Shown: positions 1 through 62,394 of the stretch, one piece after another
Position numbering within the stretch: position 1 is the stretch's first letter
Layout: each line of letters starts with the position of its first letter
IMG/VR virus record: IMGVR_UViG_3300013132_000054
Location: 1 to 62,394 of that record
DNA length: 62,394 bases
Reading direction: 5' to 3' (one strand)
Source of the DNA: a virus
Taxonomy: Duplodnaviria; Caudoviricetes
Notes under the pieces: generated by a model
What the model was told of the DNA's origin: nothing
Database searches by the model: none
The model's input: only the letters and a program-made list of their open reading frames with translations
Position numbers and translations under genes: made by a program

Positions 1-2059
1 CCCCTTGGAACATAGTTGCCAAGCTAGTTATCTTTCTAGTATCCCAATTTGATATATCTTGATTAAATGCAATTGCGTTTAGGAACATTGACGTCATTCC
101 AATACCCGCAACATTAGATACGTTCCAACCTGTTAATGGTAATGTGCTTGTTCCAGACAAACCTCCGTTATTAAACGCAGACGCATTTTGAAACATGAAC
201 GACATACTAGTAACTCCCGACACATTCCAACTATTACCATTTGTTCCAATATATCGGTTAAATAATGCGGCACTAGAAAACATAGTTATCATACTAGTAA
301 CCTTCCTAGTATCCCACGTTGATATGTCTTGATTAAACTTGTTAGCCGTATTAAACATACTAACCATATTTGTAACATTACTAGTATTCCAACCCGTTAA
401 AGGTAAATTACTTAATCCAGCCGCTTCCCCATTGTTAAACGCAATTGCGGATTGGAACATACTATTCATCAAGGTCACGTTTCCTACATCCCAAGAACTG
501 ATGTTTTGATTAAATGAATTTGCTTGTTGGAATAATGAAGTCATAATAGTGACACTCCCAACATTCCAACTTCCAATAGGTTGATTGAAAGTTGTCGCCA
601 AATAAAACATTTGTGCCATATTAGTAACATTACTAACATTCCAACCACTAATTGACGGACTACCTCCATTATTGAAAGCAGTTGCCTGTTGACACATTCC
701 AGACATATTAGTAACACCTGACACATTCCAAGAGACACCACTTGTACCAATATTTCTGTTGAACACTGATGCTCTATAAAACATATTTGACATATTAGTC
801 ACATTTCTAGTGTCCCATGTTCCAATATCTTGGTTAAATGATGTCGCTAAAATAAACATACTATTCATCAATGTTACATTACTAGTATTCCAACCTGTTA
901 AAGGTAATGTACTTGTTCCAGCCGCCCCTCCATTGTTGAAATTGGTGGCCGATGAGAACATCGAAGCCATTGTGGTCACACCTGATACGTTCCAAGAATT
1001 ACCACTTGTATTAATATTCCTATTAAATGCCGTTGCGTTGTTGAACATAAAAGACATATCAGTCACATTTCTAGTGTCCCATGTTCCAATATCTTGGTTA
1101 AATGACGCATTAGTAGAAAACATACCAAACATAGTAGTTACCGCGGATGTTGTCCAAGCAGTTAAAGGTGACGTTCCACCCCCATTATTAAATGAAGTTT
1201 GTCGGAACATTTCGTACATGCTATTCACTTTTGAAACATCCCAATTAGATATGTTTTGATTAAAGGTCGAGCATAATAAAAACATACGATACATATTTGT
1301 AACGTTACTTACATTCCAACCACTTAATTGTTGATTAAAACTTGTACACCTAACGAACATTGATTCCATGTTCGTGACCGCAGAAACATTCCAACTTCCG
1401 ATAGGTTGATTGAAAGTTCCTGTTGCGGTCTTGGCAAACATTGACGCCATTGTGGTGACATTACTAGTATTCCACCCACTAATCGAAGAACTACCTCCGT
1501 TATTAAATTGTGTAGCATTTTCAAACATGCTATTCATCGATGTCACACCCGACACATTCCATGAACCTATATCACTATTAAAAGATGTCGCACCAATAAA
1601 CATAGAAGACATATCAATCACACTACTAGTGTCCCAACTATTAACTCCACTTATGGTGACAAGTGAAGTACACCCATTAAACATTCCCGTTGTTGCAGTA
1701 ATCCCTACTAAATCAATTGTATCTGTAACTCCACTTAGTACTAAATTAGTACTACCATTGAACATATTTAGATTGGAGTTATTAAGTCCTCGTACGGGTC
1801 CCCATTTTGTAATTTCACGAAGTCTGCCCCTTTCAGTAGTAGTTAATATACTCATTCTAAAACCTGTTACAGTTCCACTAATAGTAATGGTATATGAACT
1901 TGCAACGGAGTATGTATGTGCCCTATTAGCGTAGGTATTTGCAGAAATGGACCCATCACCCCAGTCAATAGTACCTGAATAGGTGCCTAATGATTCATAA
2001 GGTAATGTAATTATCTGATTAGATGCTGTTGTTATCCACCTACTTATAAATTCCGACAC
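1..2059 (-). CDS. DUF285/BspA-type repeat surface (adhesin-like) protein with N-terminal PKD-like domain; runs off the window start, so it is absent from the ORF track
   Basis: My translation from GTG at 2059 gives MSEFISRWITT...YSGTIDWGDG..., then about 20 repeats of W(N/D)(V/T)SxVTxMxxMFxxAxxFNxxI. The frame is open to position 2, with an in-frame TAA just upstream of the GTG. Confidence 0.9.
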   Translation of the reverse strand, partial: MSEFISRWITTASNQIITLPYESLGTYSGTIDWGDGSISANTYANRAHTYSVASSYTITISGTVTGFRMSILTTTERGRLREITKWGPVRGLNNSNLNMFNGSTNLVLSGVTDTIDLVGITATTGMFNGCTSLVTISGVNSWDTSSVIDMSSMFIGATSFNSDIGSWNVSGVTSMNSMFENATQFNNGGSSSISGWNTSNVTTMASMFAKTATGTFNQPIGSWNVSAVTNMESMFVRCTSFNQQLSGWNVSNVTNMYRMFLLCSTFNQNISNWDVSKVNSMYEMFRQTSFNNGGGTSPLTAWTTSAVTTMFGMFSTNASFNQDIGTWDTRNVTDMSFMFNNATAFNRNINTSGNSWNVSGVTTMASMFSSATNFNNGGAAGTSTLPLTGWNTSNVTLMNSMFILATSFNQDIGTWDTRNVTNMSNMFYRASVFNRNIGTSGVSWNVSGVTNMSGMCQQATAFNNGGSPSISGWNVSNVTNMAQMFYLATTFNQPIGSWNVGSVTIMTSLFQQANSFNQNISSWDVGNVTLMNSMFQSAIAFNNGEAAGLSNLPLTGWNTSNVTNMVSMFNTANKFNQDISTWDTRKVTSMITMFSSAALFNRYIGTNGNSWNVSGVTSMSFMFQNASAFNNGGLSGTSTLPLTGWNVSNVAGIGMTSMFLNAIAFNQDISNWDTRKITSLATMFQG
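797..1105. repeat. 45-bp exact direct repeat (797-841 and 1061-1105), period 264 bp, inside the DUF285 gene
   Basis: agtcacatttctagtgtcccatgttccaatatcttggttaaatga occurs twice. Confidence 0.9.
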
Positions 2060-2095
2060 CCGCCAATAAAATTTTTAACCCCGTTTATTTATTTG

Positions 2096-2102
2096 ATAAA
2101 TA
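2096..2102 (-). promoter_or_regulatory. Putative late promoter TATTTAT upstream of the DUF285 gene
   Basis: ATAAATA on + strand; same motif recurs before most structural genes. Confidence 0.55.
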
Positions 2103-2111
2103 ATCAAATAT

Positions 2112-3080
2112 TCATTTTTTGGCGAACTCTTTGATGATTTTTACATACTCAACTGTCGCGGAACTATTATCCACATAGTCAAAAAAATCCCCATTTTCCT
2201 TGACTTTGTCTATTGGATTTACATTGATGAATTCCCCTTTATAGAATTTTTCCCTTTTCATTGAGTCCATAACACCTGCCATATGTAATATCGGATGTTT
2301 TTCATATGTTTCAATGTCTGATGTCGCCCAAGAAAAACTTAACTCATCAATTATTTTTGTTTCCTTACAATCTCTCCACAAATTCCAAAGTAATGCCCAC
2401 ATTTCGGCAGTCCAATATTGTATTTGTCCTGAACCTATCGGAAATCTTTTTTGAAAGTCGTGTAATTTGTCATATAGTAAAATCGAATCAATATATACTT
2501 TTTCCCAAAATTTAAAATCTGTATTTTTTATTATGTATTGTCCCCCTCCTGACCCTTCTTGTCTTTCTTTAACGCAACTTAATTCAACCCCAATCACATC
2601 ACACATTTCTTGTATTAATTGTTGTGGTTTTAAATCAGAATATTGTTGTTCGTGTCTATCTGCAACCGTCTTAATATACTCATATCCAATGTATCCCTTT
2701 GTATCGGATACATAAGATATTTCATCATCAATAAACTGATAATAATCAGGTAGTTCCCTGAATATAATATCTGCATCGTGTAAAAAAAATAATTCACCCA
2801 ATTCAGGATGTTCTTCCAACCATTTGCTAATTAAAAAAGGTTTAATGCTCGGAATATAATGTTTCTTAAATCTTTCATCCTTATAAAAATGAACATTATA
2901 GCCATAGTTTCTTAATTCCAAAGCGCCTTCAGATGGTTCTTGTTGCCCGTTGCATAAACCATAAATAATGTGAATGTTTTCAGGTTTAATTCCCTTACTT
3001 ACAAAATTGTGTCCATAAATTTTTGCTTGCCAATGAAAATACGGAACATCGGGCTGCGCGGTTACATAAATCAACTCCAT
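2112..3080 (-). CDS. GT-A glycosyltransferase resembling peptidyl-serine alpha-galactosyltransferase / hydroxyproline arabinosyltransferase (GT96/GT95-like)
   Basis: Ordered motifs YFHWQ, YIPSIKPxxxxxWL, LHDADIIFR (DxD), GGG, WTAEMWA. These parallel plant SERGT1 motifs as I recall them: YFDWQ, YPAINKPxxxxxWL, ILDADMIIR, VGG, WISEMYG. Confidence 0.72.
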   Translation of the reverse strand: MELIYVTAQPDVPYFHWQAKIYGHNFVSKGIKPENIHIIYGLCNGQQEPSEGALELRNYGYNVHFYKDERFKKHYIPSIKPFLISKWLEEHPELGELFFLHDADIIFRELPDYYQFIDDEISYVSDTKGYIGYEYIKTVADRHEQQYSDLKPQQLIQEMCDVIGVELSCVKERQEGSGGGQYIIKNTDFKFWEKVYIDSILLYDKLHDFQKRFPIGSGQIQYWTAEMWALLWNLWRDCKETKIIDELSFSWATSDIETYEKHPILHMAGVMDSMKREKFYKGEFINVNPIDKVKENGDFFDYVDNSSATVEYVKIIKEFAKK

Positions 3081-3117
3081 AATAAAAAATAATAATTAAA
3101 AAGTCAAATTTGTATAT

Positions 3118-3150
3118 AAAAAAAAACCACCTAATATGTAGGTGGTTTTT
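3118..3150. terminator. Intrinsic terminator, possibly bidirectional
   Basis: aaaaaccaccta-atatg-taggtggttttt inverted repeat with A and T tracts, downstream of 3170..5101. Confidence 0.8.
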
Positions 3151-3169
3151 AAGATTATTTTTAGTTTTG

Positions 3170-5101
3170 TTAGTTTGTCGATATGTATGCCGAACGTGTT
3201 TGTAAGGTATTCTTATCAGTAATCCCTTGACCTGTTGGGGCTGCGTGACTTCCTTTAATTACTATGTAGGTATTTGGAATAGGTGCGATAAGTGGTAAAT
3301 TAGCAACCAAGTCCGCAAAAAGTCCATTAACTTCACTAGCCGTTAAATTAGTTGTTGATTGGGTATATAATCTAATGTCGCAAGAACGGTTATTACCTGT
3401 CCAATTATTAAGACCTAACCAATTTGAAGCGGTGTTAACGGTATTACCAGTACTGATAATGTAAACATCGGGTGAAAACACATCATTTAAACCACCACTT
3501 ACAGTATTATTACCTTCAAGATTTAATATACCAAGACTAGTGGCACTTTGAAATGATGATAATGGTCCTGTTAAGGTGTTACCAGTCGTTGAGTATTCAA
3601 TATCGGAGTCAAAAGTAACTGTTGGAATATTATATAATCTGAAAATTCCTATAGTTTGATTTAGGGCTATCGCTGAGGTGTTGCCGCTCATAGTATTATT
3701 ACCACCTAAAGCAAAAATTTCTGTTGGCATCATAAACCCAGCAAAACTTCCATTTATAGTATTGTAACCGTCAATAATCATTTCAATTAATGAATTCATG
3801 TGAGATGGTTGGGAATCCGCTAAAAGTCCTCCTATTGTATTATACCCATTTAAATAATAATATTCAGTATTAGGTCCAAATACGATATTTCCAGATATTG
3901 TGTTATATCCCTCAATTTGTACCGAAGTAATACCCGTTAAAGACGAGCAATTTCCTGATAAAGTATTAAATCCATTAATACTTAAATTATTTAAATAGTT
4001 GTAACTTGTTAAATAACTAGTATTTCCACTGATAGTGTTATTACCCCAAATGGCTAAATCAATAATATACGTAGGTAATGATGATAAATCACCTTCTAAT
4101 GTGTTATTACCAATAATTGTAACAAATCTAGCACTTATTGGTAAGTCAGAAATATTACCATTAATATTATTATTTTTGGTAAAAATATTAATCAAACTAG
4201 TACAAGCAGATAAACCAAGAATATCTCCAGTAATGAAATACTCAGCGCTTAAATCATATAAATCAATTAATTTTCCAATTTCACTCGTAAATCCTGTAAG
4301 GTTAACCCCGTTGTCAAAAAAAGTAGTATTATAAATACCTGGAAGTTGTCCATTATTTATCGTATTACCTGAGATTTTAATATATCCTGATGAAGGTGAT
4401 GAATAAGTGTGAGAAATAACTTGATTTGATGTGGTATATGCCGATGTATTTCCGTCGCCCCAATCAATTGTATAATCAAGTAATCCTATTTGTAGTTTAA
4501 CACCTAATGAGCTATTGGTAATTGCCTGATATTGATATTCAACCGCCTCAGTAATATATAATGGGTCAGTTGGAGATGGTGTTGGAGTTACCGCATTTGT
4601 TGGTGTAGGTGTCGGGCTACCGACAGGATTTTCAGGATACCATTCACCGGCAATTTCAATACAACTACCAAGATAGTCATCCAATATTTCATAAGAAGCA
4701 TTACCAGTCGCTGACTGAACACATAAATATTGGATAACGTTAGACGTTGCAGTAAATGCTGATGTAACTCCATTACAATCCAAAATTGTAATAGTGTCAC
4801 CATATGTCCAAGCGTCAGTAGGTTGTATTGCAGTATAATTACAATAAAACGGTGACGGTGTTGGTGTTGGTTCAATACTACAAGAAGCTTGTCCTAAAAA
4901 TGAACATCCATTTGATACCGAATACGCACTTAATATAATTGTATTACCCCAGTTACCTACAGGTAACTGTATATTGAGTGGCATTTGTGTGACATCAGTT
5001 ATCGTAGGAGGATAAATATAAATTAATGTTGGTTCATTCAAACTCGATATTTGAACTTGTGATGGTGGTCCCGAATATGAGACTAATTTAACGTATGGCA
5101 T
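3170..5101 (-). CDS. Putative virion fibre/surface protein: Pro/Thr linkers, Cys module, PKD-like domain, LRR-like solenoid
   Basis: PTPTP tracts; IDWGDG...SHTY; repeated IxGxNTI/LSGxxxxL units. Confidence 0.6.
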   Translation of the reverse strand: MPYVKLVSYSGPPSQVQISSLNEPTLIYIYPPTITDVTQMPLNIQLPVGNWGNTIILSAYSVSNGCSFLGQASCSIEPTPTPSPFYCNYTAIQPTDAWTYGDTITILDCNGVTSAFTATSNVIQYLCVQSATGNASYEILDDYLGSCIEIAGEWYPENPVGSPTPTPTNAVTPTPSPTDPLYITEAVEYQYQAITNSSLGVKLQIGLLDYTIDWGDGNTSAYTTSNQVISHTYSSPSSGYIKISGNTINNGQLPGIYNTTFFDNGVNLTGFTSEIGKLIDLYDLSAEYFITGDILGLSACTSLINIFTKNNNINGNISDLPISARFVTIIGNNTLEGDLSSLPTYIIDLAIWGNNTISGNTSYLTSYNYLNNLSINGFNTLSGNCSSLTGITSVQIEGYNTISGNIVFGPNTEYYYLNGYNTIGGLLADSQPSHMNSLIEMIIDGYNTINGSFAGFMMPTEIFALGGNNTMSGNTSAIALNQTIGIFRLYNIPTVTFDSDIEYSTTGNTLTGPLSSFQSATSLGILNLEGNNTVSGGLNDVFSPDVYIISTGNTVNTASNWLGLNNWTGNNRSCDIRLYTQSTTNLTASEVNGLFADLVANLPLIAPIPNTYIVIKGSHAAPTGQGITDKNTLQTRSAYISTN

Positions 5102-5126
5102 TTTTTATTTTTTTATATTTTTAATT

Positions 5127-7658
5127 TTATGAACATAATACCGCATTTGTAACATAACCGCTAGCATCAACTTGTACCGCGACTTTATAAGGTGCATACC
5201 CTTCAAATGTATAATAAGTATTGGCTAAAGCAATCCACTGATTTCCACCATTAACCAATACACCATTCTCATCATACAATAGTAATACAGATGGAACAAA
5301 ATTGGCAACTAACTGTTGAACACTTTGAGTTCCGTTTAATGTTGACCCCATCAATTGATAGTATGATTGATAATCAAAGTTTGAGCATGATGCCCCACTT
5401 GTTGCTTGGAACGCATTATCTCCAACACATCCCATTCTATTTGAAATGTTTGAAGTTTTTGAAACATTTATTGAATAAAATGTTGGTAATGGGTCTAGTG
5501 GAGTTAAAGGCGCTAAGCTAGCGTTTACACCAGCGGCATTTAGGAATGTTCCGGTTCCAGCAATAGTTCCTCCAGTCATTTCAATTTTAATATATTCCCA
5601 TCCTGCTGCCGATGGATTAGTTGGTACTGCGGTATATCCTATTTGAATTTCCCCTCCCGAAGGTATAGTAAGTGTATATCCTGTAGTCACTCCATTAGGT
5701 AATACTACGTTAGGACCTAAACCATCAGAAAATACAAATTTATGTTGTAACCCACTTATAGTATTAATGTTAGTGTATGGCCAAGATATCTCGATATCAA
5801 CTGTAGCACCAGGTGTTCCAATAATGTCAATTGACCCTCCAATACCTGTAGCGGTTTGTGGGGTTATAAATCCACTATTAATCCTACACGCAGTGTTTTT
5901 AAATAAAATTGATTCAACATTAATATTATTTTGACAAGTCAAACAATCACTAAATTCTAAAATTGTTTGTAAGTAATTATATTGTGGTTGTCCATCTAAT
6001 CTAAATCCTGTATACTCCCAACATCCTTCATAGTCTTCTAATGTGTAAACATTCCCAATTTCAGCTCCTTGTGGTACACTTAAACTATATACTTTAGTTC
6101 CTGACAAGATTGATGCGAAGTAATTATTTAAATTATTTGTAACTAAAGATTGTGTAAATCCTGTAATTGTCGCATCTAAACTCCAACCAAAATTTTTCAA
6201 TCCAGCACCAACCTGATACTGTGATGGTAATGACTGATAAGCACTTGTATCTGTAAATCCTGTGAATGAGTTATAATAAGTTAAAGGACTAAAATCATAA
6301 TATTGCCCTTGGTTGTAAGTAAATGCAGAATAATTATTATATCTTTGATTTGGGTATGGCCATACCGTACCAGTTGAATTATTTTCACAATACGTTGCCT
6401 GAAAATAAGATGACGCCTGCGGTATTGACGCCTCCATTAATTCAATTGCCTGATATAATAAACCAAATCCTTGTGATTGATTTCTTGCCCCATTAGAATT
6501 AGCAGCAGTAACTGCTGTAGTTGGAACTGGGAATAGGAATGACCTAGCAAATCCGTTTAATGTAATATTAACATCTTCCCATACTTTTAACCAAGATTCA
6601 TAATCTCTTTGTAATGATGAACCCGAATAAGAACCTGAATATCCTGGATAGTTTCCTAAACAAGATGTTGGTACATATATTTGAGGTGCAGGATTTTGAG
6701 GATTTGGATATGGATACCCTCCATTATTAAGAATTGGGGTAAATTCCATACCAATTGAGTCAGTGTCCCATAAATAATATGATTGAAATCTATCCGTTCC
6801 TCCAGATGTTGCACTATTATTAAAACAATTATCTACATTCGCGTTACCCGGTTGTGCAGATTCATTTAATACAATAATTGATACATAATTAGTATCTCCT
6901 CCATCAAATTGACCTAATGTTATATTACTACCATCAACATAAGATGCGTGGTCAAATGGGACCCCCTTACTAATACCAGGCCCTGACAAATACGCCCCCG
7001 TCGCTAAATTTTTGGCTAACGCAATTCTTTCAATAATTGGGCTATTCTGAAGAGGAGTAGTATAAATTCCAGATTTAGTGACTCTACCCATTTCAATTCT
7101 AACTGTTGAGCTGTCTGATAAAGTTCCTCCAGTAGTAGACCCTAAATATGGGTAACACGCCCAATTAATCCATCTCTCATTAATTATAGGAATCTCATAT
7201 AAATCCCCAGTATAACCGCTAAGAGTTACCAAATCATAATACCAATTCCTAATTGATTGAGATGCCCCACTAAGTGTTTCAGTACCAGGTCCGGTAACAT
7301 TAACACCATCAGGGTATGAACCTGAAGTATCATAAAATACATAAATATTTTTGTCCAATGGTTGACCACACTCTGAAAATCCCCAAGTGCCAGGTGGTTC
7401 AATACTACAATCAATTAACTGTGGAATAGTAAATAACGTTGTGCTGGCAGACAGTTGGACAAAGACGTATTGGTCATAGTCAAATGCACTATCTATTGCA
7501 AAATAAGCCGGTAAATTTGTATCTGGAGTAAGTTGTGTTGGTAAAGTCACACAAAATCCATAATCTATTGTTGGTGGAATTGTGTTTGTATTAGCCGAAC
7601 AAACAACAATGTTACTATTAACATCCCCAGTATAATTTGTAATTAAAATTTCTGCCAT
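5127..7658 (-). CDS. Putative virion protein with vWA-like (MIDAS) domain and Cys-rich module
   Basis: NIYVFYDTSGS (DxSxS after a hydrophobic strand), later VSIIVLNES; GCWEY...FSDCLTC module. Confidence 0.5.
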   Translation of the reverse strand: MAEILITNYTGDVNSNIVVCSANTNTIPPTIDYGFCVTLPTQLTPDTNLPAYFAIDSAFDYDQYVFVQLSASTTLFTIPQLIDCSIEPPGTWGFSECGQPLDKNIYVFYDTSGSYPDGVNVTGPGTETLSGASQSIRNWYYDLVTLSGYTGDLYEIPIINERWINWACYPYLGSTTGGTLSDSSTVRIEMGRVTKSGIYTTPLQNSPIIERIALAKNLATGAYLSGPGISKGVPFDHASYVDGSNITLGQFDGGDTNYVSIIVLNESAQPGNANVDNCFNNSATSGGTDRFQSYYLWDTDSIGMEFTPILNNGGYPYPNPQNPAPQIYVPTSCLGNYPGYSGSYSGSSLQRDYESWLKVWEDVNITLNGFARSFLFPVPTTAVTAANSNGARNQSQGFGLLYQAIELMEASIPQASSYFQATYCENNSTGTVWPYPNQRYNNYSAFTYNQGQYYDFSPLTYYNSFTGFTDTSAYQSLPSQYQVGAGLKNFGWSLDATITGFTQSLVTNNLNNYFASILSGTKVYSLSVPQGAEIGNVYTLEDYEGCWEYTGFRLDGQPQYNYLQTILEFSDCLTCQNNINVESILFKNTACRINSGFITPQTATGIGGSIDIIGTPGATVDIEISWPYTNINTISGLQHKFVFSDGLGPNVVLPNGVTTGYTLTIPSGGEIQIGYTAVPTNPSAAGWEYIKIEMTGGTIAGTGTFLNAAGVNASLAPLTPLDPLPTFYSINVSKTSNISNRMGCVGDNAFQATSGASCSNFDYQSYYQLMGSTLNGTQSVQQLVANFVPSVLLLYDENGVLVNGGNQWIALANTYYTFEGYAPYKVAVQVDASGYVTNAVLCS

Positions 7659-7675
7659 AATTTTATTCTTTTTTC

Positions 7676-7682
7676 ATAAATA
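7676..7682 (-). promoter_or_regulatory. Putative late promoter TATTTAT
   Basis: ATAAATA on + strand about 18 nt upstream of start 7658. Confidence 0.55.
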
Positions 7683-7737
7683 TATAAAATGAAATATTTT
7701 TGTAATTAGCTTTTTATTTTTTATAATTTACATTATA

Positions 7738-10700
7738 TTATGTCAACACACAAACTCCTCCTACACATCCTCCAAGTGTATTATATGTAACATTTGCAGG
7801 TGGAATAGGATTGACAAATGATGTTGCACAGAAACTAGTTGACGTTGATGACCTTGAAACTGTTATAAATATTCTATTTCCACTACAATCATCATATCCA
7901 ATATTAACCGCAGTAACTCCATTATTTGTCACACTATAACAATAGCAATTTACAGGTGTAGGTGTCGGTGTTTTTGTTTTTGTTGGAGTCGGAGTTTCAT
8001 TCACAACCGTCGTTTTTGTTGGAGTTGGTGTTTTTGTTTTCGTCACAGTCGGTGTTTGAGTTGGGAAAGTAATTAATGTTTTTGTCGGTGTTGGTGTGGG
8101 TGTTTTTGTTTTTGTTACGGTCGGTGTTGGTGTTGGTGTTTTTGTTTTTGTGGGTGTAGGTGTTTTTGTTTTTGTCACAGTTGGTGTTTGAGTTTTGGTT
8201 GGTGTAATAGTTGGTGTTGGTGATATTCCGCAATTATCCGGAGCTTTATAGTAAACAATGTTTGAGCAACTAGAAGAATCGGTAAATACAACATATACAG
8301 AACAATATTGTCCGTTAGCCGGTAAGTCATTAAATATTACATCATAATCAGTATTAAATGGTGGGTAAAACACATTTTGAGTTATGGTACAACTATTTGC
8401 AATTACCAAAGTTCCAGTTAATGGTGGGTTTGATATGTGAACTGATGTCAATGCTGATACGTCATAAGTAATTGTTGAAGAGTCGCAAGCTCCAGGCACA
8501 ATTGGGTCAATTATGATTTCACAAGGTGAATTATTAGTTGGGGTTATTGTCACAGTTGGTGTGACAGTTTTAGTAGGCGTATTGGTAATAGTTGCGGTAG
8601 GAGTAACCGTAGGTGTTAAAGTAGGTTGTGGTGTTAATGTTTGTGTAGGCGTTACTTCAGGAGTTGGGAATTGTACCTGTCCAGGAGTAAGAGTTGGTGT
8701 TGTAGATACTGTTGGACTTGGTAGTACCACCGTATCACACTCAACTTCATAAATAATTCTTACATCTATTTTAATTGCATCTTGTGGTTCTAATGGGTTA
8801 TCACACAAACTATTAATTACCATTCTACCACTCTCATAATCAACAATTAAACTACCAAAAAGTCCTAAACTATTAAGATAATCTTGGACTAATTTAGCAT
8901 AGTCGTAATTTGATGGGACATCAAATAATGAATTGGTTGAATATAATGTGAATGTGCTGGCAGAGCCCGCCACATCAATATCCACATAAAAAAATGCAAC
9001 TTTTAAAGAACAATTAACCTGACCTTGTGTCAACTCAATAAATCCTTGATTAAGCATTTCTAAAAATCCTACGGTGTCATCCTCACCACAAACAAAGTCA
9101 CCACTTCCAAAGTCATAACTATAAGTTGAAACATCTCTTAACTCACATTTTACTATTGCTGTTTTTCTTGTTGAGCATCCCTGAGAATCAGTTATTGTTA
9201 AAGCGTATTCCCCATTTGATAAATTATACACCGCATACCCTGTCTGTCCTGAAACATCTCCTTCCCAAGTTAATGTATATGGAGGTGTTCCACTATTAAT
9301 AAATGCAGTTAAAGTTCCTTGCGGTAAACATCCAGAATTAACAATATTAAAATCAATTCCATTTGACCCTCCAACCGTAAAGTTTTTTGTAATGGAACAT
9401 CCTGAATTGTTTGTTAATGTTACTCCATATGTACCTTGTGGTATTCCTTGTAAAGTATAATCAGAAGTTAAATTTCTAATTGTCGCTCCGTTTGAAAGAG
9501 ATAATGTAAATGTTTGTCCTGCTATTGTAGTTGTGATATCAATAAAACAAGTTCCATTATTAATTCCACAAGTAGTGCTTGTTGGCGTTAACTCAAAATC
9601 AAATCCTAAATTTTGTTCTAAAATTATAGTTTCTGTGTAAGTACAACTTTGTAAATAATCAACTACACTAATTGTGTATGTACCAGCACTTAAACTGCCA
9701 AATCCTATTGTTGAATTTGCAGGTAGATTTGATTGGGTGGTTACAAAACCATTTGTATTTACACAAGAAGCCGATAATGGTGCCCCTCCTCCATTAACAG
9801 AAATTTCTATAAATCCGCTTGTAGAATTACAACTTTTAAACCCACTTGACGATGAAATTACACCAAAAGAATTGGCAGTTCTTAAATTAAAAGTTTGACT
9901 AACATTACAAGTACTACTTACACCTGTAAAACTAAAATCTCCTGAACCTAACCCATTAAAAGTTACAGTTCTTCCACTAGTAAATGTCGTACCTAATGAT
10001 GTATAGTAAGTTATTGGTAAGGAGCCACCGGTTAATACTATTTCAACAACACCGTCATTAAGAAAACAAGATGGGTTAGTAAAAGAAAATTCAGCAATTC
10101 CTAATCTATCATCAAGTCCAACAATTACTTCCTGTGTAACTACACACCCTGTTCCGTCAGTTACCTCAACAATATAAGTAGCATTTGTTAATCCGGTTAA
10201 ATAATAATCATCTAATTGTAATCCAACATTTGTTGACCAATTAATTGATACAGGCGGAGTTTCATTATATAAAGTAAGATATATTTCACCGTTGGGTCTT
10301 AAAGCACAGGGTGAATTATTTACTACTGTAGCATTTACCGATAGTAAACTATACGAACTATCAATTACCATAGTACCAGTATTGGCACTACATCCACCGT
10401 TATCTTCTATAATTACATAATATGCATTTGGGGATAATCCTGAAATTGTATACGGATTATCGGTAGAATTTGTAACCGATAAAAGATTATCATCAATATC
10501 GTATAAATTAAAAGTTGTAATATCCCCTAAATTTGGTGATAAGGTGATTTCTATTTGCCCATTATTTAACCCACAAGTACTGTCAATTGCAATTGTATTA
10601 GCCGAAATACCTGAAGATATATAAAGATTAATATTAGCAGTATTGTTTATTGGTGTATTAGAATCACTTACAAATATGGTATACGTTCCTGCAGAAAGTC

Positions 10701-10887
10701 CCGAGAACGTATAAGGTTCTCTAACTAACAGTACCGCAGTACCTACATAGGGTGATGCAATTTGAGCGGTGAAAGGTCCAACACCATTCAATATGTTAAG
10801 AGTGGCAGCCCCACTATTACAACCAATGTTACCATTACAACATCCTGTTAATCCTATAATTTCTATATCTATTATGTTACGTGACAT
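7738..10887 (-). CDS. SprB-repeat-like fibre/adhesin protein with long Pro/Thr(Lys) linkers
   Basis: Repeated C..NG.I.....GG..PYT...GL(S)AGTY...V.D..GC units typical of SprB repeats; C-terminal TPTKTKTPTPT tracts. Confidence 0.65.
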   Translation of the reverse strand: MSRNIIDIEIIGLTGCCNGNIGCNSGAATLNILNGVGPFTAQIASPYVGTAVLLVREPYTFSGLSAGTYTIFVSDSNTPINNTANINLYISSGISANTIAIDSTCGLNNGQIEITLSPNLGDITTFNLYDIDDNLLSVTNSTDNPYTISGLSPNAYYVIIEDNGGCSANTGTMVIDSSYSLLSVNATVVNNSPCALRPNGEIYLTLYNETPPVSINWSTNVGLQLDDYYLTGLTNATYIVEVTDGTGCVVTQEVIVGLDDRLGIAEFSFTNPSCFLNDGVVEIVLTGGSLPITYYTSLGTTFTSGRTVTFNGLGSGDFSFTGVSSTCNVSQTFNLRTANSFGVISSSSGFKSCNSTSGFIEISVNGGGAPLSASCVNTNGFVTTQSNLPANSTIGFGSLSAGTYTISVVDYLQSCTYTETIILEQNLGFDFELTPTSTTCGINNGTCFIDITTTIAGQTFTLSLSNGATIRNLTSDYTLQGIPQGTYGVTLTNNSGCSITKNFTVGGSNGIDFNIVNSGCLPQGTLTAFINSGTPPYTLTWEGDVSGQTGYAVYNLSNGEYALTITDSQGCSTRKTAIVKCELRDVSTYSYDFGSGDFVCGEDDTVGFLEMLNQGFIELTQGQVNCSLKVAFFYVDIDVAGSASTFTLYSTNSLFDVPSNYDYAKLVQDYLNSLGLFGSLIVDYESGRMVINSLCDNPLEPQDAIKIDVRIIYEVECDTVVLPSPTVSTTPTLTPGQVQFPTPEVTPTQTLTPQPTLTPTVTPTATITNTPTKTVTPTVTITPTNNSPCEIIIDPIVPGACDSSTITYDVSALTSVHISNPPLTGTLVIANSCTITQNVFYPPFNTDYDVIFNDLPANGQYCSVYVVFTDSSSCSNIVYYKAPDNCGISPTPTITPTKTQTPTVTKTKTPTPTKTKTPTPTPTVTKTKTPTPTPTKTLITFPTQTPTVTKTKTPTPTKTTVVNETPTPTKTKTPTPTPVNCYCYSVTNNGVTAVNIGYDDCSGNRIFITVSRSSTSTSFCATSFVNPIPPANVTYNTLGGCVGGVCVLT
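7955..8225 (-). repeat. Low-complexity repeat encoding (TPT/KTK)n mucin-like linker
   Basis: Repeated ggtgtt/tttgtt units; translation PTPTITPTKTQTPTVTKTKTPTPTKTKTPTPT... Confidence 0.9.
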
Positions 10888-13832
10888 TAGCTACAACTTA
10901 TACTATAATCTAATTTTAATTTTATATCAATACTACTATTTGTAAGTATCGGATTGAATCCTAAATTTTTAATCAAAAGATTACTATCAATAATTTCAAA
11001 AGTATACCCATAACTTATTAAGTTTGGTAGGTATTGATTCAACGCATTAGTCCAATCTGAATTTGATGGGGTATCTAGCGCCCCATTCCCATTATAAAAT
11101 ATATTTGACGTTACTTCACTTCCGTTTAATTCCACCGCAATTCTCCAAACAGTACTGATTGAATTTTGATTACAAGTTAATCCTTGTGAAATTTTATTAG
11201 ATATGTAATTATAACTAACTTCATTTAATAATGATTGAAAACTTGTATACGATGTAGTACCTGCAAGCCAGGGAAAAATAGGAAAGGACACAATCTGTTT
11301 ACACGCTCCATGCAAAAATAAATCAGCATCAATCACACAAGGTTTGCATAAAGATGGTGGAATAAAAGCACTACAACTTCGTGGTATTTTATATGTATGT
11401 TTTTGTCTTTGTAATGGAGCATTATTATACTTAATACCCGTATTCCATATAGTTGATGATGGGATTAATTGTTCTGCCAATTTTGGCCAATAAGTACCCA
11501 AATTTTTTACATAATCAATAAGTTTCTGATATGTAAAATTATCATTTGGTATTCCAACTTGACTTGCAGACTCCAAGTATCTCCAATAAATTATTGACAC
11601 ATCATCGTATCCACTTGAAATTTGTCTGTTTGCAACATTTACTTTGTTTTGCCAAAAAGAATTTGCAAACTCAAAGAAGGATTGTTTGTTTGGCGGGATT
11701 CCAACCGAAGCTCTAACACCACTACCATAAACTTGTTGGGTTGTGTTATTTGGAATAGGGTATCCATATTTTGTGGACATATTCCAAATGTCAAACACCA
11801 AACCAGCGGCTGGATTCATAAATAAGTCAATGTTCTTAACATTCAATACCAATCTTTCGTCATCCGCAAAATAAAATGCATTAAACCCTCCGTCATTTGA
11901 TATTCTTGATTTGTCCCTATACGACCAACTCTTTTTATTATCACTTATTTTTTTCAACTTAAATCCCATATTCATATATGGAAATTTTCTAAACCTATCA
12001 AGATATTGTTGTCCGTAAGTAAATTTCTTAAAACTTGTCTGTATATTTGGATTTTGACCTGTAAATACAGATTGACTATCACTAACATTTTGATTGCTCT
12101 GGTGTGGCGGCGTTAATTCATACCAACCCGCACCTAATTGGAAAAAGAATGAGCTTGTATTTGGTGGTGTTTTTGGATACCCTTCATCATCAATAGGGTA
12201 ATCACCTTCCAACACATCAATTGGTACTACACTTGTTGTAGCACTATACCCTGAAAATGTTTGTCCAAATATTGAAAATGTATCATTCGGATTAAATACA
12301 ATAGTTTCTTCTAATTTTGTTCCTCCTGATATTTTAGCCCACTCTGTATTAAAATCACGCATGTTGATTTTTTGGTCAGCCAAATATACAGTTTCATTAA
12401 ATTCAATTAACGCTTCAGGCGCCCCTACCAATCTTAATAAAAACTCTAAAGCTCTCCTTGTCCCTTTTGATTTAAACAAGTATGCAGAATTTAATATAAG
12501 ATTTTTATAAAATTGATAATTAATTTCACTCGGGGTCAAACTTCTTGACATACCGGGATATGGTGATTTTGTATCGTTACCAAATACTGATTTTAAAAAA
12601 TCTTCTTCCGTTATTGGTGACACGTTAATATTCCACCCAAGTGTTTGTGATAAATTTTTTAATAATTCAGATGGTATATCATTCTTTGTATTGTAGTTTA
12701 CAGAATTCATATACGCTAACGCATCTATGAACTTTTTAACCTCGTCAAAACTTCTACCATAAATGTGTAACACTTTTTCAATTCTATGGTCAGTAGTGTC
12801 AAATTCTTTAAATGCATCTGTCACTAAAAATCTTGATATTAAATTTGTTTTTGATGCGTCAAAATTTGTGGCTATATCATTTAATTTATTAATATAGGAT
12901 GTGAATTTGTTTGTTGATATATCTATATTCCAAAAACCAGATAAAGGCCAAGTTACCGATTCAGTTCCAACATAAGTAGAACCATCATCATTTTGTTTTG
13001 GAACTTGGAATGTCGCAGTATATTTTGGTGTCACTAATCTGTTTAACAAATATTTTTCAACTTCATCAAATGGTTCTGTAAATGCAACTTCAGTATAATA
13101 ATCATTAGGTTTGATAATTAAAATCTCATAAGAATTAACATCTCCTGAAAATGGTTTACCCGCAACTGTTAAAGTTAAATAACCAGTTGTAAAGTTATTT
13201 GTTGGGACTAAATTTAATATGGGATATTGTACGTCTTGAACATATACCGCATATTTGCTATATTCCAAACTCATATTTCTTAAATAAGAAACTTCAAATT
13301 CTTTGGTTGCAATGTTTCTTGTTGAGTTAACGGTATAATCCACCTCAAATGGGTTTGATGATTTGCTAAGTGGGACACTAAAACTTGTTGTGTCTTCCTC
13401 AATATCATACTCAATATTCACAGCGGTATATCCTGAAGTGAAATCTCCACCTAATGGGGATACTTCAACCGCCGCTGGAAAATAATTTAAGATTTGCGTT
13501 ATTGATGCAGCAATCCTTTTAGTTAAAGGTCCGTATGTTGAAAACTTTGTGACATTGGATAAATCAAAATTTGGATACACCCCAAACTCTTTGGCAACAA
13601 TTTTTTTAGTTTCAGCGACTGATTCTATTTGAAGATTATCTAAAGTAATTGGTGCAGAAAATGCTCCAATAGAAAAAGTTCTGTTAACTTTTTCACTTAA
13701 ACTTGATGTGAACTCAAAATTACCTTGTGTTAATCCTCCTCCATCTACTACCTGAAAACCTACAATGTTGTCAGAAAATGTTCCCGCTCCGCTAGATGGT
13801 CTTGGTGGGTATCTATATAACTTTCTCGCCAT
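10887..13832 (-). CDS. Baseplate wedge-like protein (P2 gpI / T4 gp7-like motif)
   Basis: LLKNLSQTLGW...AYLFKSKGTRRALEFLLRLVG motif; location in baseplate cluster. Confidence 0.55.
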   Translation of the reverse strand: MARKLYRYPPRPSSGAGTFSDNIVGFQVVDGGGLTQGNFEFTSSLSEKVNRTFSIGAFSAPITLDNLQIESVAETKKIVAKEFGVYPNFDLSNVTKFSTYGPLTKRIAASITQILNYFPAAVEVSPLGGDFTSGYTAVNIEYDIEEDTTSFSVPLSKSSNPFEVDYTVNSTRNIATKEFEVSYLRNMSLEYSKYAVYVQDVQYPILNLVPTNNFTTGYLTLTVAGKPFSGDVNSYEILIIKPNDYYTEVAFTEPFDEVEKYLLNRLVTPKYTATFQVPKQNDDGSTYVGTESVTWPLSGFWNIDISTNKFTSYINKLNDIATNFDASKTNLISRFLVTDAFKEFDTTDHRIEKVLHIYGRSFDEVKKFIDALAYMNSVNYNTKNDIPSELLKNLSQTLGWNINVSPITEEDFLKSVFGNDTKSPYPGMSRSLTPSEINYQFYKNLILNSAYLFKSKGTRRALEFLLRLVGAPEALIEFNETVYLADQKINMRDFNTEWAKISGGTKLEETIVFNPNDTFSIFGQTFSGYSATTSVVPIDVLEGDYPIDDEGYPKTPPNTSSFFFQLGAGWYELTPPHQSNQNVSDSQSVFTGQNPNIQTSFKKFTYGQQYLDRFRKFPYMNMGFKLKKISDNKKSWSYRDKSRISNDGGFNAFYFADDERLVLNVKNIDLFMNPAAGLVFDIWNMSTKYGYPIPNNTTQQVYGSGVRASVGIPPNKQSFFEFANSFWQNKVNVANRQISSGYDDVSIIYWRYLESASQVGIPNDNFTYQKLIDYVKNLGTYWPKLAEQLIPSSTIWNTGIKYNNAPLQRQKHTYKIPRSCSAFIPPSLCKPCVIDADLFLHGACKQIVSFPIFPWLAGTTSYTSFQSLLNEVSYNYISNKISQGLTCNQNSISTVWRIAVELNGSEVTSNIFYNGNGALDTPSNSDWTNALNQYLPNLISYGYTFEIIDSNLLIKNLGFNPILTNSSIDIKLKLDYSISCS

Positions 13833-14740
13833 TACTGAACTATATTGTTAAAGTTTTTACTAAAGTCAATGTTATTATTTCTATCTTGTCTAACTTCAAA
13901 TAGAAGTTTGTTATATTGGTCACGAATTTCAAACAAGTTATATTGTTTGTAGATGTTATTACTACTATCGTACATAGTGTAAATTCCGTCGTCAATTGAT
14001 TTAGTTTGATTACCAAACAACGCAATCGCCAATGTTGATGCATCATGCTCAACCATTTCAACCTCAACTGATGTTGGATTAAAAAATGTATTTGTAATTA
14101 TGATGTTTTGACCAGGTTGTCCAATAAACGGAGTTGCGTTTGGTTTTGACGTTGGTGCTGAAGATGGTGATAATGTACAAAACATCAAATTAGTTTTAGA
14201 ATCTGTATATCTGTATCTCACAGCCTTTTGAACTGAATTAACTAAATTTTCAGTTACCGCCTCGCAATAAAAATTAGAAGTGATTAATCTAAAAAAGTTA
14301 GGTATTTTAGCACCTGAATCTCGTAAATATTCAACACGATGTCCGACTAATTCTTGAGGGACAAATTTATTTTGATACTCACTTGGGACATTACTAATGT
14401 CAATAACAATCCCTTTGATGTTTGGTAATGATGTAAGAACTCCACAATCAGTTATTGTTGTTCTGATTTGAGCAGGTCTAACATATAAAGTATAAATCCC
14501 CAATTTATTAAATTCGGTCGCAGGTAAAGTTAAATTATATAACCCACCCAAAATTTCAATATTGGCATTACCACCGGTATCACCATTATTAAAATAAGGT
14601 CTAATGATAGTTCTTGCATCTAATTTTTTTAAGATGAAATTACTTGTCACGTCTCTTGATGGAGTGTAATTTAATATTACCTCAATATCATCGGGTGAAA
14701 CATCTGCCGGTCTAATTGTTCCATAAGAACCTACTGCCAT
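13832..14740 (-). CDS. Hypothetical, probable baseplate/virion protein
   Basis: 302-aa ORF, translationally coupled within the structural operon. Confidence 0.5.
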   Translation of the reverse strand: MAVGSYGTIRPADVSPDDIEVILNYTPSRDVTSNFILKKLDARTIIRPYFNNGDTGGNANIEILGGLYNLTLPATEFNKLGIYTLYVRPAQIRTTITDCGVLTSLPNIKGIVIDISNVPSEYQNKFVPQELVGHRVEYLRDSGAKIPNFFRLITSNFYCEAVTENLVNSVQKAVRYRYTDSKTNLMFCTLSPSSAPTSKPNATPFIGQPGQNIIITNTFFNPTSVEVEMVEHDASTLAIALFGNQTKSIDDGIYTMYDSSNNIYKQYNLFEIRDQYNKLLFEVRQDRNNNIDFSKNFNNIVQ

Positions 14741-14742
14741 TT

Positions 14743-15897
14743 TTAGTTAAATTTAAAAAATTTATATCCATATTTTTCCAAGTCCCCAATACTATCAACT
14801 TCGTTCAATCTTTCAAGTTTCTCAAGGCCGGAATTTTTTCCTCTATCAATAAATACATTCGTTTGTATTTCAGGCTCAAATGCCACGTTAATTAATTCTT
14901 CTTCTTTTGTAATTGGTTCTTGTACCATCCATGCGTCAATCAATCCAAAAGATTCAAACACTTGTATAGTAGTCCCATCAGTAAAATCTACATAACTACT
15001 ATTCTGTATTGTATATGCCGTGTAATTTTCATTTATTTCTGTTATTTGTCCGAAAGGTTCTCCGTTTTGTATGATTAATGTCTGTTTATATTTTTGAGGT
15101 CCGTAACTTCTTAATTCTGATAATCTTGATGCGGTTTGAGCAGTTATTAAAAATGGTACATTAGTATAATTATTACTTGTCTGAGCACTAACTAAATTTA
15201 CAGCATCTCCTGTAAAAATGTAGTCATAAGATACAGATGTGTTTGCCCAATTTCCATTCATTGGTGTAAAGTAAGCCGTCCCGTTTGGATTATCTACTGT
15301 AACACCTGTAAATGGTATCTGAATATACTTAATGACCGAACTAATTCCCCAAGGACTTGTCTGAATTAAATTCAACATATAAGTCATAGGAAACCCGGCG
15401 TTTACATAATTGTGTGTTAAATTTTCCGAAGCAAAAACATTAATATCTTCTACATATCCATCACCCCAGTCTATTTGAAAAGTGGACTGTTGGACAAAGT
15501 TTGAGAAATTATTTGAGGTATTATAAACTAAAACTGTATACGGATTTGCTGAACTCGCGGAAAAAATAAAATTACAAACGCTATCTTTTTGATGTATCGC
15601 TCCGTCAAATACTGTATAATGTCCATAATCAACCGCACTTTCTAATAAAAGTATTGGGACAGATAAATCGGTTAGTGTTGACGTTCCATTTGTTCCTCCA
15701 CTTAACAACTGCGTCATTGATGAGTAAACGGTTGCGTCACCATAATCAATAACTGTGGTTGTTGTCCCTGTAACATCACAGCATGGGTCTTCATCCAACT
15801 GATTAGAGGTTGTACCTGAAGGGTATTGAATAGTAAAAATTTTATTCAAAATGACTTCGGGTGAAATCTTAAAATAATATTTATTTTGATTATCCAT
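14743..15897 (-). CDS. Probable virion protein with PKD-like domain
   Basis: FQIDWGDG...THNY motif; coupled in operon. Confidence 0.5.
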   Translation of the reverse strand: MDNQNKYYFKISPEVILNKIFTIQYPSGTTSNQLDEDPCCDVTGTTTTVIDYGDATVYSSMTQLLSGGTNGTSTLTDLSVPILLLESAVDYGHYTVFDGAIHQKDSVCNFIFSASSANPYTVLVYNTSNNFSNFVQQSTFQIDWGDGYVEDINVFASENLTHNYVNAGFPMTYMLNLIQTSPWGISSVIKYIQIPFTGVTVDNPNGTAYFTPMNGNWANTSVSYDYIFTGDAVNLVSAQTSNNYTNVPFLITAQTASRLSELRSYGPQKYKQTLIIQNGEPFGQITEINENYTAYTIQNSSYVDFTDGTTIQVFESFGLIDAWMVQEPITKEEELINVAFEPEIQTNVFIDRGKNSGLEKLERLNEVDSIGDLEKYGYKFFKFN

Positions 15898-16682
15898 TAT
15901 GGGTTAACATATTCATACCAAGTTATCGGGGTGGTGTCTCCAACCCTCGTATCTCCCAATGTAAAAACTTTATAAGTTAGAGTATCATAATCTAATTTCA
16001 CTTTGTAATAAAAATAATCAGCAGGATTAAAATTTGAATTTGCAGTCCCTATTGAATTTTGCGGTGAATTCATCAATTTAACAAAAATTCCAAGTTTAGC
16101 ATCAAAAAATTTAGCACTCATATAGAATGTGGAAATATCTAAATATTGCCGACTTCTTAACCAATAAATAAAAAACCCTTCTTTATCACCTAAAAAATCT
16201 AATTTGTATTTTGGAATTTTTACATTTACATCATTAACTCCAACTGTCGCAGGTTCTGTTTCCCCTTGAGTTGTTGGTAAAATTATTGTAATATAGTTTA
16301 TCTGACTTGTATCTTGTGGAGTGTCATAAAAATCCAATTTAAAAAAAGAATTTCTAAACGGTTTTGAAAAATAGAATATCTGTTGTGGTGAAAACCCTTC
16401 ACTCACATATGAGTTAACATAACTTATATTTCCAGGTGTTGAGCCAGATGGGGTAAAAAAGAATTGATAATTAATATCCGTTCTTAAAGATTCGTCGTGT
16501 CTTGCATGTGAAAATCTTGAAATTTCAAAATCTTCATTTGGATTAATAACACGTTTAACTATTTGGTCGTCAAAATTATCAATATTATCTAACTGACTTA
16601 AATAATCTTCATTAGTTTCTATCGGGACAACTAATTCTCGGTCATTATTATTAACCAATAATTTGAATTTATTCACAATCAT
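15897..16682 (-). CDS. Hypothetical, probable virion protein
   Basis: 261-aa ORF overlapping both neighbours. Confidence 0.45.
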   Translation of the reverse strand: MIVNKFKLLVNNNDRELVVPIETNEDYLSQLDNIDNFDDQIVKRVINPNEDFEISRFSHARHDESLRTDINYQFFFTPSGSTPGNISYVNSYVSEGFSPQQIFYFSKPFRNSFFKLDFYDTPQDTSQINYITIILPTTQGETEPATVGVNDVNVKIPKYKLDFLGDKEGFFIYWLRSRQYLDISTFYMSAKFFDAKLGIFVKLMNSPQNSIGTANSNFNPADYFYYKVKLDYDTLTYKVFTLGDTRVGDTTPITWYEYVNP

Positions 16683-18423
16683 CTACTGTTGGTAATTGTA
16701 TCGCACCGAACACGAATTCGTTTATGTTGTTTTCAGGATAAATCTTAAAATCAACAATTTGTAATGGATAATGTGCATCATTCATATATGGATAATTAAC
16801 ACCATTACCATTTTCATCAATAAAACCATATGGGTATATTTCCCTCCATCTAAGTAAACCAAGTGTTTCCGAATAAAACGCATAAGGAGGAACATTTAAA
16901 ATATCTAACGATGTACTTTCTTCTACGTAGTCAGTAAACTCTCTTATTTTTAATGAATTGTGGGGTTTGTAATAATATCCGTTCCTGTTAGTTGAGGCAC
17001 TGAATGTAATATCAAACAATAAATTATTAAATTCAAACTTATGGAAAAATTCAGATATTACAGTTTCTTCTTGTAAATAACTATTATATTCACAAAAATC
17101 ACCATCAATTGTTGTTCCGCTTGACAAATCTTTATTATAATAAAACTCATAATTCTCACCATTAAAAGTTTTACTATAATTTTGAGTTGGGATATAACTT
17201 TCGTTTAATAGATTATTGTCGTCCCACCATTGTCCTGATGTAAAAGAAATATTAAACTTATGTCCTTGTTTTAATGATGAGTTAGTTGTAGTATTCGGTC
17301 TCGGTCTATTAAACCATCCAAAATAACCTTTATTAATTATAGTTAAAAATAATTCACTAATTGGTCTGTTCAAATTATCGGTGTAACCTGAAATTATAAT
17401 ATCTTTAGCAAAGGTTATATTAAAATTTTGTGTTCCATCTTGTTCCGCAACCCTTGATATGTAATTCGGGGTTAAAGCACTTGTCATAAATTTTTTCTTA
17501 CTAAAAAACCCATTTTGTGAAAATGCAGTTTTAAGTGGAACAACGTCAGTAGGATTAGTTATAATTTTGTTCCTTCTAACATAATATGTTGATTTAGTGT
17601 CTTGTGGATTTGTAATATCGACAACTTTTTTAAATAACCCAATAGAAGAGTTTGCAAAAAATGGTGTTTCGTATCCAATATCCTGAATATTAAAAATAAA
17701 TTCATCACTACCATAAGATTCAGTACCCAATAAATCAACCTGAAAGTATTTATTCCCACTAACTCCTGTCCACCCCTCTTGAAATTCAATTTCAACATAG
17801 TCACCATTCATTAGATTGTGTTTCATAGGACATCTAAACGCAATGTATATTCTTCCATTTATCGCTTGTCTTGATATTATAAACGGAATACCTTCGGAAC
17901 AAGTCCAAGTAATTGAGTTTGTGGGTGAAAAATAATGTTGCAGTGTTTTACCTGTGTTACTTTCAAAGGCGTAACTTAAATAATATTGCCAATTATATGT
18001 TAGTGCCGATTGTGTTGCAAAATCAATATGAGTTGTATCAACATCATTTCTATAAAAATTAAATTCTTTATATGGTGGATATCCATACCAAGTTCCTGGA
18101 TGTGTTCCTCCGGGTATTGAATTTTCCGCATCAGTATAAATTAAGTCATTTAAAAAAGGTCCGTAACTTGTTCCATTAACATTTGTAGTTCCAGTATATG
18201 CATTATAAAAAATAACTTTAGTAGTAAATGATGGTCTAAAAATAGAACAATTTTGTCTTTCACTATTAAAAAGTTCAGGTAGATTAATAATTGCCGACCT
18301 ATCGTATTCTTCAAGTTCTTGAATTTTACCATCCATAAATGGAGTTAATCTCATATTACGATTAGGACTATTTGCAAATTTAGCCGAGCCTAAAAGAATT
18401 TCTATATTTTCATAACCACCCAT
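16669..18423 (-). CDS. Hypothetical, probable virion/baseplate protein
   Basis: 584-aa aromatic/beta-rich ORF coupled in operon. Confidence 0.45.
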   Translation of the reverse strand: MGGYENIEILLGSAKFANSPNRNMRLTPFMDGKIQELEEYDRSAIINLPELFNSERQNCSIFRPSFTTKVIFYNAYTGTTNVNGTSYGPFLNDLIYTDAENSIPGGTHPGTWYGYPPYKEFNFYRNDVDTTHIDFATQSALTYNWQYYLSYAFESNTGKTLQHYFSPTNSITWTCSEGIPFIISRQAINGRIYIAFRCPMKHNLMNGDYVEIEFQEGWTGVSGNKYFQVDLLGTESYGSDEFIFNIQDIGYETPFFANSSIGLFKKVVDITNPQDTKSTYYVRRNKIITNPTDVVPLKTAFSQNGFFSKKKFMTSALTPNYISRVAEQDGTQNFNITFAKDIIISGYTDNLNRPISELFLTIINKGYFGWFNRPRPNTTTNSSLKQGHKFNISFTSGQWWDDNNLLNESYIPTQNYSKTFNGENYEFYYNKDLSSGTTIDGDFCEYNSYLQEETVISEFFHKFEFNNLLFDITFSASTNRNGYYYKPHNSLKIREFTDYVEESTSLDILNVPPYAFYSETLGLLRWREIYPYGFIDENGNGVNYPYMNDAHYPLQIVDFKIYPENNINEFVFGAIQLPTVDDCE

Positions 18424-21400
18424 TATAAATCAGTTTCATTTATATATTTAGTTCTAAATTTGTCATACGCACTAGCACCTTTTTTTAATCCAAAATAAAA
18501 GAAAAATGGATTATTAATTTGTCTTCTATTTGTGAATCCACTTGGAACTGAGTCAGTAGCATTTCCATTACTATCCACATTATAAATAAACCCTTTCCAA
18601 TATTTTGAATTCGATGAACCGACAATTATTGAGTGGGATGCCGGAGATATTCTATCTATTGACTGGTACTTATATTGGAAATATCCACTTTCATTTGTCC
18701 CCCAATTATTATTTTGATTACCAAATATTGTATTAGATTCGGTTGTTTTAATATCCCACTCATAAAATGGGACAACTTGTGAGAATGTTTTAATATATCC
18801 AAAATCAGAAGGTAGTGCGGCAGTTGAAGCATTTTCATTCCATATTTTTCTTTTTGGGGTTATGTAATCTCTATTTTGATTATTTCCTGAAAAAAAGATT
18901 TCAAAATAAGCGTTTTGGGTATTATCTCTTTTAACTTTAAATGCAGTTTCAACATCATAACTTTCAGGTGAAAACTCGGCGATTCCAAACTCAGAATTTA
19001 TTGCCGCCATTTGGGAATAGTCGCCATCAATAGTTCCTGGAAATAAAATATTTCCACTTGGATTCCACCTTTTGTTTTTGAAAAATCCCGCAATTGATGG
19101 GTCTGAACCTCCACCAATACCGGGTAAAAATATACTTATAAAGTTTTCATTAACAAAACGACTTAAAATCATTAAATTCATTATGTCAGATACGTTTTTA
19201 AATGACGTAGCGTCTAATTGGTCAACAATATATCCATCATAATCATCATTAAATACTATTTCTTGCAAATAAGAAACTTTAGGACCTAAATCCATTATAG
19301 TGGTTGGAAAACCTAATTGTTTTACATTACCAAACCCGTTTGAGCGTTCATTAGAATCTCTTCCAATAAATTTACCGTTGTTATCATTATAAGGTGAACA
19401 TCTATAATAAAAATTATTTGTTGGGTCGTGAAAATACATTAACTCCGTACAATAATTGTAAACCGGTTTATTTTGATTATCATAAAAAGTACTCATTTGA
19501 AATGGAAATGCATACAGTGTTCCATTTATCCAAGAATTTCCAAATGTGTGAGAAAACACATCAAAACAAAGAGCAATATTTAATTTTATCCTTTGCATAA
19601 ATTCAATTATTAATTTGAAATCTTTAACAATAGAAATTATTGGGAATGAAACTAAACTATAACATCCAAATCCATAATTAAACCAAGACCTAAATCCACC
19701 AACATTATAATTTTTACCGCAACAAGTTCCATCACTTTCATCACATGGTTTAATAGATACAGTATTGTCATCGTTTACCACATAACACTCTAATGGGACT
19801 GCCTTTGAACAATCCGATAATGATTCAATAACATTAGTATACTGAGCCGGGGTGTCTCCAGATTCTATCTCAACAAAAGTATATATTTCAGGTGCGTTTC
19901 CTAAAGCTTGACTTGACCCTGATTCGTCTAATAAATAGATTGTAAATCCAGGATTTTGATGCATTAATAAAATTCCATTTCCAGTTGTATCTCCTGTAGG
20001 TATTTGAGTTGATGACGGTAATCTATCAGTTCTCATAACTAATTTATTTGGATTTAACATCTGAACCGTTGTACTTGGTGAGTAGATATTTGACGTATAT
20101 GTAGTTGTCGTACCTACAGTATTTTTCACAGTTTCTCCACAATAACTACTTGTTGAGTATGATAAACTTAATTCAGCCAAACTACCCCCTTCATAATACT
20201 CACCAACCGCATACCCATAACTTGAATTATTCCCGTTAGTAAACCACCATCCTGTTTTTATATTATAAAAAGTATTACAATCACAATCAGTTGTACTAGC
20301 AATTGCATCACTATCAGTTTGAACTTTTGATAAGAAATTTGATGATAAAACAGTTAAAGGTGTTGTTGAACTAGTTTCTCCCAATCTCGAGTAATATCTT
20401 ATTAAATTACTAGTGTATGATGAGAATGTTTCTTGAACATTAAATGTTCCTCCAAAAAATATACTTGTCCCAAAATCAGTCGCATTATTTGTAGTAAACT
20501 GATTATGTCTTGGTAATTTTAATGAACTTGACGATGATTGGATTGGTATATTTAAATTATACTCTCCTGTGATTGTCAAACCCGCTTGTCCATAGTTTGT
20601 CCACCCAAATATTCTTGATAAATCAATTTCTTGTTGAACTTTTGGAGAATGTGGGTCAACTCCTCTTTGTAGAATAATAATTCCCAAACCTTGAACTCCA
20701 TCATAATAATATAAAGGTGTTTGTATATTAGAACCTGAAGGCTCAGCATATGAAGGACTTGGAGCTAACGCCACACTTCTCCATAATTGGTCGGTACAAT
20801 CCGTATTAGAACCTAAATAATCACCAACAATATCAAAAACCCTCATTTGATTGTTCAAATATCTGTTTAAAAAATCAGGTTTACTGGTGTTTCTGTTAAG
20901 AAAATTACTTGTAATATTTGTGTTGTTTTCAGTTAAAGCAGAAAATGAACTTAAAGTCAATCCAGTTAAAACTTGAAAATATTCCATATCAGTTGGAAAT
21001 GTTAAATAATCTTTTGTCTCACTACTGTAATTAATAGTATATGTAACTGAATTACTTACTGTCGGATTTGATGGTGATGCGAAATTAACCGTCCATTGAG
21101 CTCCGTTTGACATTGGGGTTCCTGTTATAGAGTTTGTTCCTCCTGTATTTGTAATAGACGCACCTGTCAAGTTTGGGTCGGTAGATAGAGTGGGGTCACT
21201 AAATGAAAGTAATTGACCCGCAATAAAATTACTTAATTCTGCCCCGTCAACAACTAACACCATCGTATTATCATAATGGTAGATATTACCGTTACCTGTT
21301 ACCGTTCTTTTTACTTGGTTCCTACCAACACCTGCATTTACAGATGTTGTATCAAAATATTTATCTTTTAAATTAAAAGTATTTAATTTTTCAGCAATTG

Positions 21401-23678
21401 TTAAAGAGTTTGTAAATAAAACATCTATATACTCAGGTCCATTACCTGTGTTTGGAGTGTCTTCATAGGTTGTTGTCTGATTTGGTCCTTCCCATATATA
21501 AGGAAAATCAGTTCTAAATTCAGGTACATCATAAGCATCCGCACTATTGAAGTTTGCTAATGGGCTACTATTAATTGTACCAGTTTTAGCCGCTGTTAAA
21601 TTTTGTTGTAATCCATTTACAGTTTCATTACCGCTAATATCAATTTCGGAATCTTTACAGTCACATCTTTCACATCCATCCTCAGTGTATAATAAAAGTG
21701 GTAGTTTTATATTTCTAAACCAATTATCACCATATTTAACTCTTTTAGGTTTATCACCACAAGGTTTTTGACTTTTGCCTAACCAACTTCTTATTTTATT
21801 AATTGCCTTACATATTCCGTGTATTAACATTTGTATTACCCATACAATTTGCATAATCAAAAATATAATCGGCCATAAAAAAGCAAGTAAGTGCATTGGT
21901 ATGACTATTGAAAATAGAACGTATTTTAATATTATAAAAATGAAACTAATTAATACAAATATTGGAACAAACCTATATTGGACATCATTAACCGGTAATT
22001 TATTCACCGATTCATCACAATCATCAGTATTTATATTTTTAATTTGTAACGTATTCCAAGTAAATCTTCGTGAAGTATACCTGTCAAGTAATTGTGATAT
22101 GGTATAAACTTTATTATACTTCATAAAATAAAAAGTATCCTCACAATCAATTGCCTCTTGTGGATTGTTATAATCATACCAACTTAAACTAAAGGCATAT
22201 GACCTTTCTAAACTATATTTGACCAATGGTATTTTTTCAAAAATCCAAGTAGATGTTGCGCCAGTATCATTGTATGTTGGGGTGATTGATATTATGTCAT
22301 TAGATGTTAGCATAATGTCCTCTTTATTACCAACATATGGATTACCATCTAATTCAACTACAAAATCAGTTACATTTGTTTTTGATTTTACACGATAAAC
22401 ATAACCTGATTGCCCTATTATATTAATAAGTGGGTCATTTGTTTGAACAGTAAAGGTTTCAGTTGGGTAAAGTAGTGGGTCTTCATCACTACTTGTCCAT
22501 CCGTGTTCTTTAATATTTGGAACTAAAAAATAACCTCTTCTATTTTCCTCGTTAAGACCTGAAGGTTGTTGCCATTTAATCTTAAATCTATATTTACCGT
22601 TTGTTGGAATTCCTAATTTTGGGTCATCACTTAATACTTGTTCTCCATTTTCATTAGTATAAACATAATCCAAGTTCATTGGGACTTCTATCATCCAAGT
22701 CCCGTCAGCGTCAATTAATTTACCGTTTTGTGGTAATTCATACTTTTCTAAAATAGGTAACCCATCATCATCAATATCAATAGTTTGTCTTATCGCAACA
22801 ATCTGACCAGGTCCAGTGGTTAACTGACATAATTGACCTAATTTTGATTTAACTTTACATTTTCTTTTAACTTTTTTGGTAGTGTCCGATGAGAATATTG
22901 AACCCATAAACACTGCTGTAGGTTGGATTGTGATATTACTCTGACTATTACTTAAATCAAAATCTGTTCTTGTAATACCTACTTGACAAGTGTCGTCTTG
23001 TCCCCAAAACGCATTAACCTGAACTATTTTTGTTTCATATATGATTTGAGGGAGTTCATTAAAATTATTTGAAGTTCTAAAAAAACTGCCATTAAACTGA
23101 TTTTCAGTTCCTCTCCCAATTCTAATTAAATCTTGAGGGGTCATTGAGAACTCTCCAATGTCCGACAAATCAACATTTAATACCACAGTATGTGTACCAA
23201 CAGGAACACCGTATATCATATAGTCCCCACTTTCATTTGTAGTGACCGTATATTTGTAATATTTTTCAAATAGTTCTGAAGCAACAGGGTCTTTTAATAC
23301 ATCCTCTCTCGTTGGGAATGTCCCTGTGGGGGCATGTCCGGGATATGAAGGAGTATAAGGTAAAAGATTATACCTATATCCATCTTCATTTACATCTTCA
23401 AGTGTTTTATATGGATAATATGATGTTAAAACTAAATTATTTTCATCTTCAGGTTTTAATGGAATAAATATTGATACTTTTGCTTTAGGTATCCCATACC
23501 CTCCATTAACAAAAATCCTACCCGCAATAACCCCATAATCAGCACAACCAATAGGATAAACATCCTCTTGCCTAATTTTTAAAGACAATAATTCTATTTC
23601 TTCAAAATCTTGGTTAATGTTTACCGTTAAGTTTTGGTCTTTGCCAGGTGTCGTCTTAATCCTATATATTTTACCCAT
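18423..23678 (-). CDS. Large baseplate-associated protein with N-terminal carboxypeptidase-regulatory-like beta-sandwich and an internal hydrophobic segment
   Basis: GVIAGRI...GIPKAKVSI...TTNESGDYMIYGVPVGTHTV; about 55-aa hydrophobic stretch near aa 570-625. Confidence 0.55.
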   Translation of the reverse strand: MGKIYRIKTTPGKDQNLTVNINQDFEEIELLSLKIRQEDVYPIGCADYGVIAGRIFVNGGYGIPKAKVSIFIPLKPEDENNLVLTSYYPYKTLEDVNEDGYRYNLLPYTPSYPGHAPTGTFPTREDVLKDPVASELFEKYYKYTVTTNESGDYMIYGVPVGTHTVVLNVDLSDIGEFSMTPQDLIRIGRGTENQFNGSFFRTSNNFNELPQIIYETKIVQVNAFWGQDDTCQVGITRTDFDLSNSQSNITIQPTAVFMGSIFSSDTTKKVKRKCKVKSKLGQLCQLTTGPGQIVAIRQTIDIDDDGLPILEKYELPQNGKLIDADGTWMIEVPMNLDYVYTNENGEQVLSDDPKLGIPTNGKYRFKIKWQQPSGLNEENRRGYFLVPNIKEHGWTSSDEDPLLYPTETFTVQTNDPLINIIGQSGYVYRVKSKTNVTDFVVELDGNPYVGNKEDIMLTSNDIISITPTYNDTGATSTWIFEKIPLVKYSLERSYAFSLSWYDYNNPQEAIDCEDTFYFMKYNKVYTISQLLDRYTSRRFTWNTLQIKNINTDDCDESVNKLPVNDVQYRFVPIFVLISFIFIILKYVLFSIVIPMHLLAFLWPIIFLIMQIVWVIQMLIHGICKAINKIRSWLGKSQKPCGDKPKRVKYGDNWFRNIKLPLLLYTEDGCERCDCKDSEIDISGNETVNGLQQNLTAAKTGTINSSPLANFNSADAYDVPEFRTDFPYIWEGPNQTTTYEDTPNTGNGPEYIDVLFTNSLTIAEKLNTFNLKDKYFDTTSVNAGVGRNQVKRTVTGNGNIYHYDNTMVLVVDGAELSNFIAGQLLSFSDPTLSTDPNLTGASITNTGGTNSITGTPMSNGAQWTVNFASPSNPTVSNSVTYTINYSSETKDYLTFPTDMEYFQVLTGLTLSSFSALTENNTNITSNFLNRNTSKPDFLNRYLNNQMRVFDIVGDYLGSNTDCTDQLWRSVALAPSPSYAEPSGSNIQTPLYYYDGVQGLGIIILQRGVDPHSPKVQQEIDLSRIFGWTNYGQAGLTITGEYNLNIPIQSSSSSLKLPRHNQFTTNNATDFGTSIFFGGTFNVQETFSSYTSNLIRYYSRLGETSSTTPLTVLSSNFLSKVQTDSDAIASTTDCDCNTFYNIKTGWWFTNGNNSSYGYAVGEYYEGGSLAELSLSYSTSSYCGETVKNTVGTTTTYTSNIYSPSTTVQMLNPNKLVMRTDRLPSSTQIPTGDTTGNGILLMHQNPGFTIYLLDESGSSQALGNAPEIYTFVEIESGDTPAQYTNVIESLSDCSKAVPLECYVVNDDNTVSIKPCDESDGTCCGKNYNVGGFRSWFNYGFGCYSLVSFPIISIVKDFKLIIEFMQRIKLNIALCFDVFSHTFGNSWINGTLYAFPFQMSTFYDNQNKPVYNYCTELMYFHDPTNNFYYRCSPYNDNNGKFIGRDSNERSNGFGNVKQLGFPTTIMDLGPKVSYLQEIVFNDDYDGYIVDQLDATSFKNVSDIMNLMILSRFVNENFISIFLPGIGGGSDPSIAGFFKNKRWNPSGNILFPGTIDGDYSQMAAINSEFGIAEFSPESYDVETAFKVKRDNTQNAYFEIFFSGNNQNRDYITPKRKIWNENASTAALPSDFGYIKTFSQVVPFYEWDIKTTESNTIFGNQNNNWGTNESGYFQYKYQSIDRISPASHSIIVGSSNSKYWKGFIYNVDSNGNATDSVPSGFTNRRQINNPFFFYFGLKKGASAYDKFRTKYINETDL

Positions 23679-23691
23679 CGGATTTTATTAC

Positions 23692-23698
23692 ATAAATA
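23692..23698 (-). promoter_or_regulatory. Putative late promoter TATTTAT
   Basis: ATAAATA on + strand 14 nt upstream of start 23678. Confidence 0.55.
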
Positions 23699-23761
23699 GT
23701 TATGACAGCATTTTTATAAACACAATCACCTAAATTATAAGTCCGAATAAAATAAAATAAA

Positions 23762-25600
23762 TTAAGAAAGTGATACTGATTGGAAGTTTTTAACTCTAAC
23801 TCTAATATCTCTTGTTGGGAATCTTACTTGGTATACCTGATTTGGTAATGCAAATATTGTCCCGTCTTGTGGTTCAATTAATTTAGTTGTAGAATCAGCG
23901 TACGCCATAGAAGTTTGTGATGATGAATATTCCCCACCAACTTCGTTAAATATATCAATTTGAGTCACTGAAATCACCCCATTTTCAGATTGTAATACTC
24001 TATTAATTTCAGAAATATTAACATTCTGTCCTAACTCTCTATTAGCCGGACTAAAATAGTTTGATATCTTATCAATGATTGACGTAATGATATTACCTTG
24101 ATTTTGAGTCGACTCTAACACAACATAGACATCCAAACTTAAATCAACAACATCTGCAGTTTCAATTGCAATGTAGTCATTAATCATTCTGAAGTTAGAT
24201 AGGTAGGTCGCCAAATTATCCAACAACGCATTTGATACTGTGTTTGTCAATGCCCCTCCTGTGTCGTATGAAAGGATTTTAACTTTAATTTTATTTTCCT
24301 CTTCCATTACCGCAACTTTAGCGGGAGCTCCGAATTGACTTGGCATCTTTCTAATTAACGCTTCATAATCATTCACGGTTACCGCTCTGTTTTGACTAGC
24401 AAAGTTAAATGCAACATAATTTCTAACTTCTTCTAATGTTGGTTGTCCTGCTCCACCAATCGCCGCAGTTACGTTATTACATCTTAATGAATTAATAACC
24501 GCAGTATTTGTAGTTTCTGATGGTCCGTTCACGACAAAAATAACTGTACCAATTTGATTAATTGTATTCACTCCAACATTACTGCCAACACCTCCACCTG
24601 AGCGATACTGAATGAATAATGTTGTGTTTGGTTTAAGTGTTGAGCCCAATGAAAAATTATTTAAAAAATTTTGTATGTTAGGTAATGTTCCAGAATTTGT
24701 AAATTCTCTTAATTGGTCTTCCGCAGAACCTGTTCCACCACCAAAAGTTAATTTCATGAATCCTTCAGGTGTAAATTCAGTAATGAATCTATTGTTTGTT
24801 TGTATCCACCTACCAATCTTTACACCAGGTTTGTCTGATGGTTTAGTCGAATCTTCAATGAATACCCTATCTTGAGCTAAAGCATCTACCTCATACCATC
24901 TACCATTATCTCCCAAAAATTCTTGAGGTCCTGGTACATTAGCATAACTTGTTCCGTCTTTTTGAATCACACTTGTAATACCCAAAACATTTTTACCGGG
25001 TAAGAAAATTTCATAAAACGGTCTTACATCATTTGGTGTTATAACTTGTTTGAAAACTTTTGTAACCCCATTAACTACTAACTCTCTTTTTGTGATTGTA
25101 TAATTAATTAAATTACCTCTTGAGTCAAAATTTGGAATTTTTAATCTATTCGGATATCCTTGACTATTATATGGTGATGTAAAATCAATATCATAAATTG
25201 TTTCAAAAATCTGTCCCGCCCCTAAAATTTGTGAACCTCTTCTTAATATACCTTCATATCTTTCATCATCTTTATCACCATTTGCCGGTACTGTAATTGA
25301 AAACTCAACCAATGCCACTGAAGGTCTTTGTCCAGGAATTTTTAAACCATACGTTCTTGCTAAATTATATATTGACGACCTTTGTTGAGCAAACTGTAGT
25401 ACAGTTTCTTGAACACTTCTATCAATATGATAATGTAAGTTATCAGAAACCGCAGCGTTCAAATCCATAAACACCGAGAAAACTGATGCGTCGTTAAAAT
25501 TATCAATCAATTCAGGGTAATAAGCTTTAACAAAATTTACAAGTTCAGTTCTTATCCCTTGAAAGTCCCTGACGGTATACGATATTCTTTTTTCAGCCAT
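23762..25600 (-). CDS. Baseplate wedge protein (T4 gp6 / gpJ-like)
   Basis: RDFQGIRTEL...AQQRSSIYNLARTYG; AAIGGAG...NFASQNRAVTVNDYE. Confidence 0.88.
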   Translation of the reverse strand: MAEKRISYTVRDFQGIRTELVNFVKAYYPELIDNFNDASVFSVFMDLNAAVSDNLHYHIDRSVQETVLQFAQQRSSIYNLARTYGLKIPGQRPSVALVEFSITVPANGDKDDERYEGILRRGSQILGAGQIFETIYDIDFTSPYNSQGYPNRLKIPNFDSRGNLINYTITKRELVVNGVTKVFKQVITPNDVRPFYEIFLPGKNVLGITSVIQKDGTSYANVPGPQEFLGDNGRWYEVDALAQDRVFIEDSTKPSDKPGVKIGRWIQTNNRFITEFTPEGFMKLTFGGGTGSAEDQLREFTNSGTLPNIQNFLNNFSLGSTLKPNTTLFIQYRSGGGVGSNVGVNTINQIGTVIFVVNGPSETTNTAVINSLRCNNVTAAIGGAGQPTLEEVRNYVAFNFASQNRAVTVNDYEALIRKMPSQFGAPAKVAVMEEENKIKVKILSYDTGGALTNTVSNALLDNLATYLSNFRMINDYIAIETADVVDLSLDVYVVLESTQNQGNIITSIIDKISNYFSPANRELGQNVNISEINRVLQSENGVISVTQIDIFNEVGGEYSSSQTSMAYADSTTKLIEPQDGTIFALPNQVYQVRFPTRDIRVRVKNFQSVSLS

Positions 25601-25604
25601 AATT

Positions 25605-26063
25605 TTAAATATTAATTATTACAAAATCTTTTGAGTTGAATACGTTGTCGGTGACAACATAATCAATTCTAACTTTTGCGGTGTATTCTTTATTACCCAT
25701 TCCTGTCATATTATAATTCCTTCCTCCAGAATCTTCTGTGGATATTGCGGAATCAACATCATCATTTGATGCATCAGTAATGGATATTTTTGAAATTTTA
25801 AGGTTTGGTATATATTTTTCACAAGATTGTCTAATCTCAGCTTCAATGCTATCAAATGTCAATCCATCCATTGGTTCAAAAATATATTCATATAATCTAC
25901 TACCAAAATCAGGTAAATAATATCTACTACCTCTTCTTGTTAATAAAAGGTGAACTAAATTATTCCTAATCTCATCATCAGCAGTTTGTGATAAACTTAA
26001 ATATTTTCCAAATTGTGAAATTCTGAATGGGAAATCAATACCATATGTTTTTCCATTTGCCAT
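25605..26063 (-). CDS. Baseplate wedge/sheath initiator (T4 gp25 / gpW-like)
   Basis: IRNNLVHLLLTRRGSRYYLPDFGSRLYEYIFEP motif. Confidence 0.9.
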   Translation of the reverse strand: MANGKTYGIDFPFRISQFGKYLSLSQTADDEIRNNLVHLLLTRRGSRYYLPDFGSRLYEYIFEPMDGLTFDSIEAEIRQSCEKYIPNLKISKISITDASNDDVDSAISTEDSGGRNYNMTGMGNKEYTAKVRIDYVVTDNVFNSKDFVIINI

Positions 26064-26068
26064 ATCAA

Positions 26069-26101
26069 ATAAATATAAAGTGCTCTGTTATTTGATAAAT
26101 A
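26069..26101 (-). promoter_or_regulatory. Two tandem putative late promoters TATTTAT (26069-26075, 26095-26101)
   Basis: Two ATAAATA copies between the nrdA terminator and the gp25 start. Confidence 0.55.
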
Positions 26102-26109
26102 GTTAAAAT

Positions 26110-26135
26110 AAAAAACCCAACTTATGTTGGGTTTT
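26110..26135 (-). terminator. Intrinsic terminator after nrdA
   Basis: aaaacccaac-ttat-gttgggtttt hairpin, U-tract on minus strand. Confidence 0.8.
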
Positions 26136-26139
26136 AATA

Positions 26140-28572
26140 TTAGGATGAACATCCAAAACAATCAAACTGACTATTGTCGGGTTTTGGAGGTAAATTCATA
26201 CTTGAATAATCTACCTTTGGTGGTTCAGGTGTTGGGTTTGGTTTTTTTAATTTTGTAGTGTCAATTGCCAAATGTTTTGCCCCTGTTGAAATCGCTTTTG
26301 TTCTAACATAATAACAAAGTGTTTTCAATCCTTTTTCCCATCCATAGAAATGTGAAGATGAAATTTTTGACAATGTTGGGTTACCCATATAAATATTCAT
26401 TGATTGTGATTGGTCAATAAACGGAGCTCTGTCAGCGGCCATTTCAATCAATGACTTTTGTGAAATTTCCCAAATTGTCTTATACTTTTCAATCAATCTT
26501 TCAATACGTTTAACTTTGAAGTTGTACCTTTTGTCTTCTGTGTCTAAATAGTTTAAGAAATTAATACCTTGAATTGAACCTTCATTCATAATGATTTCAT
26601 TCTTCAAATCTTCACACCAAACTCCAATTTTTTCAAAATCATTAATCAAATACTTGTTAACAATCATAATTTCACCACCAACTACACGACGATTGAAGAT
26701 TGCAGAATGAGCGGGTTCTGTCATTTCGTATGAACCTGTAATCTTAGCAGAGGATGCAACAGGCATTTGAGCGGTGAATAAAGAATTACAAACACCATAC
26801 TTTTCAACATTTTGTTTTAAGACATCCCAAGGCCATCTTCCTGATAAATCTTCTTCTTTTAATCCCCACATATCAAATTGGAAATTTCCTTGTGACATAG
26901 GTGAACCTTCAAAATGTGAATATGGTTTGTATTCACCATCCATACACAATCTATTACTTTCAGTGACTGCTGCAAAATAAATTGTTTCAAAAATTTCCTT
27001 ATTTAACTTACGAGCCTCATCTGATGTAAAAATATAATCCATCAAATAGAATACGTCAGCAAGTCCTTGTGTACCAATTGCGATTGCCCTTTGAGCAAGT
27101 CCTCCAATTCTACCTTTTTCAGTTGAGTAGTTGTTTATATCAATAACCTTGTTCAACGCTCTTACTACTTTACGAGTTTCTTCGTATAGAAGTTTGTGGT
27201 TAAATTCACCATCCTTAACAAAGTTTTTCAACACCATAGATGACAAAGTACAAATTGCGGTAGTGTCTTCATCGGTGTATTGGTAAATCTCGTTACAAAG
27301 ATTTGATTGTTTAATTACCCCAATGTTTTGGTGATTAGTCTTTTTATTAGCATTGTCTTTAGAACATAGGTATGGAACACCCGTCTCAATTTGGGACTCA
27401 ATAATCTTATTCCAAATTTCTTGAGCTTTAACTTTTTTACCAATACCTAATTCAACTGCCTTATTATAGTTTGTTTCATACTCATCACTATAACATTCCT
27501 GTAATGGTTTAATCCCATTCTTTTTAATATCGTTAGGACAGAACAAATACCAATCGTCGTTGTTTTTAACCGCCCTCATAAAGTTATCAGGTATCCAAAG
27601 AGCCGTGAATAAATCTCTTGCTCTCAATTCTTCAGCACCTGTATTTTTTTTAATATCCAATAAATCAAAGATATCTTTATGCCAAGGTTCCAAATAAATT
27701 GCCGCAGAGCCAGGTCTTCTTCCTTGTTGGTTAAAGAAACGAAGTGACTCGTTCACAATCTTCAAATACTTTAACAATCCACCAGCATACCCACCCGAAG
27801 AATTAATACGACTCTCCTTACTACGGATGTTTGACATACAAAGTCCAATACCCGCAGCGTCTGAAGAATAAGTTGAAATGTCTCTCATTGTATCCAAAAG
27901 ACCTTCACGTGAATCCGCATCGTTATACTTTAATACACAAGATGCAAGTTGTGGAGTTTTAGTACCAGCATTAATCATAATTGGTGTTGCCGGAGATATA
28001 AGTTGTGTTGACAATGACTTGTAATATTCAACCGCTTCCTCAAATGATTTTGTAACCCATAAAGCAACACGCATATACATATGTTGTGGTCTTTCTACAG
28101 TTTTACCTGTTGGTAATTTCAAAAGATACATTTCTTGTAATGAACGCCAAGCAAAATAATCAAAGTTATAATCATTATCGTGATTTATCACATCATCAAT
28201 GTTACTAGGACCATATTCTTCAATAGTTTCCATTAACTTATCGTTAATAATACCATCAACATGCAACATATGCATAGTATTTGAAAAACTTGGGTCGGTT
28301 TCTTTATGATATGATGAAATAGCAACTGATGAAGCCAATCGGGAATAGTCGTGATGACTTCCCGTAAACGCCGCAGCAATTTCATAAATTAGTTTGTCTA
28401 AATCTTTGGTTGTAATAATACCTTCAGTTGGTACTGAAGTTATTACTTTAATAAAGATTTCATCAGAATTTACGGTCAATCCTTTGGCCGCTCTTTTAAT
28501 TCTGTTGTAAATTTTTTGTGGGTTAAAAGACGCATCTTCACCACTACGTTTTTTAATTCTTAATGACATCAT
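26140..28572 (-). CDS. nrdA: Class Ia ribonucleotide reductase alpha subunit
   Basis: N-terminal ATP cone, SPATP, QLASC, SNLCNEI, AQMPVASS, KTLCYYVR, C-terminal CxxC. Confidence 0.97.
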   Translation of the reverse strand: MMSLRIKKRSGEDASFNPQKIYNRIKRAAKGLTVNSDEIFIKVITSVPTEGIITTKDLDKLIYEIAAAFTGSHHDYSRLASSVAISSYHKETDPSFSNTMHMLHVDGIINDKLMETIEEYGPSNIDDVINHDNDYNFDYFAWRSLQEMYLLKLPTGKTVERPQHMYMRVALWVTKSFEEAVEYYKSLSTQLISPATPIMINAGTKTPQLASCVLKYNDADSREGLLDTMRDISTYSSDAAGIGLCMSNIRSKESRINSSGGYAGGLLKYLKIVNESLRFFNQQGRRPGSAAIYLEPWHKDIFDLLDIKKNTGAEELRARDLFTALWIPDNFMRAVKNNDDWYLFCPNDIKKNGIKPLQECYSDEYETNYNKAVELGIGKKVKAQEIWNKIIESQIETGVPYLCSKDNANKKTNHQNIGVIKQSNLCNEIYQYTDEDTTAICTLSSMVLKNFVKDGEFNHKLLYEETRKVVRALNKVIDINNYSTEKGRIGGLAQRAIAIGTQGLADVFYLMDYIFTSDEARKLNKEIFETIYFAAVTESNRLCMDGEYKPYSHFEGSPMSQGNFQFDMWGLKEEDLSGRWPWDVLKQNVEKYGVCNSLFTAQMPVASSAKITGSYEMTEPAHSAIFNRRVVGGEIMIVNKYLINDFEKIGVWCEDLKNEIIMNEGSIQGINFLNYLDTEDKRYNFKVKRIERLIEKYKTIWEISQKSLIEMAADRAPFIDQSQSMNIYMGNPTLSKISSSHFYGWEKGLKTLCYYVRTKAISTGAKHLAIDTTKLKKPNPTPEPPKVDYSSMNLPPKPDNSQFDCFGCSS

Positions 28573-28591
28573 AGTTTAAAAAGATAGTAAA

Positions 28592-29539
28592 TTAAAAGTC
28601 ATCAGTAAATGAGAGGGACTCATTTAATTTTGCTTTTTGATATTCAACTGTTCTTGACTCAAAGAAATTACCTTTTGTTTCAACGGCAATTTGCTCCATA
28701 AATTTAAATGGTTGTTCTACATTAAATTGTTTCTTACATCCAAATTTAACAAGCAATCCATCAACCACAAATTCCAAATATTGTTTCATTAAATTTTGGT
28801 TCATTCCAATCAATGAAACAGGTAATGATTCGGTAATAAATTCTTTTTCAATTTCCAAAGCCGACAAAAGAATTTCTTTAATTCTTTTTTCACTTGGTTT
28901 GTTTTCAACGTGATTATTTAACAAGTGAATCGCAAAATCACAATGTAAGTTTTCATCCTTAAAAATCAAAGAGTTTGCATTACACAATCCTTGCATAATT
29001 CCACGAGATTTCAACCAAAAAATTGAACAGAATGACCCAGAAAAGAAAATACCTTCAACTGCAGCAAATGCTACCAATCTTTCTTGGAATGACGCATTTT
29101 CAATCCAATCTAAAGCCCATTTAGCCTTCTTTTGAACTGCGGGTAGGTTATCTAGTGCGGTGAAACATTTGTTCTTTTCTTCCTCATTTGAAATGTAAGT
29201 GTCAATCAATAACGAATACATCAATGAGTGAATATTTTCCATTGCAAGTTGCATACCATAGAAGAATTTTGCTTCAGGGTATTGAACTTCTCTATAAAAA
29301 TTCTCCGCTAAATTCTCATTAACAATACCATCAGAAGCCGCAAAAAATGACAATACATTTTTAATAAAATATTGTTCATTTTCTGACAAATTCTCCCAAT
29401 CTCTAATGTCATTTGATAAATCCACTTCTTCAGCCGTCCAAAATGCGGCTTGGTGCATTTTGTAATATTCCCATATATCATTGTATTGTATTGGGAATAT
29501 TACAAATCTGTTTGGGTTTTCTTTTAAAATTTTTTCCAT
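28592..29539 (-). CDS. nrdB: Ribonucleotide reductase beta subunit
   Basis: [37 protein letters not shown]. Confidence 0.97.
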
Positions 29540-29566
29540 AAAATATTATTTAATCTGTTTTAATAA

Positions 29567-30940
29567 TTATACTTGTTGTTGTTTTCTTTTCTCCATAACT
29601 TCCTTAATTCTGTCCTTTTTTTGCTGCTCTCTGTTTTCTTCTAATCCCAAGAAAGTAACAGAACTTTCAGTGTCAATTTCCATTAACTCATTATTAAATT
29701 TACAATTCTCAAAAACAATCCCGTCTTTACCAATACGTGATTTTGTAATTGCAATTGTTGCCAAATTTAATTCTTTTTGTTGTAAAGTTTTAGCAATTGT
29801 GATAATAACGTGACCAACTTGAGCCTTCTTAATTGACCCACCCATTTGGTCGGTAGTAACAACCTCTGACGAGATTGAGCTTCTATTACCTTGTGTTGCC
29901 GTCCATCCTGCAATATGTAATTCGTGACACATCGCTTCAAATGCTCTCATAACCGAACCCTCACTTTTCCATTCGTCTTCCAAAGATTTTTCAGGAGTTA
30001 CACAATCAATATAATCTAAAATAACCACATCAATATTAATTCCATCAGCAATCATTTTTCTTAATTGATTCTTAATTTGATTCATTGTTAAAGTATCAGA
30101 TGGAAGTTTTTTAAGGATAAGTTTGTTTTCCATCTTATCCTTAATTTCCTTCACTTTCTCCAATACCTCTTCTTTATGTTCTCCCAATCTGTCAGGTGCA
30201 ATTCCTGTCCACATAGTGAAGTGCTTTCTTTGGATAATCTTGGGGTTATCTTCAAAAAAAATCTGAAGAACATTAAATCCCATATTGAAAGCGTGATTGG
30301 CAATTTTAGATGTTACGGTTGTCTTACCTACACCTGTTGGTGCCAATATCACACCGATTTCACCCTTCGCCAATCCACCTTTAAGTAGGTTGTCAATTCC
30401 TGGTATCCCCATCGGGATTGGGTGTCTGTAATCGTCAGATAATACATCATCAAGATTTTCAAACACATCCCCAGTCCCCCTATCAACTTCTCCCACTTGT
30501 AAAGCCCCTCTTACCATTTCTTCAAGTTGGTCGTAGTTTTCAAACTCACCTGAATCAATAATTTTTTGAGCTTTACCCATTACCTTCTGTAACTCTTGTT
30601 GTTTACAGAATTTTAATGCTTTTTCTTGGACAAATGTTTTACCTTCATCAGGTGCGATTTTAATCTCACCTATTGTGTCCAATACAATTTTTCTTGCTAA
30701 TTCTTGTGAAATTTCACTTTTTGCAATTTGAGACAGAGTTTCAAAATTAGGACTAGCTTCGTACTTTGAGTAGTATTCTTTAATCATTTGGATAATGATT
30801 TTATAATACTTGTTTTCAAAATAACTATTCTCCACTACCTCCACAATTGAATGTGCGAAGTCCTTATCTGTGATGATTTGATTCAGTAATTGTAACTGAA
30901 ATGTTTGTCCTAAATAATCAAAATTCTTGTCTGTACTCAT
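29567..30940 (-). CDS. Replicative DnaB-like (T4 gp41-like) helicase
   Basis: Walker A APTGVGKT, ILDYID, TATQGNR, KSRIG. Confidence 0.92.
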   Translation of the reverse strand: MSTDKNFDYLGQTFQLQLLNQIITDKDFAHSIVEVVENSYFENKYYKIIIQMIKEYYSKYEASPNFETLSQIAKSEISQELARKIVLDTIGEIKIAPDEGKTFVQEKALKFCKQQELQKVMGKAQKIIDSGEFENYDQLEEMVRGALQVGEVDRGTGDVFENLDDVLSDDYRHPIPMGIPGIDNLLKGGLAKGEIGVILAPTGVGKTTVTSKIANHAFNMGFNVLQIFFEDNPKIIQRKHFTMWTGIAPDRLGEHKEEVLEKVKEIKDKMENKLILKKLPSDTLTMNQIKNQLRKMIADGINIDVVILDYIDCVTPEKSLEDEWKSEGSVMRAFEAMCHELHIAGWTATQGNRSSISSEVVTTDQMGGSIKKAQVGHVIITIAKTLQQKELNLATIAITKSRIGKDGIVFENCKFNNELMEIDTESSVTFLGLEENREQQKKDRIKEVMEKRKQQQV

Positions 30941-30967
30941 AAGTGTCTGTTGGTTTTTTGATAAATA

Positions 30968-31420
30968 TTAGCGAGCCAAGCGAACACCCATATAATCTAA
31001 AGTTAAATTTTTTGATGAAAAAACTTCAGTTAAATTTCTTAACAAATCTTTCAATAGGAACCTAACATCCACAGTGTACCTTACTTTTGGTGGGTAAATT
31101 TTAGCATCAAATTGTCTGTGGTGAATAACTTCCCCATCAATTTTAACATAGATATTAAAGTTTTCAGGTCCGTCAGTAAAAGAAGTTTCCATCACTTGTG
31201 GGTCTTCTGCAATCTGAAATTCGTTCTCAAGCAAATAGTCCACAGACCTGATTTTCAAATATCTTTTAAGGTCTTCTGAAAAGTCAAAAAGTTCATAGTA
31301 TACATCCATAGAATTTTTTGACTTGGGGTTAAACCCGCGAACGTTGTAAAATCGCTGTACAACGATGTTTTCATTTAGAGTTAATAAAAACTCCATTTTT
31401 GTCATTTCATTTTGATTCAT
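30968..31420 (-). CDS. Hypothetical protein
   Basis: 150-aa ORF within the replication operon. Confidence 0.6.
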   Translation of the reverse strand: MNQNEMTKMEFLLTLNENIVVQRFYNVRGFNPKSKNSMDVYYELFDFSEDLKRYLKIRSVDYLLENEFQIAEDPQVMETSFTDGPENFNIYVKIDGEVIHHRQFDAKIYPPKVRYTVDVRFLLKDLLRNLTEVFSSKNLTLDYMGVRLAR

Positions 31421-31423
31421 TTT

Positions 31424-32428
31424 TTATTTGTTTTTTGGTTTGTTTTTTTCTTTTCTGGTTAATTTCATAAATGGTTTAAGGAAGTATGTCCAAGCATCAT
31501 CACTTTTTGGTAGATACTTAAATAATCCATCTTCAACCATATACTTGATAATGTTTCTGTAACTTCTACCTTCTTGTTCTAATGTTTCATTAACAATTTC
31601 GGTAATTTCTTTTTTGTCCTCATCGGTGAGGAGAGGGTTTGATAAATCAACAATTTGTTCATTAACTTGGAAAAATTCGTTTTCAAATATACCTGATTTT
31701 GTTTTACCTGTTAAAAGATTTTTTAAAGTTTGGTTATCTTTCTGTTCCTTTAATAAACCTTCAGCCTTTGTCAAAATATCGGTATAAGAAACTTCTTTTT
31801 CAAGTATCTCGGGAAAAAATTTTACTAAAGTTTTTTCACCCAAAAGATAGATGCCTTCAATATTATCAGATTTATCACCTGTCAATATTTTTAAAGTTTT
31901 AACATTATAATGAGGGAATTCAAAATCATCAAATTTAATCTTATCCCCGTGTTTAAATGTTGATTTAAGTGAAGGTGAATATATTGATACATTTTCCGAA
32001 ATAAGTTGGGTTAAATCCCTATCTGAAGAAAAAATCAATTTATCTTCGTTTTCAGAAACTTGACAATAATACGCAATTAAATCATCAGCTTCTCTGCCAC
32101 TCACTTCAAGTTGTCTGATGTAAACTTCTTCAAGATATTGTTTGATACGATTTTTTTGTTTTAGGTAGGACATAAAGACTGCGTCCTCCATAGTCAATCT
32201 ACGATTTTGTTTGTACTTGGGGTAAAGAATCCCACGTAAACTTGTGGAATCTTCACCATCCCAAAATACAACAACTTTGTCAAAATTTTGTTCGTCAATG
32301 AACTTACGGAGCGTATTCATAAAATGATATAACGCCCCGATATGTTCACCATTATGAAAGTAATCTTTCACCCCGTGGAAACCAATCTTCATCAGATTGT
32401 TCCCGTCAACAAGCAATGTTTTTTTCAC
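31424..32428 (-). CDS. 5'-3' exonuclease / flap endonuclease (T4 RNase H-like)
   Basis: LLVDGNNL, YPKYKQNR, EADDLIA, SSDRDLTQL, GDKSDNIEG. Confidence 0.93.
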   Translation of the reverse strand: MKKTLLVDGNNLMKIGFHGVKDYFHNGEHIGALYHFMNTLRKFIDEQNFDKVVVFWDGEDSTSLRGILYPKYKQNRRLTMEDAVFMSYLKQKNRIKQYLEEVYIRQLEVSGREADDLIAYYCQVSENEDKLIFSSDRDLTQLISENVSIYSPSLKSTFKHGDKIKFDDFEFPHYNVKTLKILTGDKSDNIEGIYLLGEKTLVKFFPEILEKEVSYTDILTKAEGLLKEQKDNQTLKNLLTGKTKSGIFENEFFQVNEQIVDLSNPLLTDEDKKEITEIVNETLEQEGRSYRNIIKYMVEDGLFKYLPKSDDAWTYFLKPFMKLTRKEKNKPKNK

Positions 32429-32438
32429 TGAAAACTAA

Positions 32439-33431
32439 TTAAAATTGTTCGTTTTCAAAAGTTTCTTCAGATTCATCAAGAGTGATTTCTCCTGTTCCTG
32501 AAAGAATTGCGTTCCAATATTGGGAATACTCTTTTTTGTATTTTTCAAGAGCGTCTTTATCATCAGCAATATATCCTTGTGGTGTTGCAATAATCTTACC
32601 ATCCTTATATCCTAAACCATTAATATGGTTCTTTAAAACTGATATTTTAGTTCTGATAGCGTAAGATACCGTTCTACCATTTTTAGTTGCCGTAATGTGA
32701 TTAATTCCGGCATTTTTCTGATTACCAAACAAGAATACAAGTGCCGATGCTAACCAAAGAGCCTCACCCCCTTTTGCTTTAATTGTTGGTTGTCCAAATG
32801 GATTATCAGGTAGTTCAACCCAAGGTTGGTTAACCACTACCATTGTATTGTAATAAGGATAATCTTCTTTCTTTGATTTTGTAATACGAGCGTGAACACC
32901 CATACCAATTTTATCCGCCAATACAGATGCGTTATGTTGTTTACCACCTTTACCATCAAAGGTCATTTTACAGGGTATAGAACCTACAGAGTCCCACAAG
33001 AAACAAAGTGAATAAGGAATATTCCCTTTCTCTTGTTCGTCCAATATTTCATTAATATAATCCGTTACTTGCTCAATGTAATCAAAATTGTCGTTAAATA
33101 GGAATTGTCCATCCCATTCTCCGTCAGTCATTTCGGCTTGTAATCCCAATTCTACTGCGTGGTCCCACGACCATTTCTTTTCAGTAATAATGAAAACGGG
33201 TAAATGCCCCTTCTTCTGTGCCGATACAGCAGCTTTAACAAGAGCCGTGGTTTTCGAAGAGTTTGAATGACCGAGGAACATATTGATGTTACCCAAAGCA
33301 GGACCAGGTATACCACAAGCACTATGGAACGCTTCATCCACTTCATAAAACTCCGTGTCTTTGTATTTAGTTTTCGTAGAATACTTGTTCTTGATTGCAT
33401 CTAATGAAAATTCTTTTTTCTTTATCGCCAT
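32439..33431 (-). CDS. RecA/UvsX-like recombinase
   Basis: Walker A-like GHSNSSKTT, ITEKK, WDSVGS, VVNQ, KGGEA, KNH. Confidence 0.85.
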   Translation of the reverse strand: MAIKKKEFSLDAIKNKYSTKTKYKDTEFYEVDEAFHSACGIPGPALGNINMFLGHSNSSKTTALVKAAVSAQKKGHLPVFIITEKKWSWDHAVELGLQAEMTDGEWDGQFLFNDNFDYIEQVTDYINEILDEQEKGNIPYSLCFLWDSVGSIPCKMTFDGKGGKQHNASVLADKIGMGVHARITKSKKEDYPYYNTMVVVNQPWVELPDNPFGQPTIKAKGGEALWLASALVFLFGNQKNAGINHITATKNGRTVSYAIRTKISVLKNHINGLGYKDGKIIATPQGYIADDKDALEKYKKEYSQYWNAILSGTGEITLDESEETFENEQF

Positions 33432-33460
33432 AAATGTCTATGCGTTTTAATTGTTAGTAT

Positions 33461-33505
33461 AAAAATAAAAAAGGATGGACACTTTGTCTATGTTAGTGTC
33501 CATCC
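33461..33505 (-). terminator. Intrinsic terminator after the SSB gene
   Basis: 11-bp stem ggatggacact...agtgtccatcc followed on the minus strand by T-tract. Confidence 0.75.
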
Positions 33506-33512
33506 ATATAAA

Positions 33513-34358
33513 TTAGAATGGTAAATCACCATCTGGTTCATCACCAGCTTGTGGGTCAGCATATGATGAAGAACCTCCACCCATACTCATTTCCGCAGAT
33601 TCACTGTTACCGTAAACATAACCACCTTTGTCAGAATCCCATCTTGGAGTTTCTCCACGAGCAATCGCTTCAAGATATTCAGTTGGTTTTTTAGAGTAAA
33701 CATCTCTCCAAGTTAATTCGTCATTAACCCAAGATTTACCTGTTGTTTCATCTGTGTGGATTGGATTTGCATCATCATACATAACTGTTTGGATGATTGT
33801 GTATTCCTTACCTTTAGGAGTTTTTGCTTTAGCCAACTCAATGATAAGGTCACGTCCTTTTTCAGGGTCAGTGATATCACCTTTAGCTTTCCAAATTGGA
33901 ATGATTTTGTCAAGAACACCTTCGTTCTTATAGTTGTGTTTGAAACGCCAGAACTTTGGTCCGTCCGCTTCATTATCACGGTCAATCACTTTAACGATGT
34001 AGAATTTACGAGCTTTGTACTGTTTGGCAAGTTCTTTGTCAGAATCTTTACCTGTACTGATAAGTGCATCGTGAACATCTGTTAAAGGTGATGTTTCGTT
34101 GTCATTTTTCCCTGGGTCATACAACTTGTTCCATTGTCCACCGATTTGAACTTCGTGAAACCACGCTTCAACAAATGGTGAACTACCATCCTTTGTAGGA
34201 AGGATACGAACTCGTTTTTGAGCCGATGATTGATTTTGTGGAAGAATTGCTGCGAAATACTTTTTCATTCGCTCTTCCTGCGTCATTTTACTTGACGCTC
34301 CGCCTGATTGTTTTGATTTTTCGTACTGTGCCAGAACTGAATCTAATACTGATGACAT
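33513..34358 (-). CDS. Single-stranded DNA-binding protein (T4 gp32-like)
   Basis: VRILP...PFVE.WFH, VIDRD, GDITDPEKGRDL, acidic C-terminus ending DGDLPF. Confidence 0.85.
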   Translation of the reverse strand: MSSVLDSVLAQYEKSKQSGGASSKMTQEERMKKYFAAILPQNQSSAQKRVRILPTKDGSSPFVEAWFHEVQIGGQWNKLYDPGKNDNETSPLTDVHDALISTGKDSDKELAKQYKARKFYIVKVIDRDNEADGPKFWRFKHNYKNEGVLDKIIPIWKAKGDITDPEKGRDLIIELAKAKTPKGKEYTIIQTVMYDDANPIHTDETTGKSWVNDELTWRDVYSKKPTEYLEAIARGETPRWDSDKGGYVYGNSESAEMSMGGGSSSYADPQAGDEPDGDLPF

Positions 34359-34392
34359 AAATTATAAGTTTTAAAAAAGTTAATTATTAAAA

Positions 34393-34423
34393 CAAATATA
34401 ATCCAAAATTGTCAAAAGTCAAA
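34393..34423 (-). promoter_or_regulatory. Bacteroidota-type primary-sigma promoter (TTTG-N19-TATATTTG) upstream of the SSB/replication operon
   Basis: caaatata at 34393-34400 and caaa at 34420-34423 on + strand. Confidence 0.6.
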
Positions 34424-35104
34424 TTAGACCTTATATAAATCTTGGTCGTCAGCAGGTGGCATAAATGTTTTCTTAATTTCAGATGGTGAGTAATCCTCTA
34501 CCTCATCGGAAGTTAAAATATATTCATTTTTTCCACTTTTTTCTAAATCCTCTTCTTTATCTTCAAAGAAATCAGAAAGTTTTTGATTAAATGGATATGA
34601 GTCCAAACTTCTTAACTCTAATTTTTCTTCAGGAGTTTTTGGTTTCATTTTATCAACCTTAATTTCAAGTTGATTTATTTTATCAACAATTTGGTCCATA
34701 TCTGCCAATTTAGATGTTAACTCCTCAAGTTGTCCAAACAATTGTCCAAAGTATTCATCTTGTTTTGATTGAATGTCTTTTTGGGAATTTACCAAATCAG
34801 TTATTTCCAATTCTTCAGAACCGTCTTCGCCTCCTGTTTCTTCAGATTCTCCAGTATCATCAATTTTCTCAACATCTGTATCAGTTTCAACATCAACAAT
34901 CTCAGGTTCAGCCGGTGCGGGAGGACCTGCGGGGGCTCCAGGTGCGGGTGGTGGAACATCTGCGGGAGCACCAGGTGCGGGTGGTGGAACATCCCCACCT
35001 GCAGGAATTGGTTCATCTGCGGCTAACGCATCTTGTTCATTAAGATAATTATTGATACTTCTATATCTTTTAATTTCGGAAATAATTTTTTTGTCAATTG
35101 CCAT
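34424..35104 (-). CDS. Acidic, Pro-rich/coiled-coil protein, possibly a scaffold or internal head protein
   Basis: N-terminal IISEIKRY...LNEQ, DVPPPAPGAP repeats, very acidic, central coiled coil. Confidence 0.5.
   Translation of the reverse strand: MAIDKKIISEIKRYRSINNYLNEQDALAADEPIPAGGDVPPPAPGAPADVPPPAPGAPAGPPAPAEPEIVDVETDTDVEKIDDTGESEETGGEDGSEELEITDLVNSQKDIQSKQDEYFGQLFGQLEELTSKLADMDQIVDKINQLEIKVDKMKPKTPEEKLELRSLDSYPFNQKLSDFFEDKEEDLEKSGKNEYILTSDEVEDYSPSEIKKTFMPPADDQDLYKV
34938..34993. repeat. 23-bp exact direct repeat, 33-bp period (DVPPPAPG x2)
   Basis: ccaggtgcgggtggtggaacatc at 34938-34960 and 34971-34993. Confidence 0.9.
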
Positions 35105-35109
35105 TTTAC

Positions 35110-35334
35110 TTATCCATTTAATAATCTTTTAATTCCGTGAGGAGTTTCAACATTAACTCTTTTGTTAACATTCATAGTGTTGTCCACTCTTTCAATAAGT
35201 CCATCTTTCATTCTAACAGTGTAGCAATCTCCACTATCTAAATCACAAACTTCCTTAAATCCGTTTCCAGCGTCTTTTTCAGAATATCTTGTTTTTTTAC
35301 CAAGATAATTGTCTAAAATTAATTGTATGCTCAT
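35110..35334 (-). CDS. Small hypothetical protein
   Basis: 74 aa, CDLDSGDC motif, preceded by TATTTAT at 35350-35356. Confidence 0.65.
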   Translation of the reverse strand: MSIQLILDNYLGKKTRYSEKDAGNGFKEVCDLDSGDCYTVRMKDGLIERVDNTMNVNKRVNVETPHGIKRLLNG

Positions 35335-35372
35335 AACTTTATTTTATATATAAATATACTGATTATTTGAAA

Positions 35373-38300
35373 TTACAAAACTCTTGAGGCTTTAGCTTCT
35401 TTTAATGTCAGTTTAATGTCATTTTTTAAAGCATTCCAAGCATCTTCATTGTCTTTCTTAAAAGAATCAATCTGATTATCTGTCATAGATAACCACAATC
35501 TAGCATATTCTGCAAAAGTATTATTTATGAAATCGTCAGGGATTGTCCCACTTGAAATTTGAGATTCTGTAGGTATTACTAAATTACCTCCACTGAGGCT
35601 ATAATAGGCAGCAATCATTTGTATTGCATTGTCATAACTTTCAAAAGACGCCATTGGTATTGATTTACCTCGTCCATCTTGTTGACAATAATATTCTTTT
35701 TTAAAGAACCTATTTAAACTTCCACCCCAATCCCTATCTAACCTTACTTTACCTGCATTATAATTAAATCCTTTCATCCCAAATGTTGTCGAATCATAAA
35801 TCGTATAATAAACTAACCATCTCACATTTTCATTTGTTATGACCGATAATTTTTGTTGGAATCCAAAAGGTGAGAGTTGGTCTTTTTCTGACGCTTGAAC
35901 AAATTCATAAGTATTAAACTTCGCATTAAGTAGATTACCACAATTAGGATTATCTGATGCGGTATTACTAATTTCTTGAGTAATCGGTTTTGTTGAGCCG
36001 TCTATGTTGTTAGCTGCGGTTGTCGTTGTTGTAATAATACCTTGGTTATTTATTTGAGATGCTGATTTTTCCTCTTGTTTTCTAGTTTCAATAACATCTT
36101 CCAATATTTCCCTAATAGCTCCTTGAACATATGAATCAATGGGTGGCATTGAAAACATTGATTGTCTACTTCCACCAAATGTTGTTTTAAAAGAACCAGG
36201 AGTTATTTGATGTTCAACCTTTGTAATCATATATGTCCCATTAAACATCGGTACGTGTCTTAAATTAAAATACATTAAAGGTTGAATCTGAGCATTTCCT
36301 AAACAAGTTACCGAACATTCATAACTTCTACTTCTGTAGAAATTAAAAAGTGAAGTATTTTGTGTAATTGTTTTTTTACCCGCATACTGATTAAGCTGTT
36401 GGTCTAATGCCGCGGCAGCCTCTTTGGTCATTTTTGCGGGATTTGTGCTAACATTGAATGTTGAAAATATATTTTGATTTCTAATTCCAATGTCGACATT
36501 GAATCCCACAACTCTATTTGATTTTGCATAATCTGTCTTACCTTGTAAACTTTCAATTAGTGGGTTATCGGAAGCTCTTCTTAATTCAAAAGTATCTGAT
36601 TTATATCGGTAATCCTTGTTATTACCCATATCAAGATATGTTGATTTAGTATCGTTATATATACATAAAAATTTTGGTGAACTTTTCCTTGTATCTACAG
36701 CCATAAATGTTCCAAATAATGTATTACCAAATTCAAGTGTTGATTCTACTTTTGGGGTAATTTGGTCAGCAATTTCATTTGCATTATAAAAATTAATCCA
36801 TTGTGGCATCATCATCGTATACATATTATGACCTTCAATAACACCATTAACAAATGTGAATGTACTTGCGGATTTATTTAAACTTTTGAACATATTTTTA
36901 AGTTCAAATGGATTTACAATTATTTTGTCGCCAATATCCCTGCTTGCCCTATCTAAAAATAAAAAATCTTCAAATAAGGTTGTTTCACTATAATCGTTAC
37001 CCGCAATCCACGTATCATTTAATGCCTTGAAATCATCATACAATAAAAATTTCATTTGGTCACCATCATATGAAACTTTTTGAGTTTCTTCTGTTATTTC
37101 TTTAACATTTGGTAATTCATTTCTAGCCTTTAAAAGATAATAATTCAAAACAACATTCATATAATTTTGAGTGTTTCTTAAATAATCTCTAAAATCACTT
37201 AAAAACTTTGTTCCGTCATATGTGTTATCATTATATTTTTGTGTAGCATACATTTTAATCAATGGTGCCAATATTTTAATATTTTCTTCGGAGAATTGAA
37301 CTCTGTTATCCACAAAGAAATCAGTAATGTATGACCCATTATTTGTATAAGCCATTCCAGGAGTATTAGAAAACCCAACATATGTTTGTAATGTTTTCCA
37401 AGTTTCAGGGAACGCGGCTTGAGATTGAGCTAAAGTTGTTGTCCCATTAACTGTTGGTAGTGAATTAATTTCATATTGACCAAAAGTATAAGGGTCTTGT
37501 ATAAAAAATTCGGTAGATAATGCAAAACTATAAAAGGCTCTTTTATTAAATTTAGAAGGATTACCAATTTTAATGAATTTTTCATAATTCATAAACCCTT
37601 GAAAATTAGTAAAAAAGTTATTCAATTGTTTATCATAATTTTCATTAAATCTTGTAATATTATTAGTGTTTTCAGAACCTTCAAATCCAAATAAAAGTTT
37701 AAATAATAATTGAAAATTAAAATATTCTTTATTAGGAGTATTTTTTATTTTATTTACAATTTGTCTTATAGTTACATTTTCTTCTTTCTTTAAGATTTGA
37801 AATTCCCATTCAGATTTACTGAAGTTTAAAAAATGTTCTTCAAATTGGTCTAGTTCTTCTTTTGAAAATGTCCCGAACAAATCTTCAATTGAGGAGTATT
37901 GGTATCCTAGTTCAAATGATGTTTGTAGTTCCTTAGTTTTATAAATTTTTTTCAACCACTGACTTGGTGTCGGTTTTGTGATTAAATTATTATCAAAATA
38001 CCCGTATTGTGAAGTCGCCCAAAACATTCTAGCAGAACCATTAAAAACTGCAGGGTTATTTGGTATTGTAATTTTAGATTTTTTTTGGGTTGAGTTTAAA
38101 CAATCATATTTTGTTTGGTTTATTTGGGAACCAACTGAAGGTATGACATAACTTTTTTTAGTGTCTTTATCATTGTAAACCACTGACCAACTATTAAAAG
38201 TTAATGCTTGTTCAGGTAATGTCTCATCATAATTTTTTTCTAACGTAAATGAAGCGTTTTCATTGTTCATATAAGTAACACTTATTACACCATCCTGTAT

Positions 38301-41300
38301 TTTTTGATTAATTTCTTGACTAGTATAACCAGTAATTAAATTTAATCCTGTAGTGAAAAGAGACATATCATTTATTAATTTTGGATAAAATCCAAGATTC
38401 ATAATTGTAGTATTAACACCATTAACTTCTTGTGTTGTTTGTAATTTGATTTCACGATAATCATTTCCAAATTCACCATAATTAAATTGATATGCTAATT
38501 CAGGATTATTTGTGATTGGGTCATATAAATTGTTTACATCAATGTCCGTCCAAACTTCATCTAAAAAATCAACACCTGTTTCAATGTGGGTCTTATACCT
38601 ATTCCAAACTGAACCTATTTTTAATATAAAAGCATATGGAACTTTATGTAATCCACCAAACTTGGTCATTCCTGCAAATGTGTAATCTAACGGGATTTCA
38701 ACTCCATTATCCCTTGAACGATATTTTTCTCTCAAGGTAGTAATTGGTAGTGAATTAATAAACAGGTAAGCGGCTGCCTTATATGGATGCTTGTCTCCTA
38801 ATTGCCATTTTTCAACTCCCTTTGATATGGCATTTATAAAATAAGGTGTATTAAGCATTGATGTGGTTTGATTATTAGTTAATCCACCTTTGTAATTAGA
38901 ATACGTTAAAAATCCTTCTGTTGTAAATAATTTTGTAGCGTCAGTAAAATTATCGTAGAAATTTTTGAAATTTGTATAATTGGGTTGTATAGGCCCCGCT
39001 TCAGTAAGATATGAAAAATCCGTAACAGGTTTAACTTTATCAATTGACGCATAATTTTCAGTATTAAAATTAGCAACTAAATTTTTAGTATCATATAAAA
39101 ATAAAGTTTTGGATGTATTCATTATACCGTCCGTAGTATTCCCAACACCATAAGCCATTTCATTACTAAACCACCCATTTAACGCAAATGGAAACACATC
39201 CATTAAATTTCTTTCGTTATTTTGTGTTGATTGTAAATACAAAGAAATTTTATCTTCGGTTGTTGGTGACTCCACTGATACTTTCGTATTAAATGTTTCA
39301 TAATCATAAATCACAAAAGGATTGTCAGTTTTGGTTTTAATATAGGGTGTATTAAAATAACCTCTAATATAATTTTGCCAACTTTCTCCTACTCCATTGT
39401 TAGATATTCCCGCCAAGAAATTCAAATACACATTTGAATTAAGATTGTATTGTTTGATTTTTTGTATAAGGTAAGGAGAACCTGAACCTAATGATTTTTG
39501 TAAATTAATAAACTCCGCATCCCCAACGGGCATATATGATTGAGATGAAATAAAAGATGACTTATTAAATCTTTGATAAAAAAATGGTAACATCATTCTT
39601 TCATACATCTCAAAGAAAAATTTAACTTCTTCTTTATTAGCTAAAATAACATTAGATAACTCATATTCTAATGCATTATATGAAGCCCTATTAATTAATT
39701 CTAATTGATTGCCTATAATTTGTGGATTGTTCGGTGGGTTGTCAATTTGTAATCTACCTTTAAGATACTCCTCAACAAATTCAACTTCAGGCCAATATTG
39801 GTATATATAAGCCTTTGTTTTTGATTTAACTGATGCGTCGCCAGGATATCTTAACTCAAATTTTTCACCTTTATCACTATTTGTTTCAACATAATAATGT
39901 GGCCAAGGATATACAGGTATTAAATTTCCGTCAGAACCTTTTACTGAATCTTTAGAATCGGGTGACGGAGCGGTTTTTTCATCGCCTATTACTGCCGCTA
40001 ATCTGTATTTGTTTTGTCTTTGTTCCCAAGCAGCACTATGAACATCTTCCATTAGACGAATAAACCCTTCAGTACTAGCCATTATAACTGCCAACACATT
40101 TCTAATGCTTGGTTGGAATCCGAGCCCTGTGTCCGCTCTACTTATTTTTTCAGATAATGCATCATTTAATGAATTATCAATTAATTTCTTTTTTTCATCA
40201 ATTTGAGCATTTATTTTTTTAATATAACTCTCAAATGAATTTATATTATCTCCTTCAATGATAAATAATGGTGTTGATGATGGCGTAATTCCATATTTTT
40301 GTAATTCAATAGTGACATCTTTTTTTTGTCCACCACTTTGTTGTTTAGTTTGCTGGGATAATTGATTGTTTTGGGTTGTTGTACCACCATTTGTAATATT
40401 TTGTCTTGTAGTTTCAATTAAAGCTTTAACAGGTAATCCAATTAAAGTATTATACTCTAATCTTAATTTCGCAATATCATTAGCCGTGGCAACTTTCGCA
40501 AATCTTTCTTCGTATGTTTTTTGAAAATTTATTTCATTTTCACTTTTAACAACTCTTAAAAAATCATCCACCCCAATACCTATCGGATTTATTCTTGTAT
40601 TTAATAATTTACCATTAATGATTACAGTTCCAGGAGTACCAAATGTGGTGTTTTTCAATAATGATTCTTTGTGTTTTTTTAATCTTTCTTCAATATCAGT
40701 AACCGCCTCTAAAATACCTCCTCCAAAGGCATAATCAGGTTTAAGTTGGTATAGTTTAATTTCCCTATCTTTTAAAATCCAAAAATTATTTATGTCACAA
40801 TATTTCGTAAACCAACTATCCCCACCAACCCTTAATTGGACATCACTTTCATATTCATTAACCAATTTTTTATACCTATCAGTATCGGTTAATGGACTTA
40901 AATCCTGTTGACCAAATGATTGTAATATATATTTTTCTAATTGAGTTAATCTTTCAATCATTTCCTGCATTGTTATTTCAGGAAAATCCAAAGGGATTAA
41001 ATTTTTAGATTTATATTCAGAATATACTTCTTTTATTTTTTGTAACCCTTTTGCTTCATTTAATGTTTGAACATTAGTTCCAATTTGAGATATATTATTA
41101 GTTACGGTTGGTGTTATTGTGTATTTTTTATTGTACATATATGGTGTTGCAAGCGCATGTGACATCATAATACTTGTCAATATATTATACTTAAACGCCA
41201 TAAATTCAGTTTCAATATCGTAGTTGCCTGTAGTTGAATTGAAACTGCAATTAAATTTATTTAGTGTTAACTGTAATCTTGTTGCTTGTCCCAAATATCC

Positions 41301-41879
41301 TTTAACTGTTAAATAAAAAATTGGGTATGGGAAATTAAAAAATGTAGAATAAGGTGAATTTTCACCTTTTTCAAATAAAGCTCTACCTCTAATATCAACC
41401 ATTTTAATTCTAACCGTGGGTTGATTCCAATTATTTGTAATTGATATGCTCTGAATCCCTAAAAGTCCCGTGTCTTTATTATTTAAAGTTTGTTGTTGAT
41501 AATAAAACTCAGTTGGTCTGTCCGTTGATGATATTTTTTGACCTGTTTCAGATGGTTGATTTAATCCTTCTCCTTTAATGGAATTTTCACCCGTAAATTC
41601 ATCGTAGAACTCATTTGTTAACGAACTTCCTCCTCCAGGTTTCATAAAATTAATTGAGGCGATGTTAACAATTTCACCTGTTGCTGCGCCATTAAGTCCC
41701 AACGCCAATCTTGTTCTTGGGAATAAATTACATTCTAAATTGGCAAAACAAACTAAATTTTCAGGGGGTAAAAACCTTTCACTTACATTACCTTCTTCGT
41801 CAATTGTTTTGTTTGGGTCAACGAGGATAATGTTTTCATAATCAAATTCAACTAAAATATTTTTTTCTTTACCTACCAT
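35373..41879 (-). CDS. Very large baseplate hub-like protein (gp27/gpD-like termini with large insertions)
   Basis: N-terminal LGIQSISI...V.I..VDIRG; C-terminal YECSVTCLGNAQIQPLMYFNL...FNGTYMITKVEHQITPGSFKTTF; follows the LysM gene in canonical order. Confidence 0.65.
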   Translation of the reverse strand: MVGKEKNILVEFDYENIILVDPNKTIDEEGNVSERFLPPENLVCFANLECNLFPRTRLALGLNGAATGEIVNIASINFMKPGGGSSLTNEFYDEFTGENSIKGEGLNQPSETGQKISSTDRPTEFYYQQQTLNNKDTGLLGIQSISITNNWNQPTVRIKMVDIRGRALFEKGENSPYSTFFNFPYPIFYLTVKGYLGQATRLQLTLNKFNCSFNSTTGNYDIETEFMAFKYNILTSIMMSHALATPYMYNKKYTITPTVTNNISQIGTNVQTLNEAKGLQKIKEVYSEYKSKNLIPLDFPEITMQEMIERLTQLEKYILQSFGQQDLSPLTDTDRYKKLVNEYESDVQLRVGGDSWFTKYCDINNFWILKDREIKLYQLKPDYAFGGGILEAVTDIEERLKKHKESLLKNTTFGTPGTVIINGKLLNTRINPIGIGVDDFLRVVKSENEINFQKTYEERFAKVATANDIAKLRLEYNTLIGLPVKALIETTRQNITNGGTTTQNNQLSQQTKQQSGGQKKDVTIELQKYGITPSSTPLFIIEGDNINSFESYIKKINAQIDEKKKLIDNSLNDALSEKISRADTGLGFQPSIRNVLAVIMASTEGFIRLMEDVHSAAWEQRQNKYRLAAVIGDEKTAPSPDSKDSVKGSDGNLIPVYPWPHYYVETNSDKGEKFELRYPGDASVKSKTKAYIYQYWPEVEFVEEYLKGRLQIDNPPNNPQIIGNQLELINRASYNALEYELSNVILANKEEVKFFFEMYERMMLPFFYQRFNKSSFISSQSYMPVGDAEFINLQKSLGSGSPYLIQKIKQYNLNSNVYLNFLAGISNNGVGESWQNYIRGYFNTPYIKTKTDNPFVIYDYETFNTKVSVESPTTEDKISLYLQSTQNNERNLMDVFPFALNGWFSNEMAYGVGNTTDGIMNTSKTLFLYDTKNLVANFNTENYASIDKVKPVTDFSYLTEAGPIQPNYTNFKNFYDNFTDATKLFTTEGFLTYSNYKGGLTNNQTTSMLNTPYFINAISKGVEKWQLGDKHPYKAAAYLFINSLPITTLREKYRSRDNGVEIPLDYTFAGMTKFGGLHKVPYAFILKIGSVWNRYKTHIETGVDFLDEVWTDIDVNNLYDPITNNPELAYQFNYGEFGNDYREIKLQTTQEVNGVNTTIMNLGFYPKLINDMSLFTTGLNLITGYTSQEINQKIQDGVISVTYMNNENASFTLEKNYDETLPEQALTFNSWSVVYNDKDTKKSYVIPSVGSQINQTKYDCLNSTQKKSKITIPNNPAVFNGSARMFWATSQYGYFDNNLITKPTPSQWLKKIYKTKELQTSFELGYQYSSIEDLFGTFSKEELDQFEEHFLNFSKSEWEFQILKKEENVTIRQIVNKIKNTPNKEYFNFQLLFKLLFGFEGSENTNNITRFNENYDKQLNNFFTNFQGFMNYEKFIKIGNPSKFNKRAFYSFALSTEFFIQDPYTFGQYEINSLPTVNGTTTLAQSQAAFPETWKTLQTYVGFSNTPGMAYTNNGSYITDFFVDNRVQFSEENIKILAPLIKMYATQKYNDNTYDGTKFLSDFRDYLRNTQNYMNVVLNYYLLKARNELPNVKEITEETQKVSYDGDQMKFLLYDDFKALNDTWIAGNDYSETTLFEDFLFLDRASRDIGDKIIVNPFELKNMFKSLNKSASTFTFVNGVIEGHNMYTMMMPQWINFYNANEIADQITPKVESTLEFGNTLFGTFMAVDTRKSSPKFLCIYNDTKSTYLDMGNNKDYRYKSDTFELRRASDNPLIESLQGKTDYAKSNRVVGFNVDIGIRNQNIFSTFNVSTNPAKMTKEAAAALDQQLNQYAGKKTITQNTSLFNFYRSRSYECSVTCLGNAQIQPLMYFNLRHVPMFNGTYMITKVEHQITPGSFKTTFGGSRQSMFSMPPIDSYVQGAIREILEDVIETRKQEEKSASQINNQGIITTTTTAANNIDGSTKPITQEISNTASDNPNCGNLLNAKFNTYEFVQASEKDQLSPFGFQQKLSVITNENVRWLVYYTIYDSTTFGMKGFNYNAGKVRLDRDWGGSLNRFFKKEYYCQQDGRGKSIPMASFESYDNAIQMIAAYYSLSGGNLVIPTESQISSGTIPDDFINNTFAEYARLWLSMTDNQIDSFKKDNEDAWNALKNDIKLTLKEAKASRVL

Positions 41880-42192
41880 AATAATAGAAATGATTGTCCA
41901 ATAAAGATTTATAATCTTGTAAGGACGGTATTAATGGGAATGGTATCGTAAGTAATGCATTATTTGGAATATTGTTTTCAAGTCCTCCAAATTGAGGATT
42001 AGCCTGTAATATTAACCATCCAAATAATGGAGAGCCGTAATATTCTTGTGAAATTTTATCTAATCTTGAGACATTTGATACATATATGTATCTTTTATCA
42101 GTTCCTTTAGAAGTTAGATTAATGCCTGGCACAACAGTTTGTTTACCATTAATTAGAAATGTAGAATACCTGTCGTATGTGCTCTCAGCCAT
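41869..42192 (-). CDS. LysM-like baseplate protein (T4 gp53 / P2 gpX-like)
   Basis: RLDKISQEYYGSPLFGWLILQANP...LTIP. Confidence 0.8.
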   Translation of the reverse strand: MAESTYDRYSTFLINGKQTVVPGINLTSKGTDKRYIYVSNVSRLDKISQEYYGSPLFGWLILQANPQFGGLENNIPNNALLTIPFPLIPSLQDYKSLLDNHFYYYGR

Positions 42193-42194
42193 TT

Positions 42195-45100
42195 TTAGTT
42201 AAATTTATGCTTACCATTAAAGGTTTGTTTATCTTCGTTACTGTTCCCTGTTAAATATATATTCCTTAATCTATTTTGTAAATCTTCAGTTGGGCTTGCA
42301 ACCACACTATATGTGAATTTTCTTTCAATTGTTTTATCCCCTTCAATTTTTGTATACTGTTGTTCGTATTTTGATTTCCAAGCAGAAATTAAATCGTCAA
42401 CATTTTTGATATTTTTTCCGTAAACACCATAATATCTGTTTTCAAAAAGATAACTATTAAGTTTAATTTTCATTGACTCTTCGTTACTTGTACCTTTTAC
42501 CGCCTTTGTCAAAAAATCTTGTTTTTTAATTTCGTCTCTGAAAATTGGGTCCATTATGGTCATAAATTGAGCGTCTTGTTTGGTTACTGGTGGCTCAAAT
42601 CCAAGTAATCCATTAACATCAAAGTTATCAGACGGTAGTAATCCAACATCTTTTAATGAAGAGTAAAATCCATTGATAGTGTTTATTATATTTTGATAAT
42701 CCGCGGTTAATTGTTCGTATGTGTCAGTAATTTCTGGATTTGTTGGTGATGTAATTGTTATTCCTGAAATATCTAAAATTTCAACTGACTGATTTGAATT
42801 GACTTTTCCATCGTGTTTTTCAGACACAAAATCGGCTTTTTCAAAATTTACAACTAAAATTTGTTGGGTTTCACAAATATCTTGTATTAGTTTAGATAAA
42901 TCTGTAGTAAAATTATTTTTATAATCATTTAAATAATTTATAACATTTTGTGATATTTTATTTTGGTCAGATTTACTAGTTCCTTCATTTGCTTGCGCCA
43001 TTGTGTTTTGCCAAGCCAATTGTTTATTTTTTAAATTATTGATTACATTTACAAACCAAGAATCTAAAGTAATTTGTATTTGGTCAGGTTTTCCAAAAAT
43101 TTCAACTTTTGCAGAACTATTATCCAAACTAGCAGTTCCTGTAGAATATAATCTATTTTTACCAAACGCTTGGAGTATTGTCCCATTATATGGAGTTTTA
43201 AAATCAGTTAACTTGGCAATTATTGAATTGATATAATTTTGACAAGAACCTGACAGATTATTCATAAAATCTTTATAATTTATAATTCCAGTTGTTGATT
43301 CAGGTAATTCTTCCCTTGTTTCTTGTGTACCAATATATATACCACCATTATTTTGAACTGCGTTTTGGATAATGGTTGAGCCAGATTTTTCACCTCTATC
43401 ATCTAATATTTTTTTAACTAAATCTTCATCAATTTTTTTAAATGAGTCGTCTGTCCATTCCGCTCTTTCATCAAATATTTCAGTATTTGCATAGTAATTA
43501 AATGATAAAGCATTTTGTAATGTATCAATTGGTTCTTTCAAACCTGAACCCCCAACAAAATTAAATCCCAAAGTGACTTTAGCAATCATCGGTTGAAATC
43601 CAATTCCTTCAGGATTAAAATCATATACTGGGTCGTAAGTAATATTAATTGAATTTGGGATAATTCTTGTGTTATAAAAATCACCAACTCTTAGGATTAA
43701 CACAGGTGGAGCACCGAATGCTGTGTTAGTCGCCGCATTATATTTTGGTTTACCATCAGTTCCTATTGTCGGTATAGTATCTCCAGGTCTTGAACATTGG
43801 TTCAAGAATGTTAATCTTGAGTTCAAACCTTCAGGTGTCATTGAGTGGAAAGCTGGAGTGAAATACTTCAATTTTTGTTTAATTGAATCGTATATCATTG
43901 GGTTTTCACCTTGTATTGCGGTAAAATAATCACATTCAGATAATAATTCTCTTAATATTTTTTTAGACACTCCGTCTCTAATTTTTTGAGTCGTTGTAAT
44001 TGTTGGTGGTGTGAATGGGGGTATCCCTGGAAAAGGAACTTTTCCCCCTCCTTGAAATGGTACTATATCACTATTTGTTGTTTCTTCAGTTGGGGGAGTA
44101 CCTTCAGTATTATCATTACCATTAGTAGTTATAACTTCAATATCTTTAATTGCAACTCTTCTACACCACATAGCTTGGTAAGAATAAATTGTATTGTAAT
44201 TATTGCTTGAGCTTGCAGAATCTTGGTCACTACAATTAACACTTTGACTTGACCCTACGGATTCTTTAGCAACAACATTAACCGCCTCTTCACCTTGTGG
44301 TTCTTCTACTATTACAATTTTTTTATCGTCAATAAATTTTTGGAAAGCTTTACCGTAATCCGTAGTATCTTCTTTGAACCATTTTAAAACAGAGTCAATT
44401 CTTCTCTTGGATAACCATTCGTTGTATTGGATTGTTGCCGGACGTGAAGCACTTCCAACAAGAGTGATTTTTATCTGAGTAACAGTTGTTTCATTTTCAT
44501 CAAGTACTTTAACTACGTCTTTTCTAAAATCTTCTTCAAGTGTCTTGTTATGCTCAACAACATTTGTAAAAGTATTTGCAACTTGTTGTTTATTTGCCGC
44601 AGGGGCACTTTTACTATATCTTGATTTAGTAGTCTCACTTGTGTAAGTATCATAAGCGGTTTTCCAACTATAACTTGCAGTCGGAATACCTTTTTGTTGT
44701 GGTGGTGGGATATCGTTATCAAAATACCAACCTAAATTAACATACTTACCAGGTAACTCTGAACCGGGTGTTGAAGTTGTGCTATTTGCTGGTTTACCTT
44801 CTGTCCCATTAGTACCATTTGTTGACGACCCGTCACCGGAAATTTCCCCGTTTGAATCGGATTCAGTTTTAAGTCCCCCCGCTTCTGCAGAAATTTGACT
44901 TAATTGGTCAGCGTTTATTGATGGATTTGTAATTAACTGTTGGTAGGTAAATAAATCACTACTTTTTATCTGTGTAAATTTTCTAGCCAATTCATATAAG
45001 TCATACTTTAAACATCCCGCAAAAAACGAATCAACAATTGAGTTGACTTTTTGAACATTTGATTCATTCTGAAGAATTTTATCAGTAATTGTATTCAATA

Positions 45101-47243
45101 CGGACGGATGGTCAACAACTATTTTCCAAGTTAATGTCCCACTTCTTGACGTATTTCTATATGTATAAACAGGCTCAGGTCTTCCTAAAATTTCAGTTGC
45201 ATCAAATCTAGGTGAAATAACTTCACTAAATGATAAATCATATGGTGGAAACCACATAACTCTACCACCATTAGGCCCTCTTTCACAAACAGGTAAATCA
45301 TCATAAGTAAATCCAGGTCTATTTGAAGTTCTCCAAGCCAAATTTTCAATTGAAAACATATACTTTTTAACTTTGTTATCAACAATGTTAGTTGAGCCAG
45401 GATTTCTTAATGGTGCGATGTTTAAATTATATGTATTATCTATTATTGAGTAGGTAAACTTTCTGCCGGCATTTGTTATACCATCTGTTTTTTGTAAATC
45501 ATTATAAGTATAGTAAGGTGTATCTTTAGCAAATACTCTACAATATTCAACCCCCCCTCCGTGTTGGTTTGATGTTACATCATAAGTATAACTTACAACT
45601 CTTGAACCTTTTGTTAGTTCTCTATACCCATCGTGGAATACTTTAGATAATTGGTTTATAGCATTACCAACGTGTCCTAATCTTTCAGCTCCAGCTGGTG
45701 TTGAATCAAGTAACCTTTGGGTGTTGTCTAATAAACTACCATTTTTAAAGTTTATATTAGATGAATTAAAATTACCATCAAACTGACTACTAATTTGATT
45801 AAACTCGGCATCTTGATTTGCCGAAAAATCTCCACCAACTTTAGCACTAAATCCCGGATTATTAAAATCTTTTGATGTCCACACAAACCCGCCAGTTACT
45901 CCTCCAGCATCGATTGTTGGGTTACCGTTTAATCCAAATTTAAAATTTTGGTCTTCTCCTTCATACAACTTACCCATCGCATCAGGCCCAATAACAGGAG
46001 ATTTAACCTGTTGTCCAACTGAATTGGTTGGTAATTGTCCTGGTGGTGAGAAAATTGATGATGGGTCTGAATTATTTTTTCCAATATATAAGTCAGATAC
46101 CGGACCTTCTTCCCCATCAGTTAATCTTTCAACTATTTCTAAAAGACCTCTACCAATATTTCGTAATAAACCTCTATTATATCTTGGTTTATACTTGTTA
46201 TAATCAATGTTATTAAATAATGCAGACCTTTGTCCTTGTCCTGTATTACTTAAAAATACTTGTGAATAATTTGTGTTAGTGTCTAAACTTCCAAATATAG
46301 TTCTTGGGTCTCTACCTCCCGCAAATGCGGAAACAATTTGATTAGCCGCAGTAGGTCTCCACTGAGCCATATCATCATCAAAGTAATCGCCAGGAATTGG
46401 TGATGCGGGAAAATATGTTCCTGATAACTTTAATAAGAAATTGGCAGCATAATCTATTGGGTTTTCAGGGACTGTAATTGAATAATTCTTTTCAATTAAA
46501 GGAATTCTCCCACTTGCAACTTGAGCTAATGCAACAGGGTCACTTAAAGCTTCTGATAAATTTTCACGACCAAATGTCGCCCTTTCAATTTCCCTATCAA
46601 CTCTATACTGTAAAGCATCTTTTAAAAAAGTCCCTCCAAGTTGTGCCAATTGACTATCTTGAGATAATGAGCCATTATCACCTTGTGGACTACTATCAAA
46701 AAGAATTGTGTATGGCGAATATGACGAAGGTAAAAAATTAACAGGTGTCGGATTTGCATAAAATGAGTAAGTTGGAATGAATTGTAAATTATTAATTTGT
46801 TCCAAAAATACTTCATCAAAAGAGTACTTGTTTAATGCCGGTATGTTTTGTTCGGCAGTTACTTGAGCATAATTTGGCCATCCTTGTCCTACCAAACTTT
46901 GTTGTGGTAGAGACGCATCCATTACATTATATTCACCAGCGTTTGAATTTTGAACTAATGGTAGTGATAATGTAATCGTAGTTCCATATCCACCGTCAGG
47001 TCCATATTCATTTAAAACATAAAGTCCGTGATATTGTGGTGGAACTAAATTTGTTGGTGGATTCGATATTAGTCCGTCAGGAGAATCAATTACTGAAAAA
47101 TTACTCTGAACATATTCAAAATTTTGTTGAGCAACTGGTGGTGTATATGACCCAGCAATTGTATATGGTTGTAAGTTTCTAACAACTAAACCATTCCTGA
47201 AAGTTTCAGTATTAAAAAACGATAATGGACTATCAATCGGCAT
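42195..47243 (-). CDS. Tail tube initiator-like protein with inserted OmpA-C-like domain
   Basis: FPPYDLSFSE...LGRPEPVYTYRNTSRSGTL and PPVLILRVGDFY...INITY...PMIAKVTLGF flank YFDND...LVGSAS...YNEWLSKRRIDSV...GEE...RRVAI. Confidence 0.62.
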   Translation of the reverse strand: MPIDSPLSFFNTETFRNGLVVRNLQPYTIAGSYTPPVAQQNFEYVQSNFSVIDSPDGLISNPPTNLVPPQYHGLYVLNEYGPDGGYGTTITLSLPLVQNSNAGEYNVMDASLPQQSLVGQGWPNYAQVTAEQNIPALNKYSFDEVFLEQINNLQFIPTYSFYANPTPVNFLPSSYSPYTILFDSSPQGDNGSLSQDSQLAQLGGTFLKDALQYRVDREIERATFGRENLSEALSDPVALAQVASGRIPLIEKNYSITVPENPIDYAANFLLKLSGTYFPASPIPGDYFDDDMAQWRPTAANQIVSAFAGGRDPRTIFGSLDTNTNYSQVFLSNTGQGQRSALFNNIDYNKYKPRYNRGLLRNIGRGLLEIVERLTDGEEGPVSDLYIGKNNSDPSSIFSPPGQLPTNSVGQQVKSPVIGPDAMGKLYEGEDQNFKFGLNGNPTIDAGGVTGGFVWTSKDFNNPGFSAKVGGDFSANQDAEFNQISSQFDGNFNSSNINFKNGSLLDNTQRLLDSTPAGAERLGHVGNAINQLSKVFHDGYRELTKGSRVVSYTYDVTSNQHGGGVEYCRVFAKDTPYYTYNDLQKTDGITNAGRKFTYSIIDNTYNLNIAPLRNPGSTNIVDNKVKKYMFSIENLAWRTSNRPGFTYDDLPVCERGPNGGRVMWFPPYDLSFSEVISPRFDATEILGRPEPVYTYRNTSRSGTLTWKIVVDHPSVLNTITDKILQNESNVQKVNSIVDSFFAGCLKYDLYELARKFTQIKSSDLFTYQQLITNPSINADQLSQISAEAGGLKTESDSNGEISGDGSSTNGTNGTEGKPANSTTSTPGSELPGKYVNLGWYFDNDIPPPQQKGIPTASYSWKTAYDTYTSETTKSRYSKSAPAANKQQVANTFTNVVEHNKTLEEDFRKDVVKVLDENETTVTQIKITLVGSASRPATIQYNEWLSKRRIDSVLKWFKEDTTDYGKAFQKFIDDKKIVIVEEPQGEEAVNVVAKESVGSSQSVNCSDQDSASSSNNYNTIYSYQAMWCRRVAIKDIEVITTNGNDNTEGTPPTEETTNSDIVPFQGGGKVPFPGIPPFTPPTITTTQKIRDGVSKKILRELLSECDYFTAIQGENPMIYDSIKQKLKYFTPAFHSMTPEGLNSRLTFLNQCSRPGDTIPTIGTDGKPKYNAATNTAFGAPPVLILRVGDFYNTRIIPNSINITYDPVYDFNPEGIGFQPMIAKVTLGFNFVGGSGLKEPIDTLQNALSFNYYANTEIFDERAEWTDDSFKKIDEDLVKKILDDRGEKSGSTIIQNAVQNNGGIYIGTQETREELPESTTGIINYKDFMNNLSGSCQNYINSIIAKLTDFKTPYNGTILQAFGKNRLYSTGTASLDNSSAKVEIFGKPDQIQITLDSWFVNVINNLKNKQLAWQNTMAQANEGTSKSDQNKISQNVINYLNDYKNNFTTDLSKLIQDICETQQILVVNFEKADFVSEKHDGKVNSNQSVEILDISGITITSPTNPEITDTYEQLTADYQNIINTINGFYSSLKDVGLLPSDNFDVNGLLGFEPPVTKQDAQFMTIMDPIFRDEIKKQDFLTKAVKGTSNEESMKIKLNSYLFENRYYGVYGKNIKNVDDLISAWKSKYEQQYTKIEGDKTIERKFTYSVVASPTEDLQNRLRNIYLTGNSNEDKQTFNGKHKFN

Positions 47244-47279
47244 ACATTAATAAATACTTAATCTATAATTTTATATAAA

Positions 47280-49235
47280 TTAACCTTCAGATTTAGTTAA
47301 AAACTTTTCTAAAGTCGGTACAAAATCCGCCAAAAATCCTTGTGATAACATATAATCCTTAAACCATCCTTCAACACCACTAAATTTATGTTCTATTTCT
47401 ACTTTACCTTCAGCCATTACTTTTCCATTACTTGAGCTATTAAAATTTTCAGAATTTGTGGGGATATCAGGAGCTGCCAATAATTTATCATCTTTATCTG
47501 TAAAGTAACTTCCTTTTGGTCCTGAAATTAATAAACCACCTTGTGAATCTAATAATCCATCTCGTAAAGGAATTGCATTTAAAATATCCTCTCCAAATGA
47601 TATCATTGATAATATATTTTCTTTTGATAGTTGTAGATTTGGATTAATTTCAGGGTTTTCTTGTAGAATTTGTTTTTGTTCCCTATTGTATATATCTCCA
47701 AAATTTGACATAGATTTTGATTTATTTTCTAAACCAATTTTAACTAATTCTCCAAATTCTGCTGACGCTTCATTTAATGTTTTTTCCTTTTTTTTAACTG
47801 ATGTTATTAAATCATCTAAGGCAGTTCCCAACATATCAAAATCTTTTTTGAGTCCCTTTGTCCCTTCTTTGCCAAATATTGACTCATCAAGAGCCAAAGT
47901 CCCAGGTAAAACTGTTCCTTCCATAAATTTAACTTTGTCTTGTCCAATTTTAGAAGTGGCTGCCGCTAATGAGGGTCTACCAGCCATAGCATTTAAAATA
48001 TTTGCAATATTTGTCAAACTTCTATTCGCCTGCCATAAAAGTTGTTCTGAACTTTGTTGAGCACCCTTTTGAGCCTTTTCCACCATCTCCATGTCTGCGG
48101 GTTGTAATGAATCTACTGCCTTTGTGACGTTCTCTCCCAATTTTTCATCATAAACTTCAATTTCATATTTTCCAGTTTTTTGATTAAATTGAGCCATATT
48201 TGCAATTAATTTTCTTGTATCTTCACTTGCAAATTCTGAAGCGTCAGGAAATTTTATTTGACTCATTTTTCGGTCTAAATCTAATGCATTCATACCCATT
48301 TTAGCAAATTCTTCAGCTCCAATTCCAAGAGTTTTGGCAACTTCTCTAATCTGTCTTTGAGCCCCAGGCATCACCACAAAACGTTGTTGTTTTTCATCAA
48401 ATTCAACAAATTGTTTAGATAACTCAATAAGATTTTTCTGCAAAGCTTCAGGGTCATTTTCACCCATATTCATTAAAGATATTGGGTCTAAAAGTCCTGT
48501 TATTTGAACACCCATTCTTTGTAATCCCGCGGCCATCTCAACTGCTTGGGTTGGGTCAAATAATTTTTCAGCAAGGTCTAAAGTAGTTTTAATATTTGCT
48601 TTAACCATTATTGCCTCAGTCGCCATTTTTGACATACCCTGAACACCATTTTCAAAATTATACATATTCAATTTTGCAGTGTTTGAGCTAATTTCTTTCA
48701 TTACCTCACCAGCAACCAATCCAACACCTAATGAAGAATCAATAACTTTTTTAATCCCATCAACAGTTCCTTGTGCAGTAAACCCTAAATTTCTAAACGA
48801 TTCATAATTTTTAGCCGCGGATGCCGCAGCATTTTCACCCATACCTTTAGTTAATTCCGCCATCACCAACAATTCTTTGGTTTGGTCAGCCTTTAACAAA
48901 AAATTAGATTTTTCAAATCCTGTTATTTTTTCAGTAAGATTTGCAACATCAGTAAGAGTAAATCCAAATTTTTCAGATTGGAATTTTGCCTCAATAATAT
49001 TTTGTTTAGTTCTTTCACCGTAAATGTCTAATCCCCCCATCGTTCTGTTGAAATTAGAAGCAATTCCTTCTAGTTGACTTACATTATTAGCAAAACTACT
49101 AATCATTTTCCCGTTAAAAACGTTAAATTGTTCTCCTACGTTTTTTATCGCATTTTCAACATCTTGTAATGGGTTTTTTAAACTATATTGTTTTTCTGAT
49201 TGTTCTTTTTTTTCTCCCTCTTGTAAAGTTAGCAT
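47280..49235 (-). CDS. Tape measure protein
   Basis: Helical A/K/E/M-rich 651 aa, located between tail chaperone and tube initiator. Confidence 0.7.
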   Translation of the reverse strand: MLTLQEGEKKEQSEKQYSLKNPLQDVENAIKNVGEQFNVFNGKMISSFANNVSQLEGIASNFNRTMGGLDIYGERTKQNIIEAKFQSEKFGFTLTDVANLTEKITGFEKSNFLLKADQTKELLVMAELTKGMGENAAASAAKNYESFRNLGFTAQGTVDGIKKVIDSSLGVGLVAGEVMKEISSNTAKLNMYNFENGVQGMSKMATEAIMVKANIKTTLDLAEKLFDPTQAVEMAAGLQRMGVQITGLLDPISLMNMGENDPEALQKNLIELSKQFVEFDEKQQRFVVMPGAQRQIREVAKTLGIGAEEFAKMGMNALDLDRKMSQIKFPDASEFASEDTRKLIANMAQFNQKTGKYEIEVYDEKLGENVTKAVDSLQPADMEMVEKAQKGAQQSSEQLLWQANRSLTNIANILNAMAGRPSLAAATSKIGQDKVKFMEGTVLPGTLALDESIFGKEGTKGLKKDFDMLGTALDDLITSVKKKEKTLNEASAEFGELVKIGLENKSKSMSNFGDIYNREQKQILQENPEINPNLQLSKENILSMISFGEDILNAIPLRDGLLDSQGGLLISGPKGSYFTDKDDKLLAAPDIPTNSENFNSSSNGKVMAEGKVEIEHKFSGVEGWFKDYMLSQGFLADFVPTLEKFLTKSEG

Positions 49236-49272
49236 ATCAAATGGTTTAACATAAATATTTTAGTTAAAGTTT

Positions 49273-49458
49273 TTATTTAGGTGTATTTTCTTCTATTATT
49301 CTGTCCAATAATGTTTTTCTTAAACTAATTGGCATCATTAAAAAATCTTGATACGATACACTTAAAAATTTTGCTAAAAAATAAAATTCAAGGTCTCTAC
49401 CTTGTCTATATTCAGAAGAAAGGTCGAAAAAACTCAACCCCAAAGAGAATATCTGCAA
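49273..49458 (-). CDS. Tail assembly chaperone C-terminal extension (gpT-like), likely reached by +1 frameshift
   Basis: Overlaps the end of 49412..50161 in the +1 frame with only a TTG start; SYQDFLMMPISLRK resembles gpT/gp51-like segments. Confidence 0.6.
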   Translation of the reverse strand: MQIFSLGLSFFDLSSEYRQGRDLEFYFLAKFLSVSYQDFLMMPISLRKTLLDRIIEENTPK

Positions 49459-50161
49459 CGACCTCTTTTCCTGACGGGGCTATAATTGTCTGGGTTAAAT
49501 TTAATCTAGGCTCATTTTCAAAAACAAATGTTCTTATGTGTTTTGAGTCCATAATTGGCATATTATCAATGAATTTTGATATTTGTTCTCTATCTCTAAC
49601 TCCATCAATTTCAACTATCATTTTTGATAACCTTATTGTTTGTCTTGGAGCAACTCTACCCATAGGATAAGCATCCACTAATCTATCAATTTCATTATTA
49701 TCACCTAATGTCAATATTTTTAATTTTACGTGAGCACCACTTTTAGGTAATGTTGTTTCAAGTAAACCTTCTTCATTTGGTTCAACTAAAGTGTCTTTAT
49801 TGTAAAGTTCTGTTAATAGTATTGATGTTGTGAACTCTTTACCTGTTTCAGGGTCAGTAGCTTTAACATTATATTCAGGACCAAATGACGTGTTTCTTAA
49901 AAAAATCATAATAGCCTCAACATCACCATTTAATAAATCTTCAGGTCTAATGTCCGGCTCGTAAATTTTACTCCGTAACAAATTAACCATTAGATTGTCT
50001 CTATTGTTTTGAGCCATTAAAATGTTTTCATCGGAAGCGGTTAGATAACCAACCTTTAAACTTTTCTTTTTATTTGTATAAAATTTACCCTTTGACGGTA
50101 GTAACACTACATCGTGTGGTAAATTAAAATTCATTTGCCCATATTGCATATTTTGGTCCAT
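49412..50161 (-). CDS. Tail/baseplate assembly chaperone (T4 gp26-like / gpG-like)
   Basis: LPSKGKFY...LTASDENIL...GDVEAIMIFLR...FG..Y; ends GVEFFRPFF; lies between tube and tape measure. Confidence 0.75.
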   Translation of the reverse strand: MDQNMQYGQMNFNLPHDVVLLPSKGKFYTNKKKSLKVGYLTASDENILMAQNNRDNLMVNLLRSKIYEPDIRPEDLLNGDVEAIMIFLRNTSFGPEYNVKATDPETGKEFTTSILLTELYNKDTLVEPNEEGLLETTLPKSGAHVKLKILTLGDNNEIDRLVDAYPMGRVAPRQTIRLSKMIVEIDGVRDREQISKFIDNMPIMDSKHIRTFVFENEPRLNLTQTIIAPSGKEVVADILFGVEFFRPFF

Positions 50162-50201
50162 AGTAATGTTTTTTAGAAAAATAAATAGTTAAGGTAATAA
50201 A

Positions 50202-50336
50202 TCAATCCTTATTTTCCGTTTTATTGTGTCTATTATCAAATTCTTCTTGTGTTTCAAATACTTTACCACAAGTCGGACATACAAATTCGGTATTACCTGA
50301 AAAAAAAAGTTCCATACACATAAGTATATGGAACAT
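50202..50336 (-). CDS. Small CxxC / C2H2-like zinc-finger peptide (44 aa; 37 aa from ATG 50315), not in ORF track
   Basis: My translation: MFHILMCMELFFSGNTEFVCPTCGKVFETQEEFDNRHNKTENKD; TATTTAT at 50347-50353 just upstream. Confidence 0.45.
   Translation of the reverse strand: MFHILMCMELFFSGNTEFVCPTCGKVFETQEEFDNRHNKTENKD
50300..50334 (-). terminator. Intrinsic terminator after the tail tube gene
   Basis: Minus strand gttccatatac-ttat-gtgtatggaac followed by T9. Confidence 0.75.
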
Positions 50337-50360
50337 AATTTTATTAATAAATAGTAAATT

Positions 50361-50849
50361 TTAGTAAACTAAAATACAACGGTCAGGTCTTAAAGTTGCA
50401 GTAATACCTGCTAATCCGTCCTGTGAATAACTTAAAGTTTCAAAGTTAACACCTGTTAGGAATGTACCTTGTAATATCCATTTTTCAACTACAACACCTG
50501 TTGGGTCTAACAATTCCAAATCAATGTCCTTTTTATATCCTGCAGCGTAACCCATACGACCAGTTACTGATTCTGCGTGTAAACGAACCCATTCCATTAA
50601 TGCTTGAGCCGCAGATGGTCCGATTGGGTCACGGAATTTAACATTAATTGTTTCCCAAGTAAATCTACCAGCAACATATGTTGATGTATTTAAGAATTGG
50701 ATTTCTGTCGAATTTATTTTAATATTTGGTCGTGATGTTGATTCTACGAACCACTCATTAATTCCTAATGATGAAGGAAATCTTAAAATGAATCTGTTTT
50801 GTCTTTTGGGTTCGTAAGGAACCGGCATTTTCATCAGTAAATCAGCCAT
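50361..50849 (-). CDS. Tail tube protein (T4 gp19-like)
   Basis: EPKRQNRF, YVAGRFTWETINVKFRD, YKKDIDLELLDPTGVVVEKWILQG. Confidence 0.9.
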   Translation of the reverse strand: MADLLMKMPVPYEPKRQNRFILRFPSSLGINEWFVESTSRPNIKINSTEIQFLNTSTYVAGRFTWETINVKFRDPIGPSAAQALMEWVRLHAESVTGRMGYAAGYKKDIDLELLDPTGVVVEKWILQGTFLTGVNFETLSYSQDGLAGITATLRPDRCILVY

Positions 50850-50881
50850 TGTCTTATTTTTTTAATTTTGTTTTATTGCTT

Positions 50882-50888
50882 ATAAATA
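50882..50888 (-). promoter_or_regulatory. Putative late promoter TATTTAT(A) for the tail tube gene
   Basis: TATAAATA on + strand at 50881-50888. Confidence 0.6.
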
Positions 50889-50965
50889 GTGTTGTTTATA
50901 TTTTTTTCTATTTACTTTTATTTTTTTTAATTTAATCTTCTACTAGTCCAGTTCTAGTATTAATA

Positions 50966-51829
50966 TTAATTAATTTTTCTTTTATTTCCTGATTGAGTTG
51001 AATAAATTTTAACACCTGGTTCATCACCAAATTCTTTATCAAACATTTCAATATTCTTTGGGTCATCATCAGATACACCTAATTGAAATTCTGGTATAAA
51101 TGAATTAGAAATATCATTTTTAATCATTGCTTTTAAGCTAAGTTCTTGAGCCAATTCTTTACAATAATCTAAAAAATTTCTAAATGCAATTTTTTTTAGT
51201 TCTTCAGGATTTGCGGCAGAACCCTCTCCGAAAGTCACAGGGTGAAATTTACAAAGGTTAAGATACTCATTAATTAATTCAATATCCTCCATATTTTGAA
51301 GTTCAAATATCTCTCTATATTTTTGTAGATTAGATACACATTGTTTCATACTTAATCCGTGTTTACCTGAAAGAATTAGTTCATAACAAGCTTCTTTAAT
51401 AGTTTCAGGATTATGTCCCCTTGCGGTAATTATTGAAAAGATTGAACCTCCGTTTATACATTCTACAAAATCATTCCAAGCCGGTCCCACAGGAGCAATT
51501 AAACAATCAATCAAAAACTTTTCGTCCCCATCTGTTTTAAAATCCCTAAACATATTTGGTGCAAATTCTACAATGTCGTGTCCATTGTATGAAAACTTAT
51601 CTTTACCGATACGACTTCTATATTTGGCGAAATCTTTTGTTGACATGCCAATTTCTTCATCTTTGTCACTTAAAACATAAATTACAGTCGGCATATACAT
51701 AAGATTATCATCCCAATCAAATGCATAATATTTTAAAGAAGGAATCCCCTCCTCCGATACTGCTTCAAGTAATCGGAGGATAAGGGAATCCATTTTTGTT
51801 TTGTTTAAACTCATATTAGATATTATCAA
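50966..51829 (-). CDS. HAD-superfamily hydrolase (true start may be a downstream Met)
   Basis: AFDWDDNL (motif I), IITARG (II), K, GVSDDD (IV). Confidence 0.75.
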   Translation of the reverse strand: MIISNMSLNKTKMDSLILRLLEAVSEEGIPSLKYYAFDWDDNLMYMPTVIYVLSDKDEEIGMSTKDFAKYRSRIGKDKFSYNGHDIVEFAPNMFRDFKTDGDEKFLIDCLIAPVGPAWNDFVECINGGSIFSIITARGHNPETIKEACYELILSGKHGLSMKQCVSNLQKYREIFELQNMEDIELINEYLNLCKFHPVTFGEGSAANPEELKKIAFRNFLDYCKELAQELSLKAMIKNDISNSFIPEFQLGVSDDDPKNIEMFDKEFGDEPGVKIYSTQSGNKRKIN

Positions 51830-54800
51830 ATGACGCTCCTGTTGGAGTTATTAAGAACTCAATATCTATGAACTCTAAAGATTTAGTTGGTTTAACATAG
51901 ATTTTACCTACTAATTGGTTTCTGTCTAAATCTTCAGCTGAAGATGAAACAGTTACACGGAAATCATATAAACCTCTATCTCTTCTGATTGAATCCAAAA
52001 TAGGATTAACTGCGTCCAAGAAATCTTGTCTCACTTTAGCATCGTTTTGTTCAAACAACAATCTAACTGCGACTGCTGAAATTAACTTACGAGCTTGTAA
52101 TAATAATCTTCTAACATTTAATCTGTCAAGAGCGGACTCTCTAATTTGTAAAGTTTTATTACCCCAAATTACAGTTCCTACATCAGAGAAAGTTGCGATT
52201 GGGTTAATTCTTCCTTTATAAAGAGTGTCTCTATCTTCTTGTGTTAACTTCTTACGTGCTTTAACTGCATTTACAATACCACGTGTGTAACCCGCAGATG
52301 CGAACCAAGGGAATGCAATATTATCAGTTAATGCTAAGTTTCTACAAACTTCCGCAGTTGGTGGGATGTAGATTTGAGTGTTATTAACTGTATCACGAGT
52401 TAATACCCAAGGATAGTAAGTTGCGGTATAGTTAGAATCAATTCCTGTTTCTTCTAATGAATCAACCGCATCTTGTGGATAGATTAAATCATCAGCAGTA
52501 TATGTTTGAACTAATAAATTACTGTCAGGAGTTGTACACAAATAAATTGAGTCAGCTCTATCAAACTCAATCATTTCAATTGAAGCCTCAACTAAATTTG
52601 AATTGTTCAACCAATCAATACCAGGAGTTGCAAATACATTTATATTTGTTGCTTCAGGGTTTGAGAATGTTTTAATACCTAACAAATATGCATAATAGTC
52701 AGTATTTGCCCAATCTTGAGTATTGTCACCAACACTTATTAATTTAAATGTTCCCGCACCTGATGCATTTGGATAACGTGCGGTAGCACAAGCTCCATAC
52801 AAGAAACCTCTTTGTCCTACTTGGAATAAATCTCCATTAGTTCTTGTTTCACGATAGATGTCCCATGCGTCAAATCCTCCTTGTACTAACAAACTAAATT
52901 TACGTGAAAATAATCTATAATATGGACTTGATGTGTTTGTAGGTTCAGAATTAAATGATGCTGCTCCAACTTCAAATGCAGATTCTCCCGATGTTGTATA
53001 TCCTGATGGAATTAAAACAACAGTTGCCCCACTATCCATATGGAAACCTTTGGATAAAAATGACCACTCATCTCCTGTAGTATCTTCACAAGGGTCAATA
53101 GGTCCTTGTTTTCCTTTATATTGGAAATAATCACTATCATATCCGATAGTATCTGATATACCCAAATAAGTTCTTCTTACATTGTCCCCACCGCTTCTAA
53201 TAACAACGTCAGTTCCGTCAGTAATACCAAATGGAGGATTATAAATTACTTCACCTGGGAAATCATACTTTGTTTTATAAATTGGAAATCCTGTTTTAGC
53301 ACCAGCGTAATCTCTTGATTTATAACCTTCAAATCCACAAGGTAAAGCATCTACAGGTGCATCAACATTATAATCTACCATTATGTATTTAGAGTTTAAA
53401 ACAAACTCACCGTCAGAAGAACCAATTTTCTTAGCAATATAGTTATTCAAATTTGGGTCTAAAGAACAGTTTGTGAATTTTTCTAAAACTACAGGTGATT
53501 CATCACTATCATAGTAATTTCTAACAACAACATCAAATGTTCCGTTTGCAAATGAAATGTTCAAAATTGAAATTTTAACTTGGAAATTTGCAGAATTACC
53601 GTCAGCGATTGATACAAATCTAAACAATTTATATACATTATTACCACGTAGTTCAGAAACAACCCAAGGAGATACTGGACTTTGATACTTTTCTAAATAC
53701 CAAGCAATTGATGTTCCTGAATTGTAATCCTGTCTGTATCCAGGTAATGCAATTAATTCTGAACTTAATCCACGAATATAACCTTTTCTCCAAGCCCACG
53801 TTAATAATGTTGAATAATTTTCTTCTAACATTAATGGAACTTGAGTTCTTGGTTTTGTAAAGTTTCCATAACCTAATACTTTATTAATTGCAGTAGCGTC
53901 TGTTTCAGACAAACTAACTTTCAAGTTAAAGTTTGTGTTATCAACTGTAGTACCTGTAATTGCAAATGGTGCAAATGGGTTTTGCTCTACCGCCGCATAA
54001 CTTCCACTAAAATCTAAACCAACAGATGTTAAACCTGTTACTTGATAAGAAGGTCCGTTAGATGTTGCAGTATAGAATGTTAAACCTCTTGAACGCATTG
54101 TTGCAACCACTAATTCGTGATATTCAGAATAAGTCAAACCTGACATATTAAATAAATAACCGTGAATTGACCCCGAATAACAAACATTAGGTGTTGTAGG
54201 TGTGGTTGTTACAGTTGGTGTTGGTGTTGGTGAAACATCACAAGGATTATAAGTTGAAGTAACAGTGACTGTAGGTGAAGGGGTTGTAGTTGTTGTAACT
54301 GGAAGTAATTCCAAATTATCAACTACAATTACAAATGAATATCCTGAATAGTTTTCACCTGAAGTTGGGTCAAATAATCCATAATACCAAGCGTCATTAT
54401 ATGGTGATGTAAAGCTACAACTGTAGGATGAGTTACCACTTACACCCATAACATTTGTTACGTTTGTAAATCCTGCACCTGTATAAGTGTTATAAACATC
54501 TCCGGGTATTATACCCCAAATTGCAATTGAGTCGCCACTCATAGTAGTGTCAGCTAAAATACCTTGAACAAATGACTTAATATCATCTTCTAAAGTAGAC
54601 GTTCCTCCATCAAATTGGGTGTATACATTTGTATATTTCGCTTCAATATCTTCAGGGAATAATCCTTCAAATGATAATTGTGAAATGAAATTACTACAAC
54701 CTGTGAATGTTACTGAAATTTCACTTGTTCCTGTAATCACACAATTTGTTTCACAAATTGCTGGGTCAACTGCGTAGTTTGGTGTTGTGGAACAACTGTA

Positions 54801-55172
54801 AGTATAACCTACGGTTGATGAGTCAACATTTGCTACCGTTTTTAAAGACCAAGAAGGTCCCGCATCGTAACCCGATAAACCCAATACCCTTGTTACAAAT
54901 AATTGATTTGATTGTTGGAGGTATGCCTTAGCGATATAAGACATTTCATATTTTGGTATTTGTGTATTCACAAATTTTTCAGGAGTTGTTCCCCCAAAAT
55001 AAGTTTGATACTCATCATAATTTGTGATGAATATCGGTTCAAAAGCTGGTCCTTTGGTAGCTTCTCCAACTAATCCCAAAGTTGTAACACCTACGCTAGA
55101 TGTTACAAAGCTCAAGTCCCTTTCTGATGTATAAACACCAGGCGAAACGAATACTTTGTTTGCTGTTGCCAT
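51816..55172 (-). CDS. Contractile tail sheath protein with large outer-domain insertions
   Basis: VSPGVYTSERD, GEATKGPAFEP, YYPWV, PWFASAGYTRG, INPI...IWGNKTL, RLNVRRLL. Confidence 0.95.
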   Translation of the reverse strand: MATANKVFVSPGVYTSERDLSFVTSSVGVTTLGLVGEATKGPAFEPIFITNYDEYQTYFGGTTPEKFVNTQIPKYEMSYIAKAYLQQSNQLFVTRVLGLSGYDAGPSWSLKTVANVDSSTVGYTYSCSTTPNYAVDPAICETNCVITGTSEISVTFTGCSNFISQLSFEGLFPEDIEAKYTNVYTQFDGGTSTLEDDIKSFVQGILADTTMSGDSIAIWGIIPGDVYNTYTGAGFTNVTNVMGVSGNSSYSCSFTSPYNDAWYYGLFDPTSGENYSGYSFVIVVDNLELLPVTTTTTPSPTVTVTSTYNPCDVSPTPTPTVTTTPTTPNVCYSGSIHGYLFNMSGLTYSEYHELVVATMRSRGLTFYTATSNGPSYQVTGLTSVGLDFSGSYAAVEQNPFAPFAITGTTVDNTNFNLKVSLSETDATAINKVLGYGNFTKPRTQVPLMLEENYSTLLTWAWRKGYIRGLSSELIALPGYRQDYNSGTSIAWYLEKYQSPVSPWVVSELRGNNVYKLFRFVSIADGNSANFQVKISILNISFANGTFDVVVRNYYDSDESPVVLEKFTNCSLDPNLNNYIAKKIGSSDGEFVLNSKYIMVDYNVDAPVDALPCGFEGYKSRDYAGAKTGFPIYKTKYDFPGEVIYNPPFGITDGTDVVIRSGGDNVRRTYLGISDTIGYDSDYFQYKGKQGPIDPCEDTTGDEWSFLSKGFHMDSGATVVLIPSGYTTSGESAFEVGAASFNSEPTNTSSPYYRLFSRKFSLLVQGGFDAWDIYRETRTNGDLFQVGQRGFLYGACATARYPNASGAGTFKLISVGDNTQDWANTDYYAYLLGIKTFSNPEATNINVFATPGIDWLNNSNLVEASIEMIEFDRADSIYLCTTPDSNLLVQTYTADDLIYPQDAVDSLEETGIDSNYTATYYPWVLTRDTVNNTQIYIPPTAEVCRNLALTDNIAFPWFASAGYTRGIVNAVKARKKLTQEDRDTLYKGRINPIATFSDVGTVIWGNKTLQIRESALDRLNVRRLLLQARKLISAVAVRLLFEQNDAKVRQDFLDAVNPILDSIRRDRGLYDFRVTVSSSAEDLDRNQLVGKIYVKPTKSLEFIDIEFLITPTGASFDNI

Positions 55173-55204
55173 TACTTTTTTTTCTTTCTTAAATTTATTT
55201 TTAT

Positions 55205-55255
55205 ATAAATATTTGTAATTTCCTCAAAAAACTTTACTTTGTTAAACATATTTAT
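55205..55255. promoter_or_regulatory. Divergent pair of TATTTAT motifs: 55205-55211 (minus, sheath) and 55249-55255 (plus, RHH gene)
   Basis: Each copy is oriented toward its adjacent gene, about 33-36 nt from the start. Confidence 0.55.
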
Positions 55256-55290
55256 AAATTGGCAGATTTTATTCTGCCTTTTTTCTACCT

Positions 55291-55446
55291 ATGTCTAAAA
55301 CTATCAAGAACATAAAAATATCAGAAGAGAGTCACACACTATTGAAAAAATATTGTGATAAGAAAGGATATAAAGTATATCGGTTTTTAGAAGAATTAAT
55401 TATGAAAGAATGTAAAGAAGTGAAAGACGTGTATGGTGAAAATTAA
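55291..55446 (+). CDS. Small ribbon-helix-helix-like DNA-binding protein (51 aa), not in ORF track
   Basis: MSKTIKNIKISEESHTLLKKYCDKKGYKVYRFLEELIMKECKEVKDVYGEN: strand, helix, Gly, helix. Confidence 0.7.
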   Translation: MSKTIKNIKISEESHTLLKKYCDKKGYKVYRFLEELIMKECKEVKDVYGEN

Positions 55447-56504
55447 ACAAGTATGTTTTGAAAACTTAACTTACTTTCTAAATTGTCGTCTTTCTTTGTT
55501 ACTTCAAACCTAACTGAATCACCTGAATTAACTTGTATATAATTACTATTTGACCCATAATACAAATTATTAATCCAAATTTCATAATTAGATATATTAT
55601 AACTTGATATTAATTTCAGATTAACTTTTTCACTAAACTTATCCGATAAAATTGTTGTCCCTGGTAAAAACAAAACATTTTCATAAAACTTATCAGTATT
55701 AAATGGTGGTTTTCTTGGTTGTCTTCTTGCTTTACCTCCTGTTGCCTCTAATAACTGCAAGTTCCTTGTAATACCAGGTTTAATCACAAATTCGTCTTCG
55801 TCAATTAAAAATCCGACCAAAGTAAATTCATATGAAATAATATAATATTTTCTTTTTTCAATTTCCATTACTGATTCGTCAGAAACATTATCCCATTTAA
55901 TTGGAATATAATGACCTTTAACTTTTGTGTATGCTTGTCTTGACGAAAATCTTTCTAAAACAACTTTATTTAATTGGTTAATTTCTCTAACACGATTACA
56001 AATAAATTTAAGAGTATATTTTATATCAATTGGAATTGGTTGTGGGATTTGATAAACATCAACTGTAGTTCTTTGTCCGTCAAAACTTGGGACATATGCG
56101 TAAAAAAATTGTCTTCTTTCGGGGATAGTATATACCGTAGAAGGATAACTTCCATATTTCATATCGTGAGACCTAACAACCGTTACAAATGGGGGTGATG
56201 CGTTTTTATCTAAATCTTGGAATTTATATGTTTGAGTGAACTGAGCCCAGTTTTGAGTTGTTACGATAATGTCAACCACAGGGACTTGTTTACCCTCTAC
56301 ACTAAATCCTAATTTATCCTTAACAAAATCTAAAAATCCTCTATCTAAATCCGCATGTAATACTGATTTTGGTAAAAATGTTCCGTCCTGCTCAATTTCT
56401 TGAAGCATTTCTTTCCTTCTTGCCAAACCGACTTTGTTTGGTATTAAATCAATATTCTTTTTTATTTGTTTTGGAAATGGCATTTTATAATCCTCTAAAT
56501 TCAT
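55443..56504 (-). CDS. Putative tail completion/terminator (T4 gp15-like) protein
   Basis: PQPIPIDIKYTL...INQL...YEFTLVGFL pattern; directly upstream of the sheath gene. Confidence 0.5.
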   Translation of the reverse strand: MNLEDYKMPFPKQIKKNIDLIPNKVGLARRKEMLQEIEQDGTFLPKSVLHADLDRGFLDFVKDKLGFSVEGKQVPVVDIIVTTQNWAQFTQTYKFQDLDKNASPPFVTVVRSHDMKYGSYPSTVYTIPERRQFFYAYVPSFDGQRTTVDVYQIPQPIPIDIKYTLKFICNRVREINQLNKVVLERFSSRQAYTKVKGHYIPIKWDNVSDESVMEIEKRKYYIISYEFTLVGFLIDEDEFVIKPGITRNLQLLEATGGKARRQPRKPPFNTDKFYENVLFLPGTTILSDKFSEKVNLKLISSYNISNYEIWINNLYYGSNSNYIQVNSGDSVRFEVTKKDDNLESKLSFQNILV

Positions 56505-57000
56505 TGTTTGTAACAGGAGCGCACATTATTGTTCTATAATATGGTTTATAACCTCCATAATTGTGTTTGTTATCTGATGTAACCCTACCATCATTAGATA
56601 CTGTATAATACCTAACTCTGTTTTCATTTTCATAATATCCAATATAATCACCATATTCAATATCAACACCCATCATCTCCAAATCTTTAATGTAGATACT
56701 CAACTGCATTGTACCCGGCTCAAGTTGTTCAATTTTTGAAGTTCCCAAAAATTTATTTTCAGTCCCAATAATTTTAACATATGCCTTAAATTCAATTGGG
56801 GGGTGGAATTTAATACCGTCCTGTACAGTTTCCCCATACACATCATCAGTATTTGTTCTATATCTATCAATCTTATATAAAACACAAGTGAAATTCATAT
56901 CACCGTGTAACCATTCTTTACCCATCTCCAATTCTAAATCAAAATCGGATTCTCCAAAAAATTTACCTAATCTTGTTATTGGAACTTTATTGCTAGCCAT
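56485..57000 (-). CDS. Putative head-closure/neck protein (T4 gp14-like)
   Basis: DDVYGE...F.PPIE...DIEYGDYI...YY.V; synteny with tail completion genes. Confidence 0.5.
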   Translation of the reverse strand: MASNKVPITRLGKFFGESDFDLELEMGKEWLHGDMNFTCVLYKIDRYRTNTDDVYGETVQDGIKFHPPIEFKAYVKIIGTENKFLGTSKIEQLEPGTMQLSIYIKDLEMMGVDIEYGDYIGYYENENRVRYYTVSNDGRVTSDNKHNYGGYKPYYRTIMCAPVTNNEFRGL

Positions 57001-57051
57001 AATTGTATAGTTATTGATAAATATCTAATTTTATGTTATCTTTAATCAAAA

Positions 57052-58818
57052 CTGATTGTTATAGAAAATTCGGTTAAAATAAAAGAAGTTGAGGCGCTTG
57101 AAATTCTTCAGGGATATTCTGGTGCTAATAATTATATTTTAAGGTTAAAACAACAACAATCTGTTAATAAAAAGTTCTACCCAACAAGAGCTCAAGCTGA
57201 ATACATTATAAATTTTCACAACAAAGAACCGAAAGTTGCTAAAAAATGGGTTGAAATTGACAATTACTTTGCCAAAAAATTGGTTGAGAGTAATCCTTTC
57301 ATTTCTGAACCTGAAAAAATTTATGTTGAGAAGTTATTGGCTGAAAAAGATAAGTCATATCACATTTGGGGGAAATTATTTAGCGGGGAAACATCTCACG
57401 ATTTTTGGGTACCTAAAGTGGCAATCATAAAAGAACAAAAGGTCAATGAAGTTAATGTTGATTACTCAAAGTATAATAACCGTCCTCCATTATCCCACCA
57501 AAAAGAAGCAATTGAAAAACTTCTTGCTTACGACAAATTTGTATTAGCGGATGATATGGGGTTAGGTAAAACCACATCAACAATTATTGCAGCTTTAGAG
57601 AGTGGTGCAAAAAAAATATTAATAATATGTCCCGCATCTTTGAAACTAAATTGGGAACGAGAAATAAGAAATTATTCAGATAGGTCAATTTATATTTGTG
57701 AAGGTAAAAAATACGAGGAGTCAGATTTTGTAATTTCAAATTATGATATCATCAAAAATTTTCACGACACAAAAGACAAAGAAAATTCACAAATTCTTAA
57801 ATCAAAATTTGATTTGATTATTATTGATGAAGCTCATTATATTAGTAATGTTCAAGCTCAAAGAACTAAATTGATTAACGATATAACTGAAAAAGTTAAA
57901 AAAATATGGTTATTAACAGGAACGCCAATTACATCTCGTCCGATTAACTATTATAATCTATTAAAAATTATTGATAGTCCTGTTGCTCAAAATTGGATGG
58001 CATATGTTATCCGTTATTGTGAAGGTTATCAATTTAGTGTTGGTAAAGGTAGAAAAGTTTGGAATGTTCAAGGGGCATCTAATTTGGAAGAGTTGAGGGA
58101 TAGAATTTCAAAACAAGTTCTACGAAGATTAAAAACTGATGTTTTAGATTTACCTGAAAAAATTATTACCCCCGTATATTTGAGATTGTATTCAAGATTA
58201 TACGAGGAACTTATGGGTGAATATTATGATTGGTACAATAAACAAAATGAGTCCAATTCAATCTCCGTCCAATTTACAAAACTAACAAAAGTCAGACAAG
58301 TAATTGCGGAAGAGAAAGTTCCACATACAATTGAAATTGCTGAAAATATTATTGAGCAGGGTAAAAAGGTAATCATATTCAGTAATTTTACAGAACCGTT
58401 AAAAAAGATTTACGAACATTTTGGTAAGAAAGCGGTTTATTTAGATGGGACAACAACCAAACCTGCGAGACAAAAAGCGGTGGATGACTTCCAAGAGAAT
58501 GAAAAAATTATGGTTTTTTGTGGTAACATAAAGGCGGCAGGTGTTGGTTTAACATTAACTGCAGGTGAAGCCGTTATTATGAATGATTTATCATTTTTAC
58601 CTTCTGACCACTCACAAGCAGAAGATAGAGCGTACAGATATGGTCAAAAAAATTGTGTGTCAGTATATTACCCAATCTTTGAAAATACGATTGAGGGTAT
58701 AATTTATGATATTTTAATTCGTAAGAAAAATATCTTTGAAACGGTGATGGGGGACAATATGGACAAGACAGATATGGCTTATGAAGTAATGAATTCAATT
58801 AATTCATTGAAAAATTAG
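57052..58818 (+). CDS. SNF2/SWI2-family helicase; frame open from 57046, well upstream of the track's TTG at 57280
   Basis: LADDMGLGKT, IICPASLKLNW, DEAH, LTGTPI, LRRLK, GVGLTL, QAEDRAYRYGQ; in-frame TAA at 57043. Confidence 0.88.
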   Translation: MIVIENSVKIKEVEALEILQGYSGANNYILRLKQQQSVNKKFYPTRAQAEYIINFHNKEPKVAKKWVEIDNYFAKKLVESNPFISEPEKIYVEKLLAEKDKSYHIWGKLFSGETSHDFWVPKVAIIKEQKVNEVNVDYSKYNNRPPLSHQKEAIEKLLAYDKFVLADDMGLGKTTSTIIAALESGAKKILIICPASLKLNWEREIRNYSDRSIYICEGKKYEESDFVISNYDIIKNFHDTKDKENSQILKSKFDLIIIDEAHYISNVQAQRTKLINDITEKVKKIWLLTGTPITSRPINYYNLLKIIDSPVAQNWMAYVIRYCEGYQFSVGKGRKVWNVQGASNLEELRDRISKQVLRRLKTDVLDLPEKIITPVYLRLYSRLYEELMGEYYDWYNKQNESNSISVQFTKLTKVRQVIAEEKVPHTIEIAENIIEQGKKVIIFSNFTEPLKKIYEHFGKKAVYLDGTTTKPARQKAVDDFQENEKIMVFCGNIKAAGVGLTLTAGEAVIMNDLSFLPSDHSQAEDRAYRYGQKNCVSVYYPIFENTIEGIIYDILIRKKNIFETVMGDNMDKTDMAYEVMNSINSLKN

Positions 58819-58828
58819 AAAAAAGGAT

Positions 58829-58835
58829 TATTTAT
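58829..58835 (+). promoter_or_regulatory. Putative late promoter TATTTAT upstream of the SOD fusion
   Basis: Motif flips to + strand together with gene orientation. Confidence 0.55.
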
Positions 58836-58855
58836 ATGTTATAAATTAATCCTGT

Positions 58856-60487
58856 ATGAAATCAATTGAGAATAAGATTCAATTAATAGAATCTGAAATT
58901 AAAGAAGGAGTTATTAACGAAAGTGAAACCTTCCTACTCACTGAAATGAAAAAAATTGGTATTGAAAAATTACCATACTCCTATTCATCCTTAAAATCCT
59001 TTATTGACCCTGAAACAATGAATGTTCATTATAACAAGCATTATAAGGGATATGTTGATAAATTAAACGCCGCTTTAAGTAAGAAAAAATTTGGTGATTT
59101 GGATTTAGAACAGATTGTTCAATCCATTACAAAGTTTAGTAAGGACGTGAGAAACAATGCCGGAGGAGCATACAACCACGCATTGTTTTGGAAAATGTTA
59201 TCCCCAAAACCACAAAAACCAAAAAGATTAGTTTCTGCAAGAATTGACAAAGATTTTGGCGATTTTTCATCGTTTAAGAAAAAATTTAATGAGGTTGCCA
59301 AAGAAAGATTTGGCTCAGGATGGGTATGGTTAGTTGTTACAAGTCAAAACAAATTAAAAATTGTATCAAGCCCAAATCAAGATAACCCATTGATGAATGA
59401 TTTTGAAGGTGGAGGATATCCAATTTTAGGTTTGGACTTATGGGAACACGCATACTATTTGAAATATAAAAATAAAAGAGATGAATATGTTAAAAACTTT
59501 TGGAATGTTATTAATTGGGATTTTGTTGAACAATTATACAAGATGAAAGTTGAAACAAAAATAAATGAGTCACTTGTTAGTGAAATGTTATTAGAACAAG
59601 ATGATTCATCTTTATTAGATATTCCAGTGGCAGAAGGTTGTAGTTCGTCAGAATTAGGGGTTATTAAATCAACAATTTTCCAACATAAGTTAACTCCGCA
59701 AGAAATGAAAGGCGGAAAAAAAACACTTAAATCAATTGTTGTTTCAAATATTAGTAACTTATTAAAAAAACAATTTCCAAATAATTGGAGAAACGAAACA
59801 AGTACCCATATGAGCGGAGTTTATCGTAAATCCAAAGGGGAAACTGTTAGGTCTTTATTAAATAATTTAACTTCTTCATACACCGCATTGTGTGCTTTAG
59901 TTAAATACGTCAACGCTTATTTAACTTCTGTTAATAAGGACAATGTAAAATTTGGTGGAACTTATGAAGAAAATCTAATGAATTTGGAAATATTTTTTAC
60001 CACATTAGATTCATTAAGACAAATTGTTTTTAATCCAAATAGTCAAATCAATAAACAAATCGGAAAAATATTAACTTATTCTGATTGTATTGGTAAGAGA
60101 AATGAAACCGCGGCTAAACAAATTATTGACAGAAATTTAGGGGAAAATTCTTGTAAATTAACATCAGGTTTGGGTCTTAAAAAAGATGCATTTGGTACTG
60201 ACTGTACAATTGAGGAGGATGGAAAAATTAAAGAAGCTCAAGTTAAACCATTTACAAGAATGGTTGAGGGTGAAGGTAAGATTAAAATTTTGGGGAGCTC
60301 ATCTGTTCAATCATATAAAGTCGCTCTTTTTGTATTTGTTAATGTAGTGGATAAAGTAGTTTTAATATTTGAAAACAAGGGATTAGATGTTTCAAGTGGT
60401 AATTATGTATTCCCCGCAAATTCATTAATTCACAGTTTTTCTACCGACTATCCTCTTGATTTAGAAGATTGTTCAAAATATAAATAA
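58856..60487 (+). CDS. sodA: Fe/Mn-family (Mn-type) superoxide dismutase with N-terminal leader and C-terminal extra domain
   Basis: LPYSYSSL, HYNKH, NNAGGAYNHALFW, FGSGWVWL, NQDNP, LDLWEHAYY; about 300 extra C-terminal aa. Confidence 0.88.
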   Translation: MKSIENKIQLIESEIKEGVINESETFLLTEMKKIGIEKLPYSYSSLKSFIDPETMNVHYNKHYKGYVDKLNAALSKKKFGDLDLEQIVQSITKFSKDVRNNAGGAYNHALFWKMLSPKPQKPKRLVSARIDKDFGDFSSFKKKFNEVAKERFGSGWVWLVVTSQNKLKIVSSPNQDNPLMNDFEGGGYPILGLDLWEHAYYLKYKNKRDEYVKNFWNVINWDFVEQLYKMKVETKINESLVSEMLLEQDDSSLLDIPVAEGCSSSELGVIKSTIFQHKLTPQEMKGGKKTLKSIVVSNISNLLKKQFPNNWRNETSTHMSGVYRKSKGETVRSLLNNLTSSYTALCALVKYVNAYLTSVNKDNVKFGGTYEENLMNLEIFFTTLDSLRQIVFNPNSQINKQIGKILTYSDCIGKRNETAAKQIIDRNLGENSCKLTSGLGLKKDAFGTDCTIEEDGKIKEAQVKPFTRMVEGEGKIKILGSSSVQSYKVALFVFVNVVDKVVLIFENKGLDVSSGNYVFPANSLIHSFSTDYPLDLEDCSKYK

Positions 60488-60503
60488 TTCAATTACATAT
60501 TGA

Positions 60504-60510
60504 TATTTAT
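60504..60510 (+). promoter_or_regulatory. Putative late promoter TATTTAT upstream of the neck gene
   Basis: 12 nt upstream of ATG 60523. Confidence 0.55.
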
Positions 60511-60522
60511 AAAATAAACGCA

Positions 60523-61644
60523 ATGTCTAAAATATCACAACCTGAAAGAGATAAACTATTCAAAAAAGTAAGACACTTACTTGGTGCCCCATTAAGAGGG
60601 ATTGAATTAGAGGACGAACAAATGGATACTCTTCTTGAGTTTTCCATAGACGATTATTCACAATACATTCAAGATTGGTTGACCGAATCACAATGGTCGG
60701 CATTGTATAATTTAAATTTAGACCAACAATCTTTATCAAGAGCTTTTGTCACTCGTAGTTTAGATTATGAAGATAGATATACTTATGCATATTCTAAAAT
60801 TGTTGGTTTACAGGCCGGAGGTCAATGGGAATTAAAAAAGGATTATATTGAATTAGTTAGGGGGCAACAAATTTATGAAGTTCCAGCAGGTCGCGAAATT
60901 AATGAATTACTTTGGTTTACACCATCAACATTAACAAATGTACTATTTGACCCTTGGTCATTTGGTAGTATGGGAGGACCTGGAATTGGAGGTCCTGGTG
61001 GATATGCTCAATTAGGATATAGCGGTTCTTATTTCCTAATGCCCGCATTTGATATGTTGTTAAGAATGCAAGAAATTAATATCCAAAGACGTATAATTGC
61101 ATCTGAACTTACATATCGTATTACTGCATTACCTGATGGTAAAAAAGCAGTTCACTTGATGAATACTCCAGGTGGTAAATTTGACTTCGGTAGTTCAAAC
61201 TTTGCAGGGGGTAGAGTATGGTATTGGTACTATGATGTTGGTCCTGATGATAAGAACGCTTGTCTTAAAGCAAATCCTGATATTATTAGAACACCTAATG
61301 ACGTTCCTTATGAAGAACTTACTTGGGATGATTTAAACAACCCATCAAGACAGTGGGTTAGGAGATGGTTTGTTGCATATTGTAAAGAAACTTTATCAAG
61401 AGTAAGAGGAAAATACAGTGGAAACTTGAAAACTCCAGATTCTGAATTAACTTTAGATTATACATCATTAGCAACTGAAGCTAAGGATGAAAAAACTAAA
61501 CTTATTGAAGAGTTGATTGGAACTGAAGGAAGACTAACAAGATTAAAACCTGAAAAAGTTATGGAAAGAGAGGCATTAATTGCTGAAAATCTTAATAAGT
61601 CACTTAAATTCAGAGCCGCTCCTCGTCAGATTTATGTAATCTAA
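60523..61644 (+). CDS. Neck / head-tail adaptor protein (T4 gp13-like)
   Basis: LGAPLRGIELEDEQ at N-terminus; WVRRW..AYCKETL..VRGKYSG...LTLD near C-terminus. Confidence 0.75.
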   Translation: MSKISQPERDKLFKKVRHLLGAPLRGIELEDEQMDTLLEFSIDDYSQYIQDWLTESQWSALYNLNLDQQSLSRAFVTRSLDYEDRYTYAYSKIVGLQAGGQWELKKDYIELVRGQQIYEVPAGREINELLWFTPSTLTNVLFDPWSFGSMGGPGIGGPGGYAQLGYSGSYFLMPAFDMLLRMQEINIQRRIIASELTYRITALPDGKKAVHLMNTPGGKFDFGSSNFAGGRVWYWYYDVGPDDKNACLKANPDIIRTPNDVPYEELTWDDLNNPSRQWVRRWFVAYCKETLSRVRGKYSGNLKTPDSELTLDYTSLATEAKDEKTKLIEELIGTEGRLTRLKPEKVMEREALIAENLNKSLKFRAAPRQIYVI

Positions 61645-61647
61645 TTT

Positions 61648-61983
61648 ATGCCAATTATTAAAACAAGACCAATTGACCGAGTAATAAACGGTCAAATTAT
61701 TACAAGTTCCGAAGTATCATTAGTATCAGAACCATATTACGATTGTTCAGGTGAAAGTGTTATTGTAGTTAAAAACATTGATTTCTCCAAAATCAAATTG
61801 AACTCAACAAGAAACGACAGGATAACTATTAAAGCACTTACACGAGTACTTTTATTACCTGACTTTGGTAGAATTGACGAACAATTTGATGAAATGGAAC
61901 TTGAGAACGGAGCGAGTGTTGAATTAGTATTTGCCGTTGGTAATTGGTATATTCTATCATCAGATGGGTTGAAACAGTCCTAA
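61648..61983 (+). CDS. Hypothetical small beta-rich protein, possibly virion-associated
   Basis: 111 aa, coupled to the neck gene. Confidence 0.5.
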   Translation: MPIIKTRPIDRVINGQIITSSEVSLVSEPYYDCSGESVIVVKNIDFSKIKLNSTRNDRITIKALTRVLLLPDFGRIDEQFDEMELENGASVELVFAVGNWYILSSDGLKQS

Positions 61984-62394
61984 ACCATTTCTTCCCACCC
62001 TTCTTCAGCTAACTCGTAAATATATTCAGGGTCTATTCCTCGCTTTTCCCAATATATTTTTTCTTGGTCAGTGATAGTTAACAAGTCATCAATACTATCT
62101 TGGTCTGCAGGTTCAAATGGGACTCCGTTAATTAACTTACATTGTTCTTTTGTAAAGATGCCTCTCTTACTTGGTTCATCCACAATAAGATTATTTCTTA
62201 CTTCTTCACCAAATACAATTAACAATGGTTCAATACGTTTGTTAAATGTTACAACGGCTCTTGGAACATTATATTCACCTAACATACTTGGATTATTCTC
62301 AACCTCAGTTGGGTCTAAACGATAACAATTAAGTTGTACAAATGACTCCATACTATCGTCTAAAACTTTACCATAATTATTAAAGTATGTGTCA
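61980..62394 (-). CDS. C-terminal end of a larger gene entering from the window end, probably a family B DNA polymerase
   Basis: Frame is open to the window edge; EYNVPRAVVTFNKRIEPLL resembles a PolB C-terminal thumb helix; no catalytic motifs visible. Confidence 0.4.
   Translation of the reverse strand, partial: DTYFNNYGKVLDDSMESFVQLNCYRLDPTEVENNPSMLGEYNVPRAVVTFNKRIEPLLIVFGEEVRNNLIVDEPSKRGIFTKEQCKLINGVPFEPADQDSIDDLLTITDQEKIYWEKRGIDPEYIYELAEEGWEEMV

Follow-up and report, generated by a model that had tools for sequence, protein, structure and literature searches.

Does the glycosyltransferase-like enzyme encoded in a phage fibre cluster recognize a short Ser/Thr tetrapeptide that recurs in the phage's outer tail proteins, or are the enzyme and the tetrapeptide two separate matters? 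The question is raised by a 62,394-nucleotide stretch of DNA from a large phage (hereafter the window; IMG/VR record IMGVR_UViG_3300013132_000054). A sequence-only reading had proposed that the enzyme takes the tetrapeptide, [ST][GA]x[ST], as its acceptor sequon and would thereby coat the virion in O-glycan. Our analysis upholds the identity of the enzyme and leaves virion glycosylation as a reasonable reading, but does not uphold the tetrapeptide as the sequon of that enzyme. The features concerned are collected in Table 1. The seven tetrapeptide carriers fall into four proteins of the distal fibre cluster, two of the baseplate region, and the inserted domains of the sheath. Pro/Thr tracts are present in two fibre proteins (7738..10887 and 3170..5101) and in the sheath. 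The DUF285 product is truncated at its C-terminus by the contig end. As related contigs reach 192–318 kb, the window is a fragment of an incomplete genome.

Table 1. Tetrapeptide carriers, predicted enzyme, and Pro/Thr tracts of the window
Feature	Coordinates	Strand	Remarks
DUF285 repeat protein	2..2059	-	Pfam PF03382, E 5.6e-165, 7 stretches
GT-A fold, GT8-like predicted glycosyltransferase P0001, 322 aa	2112..3080	-	phrog_4417; DxD = D102/D104
Repeat-bearing tail-fibre-like protein, 643 aa	3170..5101	-	Tetrapeptide carrier; PKD-like IDWGDG piece; Pro/Thr tract
Pro/Thr-rich tract, aa 159-182 of the 3170..5101 product	4556..4627	-	Candidate O-glycan acceptor
843-aa protein, no known family	5127..7658	-	Tetrapeptide carrier
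1049-aa fibre protein, SprB-like repeats (sub-threshold Pfam match)	7738..10887	-	Tetrapeptide carrier; long Pro/Thr/Lys tracts
TPTPTKTK-type Pro/Thr tracts, aa 888-981 of the 7738..10887 product	7945..8226	-	Candidate O-glycan acceptor
Pro/Thr tracts, aa 722-768 of the 7738..10887 product	8584..8724	-	
Baseplate or fibre protein, 384 aa, PKD/FN3-like beta-sandwich at aa 100-198	14743..15897	-	Strong tetrapeptide carrier
584-aa protein, no known family	16669..18423	-	Strongest tetrapeptide carrier
Tail sheath, 1118 aa, large inserted domains	51816..55172	-	Tetrapeptide carrier
Thr/Pro tracts VTTTTTPSPTVTVTST and SPTPTPTVTTTPTTP, aa 290-331, sheath insertion	54180..54305	-	Candidate O-glycan acceptor

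All of the hand counts of the tetrapeptide made in the sequence-only reading were reproduced on recount. The 16669..18423 product contained 9 motifs among 13 [ST][GA] dipeptides (9 against 1.4 expected, z 6.5), and the 14743..15897 product contained 8 among 14 (8 against 1.5 expected). Counts for 3170..5101, 5127..7658, and 7738..10887 were 13, 15, and 16, against 4.4, 4.85 (z 4.9), and 8.4 expected, respectively. The DUF285 protein was a weak carrier, with 13 motifs against 7.2 expected, mainly within a WNVSGVT repeat unit. The sheath had 14 motifs, 13 of which lay at residues 147–728, outside the conserved sheath core, matching the outer-domain placement claimed earlier. Likewise as claimed, the motif was absent from the tube, the Baseplate_J-like wedge, DnaB, and UvsX/RecA, and occurred once each in NrdA and the gp32-like SSB. 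Many sites in 3170..5101, 7738..10887, and the DUF285 protein fall within internal repeat units and are not independent.

The excess exceeded chance in the carriers under both global and local shuffles. Whole-protein shuffles gave p ≤ 0.001 for the 3170, 5127, 14743, and 16669 products, p 0.003–0.006 for the sheath and the 7738 product, and p 0.03 for the DUF285 protein, with the same outcome when residues were shuffled inside 20- or 40-residue blocks. Across the seven carriers, ST-GA-x-ST was observed 88 times against 33.9 expected (z 9.4), ranking 2nd of 402 class triplets. In the same proteins, shifted spacings of the motif showed no enrichment, [ST][^GA]x[ST] was depleted (154 observed against 216 expected), and [ST][GA]x[^ST] was at expectation (119 against 117). 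A scan of all 20 tail-module ORFs without pre-selection yielded 112 motifs against 58.1 expected (z 7.1, rank 2 of 554). There was no excess in the 13 tail-module ORFs besides the seven carriers (24 against 24.4 expected) or in 16 replication and other ORFs (7 against 7.8). Among 24 T4 proteins serving as a control, the fibres, baseplate, and sheath had no tetrapeptide excess and only gp29 and UvsW (2 of 24) reached p ≤ 0.006, indicating that the motif is not shared by fibres in general. The tetrapeptide is a real, selected feature of seven outer tail proteins of the window's phage lineage.

Homologs of the two baseplate-region carriers show the same signal. In the 14743 family (42 homologs aligned with the window's own protein, 43 sequences in all), members averaged 10.0 motifs against 1.69 expected, with z > 3 in 42 of 43 members and conserved columns represented by SGGT (36/43), TGLT (35/43), T[GA]YT (41/43), and column 252 (40/43). 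The 64 sequences of the 16669 family averaged 4.4 motifs against 1.32 expected, with three conserved columns, and the window's clade has gained sites, carrying 9 against the family mean. Codon use was the same at the sites as elsewhere, which places the signal at the protein level. Hydrophobic residues were enriched 1.92-fold at position −1 and 1.48-fold at −3 of the motif and charged residues were depleted; the motif is usually preceded by a short run of alternating hydrophobic residues. Position 2 was Ala at 32 of 87 sites, arguing against a simple Gly-dependent turn. The 14743 product was the sole carrier modelled. Its residues 100–198 matched PKD/FN3 sandwiches (Z about 8), and sites 113, 252, and 293, all three in the better-modelled parts of a model with a mean pLDDT of only 58.5, lay within beta-strands. 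Conserved blocks, a hydrophobic lead-in, and strand placement are easier to reconcile with a structural element than with a loop sequon. The tetrapeptide is thus more likely a strand-end or strand element of beta-rich domains (the PKD/FN3-like sandwich, DUF285, and other repeats), and we think it is not a modification signal, although we know of no precedent for a purely structural reading of this motif.

We then turn to the enzyme. The 2112..3080 product matched no Pfam family at E ≤ 0.01, including Glyco_transf_8, and had no significant PDB match by sequence; its sole PHROGs match was phrog_4417, of unknown function (E 1e-65). Its AF2 model had a pLDDT of 97.7. The top Foldseek match was the UGGT catalytic domain (E 6e-7), with a probability of 1.00 to UGGT, glycogenin, and GTA, and the matches also included PBCV-1 A64R (rank 39, E 4.8e-5) and GlyE. 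With VIA-align, glycogenin gave Z 15.2 over 226 aligned residues (rmsd 3.6), LgtC gave Z 14.4, and GlyE gave Z 13.7, with WbbM also among the best structural matches. The DxD motif is present as H-D102-A-D104, and both D102 and D104 were invariant across 51 aligned sequences. These data agree with the earlier identification of the product as a glycosyltransferase and describe it as a soluble, DxD-type predicted enzyme with a GT-A, GT8-like fold. Atlas provided weak leads, namely HPAT on 10% of one cluster and DUF7164. Ten long homologs were scanned: three were fused to PF11397 (GlcNAc transferase), one of these also to O-FucT, and two carried an F5/8 type C domain. The enzyme gene lies between fibre genes in the window, and its homologs sit in the head/tail module, between structural genes, in all eight GenBank contexts. 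With the family embedded in virion structural modules of many unrelated phages, it is reasonable to read the enzyme as one that glycosylates virion proteins. Pfam and PHROGs revealed no further transferase among the ORFs of the window.

If the enzyme recognized the tetrapeptide, as the sequence-only reading held, motif and enzyme would be expected to co-occur across relatives. This was the case throughout the window's own lineage, where ORFs −4 to +3 around the glycosyltransferase at 79 loci had observed/expected ratios of 1.9–2.9, but not in eight GenBank phages or 34 environmental clusters. At six Firmicutes phage loci, none of the major head, major tail, tube, or small Thr-rich neighbouring proteins reached p < 0.05 for the tetrapeptide, and no ORF of Chryseobacterium phage MA9V-3 had a tetrapeptide z > 2. 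In the upstream ORF of the 34 clusters, 146 motifs were observed against 249 expected (ratio 0.59), with z > 3 in none of the 34. No glycosyltransferase match was found in 8 of 10 related contigs searched, these contigs being 10–56% complete fragments that end near the fibre cluster. Because the excess is missing beside homologous enzymes outside the window's lineage, where poly-Thr travels with the enzyme instead, the proposed role of the tetrapeptide as its acceptor sequon finds no support. Co-occurrence within the window's lineage would still be compatible with a lineage-specific change of acceptor.

The association with threonine was observed repeatedly. In seven of the eight GenBank contexts, a Thr tract is carried by the ORF that ends immediately upstream of the homolog (phiFL1A major tail, phiCTP1 tube, PMBT8, Semele gp075, iLp84_8, MA9V-3, and R3.3); vipetofem, the exception, has its tract on the major tail protein, at a distance of 3.2 kb. 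Across the 34 clusters, which form a separate environmental lineage, the upstream ORF contained at least 8 Thr in 12 residues in 23 (68%), compared with 5.6% of 248 other ORFs. For the 79 loci of the window's lineage, at least 7 Thr in 12 residues were found at ORF +1 in 54% and at ORF +2 in 72%. SPP1-type major tail proteins of complete genomes had a poly-Thr end in both of the two genomes with the enzyme and in none of the five without it (positive control 5/5), a presence/absence comparison covering only 7 genomes. Poly-Thr adjacency therefore recurs with varied neighbour families and in distant lineages. The form of the tract differs, with Pro/Thr linkers in the window and pure poly-Thr tails in Firmicutes phages. 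The DUF285 ORF downstream of the window's glycosyltransferase has no Thr tract in its sequenced part, the contig end cutting the ORF. The Pro/Thr tracts of the window, together with the poly-Thr partner of the enzyme family, make virion O-glycosylation plausible on Thr-rich tracts.

On balance, we favour an explanation in which the tetrapeptide is structural and the enzyme, separately, O-glycosylates Thr-rich tracts of virion proteins; such stretches are more likely than the tetrapeptide to be what it decorates. The GT8-like enzyme would do so in a mucin-like manner, working in the cytoplasm either ahead of assembly or while it proceeds, and the candidate acceptors in the window would be the Pro/Thr stretches in the sheath insertion and in the fibres 3170..5101 and 7738..10887. 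What we observe directly are the enrichment with its conservation, the fold with its DxD, and the gene-neighbourhood association; the structural role of the tetrapeptide, the protein acceptor, and the sugar are what we infer.

Several other explanations were weighed against this one. The carriers are S/T-rich (16–27%) and the motif was picked after the sequence had been read, so the counts could in principle be a by-product of S/T/G/A-rich composition or of post hoc choice. Such an artefact is contradicted by the shuffles, the excess surviving them globally and locally; with rank 2 of 554 in the unselected scan, recurrence in independent homolog sets, and no enrichment of neighbouring spacings or of [ST][^GA]x[ST], we regard it as exceedingly improbable. 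That the tetrapeptide is nevertheless the sequon of the 2112..3080 enzyme, giving an O-glycan coat on exposed virion proteins, seems very unlikely to us given the lack of excess beside homologs in six Firmicutes loci, MA9V-3, and 34 environmental clusters, the poly-Thr partner conserved with the enzyme family, the many sites in conserved blocks, the three modelled sites in strands after hydrophobic residues (mean pLDDT 58.5), and the repeat units to which three carriers owe many of their sites. This is so even though the enrichment is real, spacing-specific, and confined to outer tail proteins, a GT-A enzyme is encoded within the fibre cluster, the window's lineage has excess and enzyme together, T4 lacks both the enzyme family (in the stretches tested) and the excess, and members of the window's clade in the 16669 family have gained sites (9, the family mean being 4.4).

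The tetrapeptide could instead be a recognition or acceptor motif of another factor (a transferase, chaperone, or binding partner) encoded elsewhere in the genome. Its three positions are strongly coupled in a lineage-specific way, related contigs of 192–318 kb show the window to be a fragment, and four core glycosyltransferase groups are described (PMC12619734) in aquatic jumbo phages with Bacteroidota as predicted hosts, which may or may not belong to the window's lineage. The absence of a second transferase among the window's ORFs (Pfam, PHROGs) and a conserved-block and strand setting that suits structure leave this idea a slim chance. Finally, it is unlikely, in our judgement, that the enzyme adds sugar to DNA, to a polymer of the host envelope, or to a small molecule, with its poly-Thr neighbours being coincidental linkers. 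DNA and host polysaccharide are described as common targets of phage glycosyltransferases (PMC12619734), and the fold reveals no acceptor, the best structural matches including the sugar-acceptor enzymes LgtC and WbbM; yet the gene lies between structural genes in the window and in all eight GenBank contexts, poly-Thr adjacency extends across distant lineages (68% versus 5.6%), poly-Thr tracks the presence of the enzyme among homologous tail proteins, and some homologs carry fused domains of the polypeptide-type GlcNAc transferase and protein O-fucosyltransferase kinds.

Extending the preferred explanation of Thr-rich acceptors beyond the window, we tentatively propose, as something that could well prove correct, that phrog_4417 marks a widespread, so far undescribed mucin-like virion O-glycosylation system. 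Its targets would be the poly-Thr tails or Pro/Thr linkers found on tail tube, major tail, decoration, fibre, and sheath proteins, and its range would take in abundant aquatic jumbo phages as well as phages infecting Enterococcus, Staphylococcus, Lactobacillus, Clostridium, and Chryseobacterium. At its boldest, the proposal would have the lineage of the window also recruiting [ST][GA]x[ST] sites as extra acceptors. Virion glycosylation is described as shown for a few mycobacteriophages, with reported antibody shielding of the particles (PMC12363180, PMC12619734). If the enzyme family described here does likewise at poly-Thr tracts, a glycan coat on the tail would be frequent among phages of lactic acid bacteria, enterococci, and staphylococci, as well as among freshwater jumbo phages, which are abundant; these include genera with actual or envisaged uses in therapy and food, with a bearing on immunogenicity, stability, adherence to mucus or polysaccharide, and host recognition. 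As several carriers are cultured isolates, this reading is directly testable. The tetrapeptide, for its part, is a strongly selected, lineage-specific signature of outer tail proteins.

Among known systems, the predicted enzyme resembles retaining GT-A enzymes of GT8/GT24 (glycogenin, LgtC, GlyE, Skp1 alpha-galactosyltransferase, and the UGGT catalytic domain), with a whole-protein fold match (Z 13.4–15.2 over 206–244 residues, rmsd 3.3–4.2) and an invariant DxD, and several of these relatives act on proteins or protein-bound glycans; it differs from them in having only 7–12% identity and no Pfam Glyco_transf_8 match. PBCV-1 likewise encodes a GT-A enzyme, A64R, which glycosylates the virus's own capsid and was among the Foldseek matches, though PBCV-1 is a eukaryotic algal virus and GT8 enzymes give the stronger structural match. 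The PBCV-1 major capsid protein bears N-linked glycans at atypical sequons. The Bacteroidota sequon D-[ST]-[AILVMT] is also short and S/T-centred and belongs to the presumed host phylum, but showed no enrichment across the seven carriers (19 occurrences, with 20.4 expected); the general O-glycosylation of Bacteroidota acts outside the cytoplasm. The nature of the putative acceptor, Thr or Pro-Thr runs, is shared with mucin-type O-glycosylation by polypeptide GlcNAc/GalNAc transferases and with the O-glycosylated Pro/Thr linkers of bacterial enzymes, and three of the ten long homologs scanned carry a fusion to PF11397, a family that presumably has a role in polypeptide glycosylation. The analogy is one of mechanism only, since P0001 falls outside the initiating families and the process would be cytoplasmic. 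In mycobacteriophages Che8, Corndog, and Myrna, phage-encoded glycosyltransferases are present and glycans are reported on capsid and tail tube subunits at their C-termini (Freeman et al. 2023, as described in PMC12619734 and PMC12363180). Here too, a predicted phage glycosyltransferase adjoins virion proteins with Ser/Thr-rich ends or linkers, but the hosts are Firmicutes, Bacteroidota, and unknown aquatic bacteria, and the tracts of the window, unlike the C-terminal sites of mycobacteriophages, are internal Pro/Thr linkers of the fibres and sheath.

The window, the entire record of 62,394 bases, belongs to a large myovirus, and related contigs in IMG/VR reach 192–318 kb, so it covers part of a genome that is far larger. 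Nearly all of its genes lie on the minus strand. Baseplate hub, Baseplate_J-like, and gp25-like wedge proteins were identified alongside the sheath and tube, and NrdA/NrdB, a DnaB-like helicase, a UvsX-like recombinase, a gp32-like SSB, and a 5′-3′ exonuclease are also encoded. The products of the large unannotated cluster at one end are presumably fibre or baseplate parts. For three giant tail-module ORFs neither a Pfam family nor a meaningful PHROG was found, and no window ORF was matched by family to the tape measure named in the sequence-only reading. On the plus strand, the product of 58856..60487 looks, from its domain matches, like a phage-encoded superoxide dismutase (SOD) fusion, with Fe/Mn SOD domains in its first 226 residues (PF00081, E 3e-23; PF02777, E 2e-40) followed by ~300 residues without a family.

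Features of the window, with observed and expected counts of the tetrapeptide [ST][GA]x[ST] in the seven carrier proteins
Feature	Coordinates	Strand	Observed	Expected	Remarks
Cluster of large unannotated proteins	2..23678				DUF285 repeat protein at its end, cut by contig end
DUF285 repeat protein	2..2059	-	13	7.2	
Enzyme, phrog_4417	2112..3080	-			322 aa
Carrier	3170..5101	-	13	4.4	Candidate acceptor Pro/Thr tract, aa 159-182
Carrier	5127..7658		15	4.85	
Carrier	7738..10887		16	8.4	Candidate acceptor Pro/Thr tracts, aa 722-768, 888-981
Carrier	14743..15897	-	8	1.5	14 [ST][GA] dipeptides
Carrier	16669..18423		9	1.4	13 [ST][GA] dipeptides
Giant tail-module ORF	18423..23678	-			1751 aa
Giant tail-module ORF	35373..41879	-			2168 aa
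Giant tail-module ORF	42195..47243	-			1682 aa
Tail tube	50361..50849				
Tail sheath	51816..55172		14	5.7	13 sites at residues 147-728; candidate acceptor Pro/Thr tracts in insertion, aa 290-331
SOD-like fusion	58856..60487	+			543 aa

The sequence-only reading had proposed the tetrapeptide [ST][GA]x[ST] as an O-glycosylation sequon of the enzyme encoded at 2112..3080, and every one of its counts was reproduced when we recounted, including those for the tube, wedge, helicase, and recombinase (none) and for NrdA and SSB (one each). An origin of the excess in amino acid composition was ruled out. Whole-protein shuffles, the check that reading had called for, gave p ≤ 0.001 for four proteins, and shuffles within blocks of 20 or 40 residues agreed, so the excess is not compositional. 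An unselected scan of every residue-class triplet across all 20 tail-module ORFs led to the same result, with 112 occurrences of ST-GA-x-ST vs 58.1 expected (z 7.1). This placed the class second of 554, below only P-ST-x-ST, whose top rank arises from Pro/Thr tracts; as the ranking involved no pre-selection, choosing the motif after reading the proteins is not the cause of the excess. Elsewhere the counts followed expectation, both in 16 replication and other ORFs (7 vs 7.8) and in the 13 non-carrier tail-module ORFs (24 vs 24.4), and the three giant ORFs showed no excess. The spacing is specific: shifted versions were not enriched, [ST][^GA]x[ST] was depleted (154 vs 216 expected), and [ST][GA]x[^ST] matched expectation. 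A DNA-level cause was also rejected, since codon use at motif positions equals that in the rest of the genes. The host sequon D[ST][AILVMT] was not enriched in these comparisons (0.93x), and N-x-[ST] was at most weakly so (1.19x).

Conservation within two carrier families shows the tetrapeptide to be under selection. The 14743..15897 family, taken as the window protein plus 42 homologs (45–62% identical to it) among the 120 listed of 1082 matches, averages 10.0 tetrapeptides vs 1.69 expected, with z > 3 in 42 of the 43 aligned sequences. About eight columns retain the pattern with a variable x; at column 252 (SGYT, TGYT, SGFT, TGNT) 40 of the 43 sequences keep it, and T[GA]YT is kept by 41. 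The 16669..18423 family (64 sequences, median identity 40%) carries 4.4 vs 1.32 expected, with z > 3 in 23 of 64; three columns are conserved and the remaining sites turn over. A generic property of tail fibres was rejected as an explanation, because the fibre, baseplate, sheath, Hoc, and capsid proteins of T4 lack a general excess; the tetrapeptide is thus lineage-specific. Within the T4 control (L175/L176), UvsW (5 vs 0.8) and gp29 (6 vs 1.9) did show an excess (both p ≤ 0.006), probably by chance among 24 T4 proteins or through helicase motifs.

Across 87 sites, S outnumbers T at position 1 (57 vs 30), G outnumbers A at position 2 (55 vs 32), and T outnumbers S at position 4 (59 vs 28). Hydrophobic residues are enriched upstream (1.92x at -1, 1.48x at -3), Gly/Ala hardly occurs at -1, and the surroundings of the sites are depleted of charged residues and Pro. 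Many sites of 3170..5101, 7738..10887, and the DUF285 protein fall in repeat units (ISGNTS, SGLSAGTYT, WNVSGVT); a masked-window test detected no internal repeats in the other four carriers. The 14743..15897 product, the only carrier modelled, gave a poor model (mean pLDDT 58.5); the three sites in its better parts (113, 252, and 293) are all in beta-strand, and similarity of residues 100–198 to PKD/FN3 sandwiches (Z about 8) was the sole result of a wide structure search. The tetrapeptide is thus an element under selection, specific to this lineage, in outer tail proteins that are rich in beta structure; strand context, conserved blocks, and location in repeat units together suggest that its role is structural. 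Homology among the carriers was rejected as its source: by BLAST, only a 41-residue PKD-like piece is common to 2..2059 and 3170..5101, with one further, weak match between 10887..13832 and 7738..10887.

A PKD-like module (IDWGDG...H.Y) occurs in 2..2059, 3170..5101, and 14743..15897, which are otherwise unrelated tail proteins, and among the 120 listed of 1082 matches to 14743..15897, two have a PF18911 annotation. No homolog of that protein was found among GenBank phages, and an Atlas search with 16669..18423 gave no lead, every score being below 0.9. Beyond the 7738..10887 homolog, on its downstream side, some relatives encode long collagen-like fibres of Gly-x-y type (GTSGSSGTSG...), at 18764-21088 in locus L023 and as the final ORFs in L039, L049, L052, L053, and L074. 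Such fibres alone contribute 43–119 tetrapeptide matches per protein; they inflate lineage tetrapeptide counts and are no evidence for a sequon.

The call of 2112..3080 as a glycosyltransferase was supported by predicted fold and by motif. A Pfam search with the product returned no match, PDB sequence searches with it and with its alignment gave nothing significant, and its family, phrog_4417, has no assigned function. An AlphaFold model built on 51 diverse homologs (out of 812 matches among 1.84 billion representatives) reached pLDDT 97.7. Foldseek placed the UGGT catalytic domain first (E 6e-7), then glycogenin, WbbM, GTA, PBCV-1 A64R, and GlyE, and VIA-align matched glycogenin best (Z 15.2, 226 residues, rmsd 3.6), then LgtC (14.4), Skp1 galactosyltransferase and UGGT (both 13.8), and GlyE (13.7). 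D102 and D104 are invariant within an HDAD stretch. As modelled, the enzyme is a GT-A glycosyltransferase, closest in fold to GT8 and GT24 enzymes. Among 10 long homologs scanned, three have a fused PF11397 domain (GlcNAc transferase), joined in one case by a protein O-fucosyltransferase domain, and two have F5/8 type C domains. Multi-domain homologs (P0144, P0153, P0189, P0141, and P0270) pair the GT8-like domain with PF11397, O-fucosyltransferase, F5/8 type C lectin-like, or methyltransferase domains, an arrangement suggesting that some phages build their glycans in several steps. A scan with P0155 found no locus.

By tblastn, enzyme homologs were found in 77 GenBank phage records (Lactobacillus 23, Enterococcus 21, Staphylococcus 11, Lactococcus 8, and others), none of them from Streptococcus or Bacillus phages. 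In all eight contexts examined the gene lies inside the head/tail module, and in seven the ORF ending just upstream has a threonine run: the major tail protein of phiFL1A, the tube protein of phiCTP1, small Thr-rich proteins in PMBT8, Semele (gp075), and iLp84, a 428-aa protein in Chryseobacterium phage MA9V-3, and a protein in R3.3. The eighth, vipetofem, has a poly-Thr tail on its major tail protein, 3.2 kb from the enzyme. A second, environmental lineage was covered by 80 loci, which group into 34 clusters at 90% enzyme identity; in 23 of these clusters the upstream ORF contains a 12-residue stretch with at least 8 Thr, a feature shared by 5.6% of the 248 remaining ORFs. Within the lineage to which the window belongs (79 loci), the two ORFs downstream of the enzyme bear Thr-rich tracts in 54% and 72% of loci, and the upstream ORFs in 8–24%. 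The SPP1-type major tail protein ends in poly-Thr in both complete genomes with the enzyme (phiFL1A and R3.3) and in none of five enzyme-less genomes (Javan47, 315.6, Javan377, phiJL-1, and ATCC8014); as a positive control, the enzyme profile recovered the enzyme in 5/5. From this gene neighbourhood, a link between the enzyme family and virion proteins with Thr-rich tracts is very likely. Thr runs of 8–10 per 12 residues also lie in other virion-module ORFs of Firmicutes phages with the enzyme, namely the major head protein of phiFL1A (L007, 4954..5949), a portal fragment and a 132-aa head protein of phiCTP1 (L008, 1..1029 and 4218..4616), and a PMBT8 protease fragment (L009, 1..627), so each phage may have several candidate acceptors.

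The proposed pairing of enzyme and tetrapeptide did not hold outside the window's lineage, where the enzyme's neighbours show no excess. No major head, major tail, tube, or small Thr-rich protein in six Firmicutes phage loci reached p < 0.05, no MA9V-3 ORF exceeded z 2, and the upstream ORFs of the 34 environmental clusters held 146 tetrapeptides vs 249 expected, with z > 3 in none. Among contigs related to the window, the enzyme was found in 0/5 and 2/5 of two sets, all fragments in which absence is uninformative, and within the 10-kb flank in only 10 of 80 related loci, again fragments (the distance in the window is 11.7 kb). In L066 and L072 (contigs G007 and G006), a module of the enzyme, an ~800-aa ORF, and an ~200-aa ORF is flipped with respect to the baseplate genes and sits 8–11 kb past the flank examined. 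Enzyme and tetrapeptide are best treated as two separate findings, though in the window's lineage the acceptor range may have been extended to the tetrapeptide.

Fold and gene neighbourhood suggest, as the simplest mechanism, that the enzyme would O-glycosylate Thr-rich virion tracts in the cytoplasm. We found no paper on this enzyme family or on poly-Thr paired with a glycosyltransferase in phages; subscription journals were mostly outside the search, so an earlier description is possible. For the tetrapeptide, absence of the excess from T4 leaves the structural reading without a ready precedent. For the Thr tracts, capsid and tube subunits of mycobacteriophages are reported to carry glycans at their C-termini (PMC12619734, PMC12363180), and these virion glycans offer an analogy for the glycosylation proposed here from fold and gene neighbourhood.

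Follow-up and report, generated by a model that had tools for sequence, protein, structure and literature searches.

A putative soluble O-glycosyltransferase encoded among the fibre-like genes of a large phage, and the genomic coupling of its family to threonine-rich structural proteins

Analysis of a 62.4 kb stretch of phage DNA (the window, by which the whole stretch is meant throughout) suggests that the gene at 2112..3080 on the minus strand probably encodes a soluble O-glycosyltransferase (GT) for threonine-rich segments of the phage's own structural proteins, which in this phage would be linkers of the tail sheath and of fibre-like proteins. This reading is drawn from sequence comparison and gene neighbourhood, and its parts differ in strength. 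The GT-A fold, the invariant DxD motif and histidine, the remote homology to the HPAT/SGT1 lineage and the genomic coupling of the family to poly-threonine (poly-Thr) are features of the sequences themselves; the identity of the acceptor, a retaining mechanism and the initiation of the glycan by this enzyme are what we infer. Confidence is high that the gene product is a glycosyltransferase and good that poly-Thr tails are the family's acceptors in phages of Bacillota; that the window's own enzyme acts on the Pro/Thr (PT) linkers of this phage is somewhat better than an even proposition.

The window and the glycosyltransferase gene

The window is a fragment of a large phage, with an estimated completeness of 21% according to CheckV. 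A contractile tail is indicated by its baseplate wedge, gp25-like, T4-baseplate and tail-sheath genes, and RNR, DnaB, UvsX-like and gp32-like proteins are also encoded. The scan of open reading frames (ORFs) in the 62 kb window, which covers ~21% of the genome, yielded no further glycosyltransferase and no enzyme for nucleotide sugars or base modification; four giant ORFs and most ORFs of the fibre module had no family in the Pfam scan. The gene of interest and the motifs of its product, numbered by residue, are as follows.

2112..3080, minus strand: glycosyltransferase gene, 322 aa, ATG start; soluble, predicted GT-A fold, member of phrog_4417
3027..3041, minus strand: YFHWQ motif, residues 14-18; aligns with YQRWQ of bacterial HPAT-family proteins
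2769..2777, minus strand: DxD motif, D102-A-D104; predicted divalent metal/nucleotide-sugar site; aligns with DPD of the HPAT-family profile
2394..2414, minus strand: WTAEMWA motif, residues 223-229; aligns with W(I/A)xEMWGY of the HPAT-family profile
2283..2285, minus strand: H266, invariant histidine; aligns with the invariant H of the HPAT-family profile

An earlier note on this DNA, made from the sequence alone, had described an ordered set of motifs, and these occur in the order given: YFHWQ (from residue 14), YIPSIKP (75) with WL after it, HDADIIFR (101), GGG (178) and WTAEMWA (223). The quoted motifs are not chance strings, because in an alignment of 62 family sequences they occupy columns that are invariant or nearly so. 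In this alignment W17, Y75, D102, D104, Y130, G179, W223, M227, F249, H266, G269, F279 and K281 show no substitution, and Y14, Q18, G178 and W228 are conserved in at least 90% of sequences. By analogy with GT8-type chemistry, H266 is presumably the third metal ligand. The same note had described a protein with no signal or transmembrane segment, and this description is sustained: the highest Kyte-Doolittle mean over 19 residues is 0.65, which corresponds to no membrane segment, and the N-terminus already belongs to the predicted Rossmann-like core, as its first strand.

The AlphaFold2 (AF2) model of the protein has a pLDDT of 97.5, and the predicted Rossmann-like GT-A fold together with the DxD motif places the protein among the GT-A glycosyltransferases. 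In a structure search, the top matches were GT8/GT24 enzymes at 8-12% sequence identity, and no solved GT95 or GT96 structure was among the matches listed. Glycogenin, UGGT, GlyE and Skp1 AgtA, which act on proteins, are among the structural matches, so the proposal of a protein-directed enzyme withstands the comparison: the best hits are not confined to transferases with non-protein acceptors, and several of the top GT8/GT24 matches are protein-acting. A search of BFVD returned uncharacterised phage proteins (TM 0.89 and 0.72), followed by GT8-like enzymes of giant viruses at TM ~0.5 or less, and no viral protein named as HPAT.

A widespread family of phage proteins

The protein matches phrog_4417, annotated in PHROGs as of 'unknown function', over its full length (E 9.9e-66; residues 5-319 against profile positions 3-291 of 293). 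The family comprises 1156 proteins at E <=0.001 (90% clusters) and 812 representatives at 50% identity, and the 120 family matches listed are all unnamed or called 'hypothetical protein'. Family members are carried by at least 595 IMG/VR stretches. Among isolated phages, 77 records match the protein at E 1e-5 or better, most of them infecting Lactobacillus, Enterococcus, Staphylococcus, Lactococcus or Clostridium; the best of these matches is Chryseobacterium phage MA9V-3, at 41% identity. Some relatives are fused proteins in which the core is joined to other glycosyltransferase domains (PF11397 GlcNAc, O-FucT and GT2; also GT1 plus GT2). A search for longer relatives of the size of SGT1 returned three fused forms only, and no plant protein.

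By direct sequence search, no named family in Pfam or NCBIfam was found for the protein, and searches of the PDB by sequence and by profile returned nothing below E 0.07. A full-text literature search, covering main texts and few subscription journals, returned no description of the phrog_4417 family, of DUF7164, of GT95 or GT96 enzymes in phages, or of a link between poly-Thr and a phage transferase.

Remote homology to the HPAT/SGT1 lineage

The earlier note had also proposed homology to the plant and algal enzymes HPAT and SERGT1 (Pfam PF23452; GT95/GT96). By single-sequence searches the relationship is distant. The Pfam HPAT profile does not match the protein at E <=1 with hmmscan, nor at E <=10 in a targeted search of the window; the protein therefore lies under Pfam's own curated cut-off for PF23452 (23.9 bits), and 'GT95/96-like' is the right wording. 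HPAT is nevertheless the sole Pfam family that was matched by more than one family member (3/62, best E 0.046), and it is carried by 18 of the 30 nearest named clusters in the ESM Atlas, with DUF7164 carried by six of the 30. Glyco_transf_8 (PF01501) was not matched at E <=1 by the protein or by any of the 62 members.

Bacterial members of PF23452 served for a closer comparison. In 401 genomes of one phylum, the recognised members were two strong matches (101 and 88.5 bits) and a borderline one (25.7 bits). The borderline ORF also matches the HMM of the phage family at 27 bits, with YxxWQ, DxD, WxxDM, H and YK aligned; the two strongest proteins were not detected by that HMM at E <=10, which counts against a close relationship. 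A PF23452 search of five genomes that contain family members matched one ORF, and this ORF was distinct from the main homologue. Searching with one of the strong members yielded 94 homologous proteins, 91 of them with PF23452, and the names given by JGI to some bacterial proteins of PF23452 are peptidyl serine alpha-galactosyltransferase or hydroxyproline O-arabinosyltransferase.

Comparison of profile with profile reveals the relationship over the whole catalytic domain of recognised PF23452 members. When the phage family was aligned by hhalign with 26 proteins of PF23452, all bacterial and none from plants, the probability was 94.8% (E 5.5e-8) over 249 columns (positions 12-309), with the motifs YxxWQ, YxPxxxPxxLxxWL, DxD, WxxEMW, H and K in register; in the controls, the reversed alignment scored 1.1% and five column shuffles scored 0.2% or less. 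In a size-matched comparison, four sequences of the HPAT family reached 74.9% over 223 columns, whereas four GT8 sequences reached 29.6% over 60 columns. These results place the phage family as a distant sister to the HPAT/SGT1 enzymes. In sequence it is closer to HPAT/SGT1 than to GT8, though curated thresholds do not admit it as a member; the link consists of the profile-profile comparison and one intermediate sequence. The proposed homology is thus supported indirectly, by the profile-profile match, the low controls and the HPAT-rich neighbours, and its 'GT95/96-like' wording can stand.

The likeness to plant HPAT (GT95) and SGT1 (GT96) extends over the whole catalytic domain, as aligned via the bacterial members, and in both cases the enzymes are connected with hydroxy-amino acids of structural proteins that are Pro-rich and of low complexity. 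Passages of PMC8012813 describe GT95 and GT96 as related and HPATs as type II membrane proteins of the Golgi. The phage protein differs from plant HPAT in being soluble and without a membrane anchor, and from both plant enzymes in being encoded by a phage and in its likely acceptor, which would be Thr rather than Hyp or Ser.

Position beside threonine-rich structural genes in isolated phages

Each of the nine isolated phages inspected carries the homologue within its structural module, beside a Thr-rich capsid, tail-tube or small structural protein. The position of the homologue in each is as follows.

phiFL1A and phiCTP1: homologue immediately behind the tail-tube gene
TPWB06 and RQ1: tail-tube gene and homologue separated by a short, overlapping ORF
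vipetofem: homologue after the capsid gene
R3.3: homologue probably after the capsid gene (record unannotated)
PLE3 and Semele: homologue after a small protein of 115-125 aa
MA9V-3: homologue after a protein of 428 aa

Long poly-Thr stretches lie within, or end, the proteins encoded upstream of the homologue. A scan for at least 8 S/T in 10 residues picks out eight of the nine phages; the tail tube of phiCTP1, whose C-terminus is EETTTTTNAPITTTTTTV, lies just under this threshold. Poly-Thr tails are also borne by proteins whose genes are not adjacent to the homologue, namely the phiFL1A capsid, the PLE3 capsid and tail tube, a tail-tube-sized ORF of R3.3 and the vipetofem tail tube. Across the family, then, the transferase is linked to structural genes with acceptor-like tails; for the window itself, with its PT linkers, the linkage is weaker.

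Covariation of the transferase gene with poly-threonine

Searches with 11 trimmed tail-tube bodies identified 74 prophage loci of Bacillota, 70 of them usable. A poly-Thr tail and the transferase gene occur together at 21 loci and are both missing at 49, with neither the tail without the gene nor the gene without the tail at any locus (p 2.6e-18). The transferase gene starts 4-14 nt past the tail-tube stop codon at 19 of the 21 loci; of the two remaining genes, one overlaps that stop codon by 3 nt and the other lies 769 nt downstream. Being adjacent, tail and transferase could travel as one cassette, and such co-transfer can explain part of the covariation; the poly-Thr tails on non-adjacent proteins in isolated phages are not explained in this way. 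On a tree of the tail-tube bodies, both traits undergo 12 state changes, and the three independent contrasts on well-supported branches are all concordant, too few for a sign test.

The association also holds in the reverse direction. A family member was present in 8 of 118 IMG/VR loci picked by (ACN)x10 (1.01 Mb, GC 0.405), as against none of 117 picked by the control (GAN)x10 (1.03 Mb, GC 0.411; Fisher p 0.007). Six of these eight loci were inspected, and in each the gene follows closely, and in the same orientation, a gene for a protein of 556-2067 aa with several poly-Thr linkers.

At 80 loci in prokaryote genomes, same-strand S/T runs were found in 25/73, 14/68 and 13/64 of cases in the first, second and third kb upstream, and in 2/76, 4/75, 2/69 and 1/67 in four successive kb downstream. 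Stand-alone homologues in prokaryote genomes had an upstream S/T run in 23 of 36 cases, at the C-terminus of the upstream ORF in 19 of the 23; the other 13 had none within 700 nt upstream. Long fused forms, mostly from chromosomes of Bacteroidota and Actinomycetota, had an upstream run in one of 37 cases. The run-free stand-alone homologues and the fused forms indicate that the family is not tied to poly-Thr everywhere.

Candidate acceptors in the window

Three structural proteins of the window are candidate acceptors, and a fourth gene is the downstream neighbour of the transferase.

2..2059, minus strand: DUF285 repeat protein (Pfam DUF285, E 5.6e-165), incomplete at the window edge; next to the glycosyltransferase gene on its downstream side
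3170..5101, minus strand: fibre-like candidate acceptor, 643 aa; directly upstream of the glycosyltransferase gene; PT linkers at residues 73-84 and 162-178 (nt 4850-4885 and 4568-4618)
7738..10887, minus strand: fibre-like candidate acceptor, 1049 aa; six T/P-rich runs within residues 721-979 (nt 7951-8727), including TPTPTKTKTPTPT repeats
51816..55172, minus strand: tail sheath, candidate acceptor, 1118 aa; Phage_sheath_1 and Phage_sheath_1C; T/P linkers at residues 289-330 (nt 54183-54308)

The earlier note had set the gene between a DUF285 adhesin and three Pro/Thr-rich genes. The DUF285 gene is indeed downstream, and the upstream genes at 3170-5101 and 7738-10887 do encode T/P/S-rich runs (at least 9 in 12 residues); the gene at 5127-7658 encodes none, which leaves two of the three. 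The 643-aa protein matched no Pfam or PHROG family, the 1049-aa protein has weak SprB and SdrD_B matches, and the sheath has a large N-terminal extension. The DUF285 protein contains no T/P/S run at this threshold, its composition being 12.8% Thr and 14% Ser. There is no C-terminal poly-Thr tail beside the transferase gene in the window, where the candidate acceptors carry internal PT linkers instead, a common feature of large surface proteins of phages and bacteria.

In 80 close relatives from IMG/VR (53-89% identity), the gene retains its place in the same module, whose proteins are large and variable. Of the two genes that follow the transferase gene, the first encodes T/P/S-rich runs at 58/78 loci and the second at 59/72; the gene immediately upstream does so at only 27/76.

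Proposed mechanism and alternative acceptors

We propose that a soluble cytoplasmic enzyme would bind a nucleotide-sugar through the DxD motif, a divalent metal and the invariant histidine, and would move the sugar to hydroxyl groups of Thr (perhaps Ser) in disordered Thr-rich or Pro/Thr-rich segments of structural proteins. The transfer would take place late in infection, before or during assembly; in this phage the sugar would probably be received by linkers in the tail sheath and in the fibre-like proteins encoded nearby, and the outcome may be a mucin-like glycan coat on the virion. GT95 and GT96 are listed by CAZy as retaining, and the enzyme is probably retaining; if so, an alpha linkage would be formed from a UDP-alpha-D-sugar donor. 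The earlier proposal of a soluble protein O-glycosyltransferase that acts on virion proteins, and not on DNA or LPS, gains indirect support from the covariation (21 loci with both traits, 49 with neither and none discordant) and from the location in structural modules in 9/9 phages.

Other acceptors have to be weighed against virion proteins. The enzyme might elongate a glycan begun by another enzyme, or use a non-protein acceptor such as a small molecule or a polysaccharide, and lie among fibre genes by synteny only. XXYLT1, LARGE1 and Skp1 AgtA, which are sugar-on-sugar enzymes, are among its close structural neighbours, and multi-domain relatives that combine the core with up to three other transferase domains suggest stepwise building of a glycan. 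We nevertheless regard such a role as unlikely: no second glycosyltransferase was found among the scanned ORFs of the 62 kb window, and in the Bacillota cassettes a search with the phage-family profile found this gene to be the sole family member in the 2-3 kb past the tail tube (1.1-1.2 kb at two loci); a sole transferase in the cassette would have to act on the peptide itself. It is a little less probable still that the enzyme modifies an envelope polymer of the host (teichoic acid, LPS or a capsule precursor), altering receptors and blocking superinfection, for which TarP, a prophage-encoded teichoic-acid enzyme, is a precedent. The gene is located in the late structural module in 9/9 isolated phages, outside any lysogeny or moron region; its presence matches that of a poly-Thr tail on the tail tube at every one of the 70 prophage loci; and its homologues occur in phages of Gram-positive and of Bacteroidota hosts, which have no common envelope polymer. 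A homologue is also present in a record of the Herelleviridae, a family known as strictly lytic, as well as in this contractile-tailed phage.

Glycosylation of hydroxymethylated bases in DNA, as an evasion of restriction, is very improbable as the function of this gene. GT-A type phage enzymes do hypermodify DNA, according to extracts of Pyle et al. (bioRxiv 10.1101/2023.12.21.572611), and genes of replication and nucleotide metabolism (RNR, DnaB, UvsX-like and gp32-like) are present in the window, which represents only ~21% of the genome. As described in the same extracts, the DNA-modifying GT-A enzymes have R...DDD...EDY/F motifs like those of JGT and TarP, and cluster with genes for 5mYOX, ThyS or C5-methyltransferases; these motifs are absent from the protein studied here, and no 5mYOX, ThyS or C5-methyltransferase gene was found among the scanned ORFs of the window (~21% of the genome). 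Homologues furthermore sit between the tail-tube and tail-chaperone genes of temperate siphophages of 36-41 kb. Position in the structural module, covariation and different active-site motifs thus argue against both the envelope polymer and DNA as the acceptor.

Broader implications and relation to known systems

On a wider scale, there is in our estimate an even chance that phrog_4417 is the core of a widespread and undescribed mucin-type O-glycosylation of phages, in which a single soluble transferase of the HPAT/SGT1 lineage coats capsids, tail tubes, sheaths and fibres via poly-Thr tails or linkers dedicated to this role, in phages of Bacillota, Actinomycetota and Bacteroidota and in large aquatic myoviruses, with enzyme and tail gained and lost as a two-part cassette. 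Phages would then hold the closest prokaryotic or viral relatives of the plant enzymes that glycosylate extensins. If the proposed function is correct, a larger and unrelated enzyme family would glycosylate virions in many phages other than those already known to do so, including phages of Enterococcus, Staphylococcus, Lactobacillus, Lactococcus and Clostridium and abundant aquatic phages, and the acceptor would have a recognisable sequence signature in the poly-Thr tail. Such glycosylation would bear on the immunogenicity and mucus adherence of therapeutic phages, on the reading of unexplained densities in cryo-EM and on the evolutionary origin of the plant GT95 and GT96 enzymes, and it would supply an annotation for more than a thousand 'hypothetical proteins' (1156 matches).

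Glycosylation of virions as such is already known from mycobacteriophages and chloroviruses, the phage examples in the literature searched being a few mycobacteriophages only. According to extracts of PMC12619734 and PMC12363180, glycosyltransferases encoded by mycobacteriophages Che8 (gp110), Corndog (gp38) and Myrna decorate the C-termini of capsid and tail-tube proteins, and in the extracts of PMC12363180 this glycosylation shields the particles from antibodies. The likeness of that system to the one proposed here lies in phage-encoded transferases that act on capsid and tail-tube subunits. The systems differ in that none of the 77 matching phage records (E 1e-5 or better) falls under Mycobacterium, although Che8 is in that collection, and in that the Che8 capsid and tail-tube proteins end in ...NKTGS and ...YSDGS, with no poly-Thr tail. 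The retaining GT-A enzymes of GT8 and GT24 (glycogenin, LgtC, UGGT and GlyE, the last of the serine-rich-repeat adhesin pathway) are separated from the phage protein by their low identity of 8-12%. A64R of chlorovirus PBCV-1 (PDB 2p6w), which glycosylates the capsid, is an enzyme of a eukaryotic virus with no sign of Thr-rich acceptor tails, and it ranks below the GT8 enzymes among the structural matches.

Gene order and linker proteins around the transferase

The order of genes in window 2112-14740 is unlike that in close IMG/VR relatives (compared with L007, L011, L016 and others). In the relatives, a T/P-rich protein of ~900-1400 aa is followed directly by the transferase and then by proteins of ~450 and ~845 aa, whereas in the window the T/P-rich protein is followed by the 843 and 643 aa genes, then the transferase, then the DUF285 protein. 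Short Cys-containing C-termini are present on the large poly-Thr or PT-linker proteins that adjoin the transferase in the window and at L091, L108, L121, L141, L147 and L155; examples among such neighbours are ...NDNCPCI, ...SDCAPC and ...TSCPTCP, and window ORFs 5127-7658 and 7738-10887 end in ...NAVLCS and ...GGVCVLT, respectively.

At loci of isolated phages, additional poly-Thr is encoded by short ORFs:

L086 3714-3920, short poly-Thr frame (Arcanobacterium phage TPWB06)
L087 3626-3937, short poly-Thr frame (Staphylococcus phage RQ1)
L088 3647-3805, short poly-Thr frame (Enterococcus phage vipetofem)

In TPWB06 and RQ1 the ORF comes after the tail-tube gene, overlapping it in another frame; in vipetofem a similar frame comes after the capsid gene. 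These overlapping frames may represent programmed frameshifting, by which a fraction of subunits would carry a longer Thr tail.

Chromosomal forms and a possible furanose donor

On chromosomes of Bacteroidota (Chitinophaga, Pedobacter, Mucilaginibacter and Sphingobacterium loci; L216-L286), the transferase domain constitutes the N-terminal half of proteins of ~500-600 aa; in Acidimicrobiia (L210-L224), it is part of proteins of ~1000 aa. No poly-Thr neighbour was found beside either long form, and their acceptor therefore probably differs from poly-Thr. The Acidimicrobiia loci also possess a second, HPAT-like ORF (hydroxyproline O-arabinosyltransferase lineage) ~4 kb away on the opposite strand.

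A strong bacterial member of the HPAT family, at L290, is followed by a gene with a dinucleotide-binding motif:

L290 2369-3616, (+) strand, product with GxGxxG motif at its start

Judged by eye from its sequence, this product resembles UDP-galactopyranose mutase, a likeness that would fit a furanose donor.

Other unusual ORFs of the window

Five further ORFs of the window stand out:

58856-60487, (+) strand, superoxide dismutase (SOD) fusion ORF, 543 aa
51816-55172, (-) strand, tail sheath protein, 1118 aa
18423-23678, (-) strand, giant ORF, 1751 aa
35373-41879, (-) strand, giant ORF, 2168 aa
42195-47243, (-) strand, giant ORF, 1682 aa

The first is a phage-encoded SOD fusion: both Fe/Mn superoxide dismutase domains (Sod_Fe_N, E 3e-23; Sod_Fe_C, E 2e-40) lie within the first ~230 residues, and the ~300 residues after them have no family. 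Sheath domains of the tail sheath protein are confined to residues ~833-1106, leaving ~800 N-terminal residues, with T/P linkers among them, as an unexplained extension. Together, the three giant ORFs account for a quarter of the window's length, and none of them matches any family in Pfam at E ≤ 0.001.
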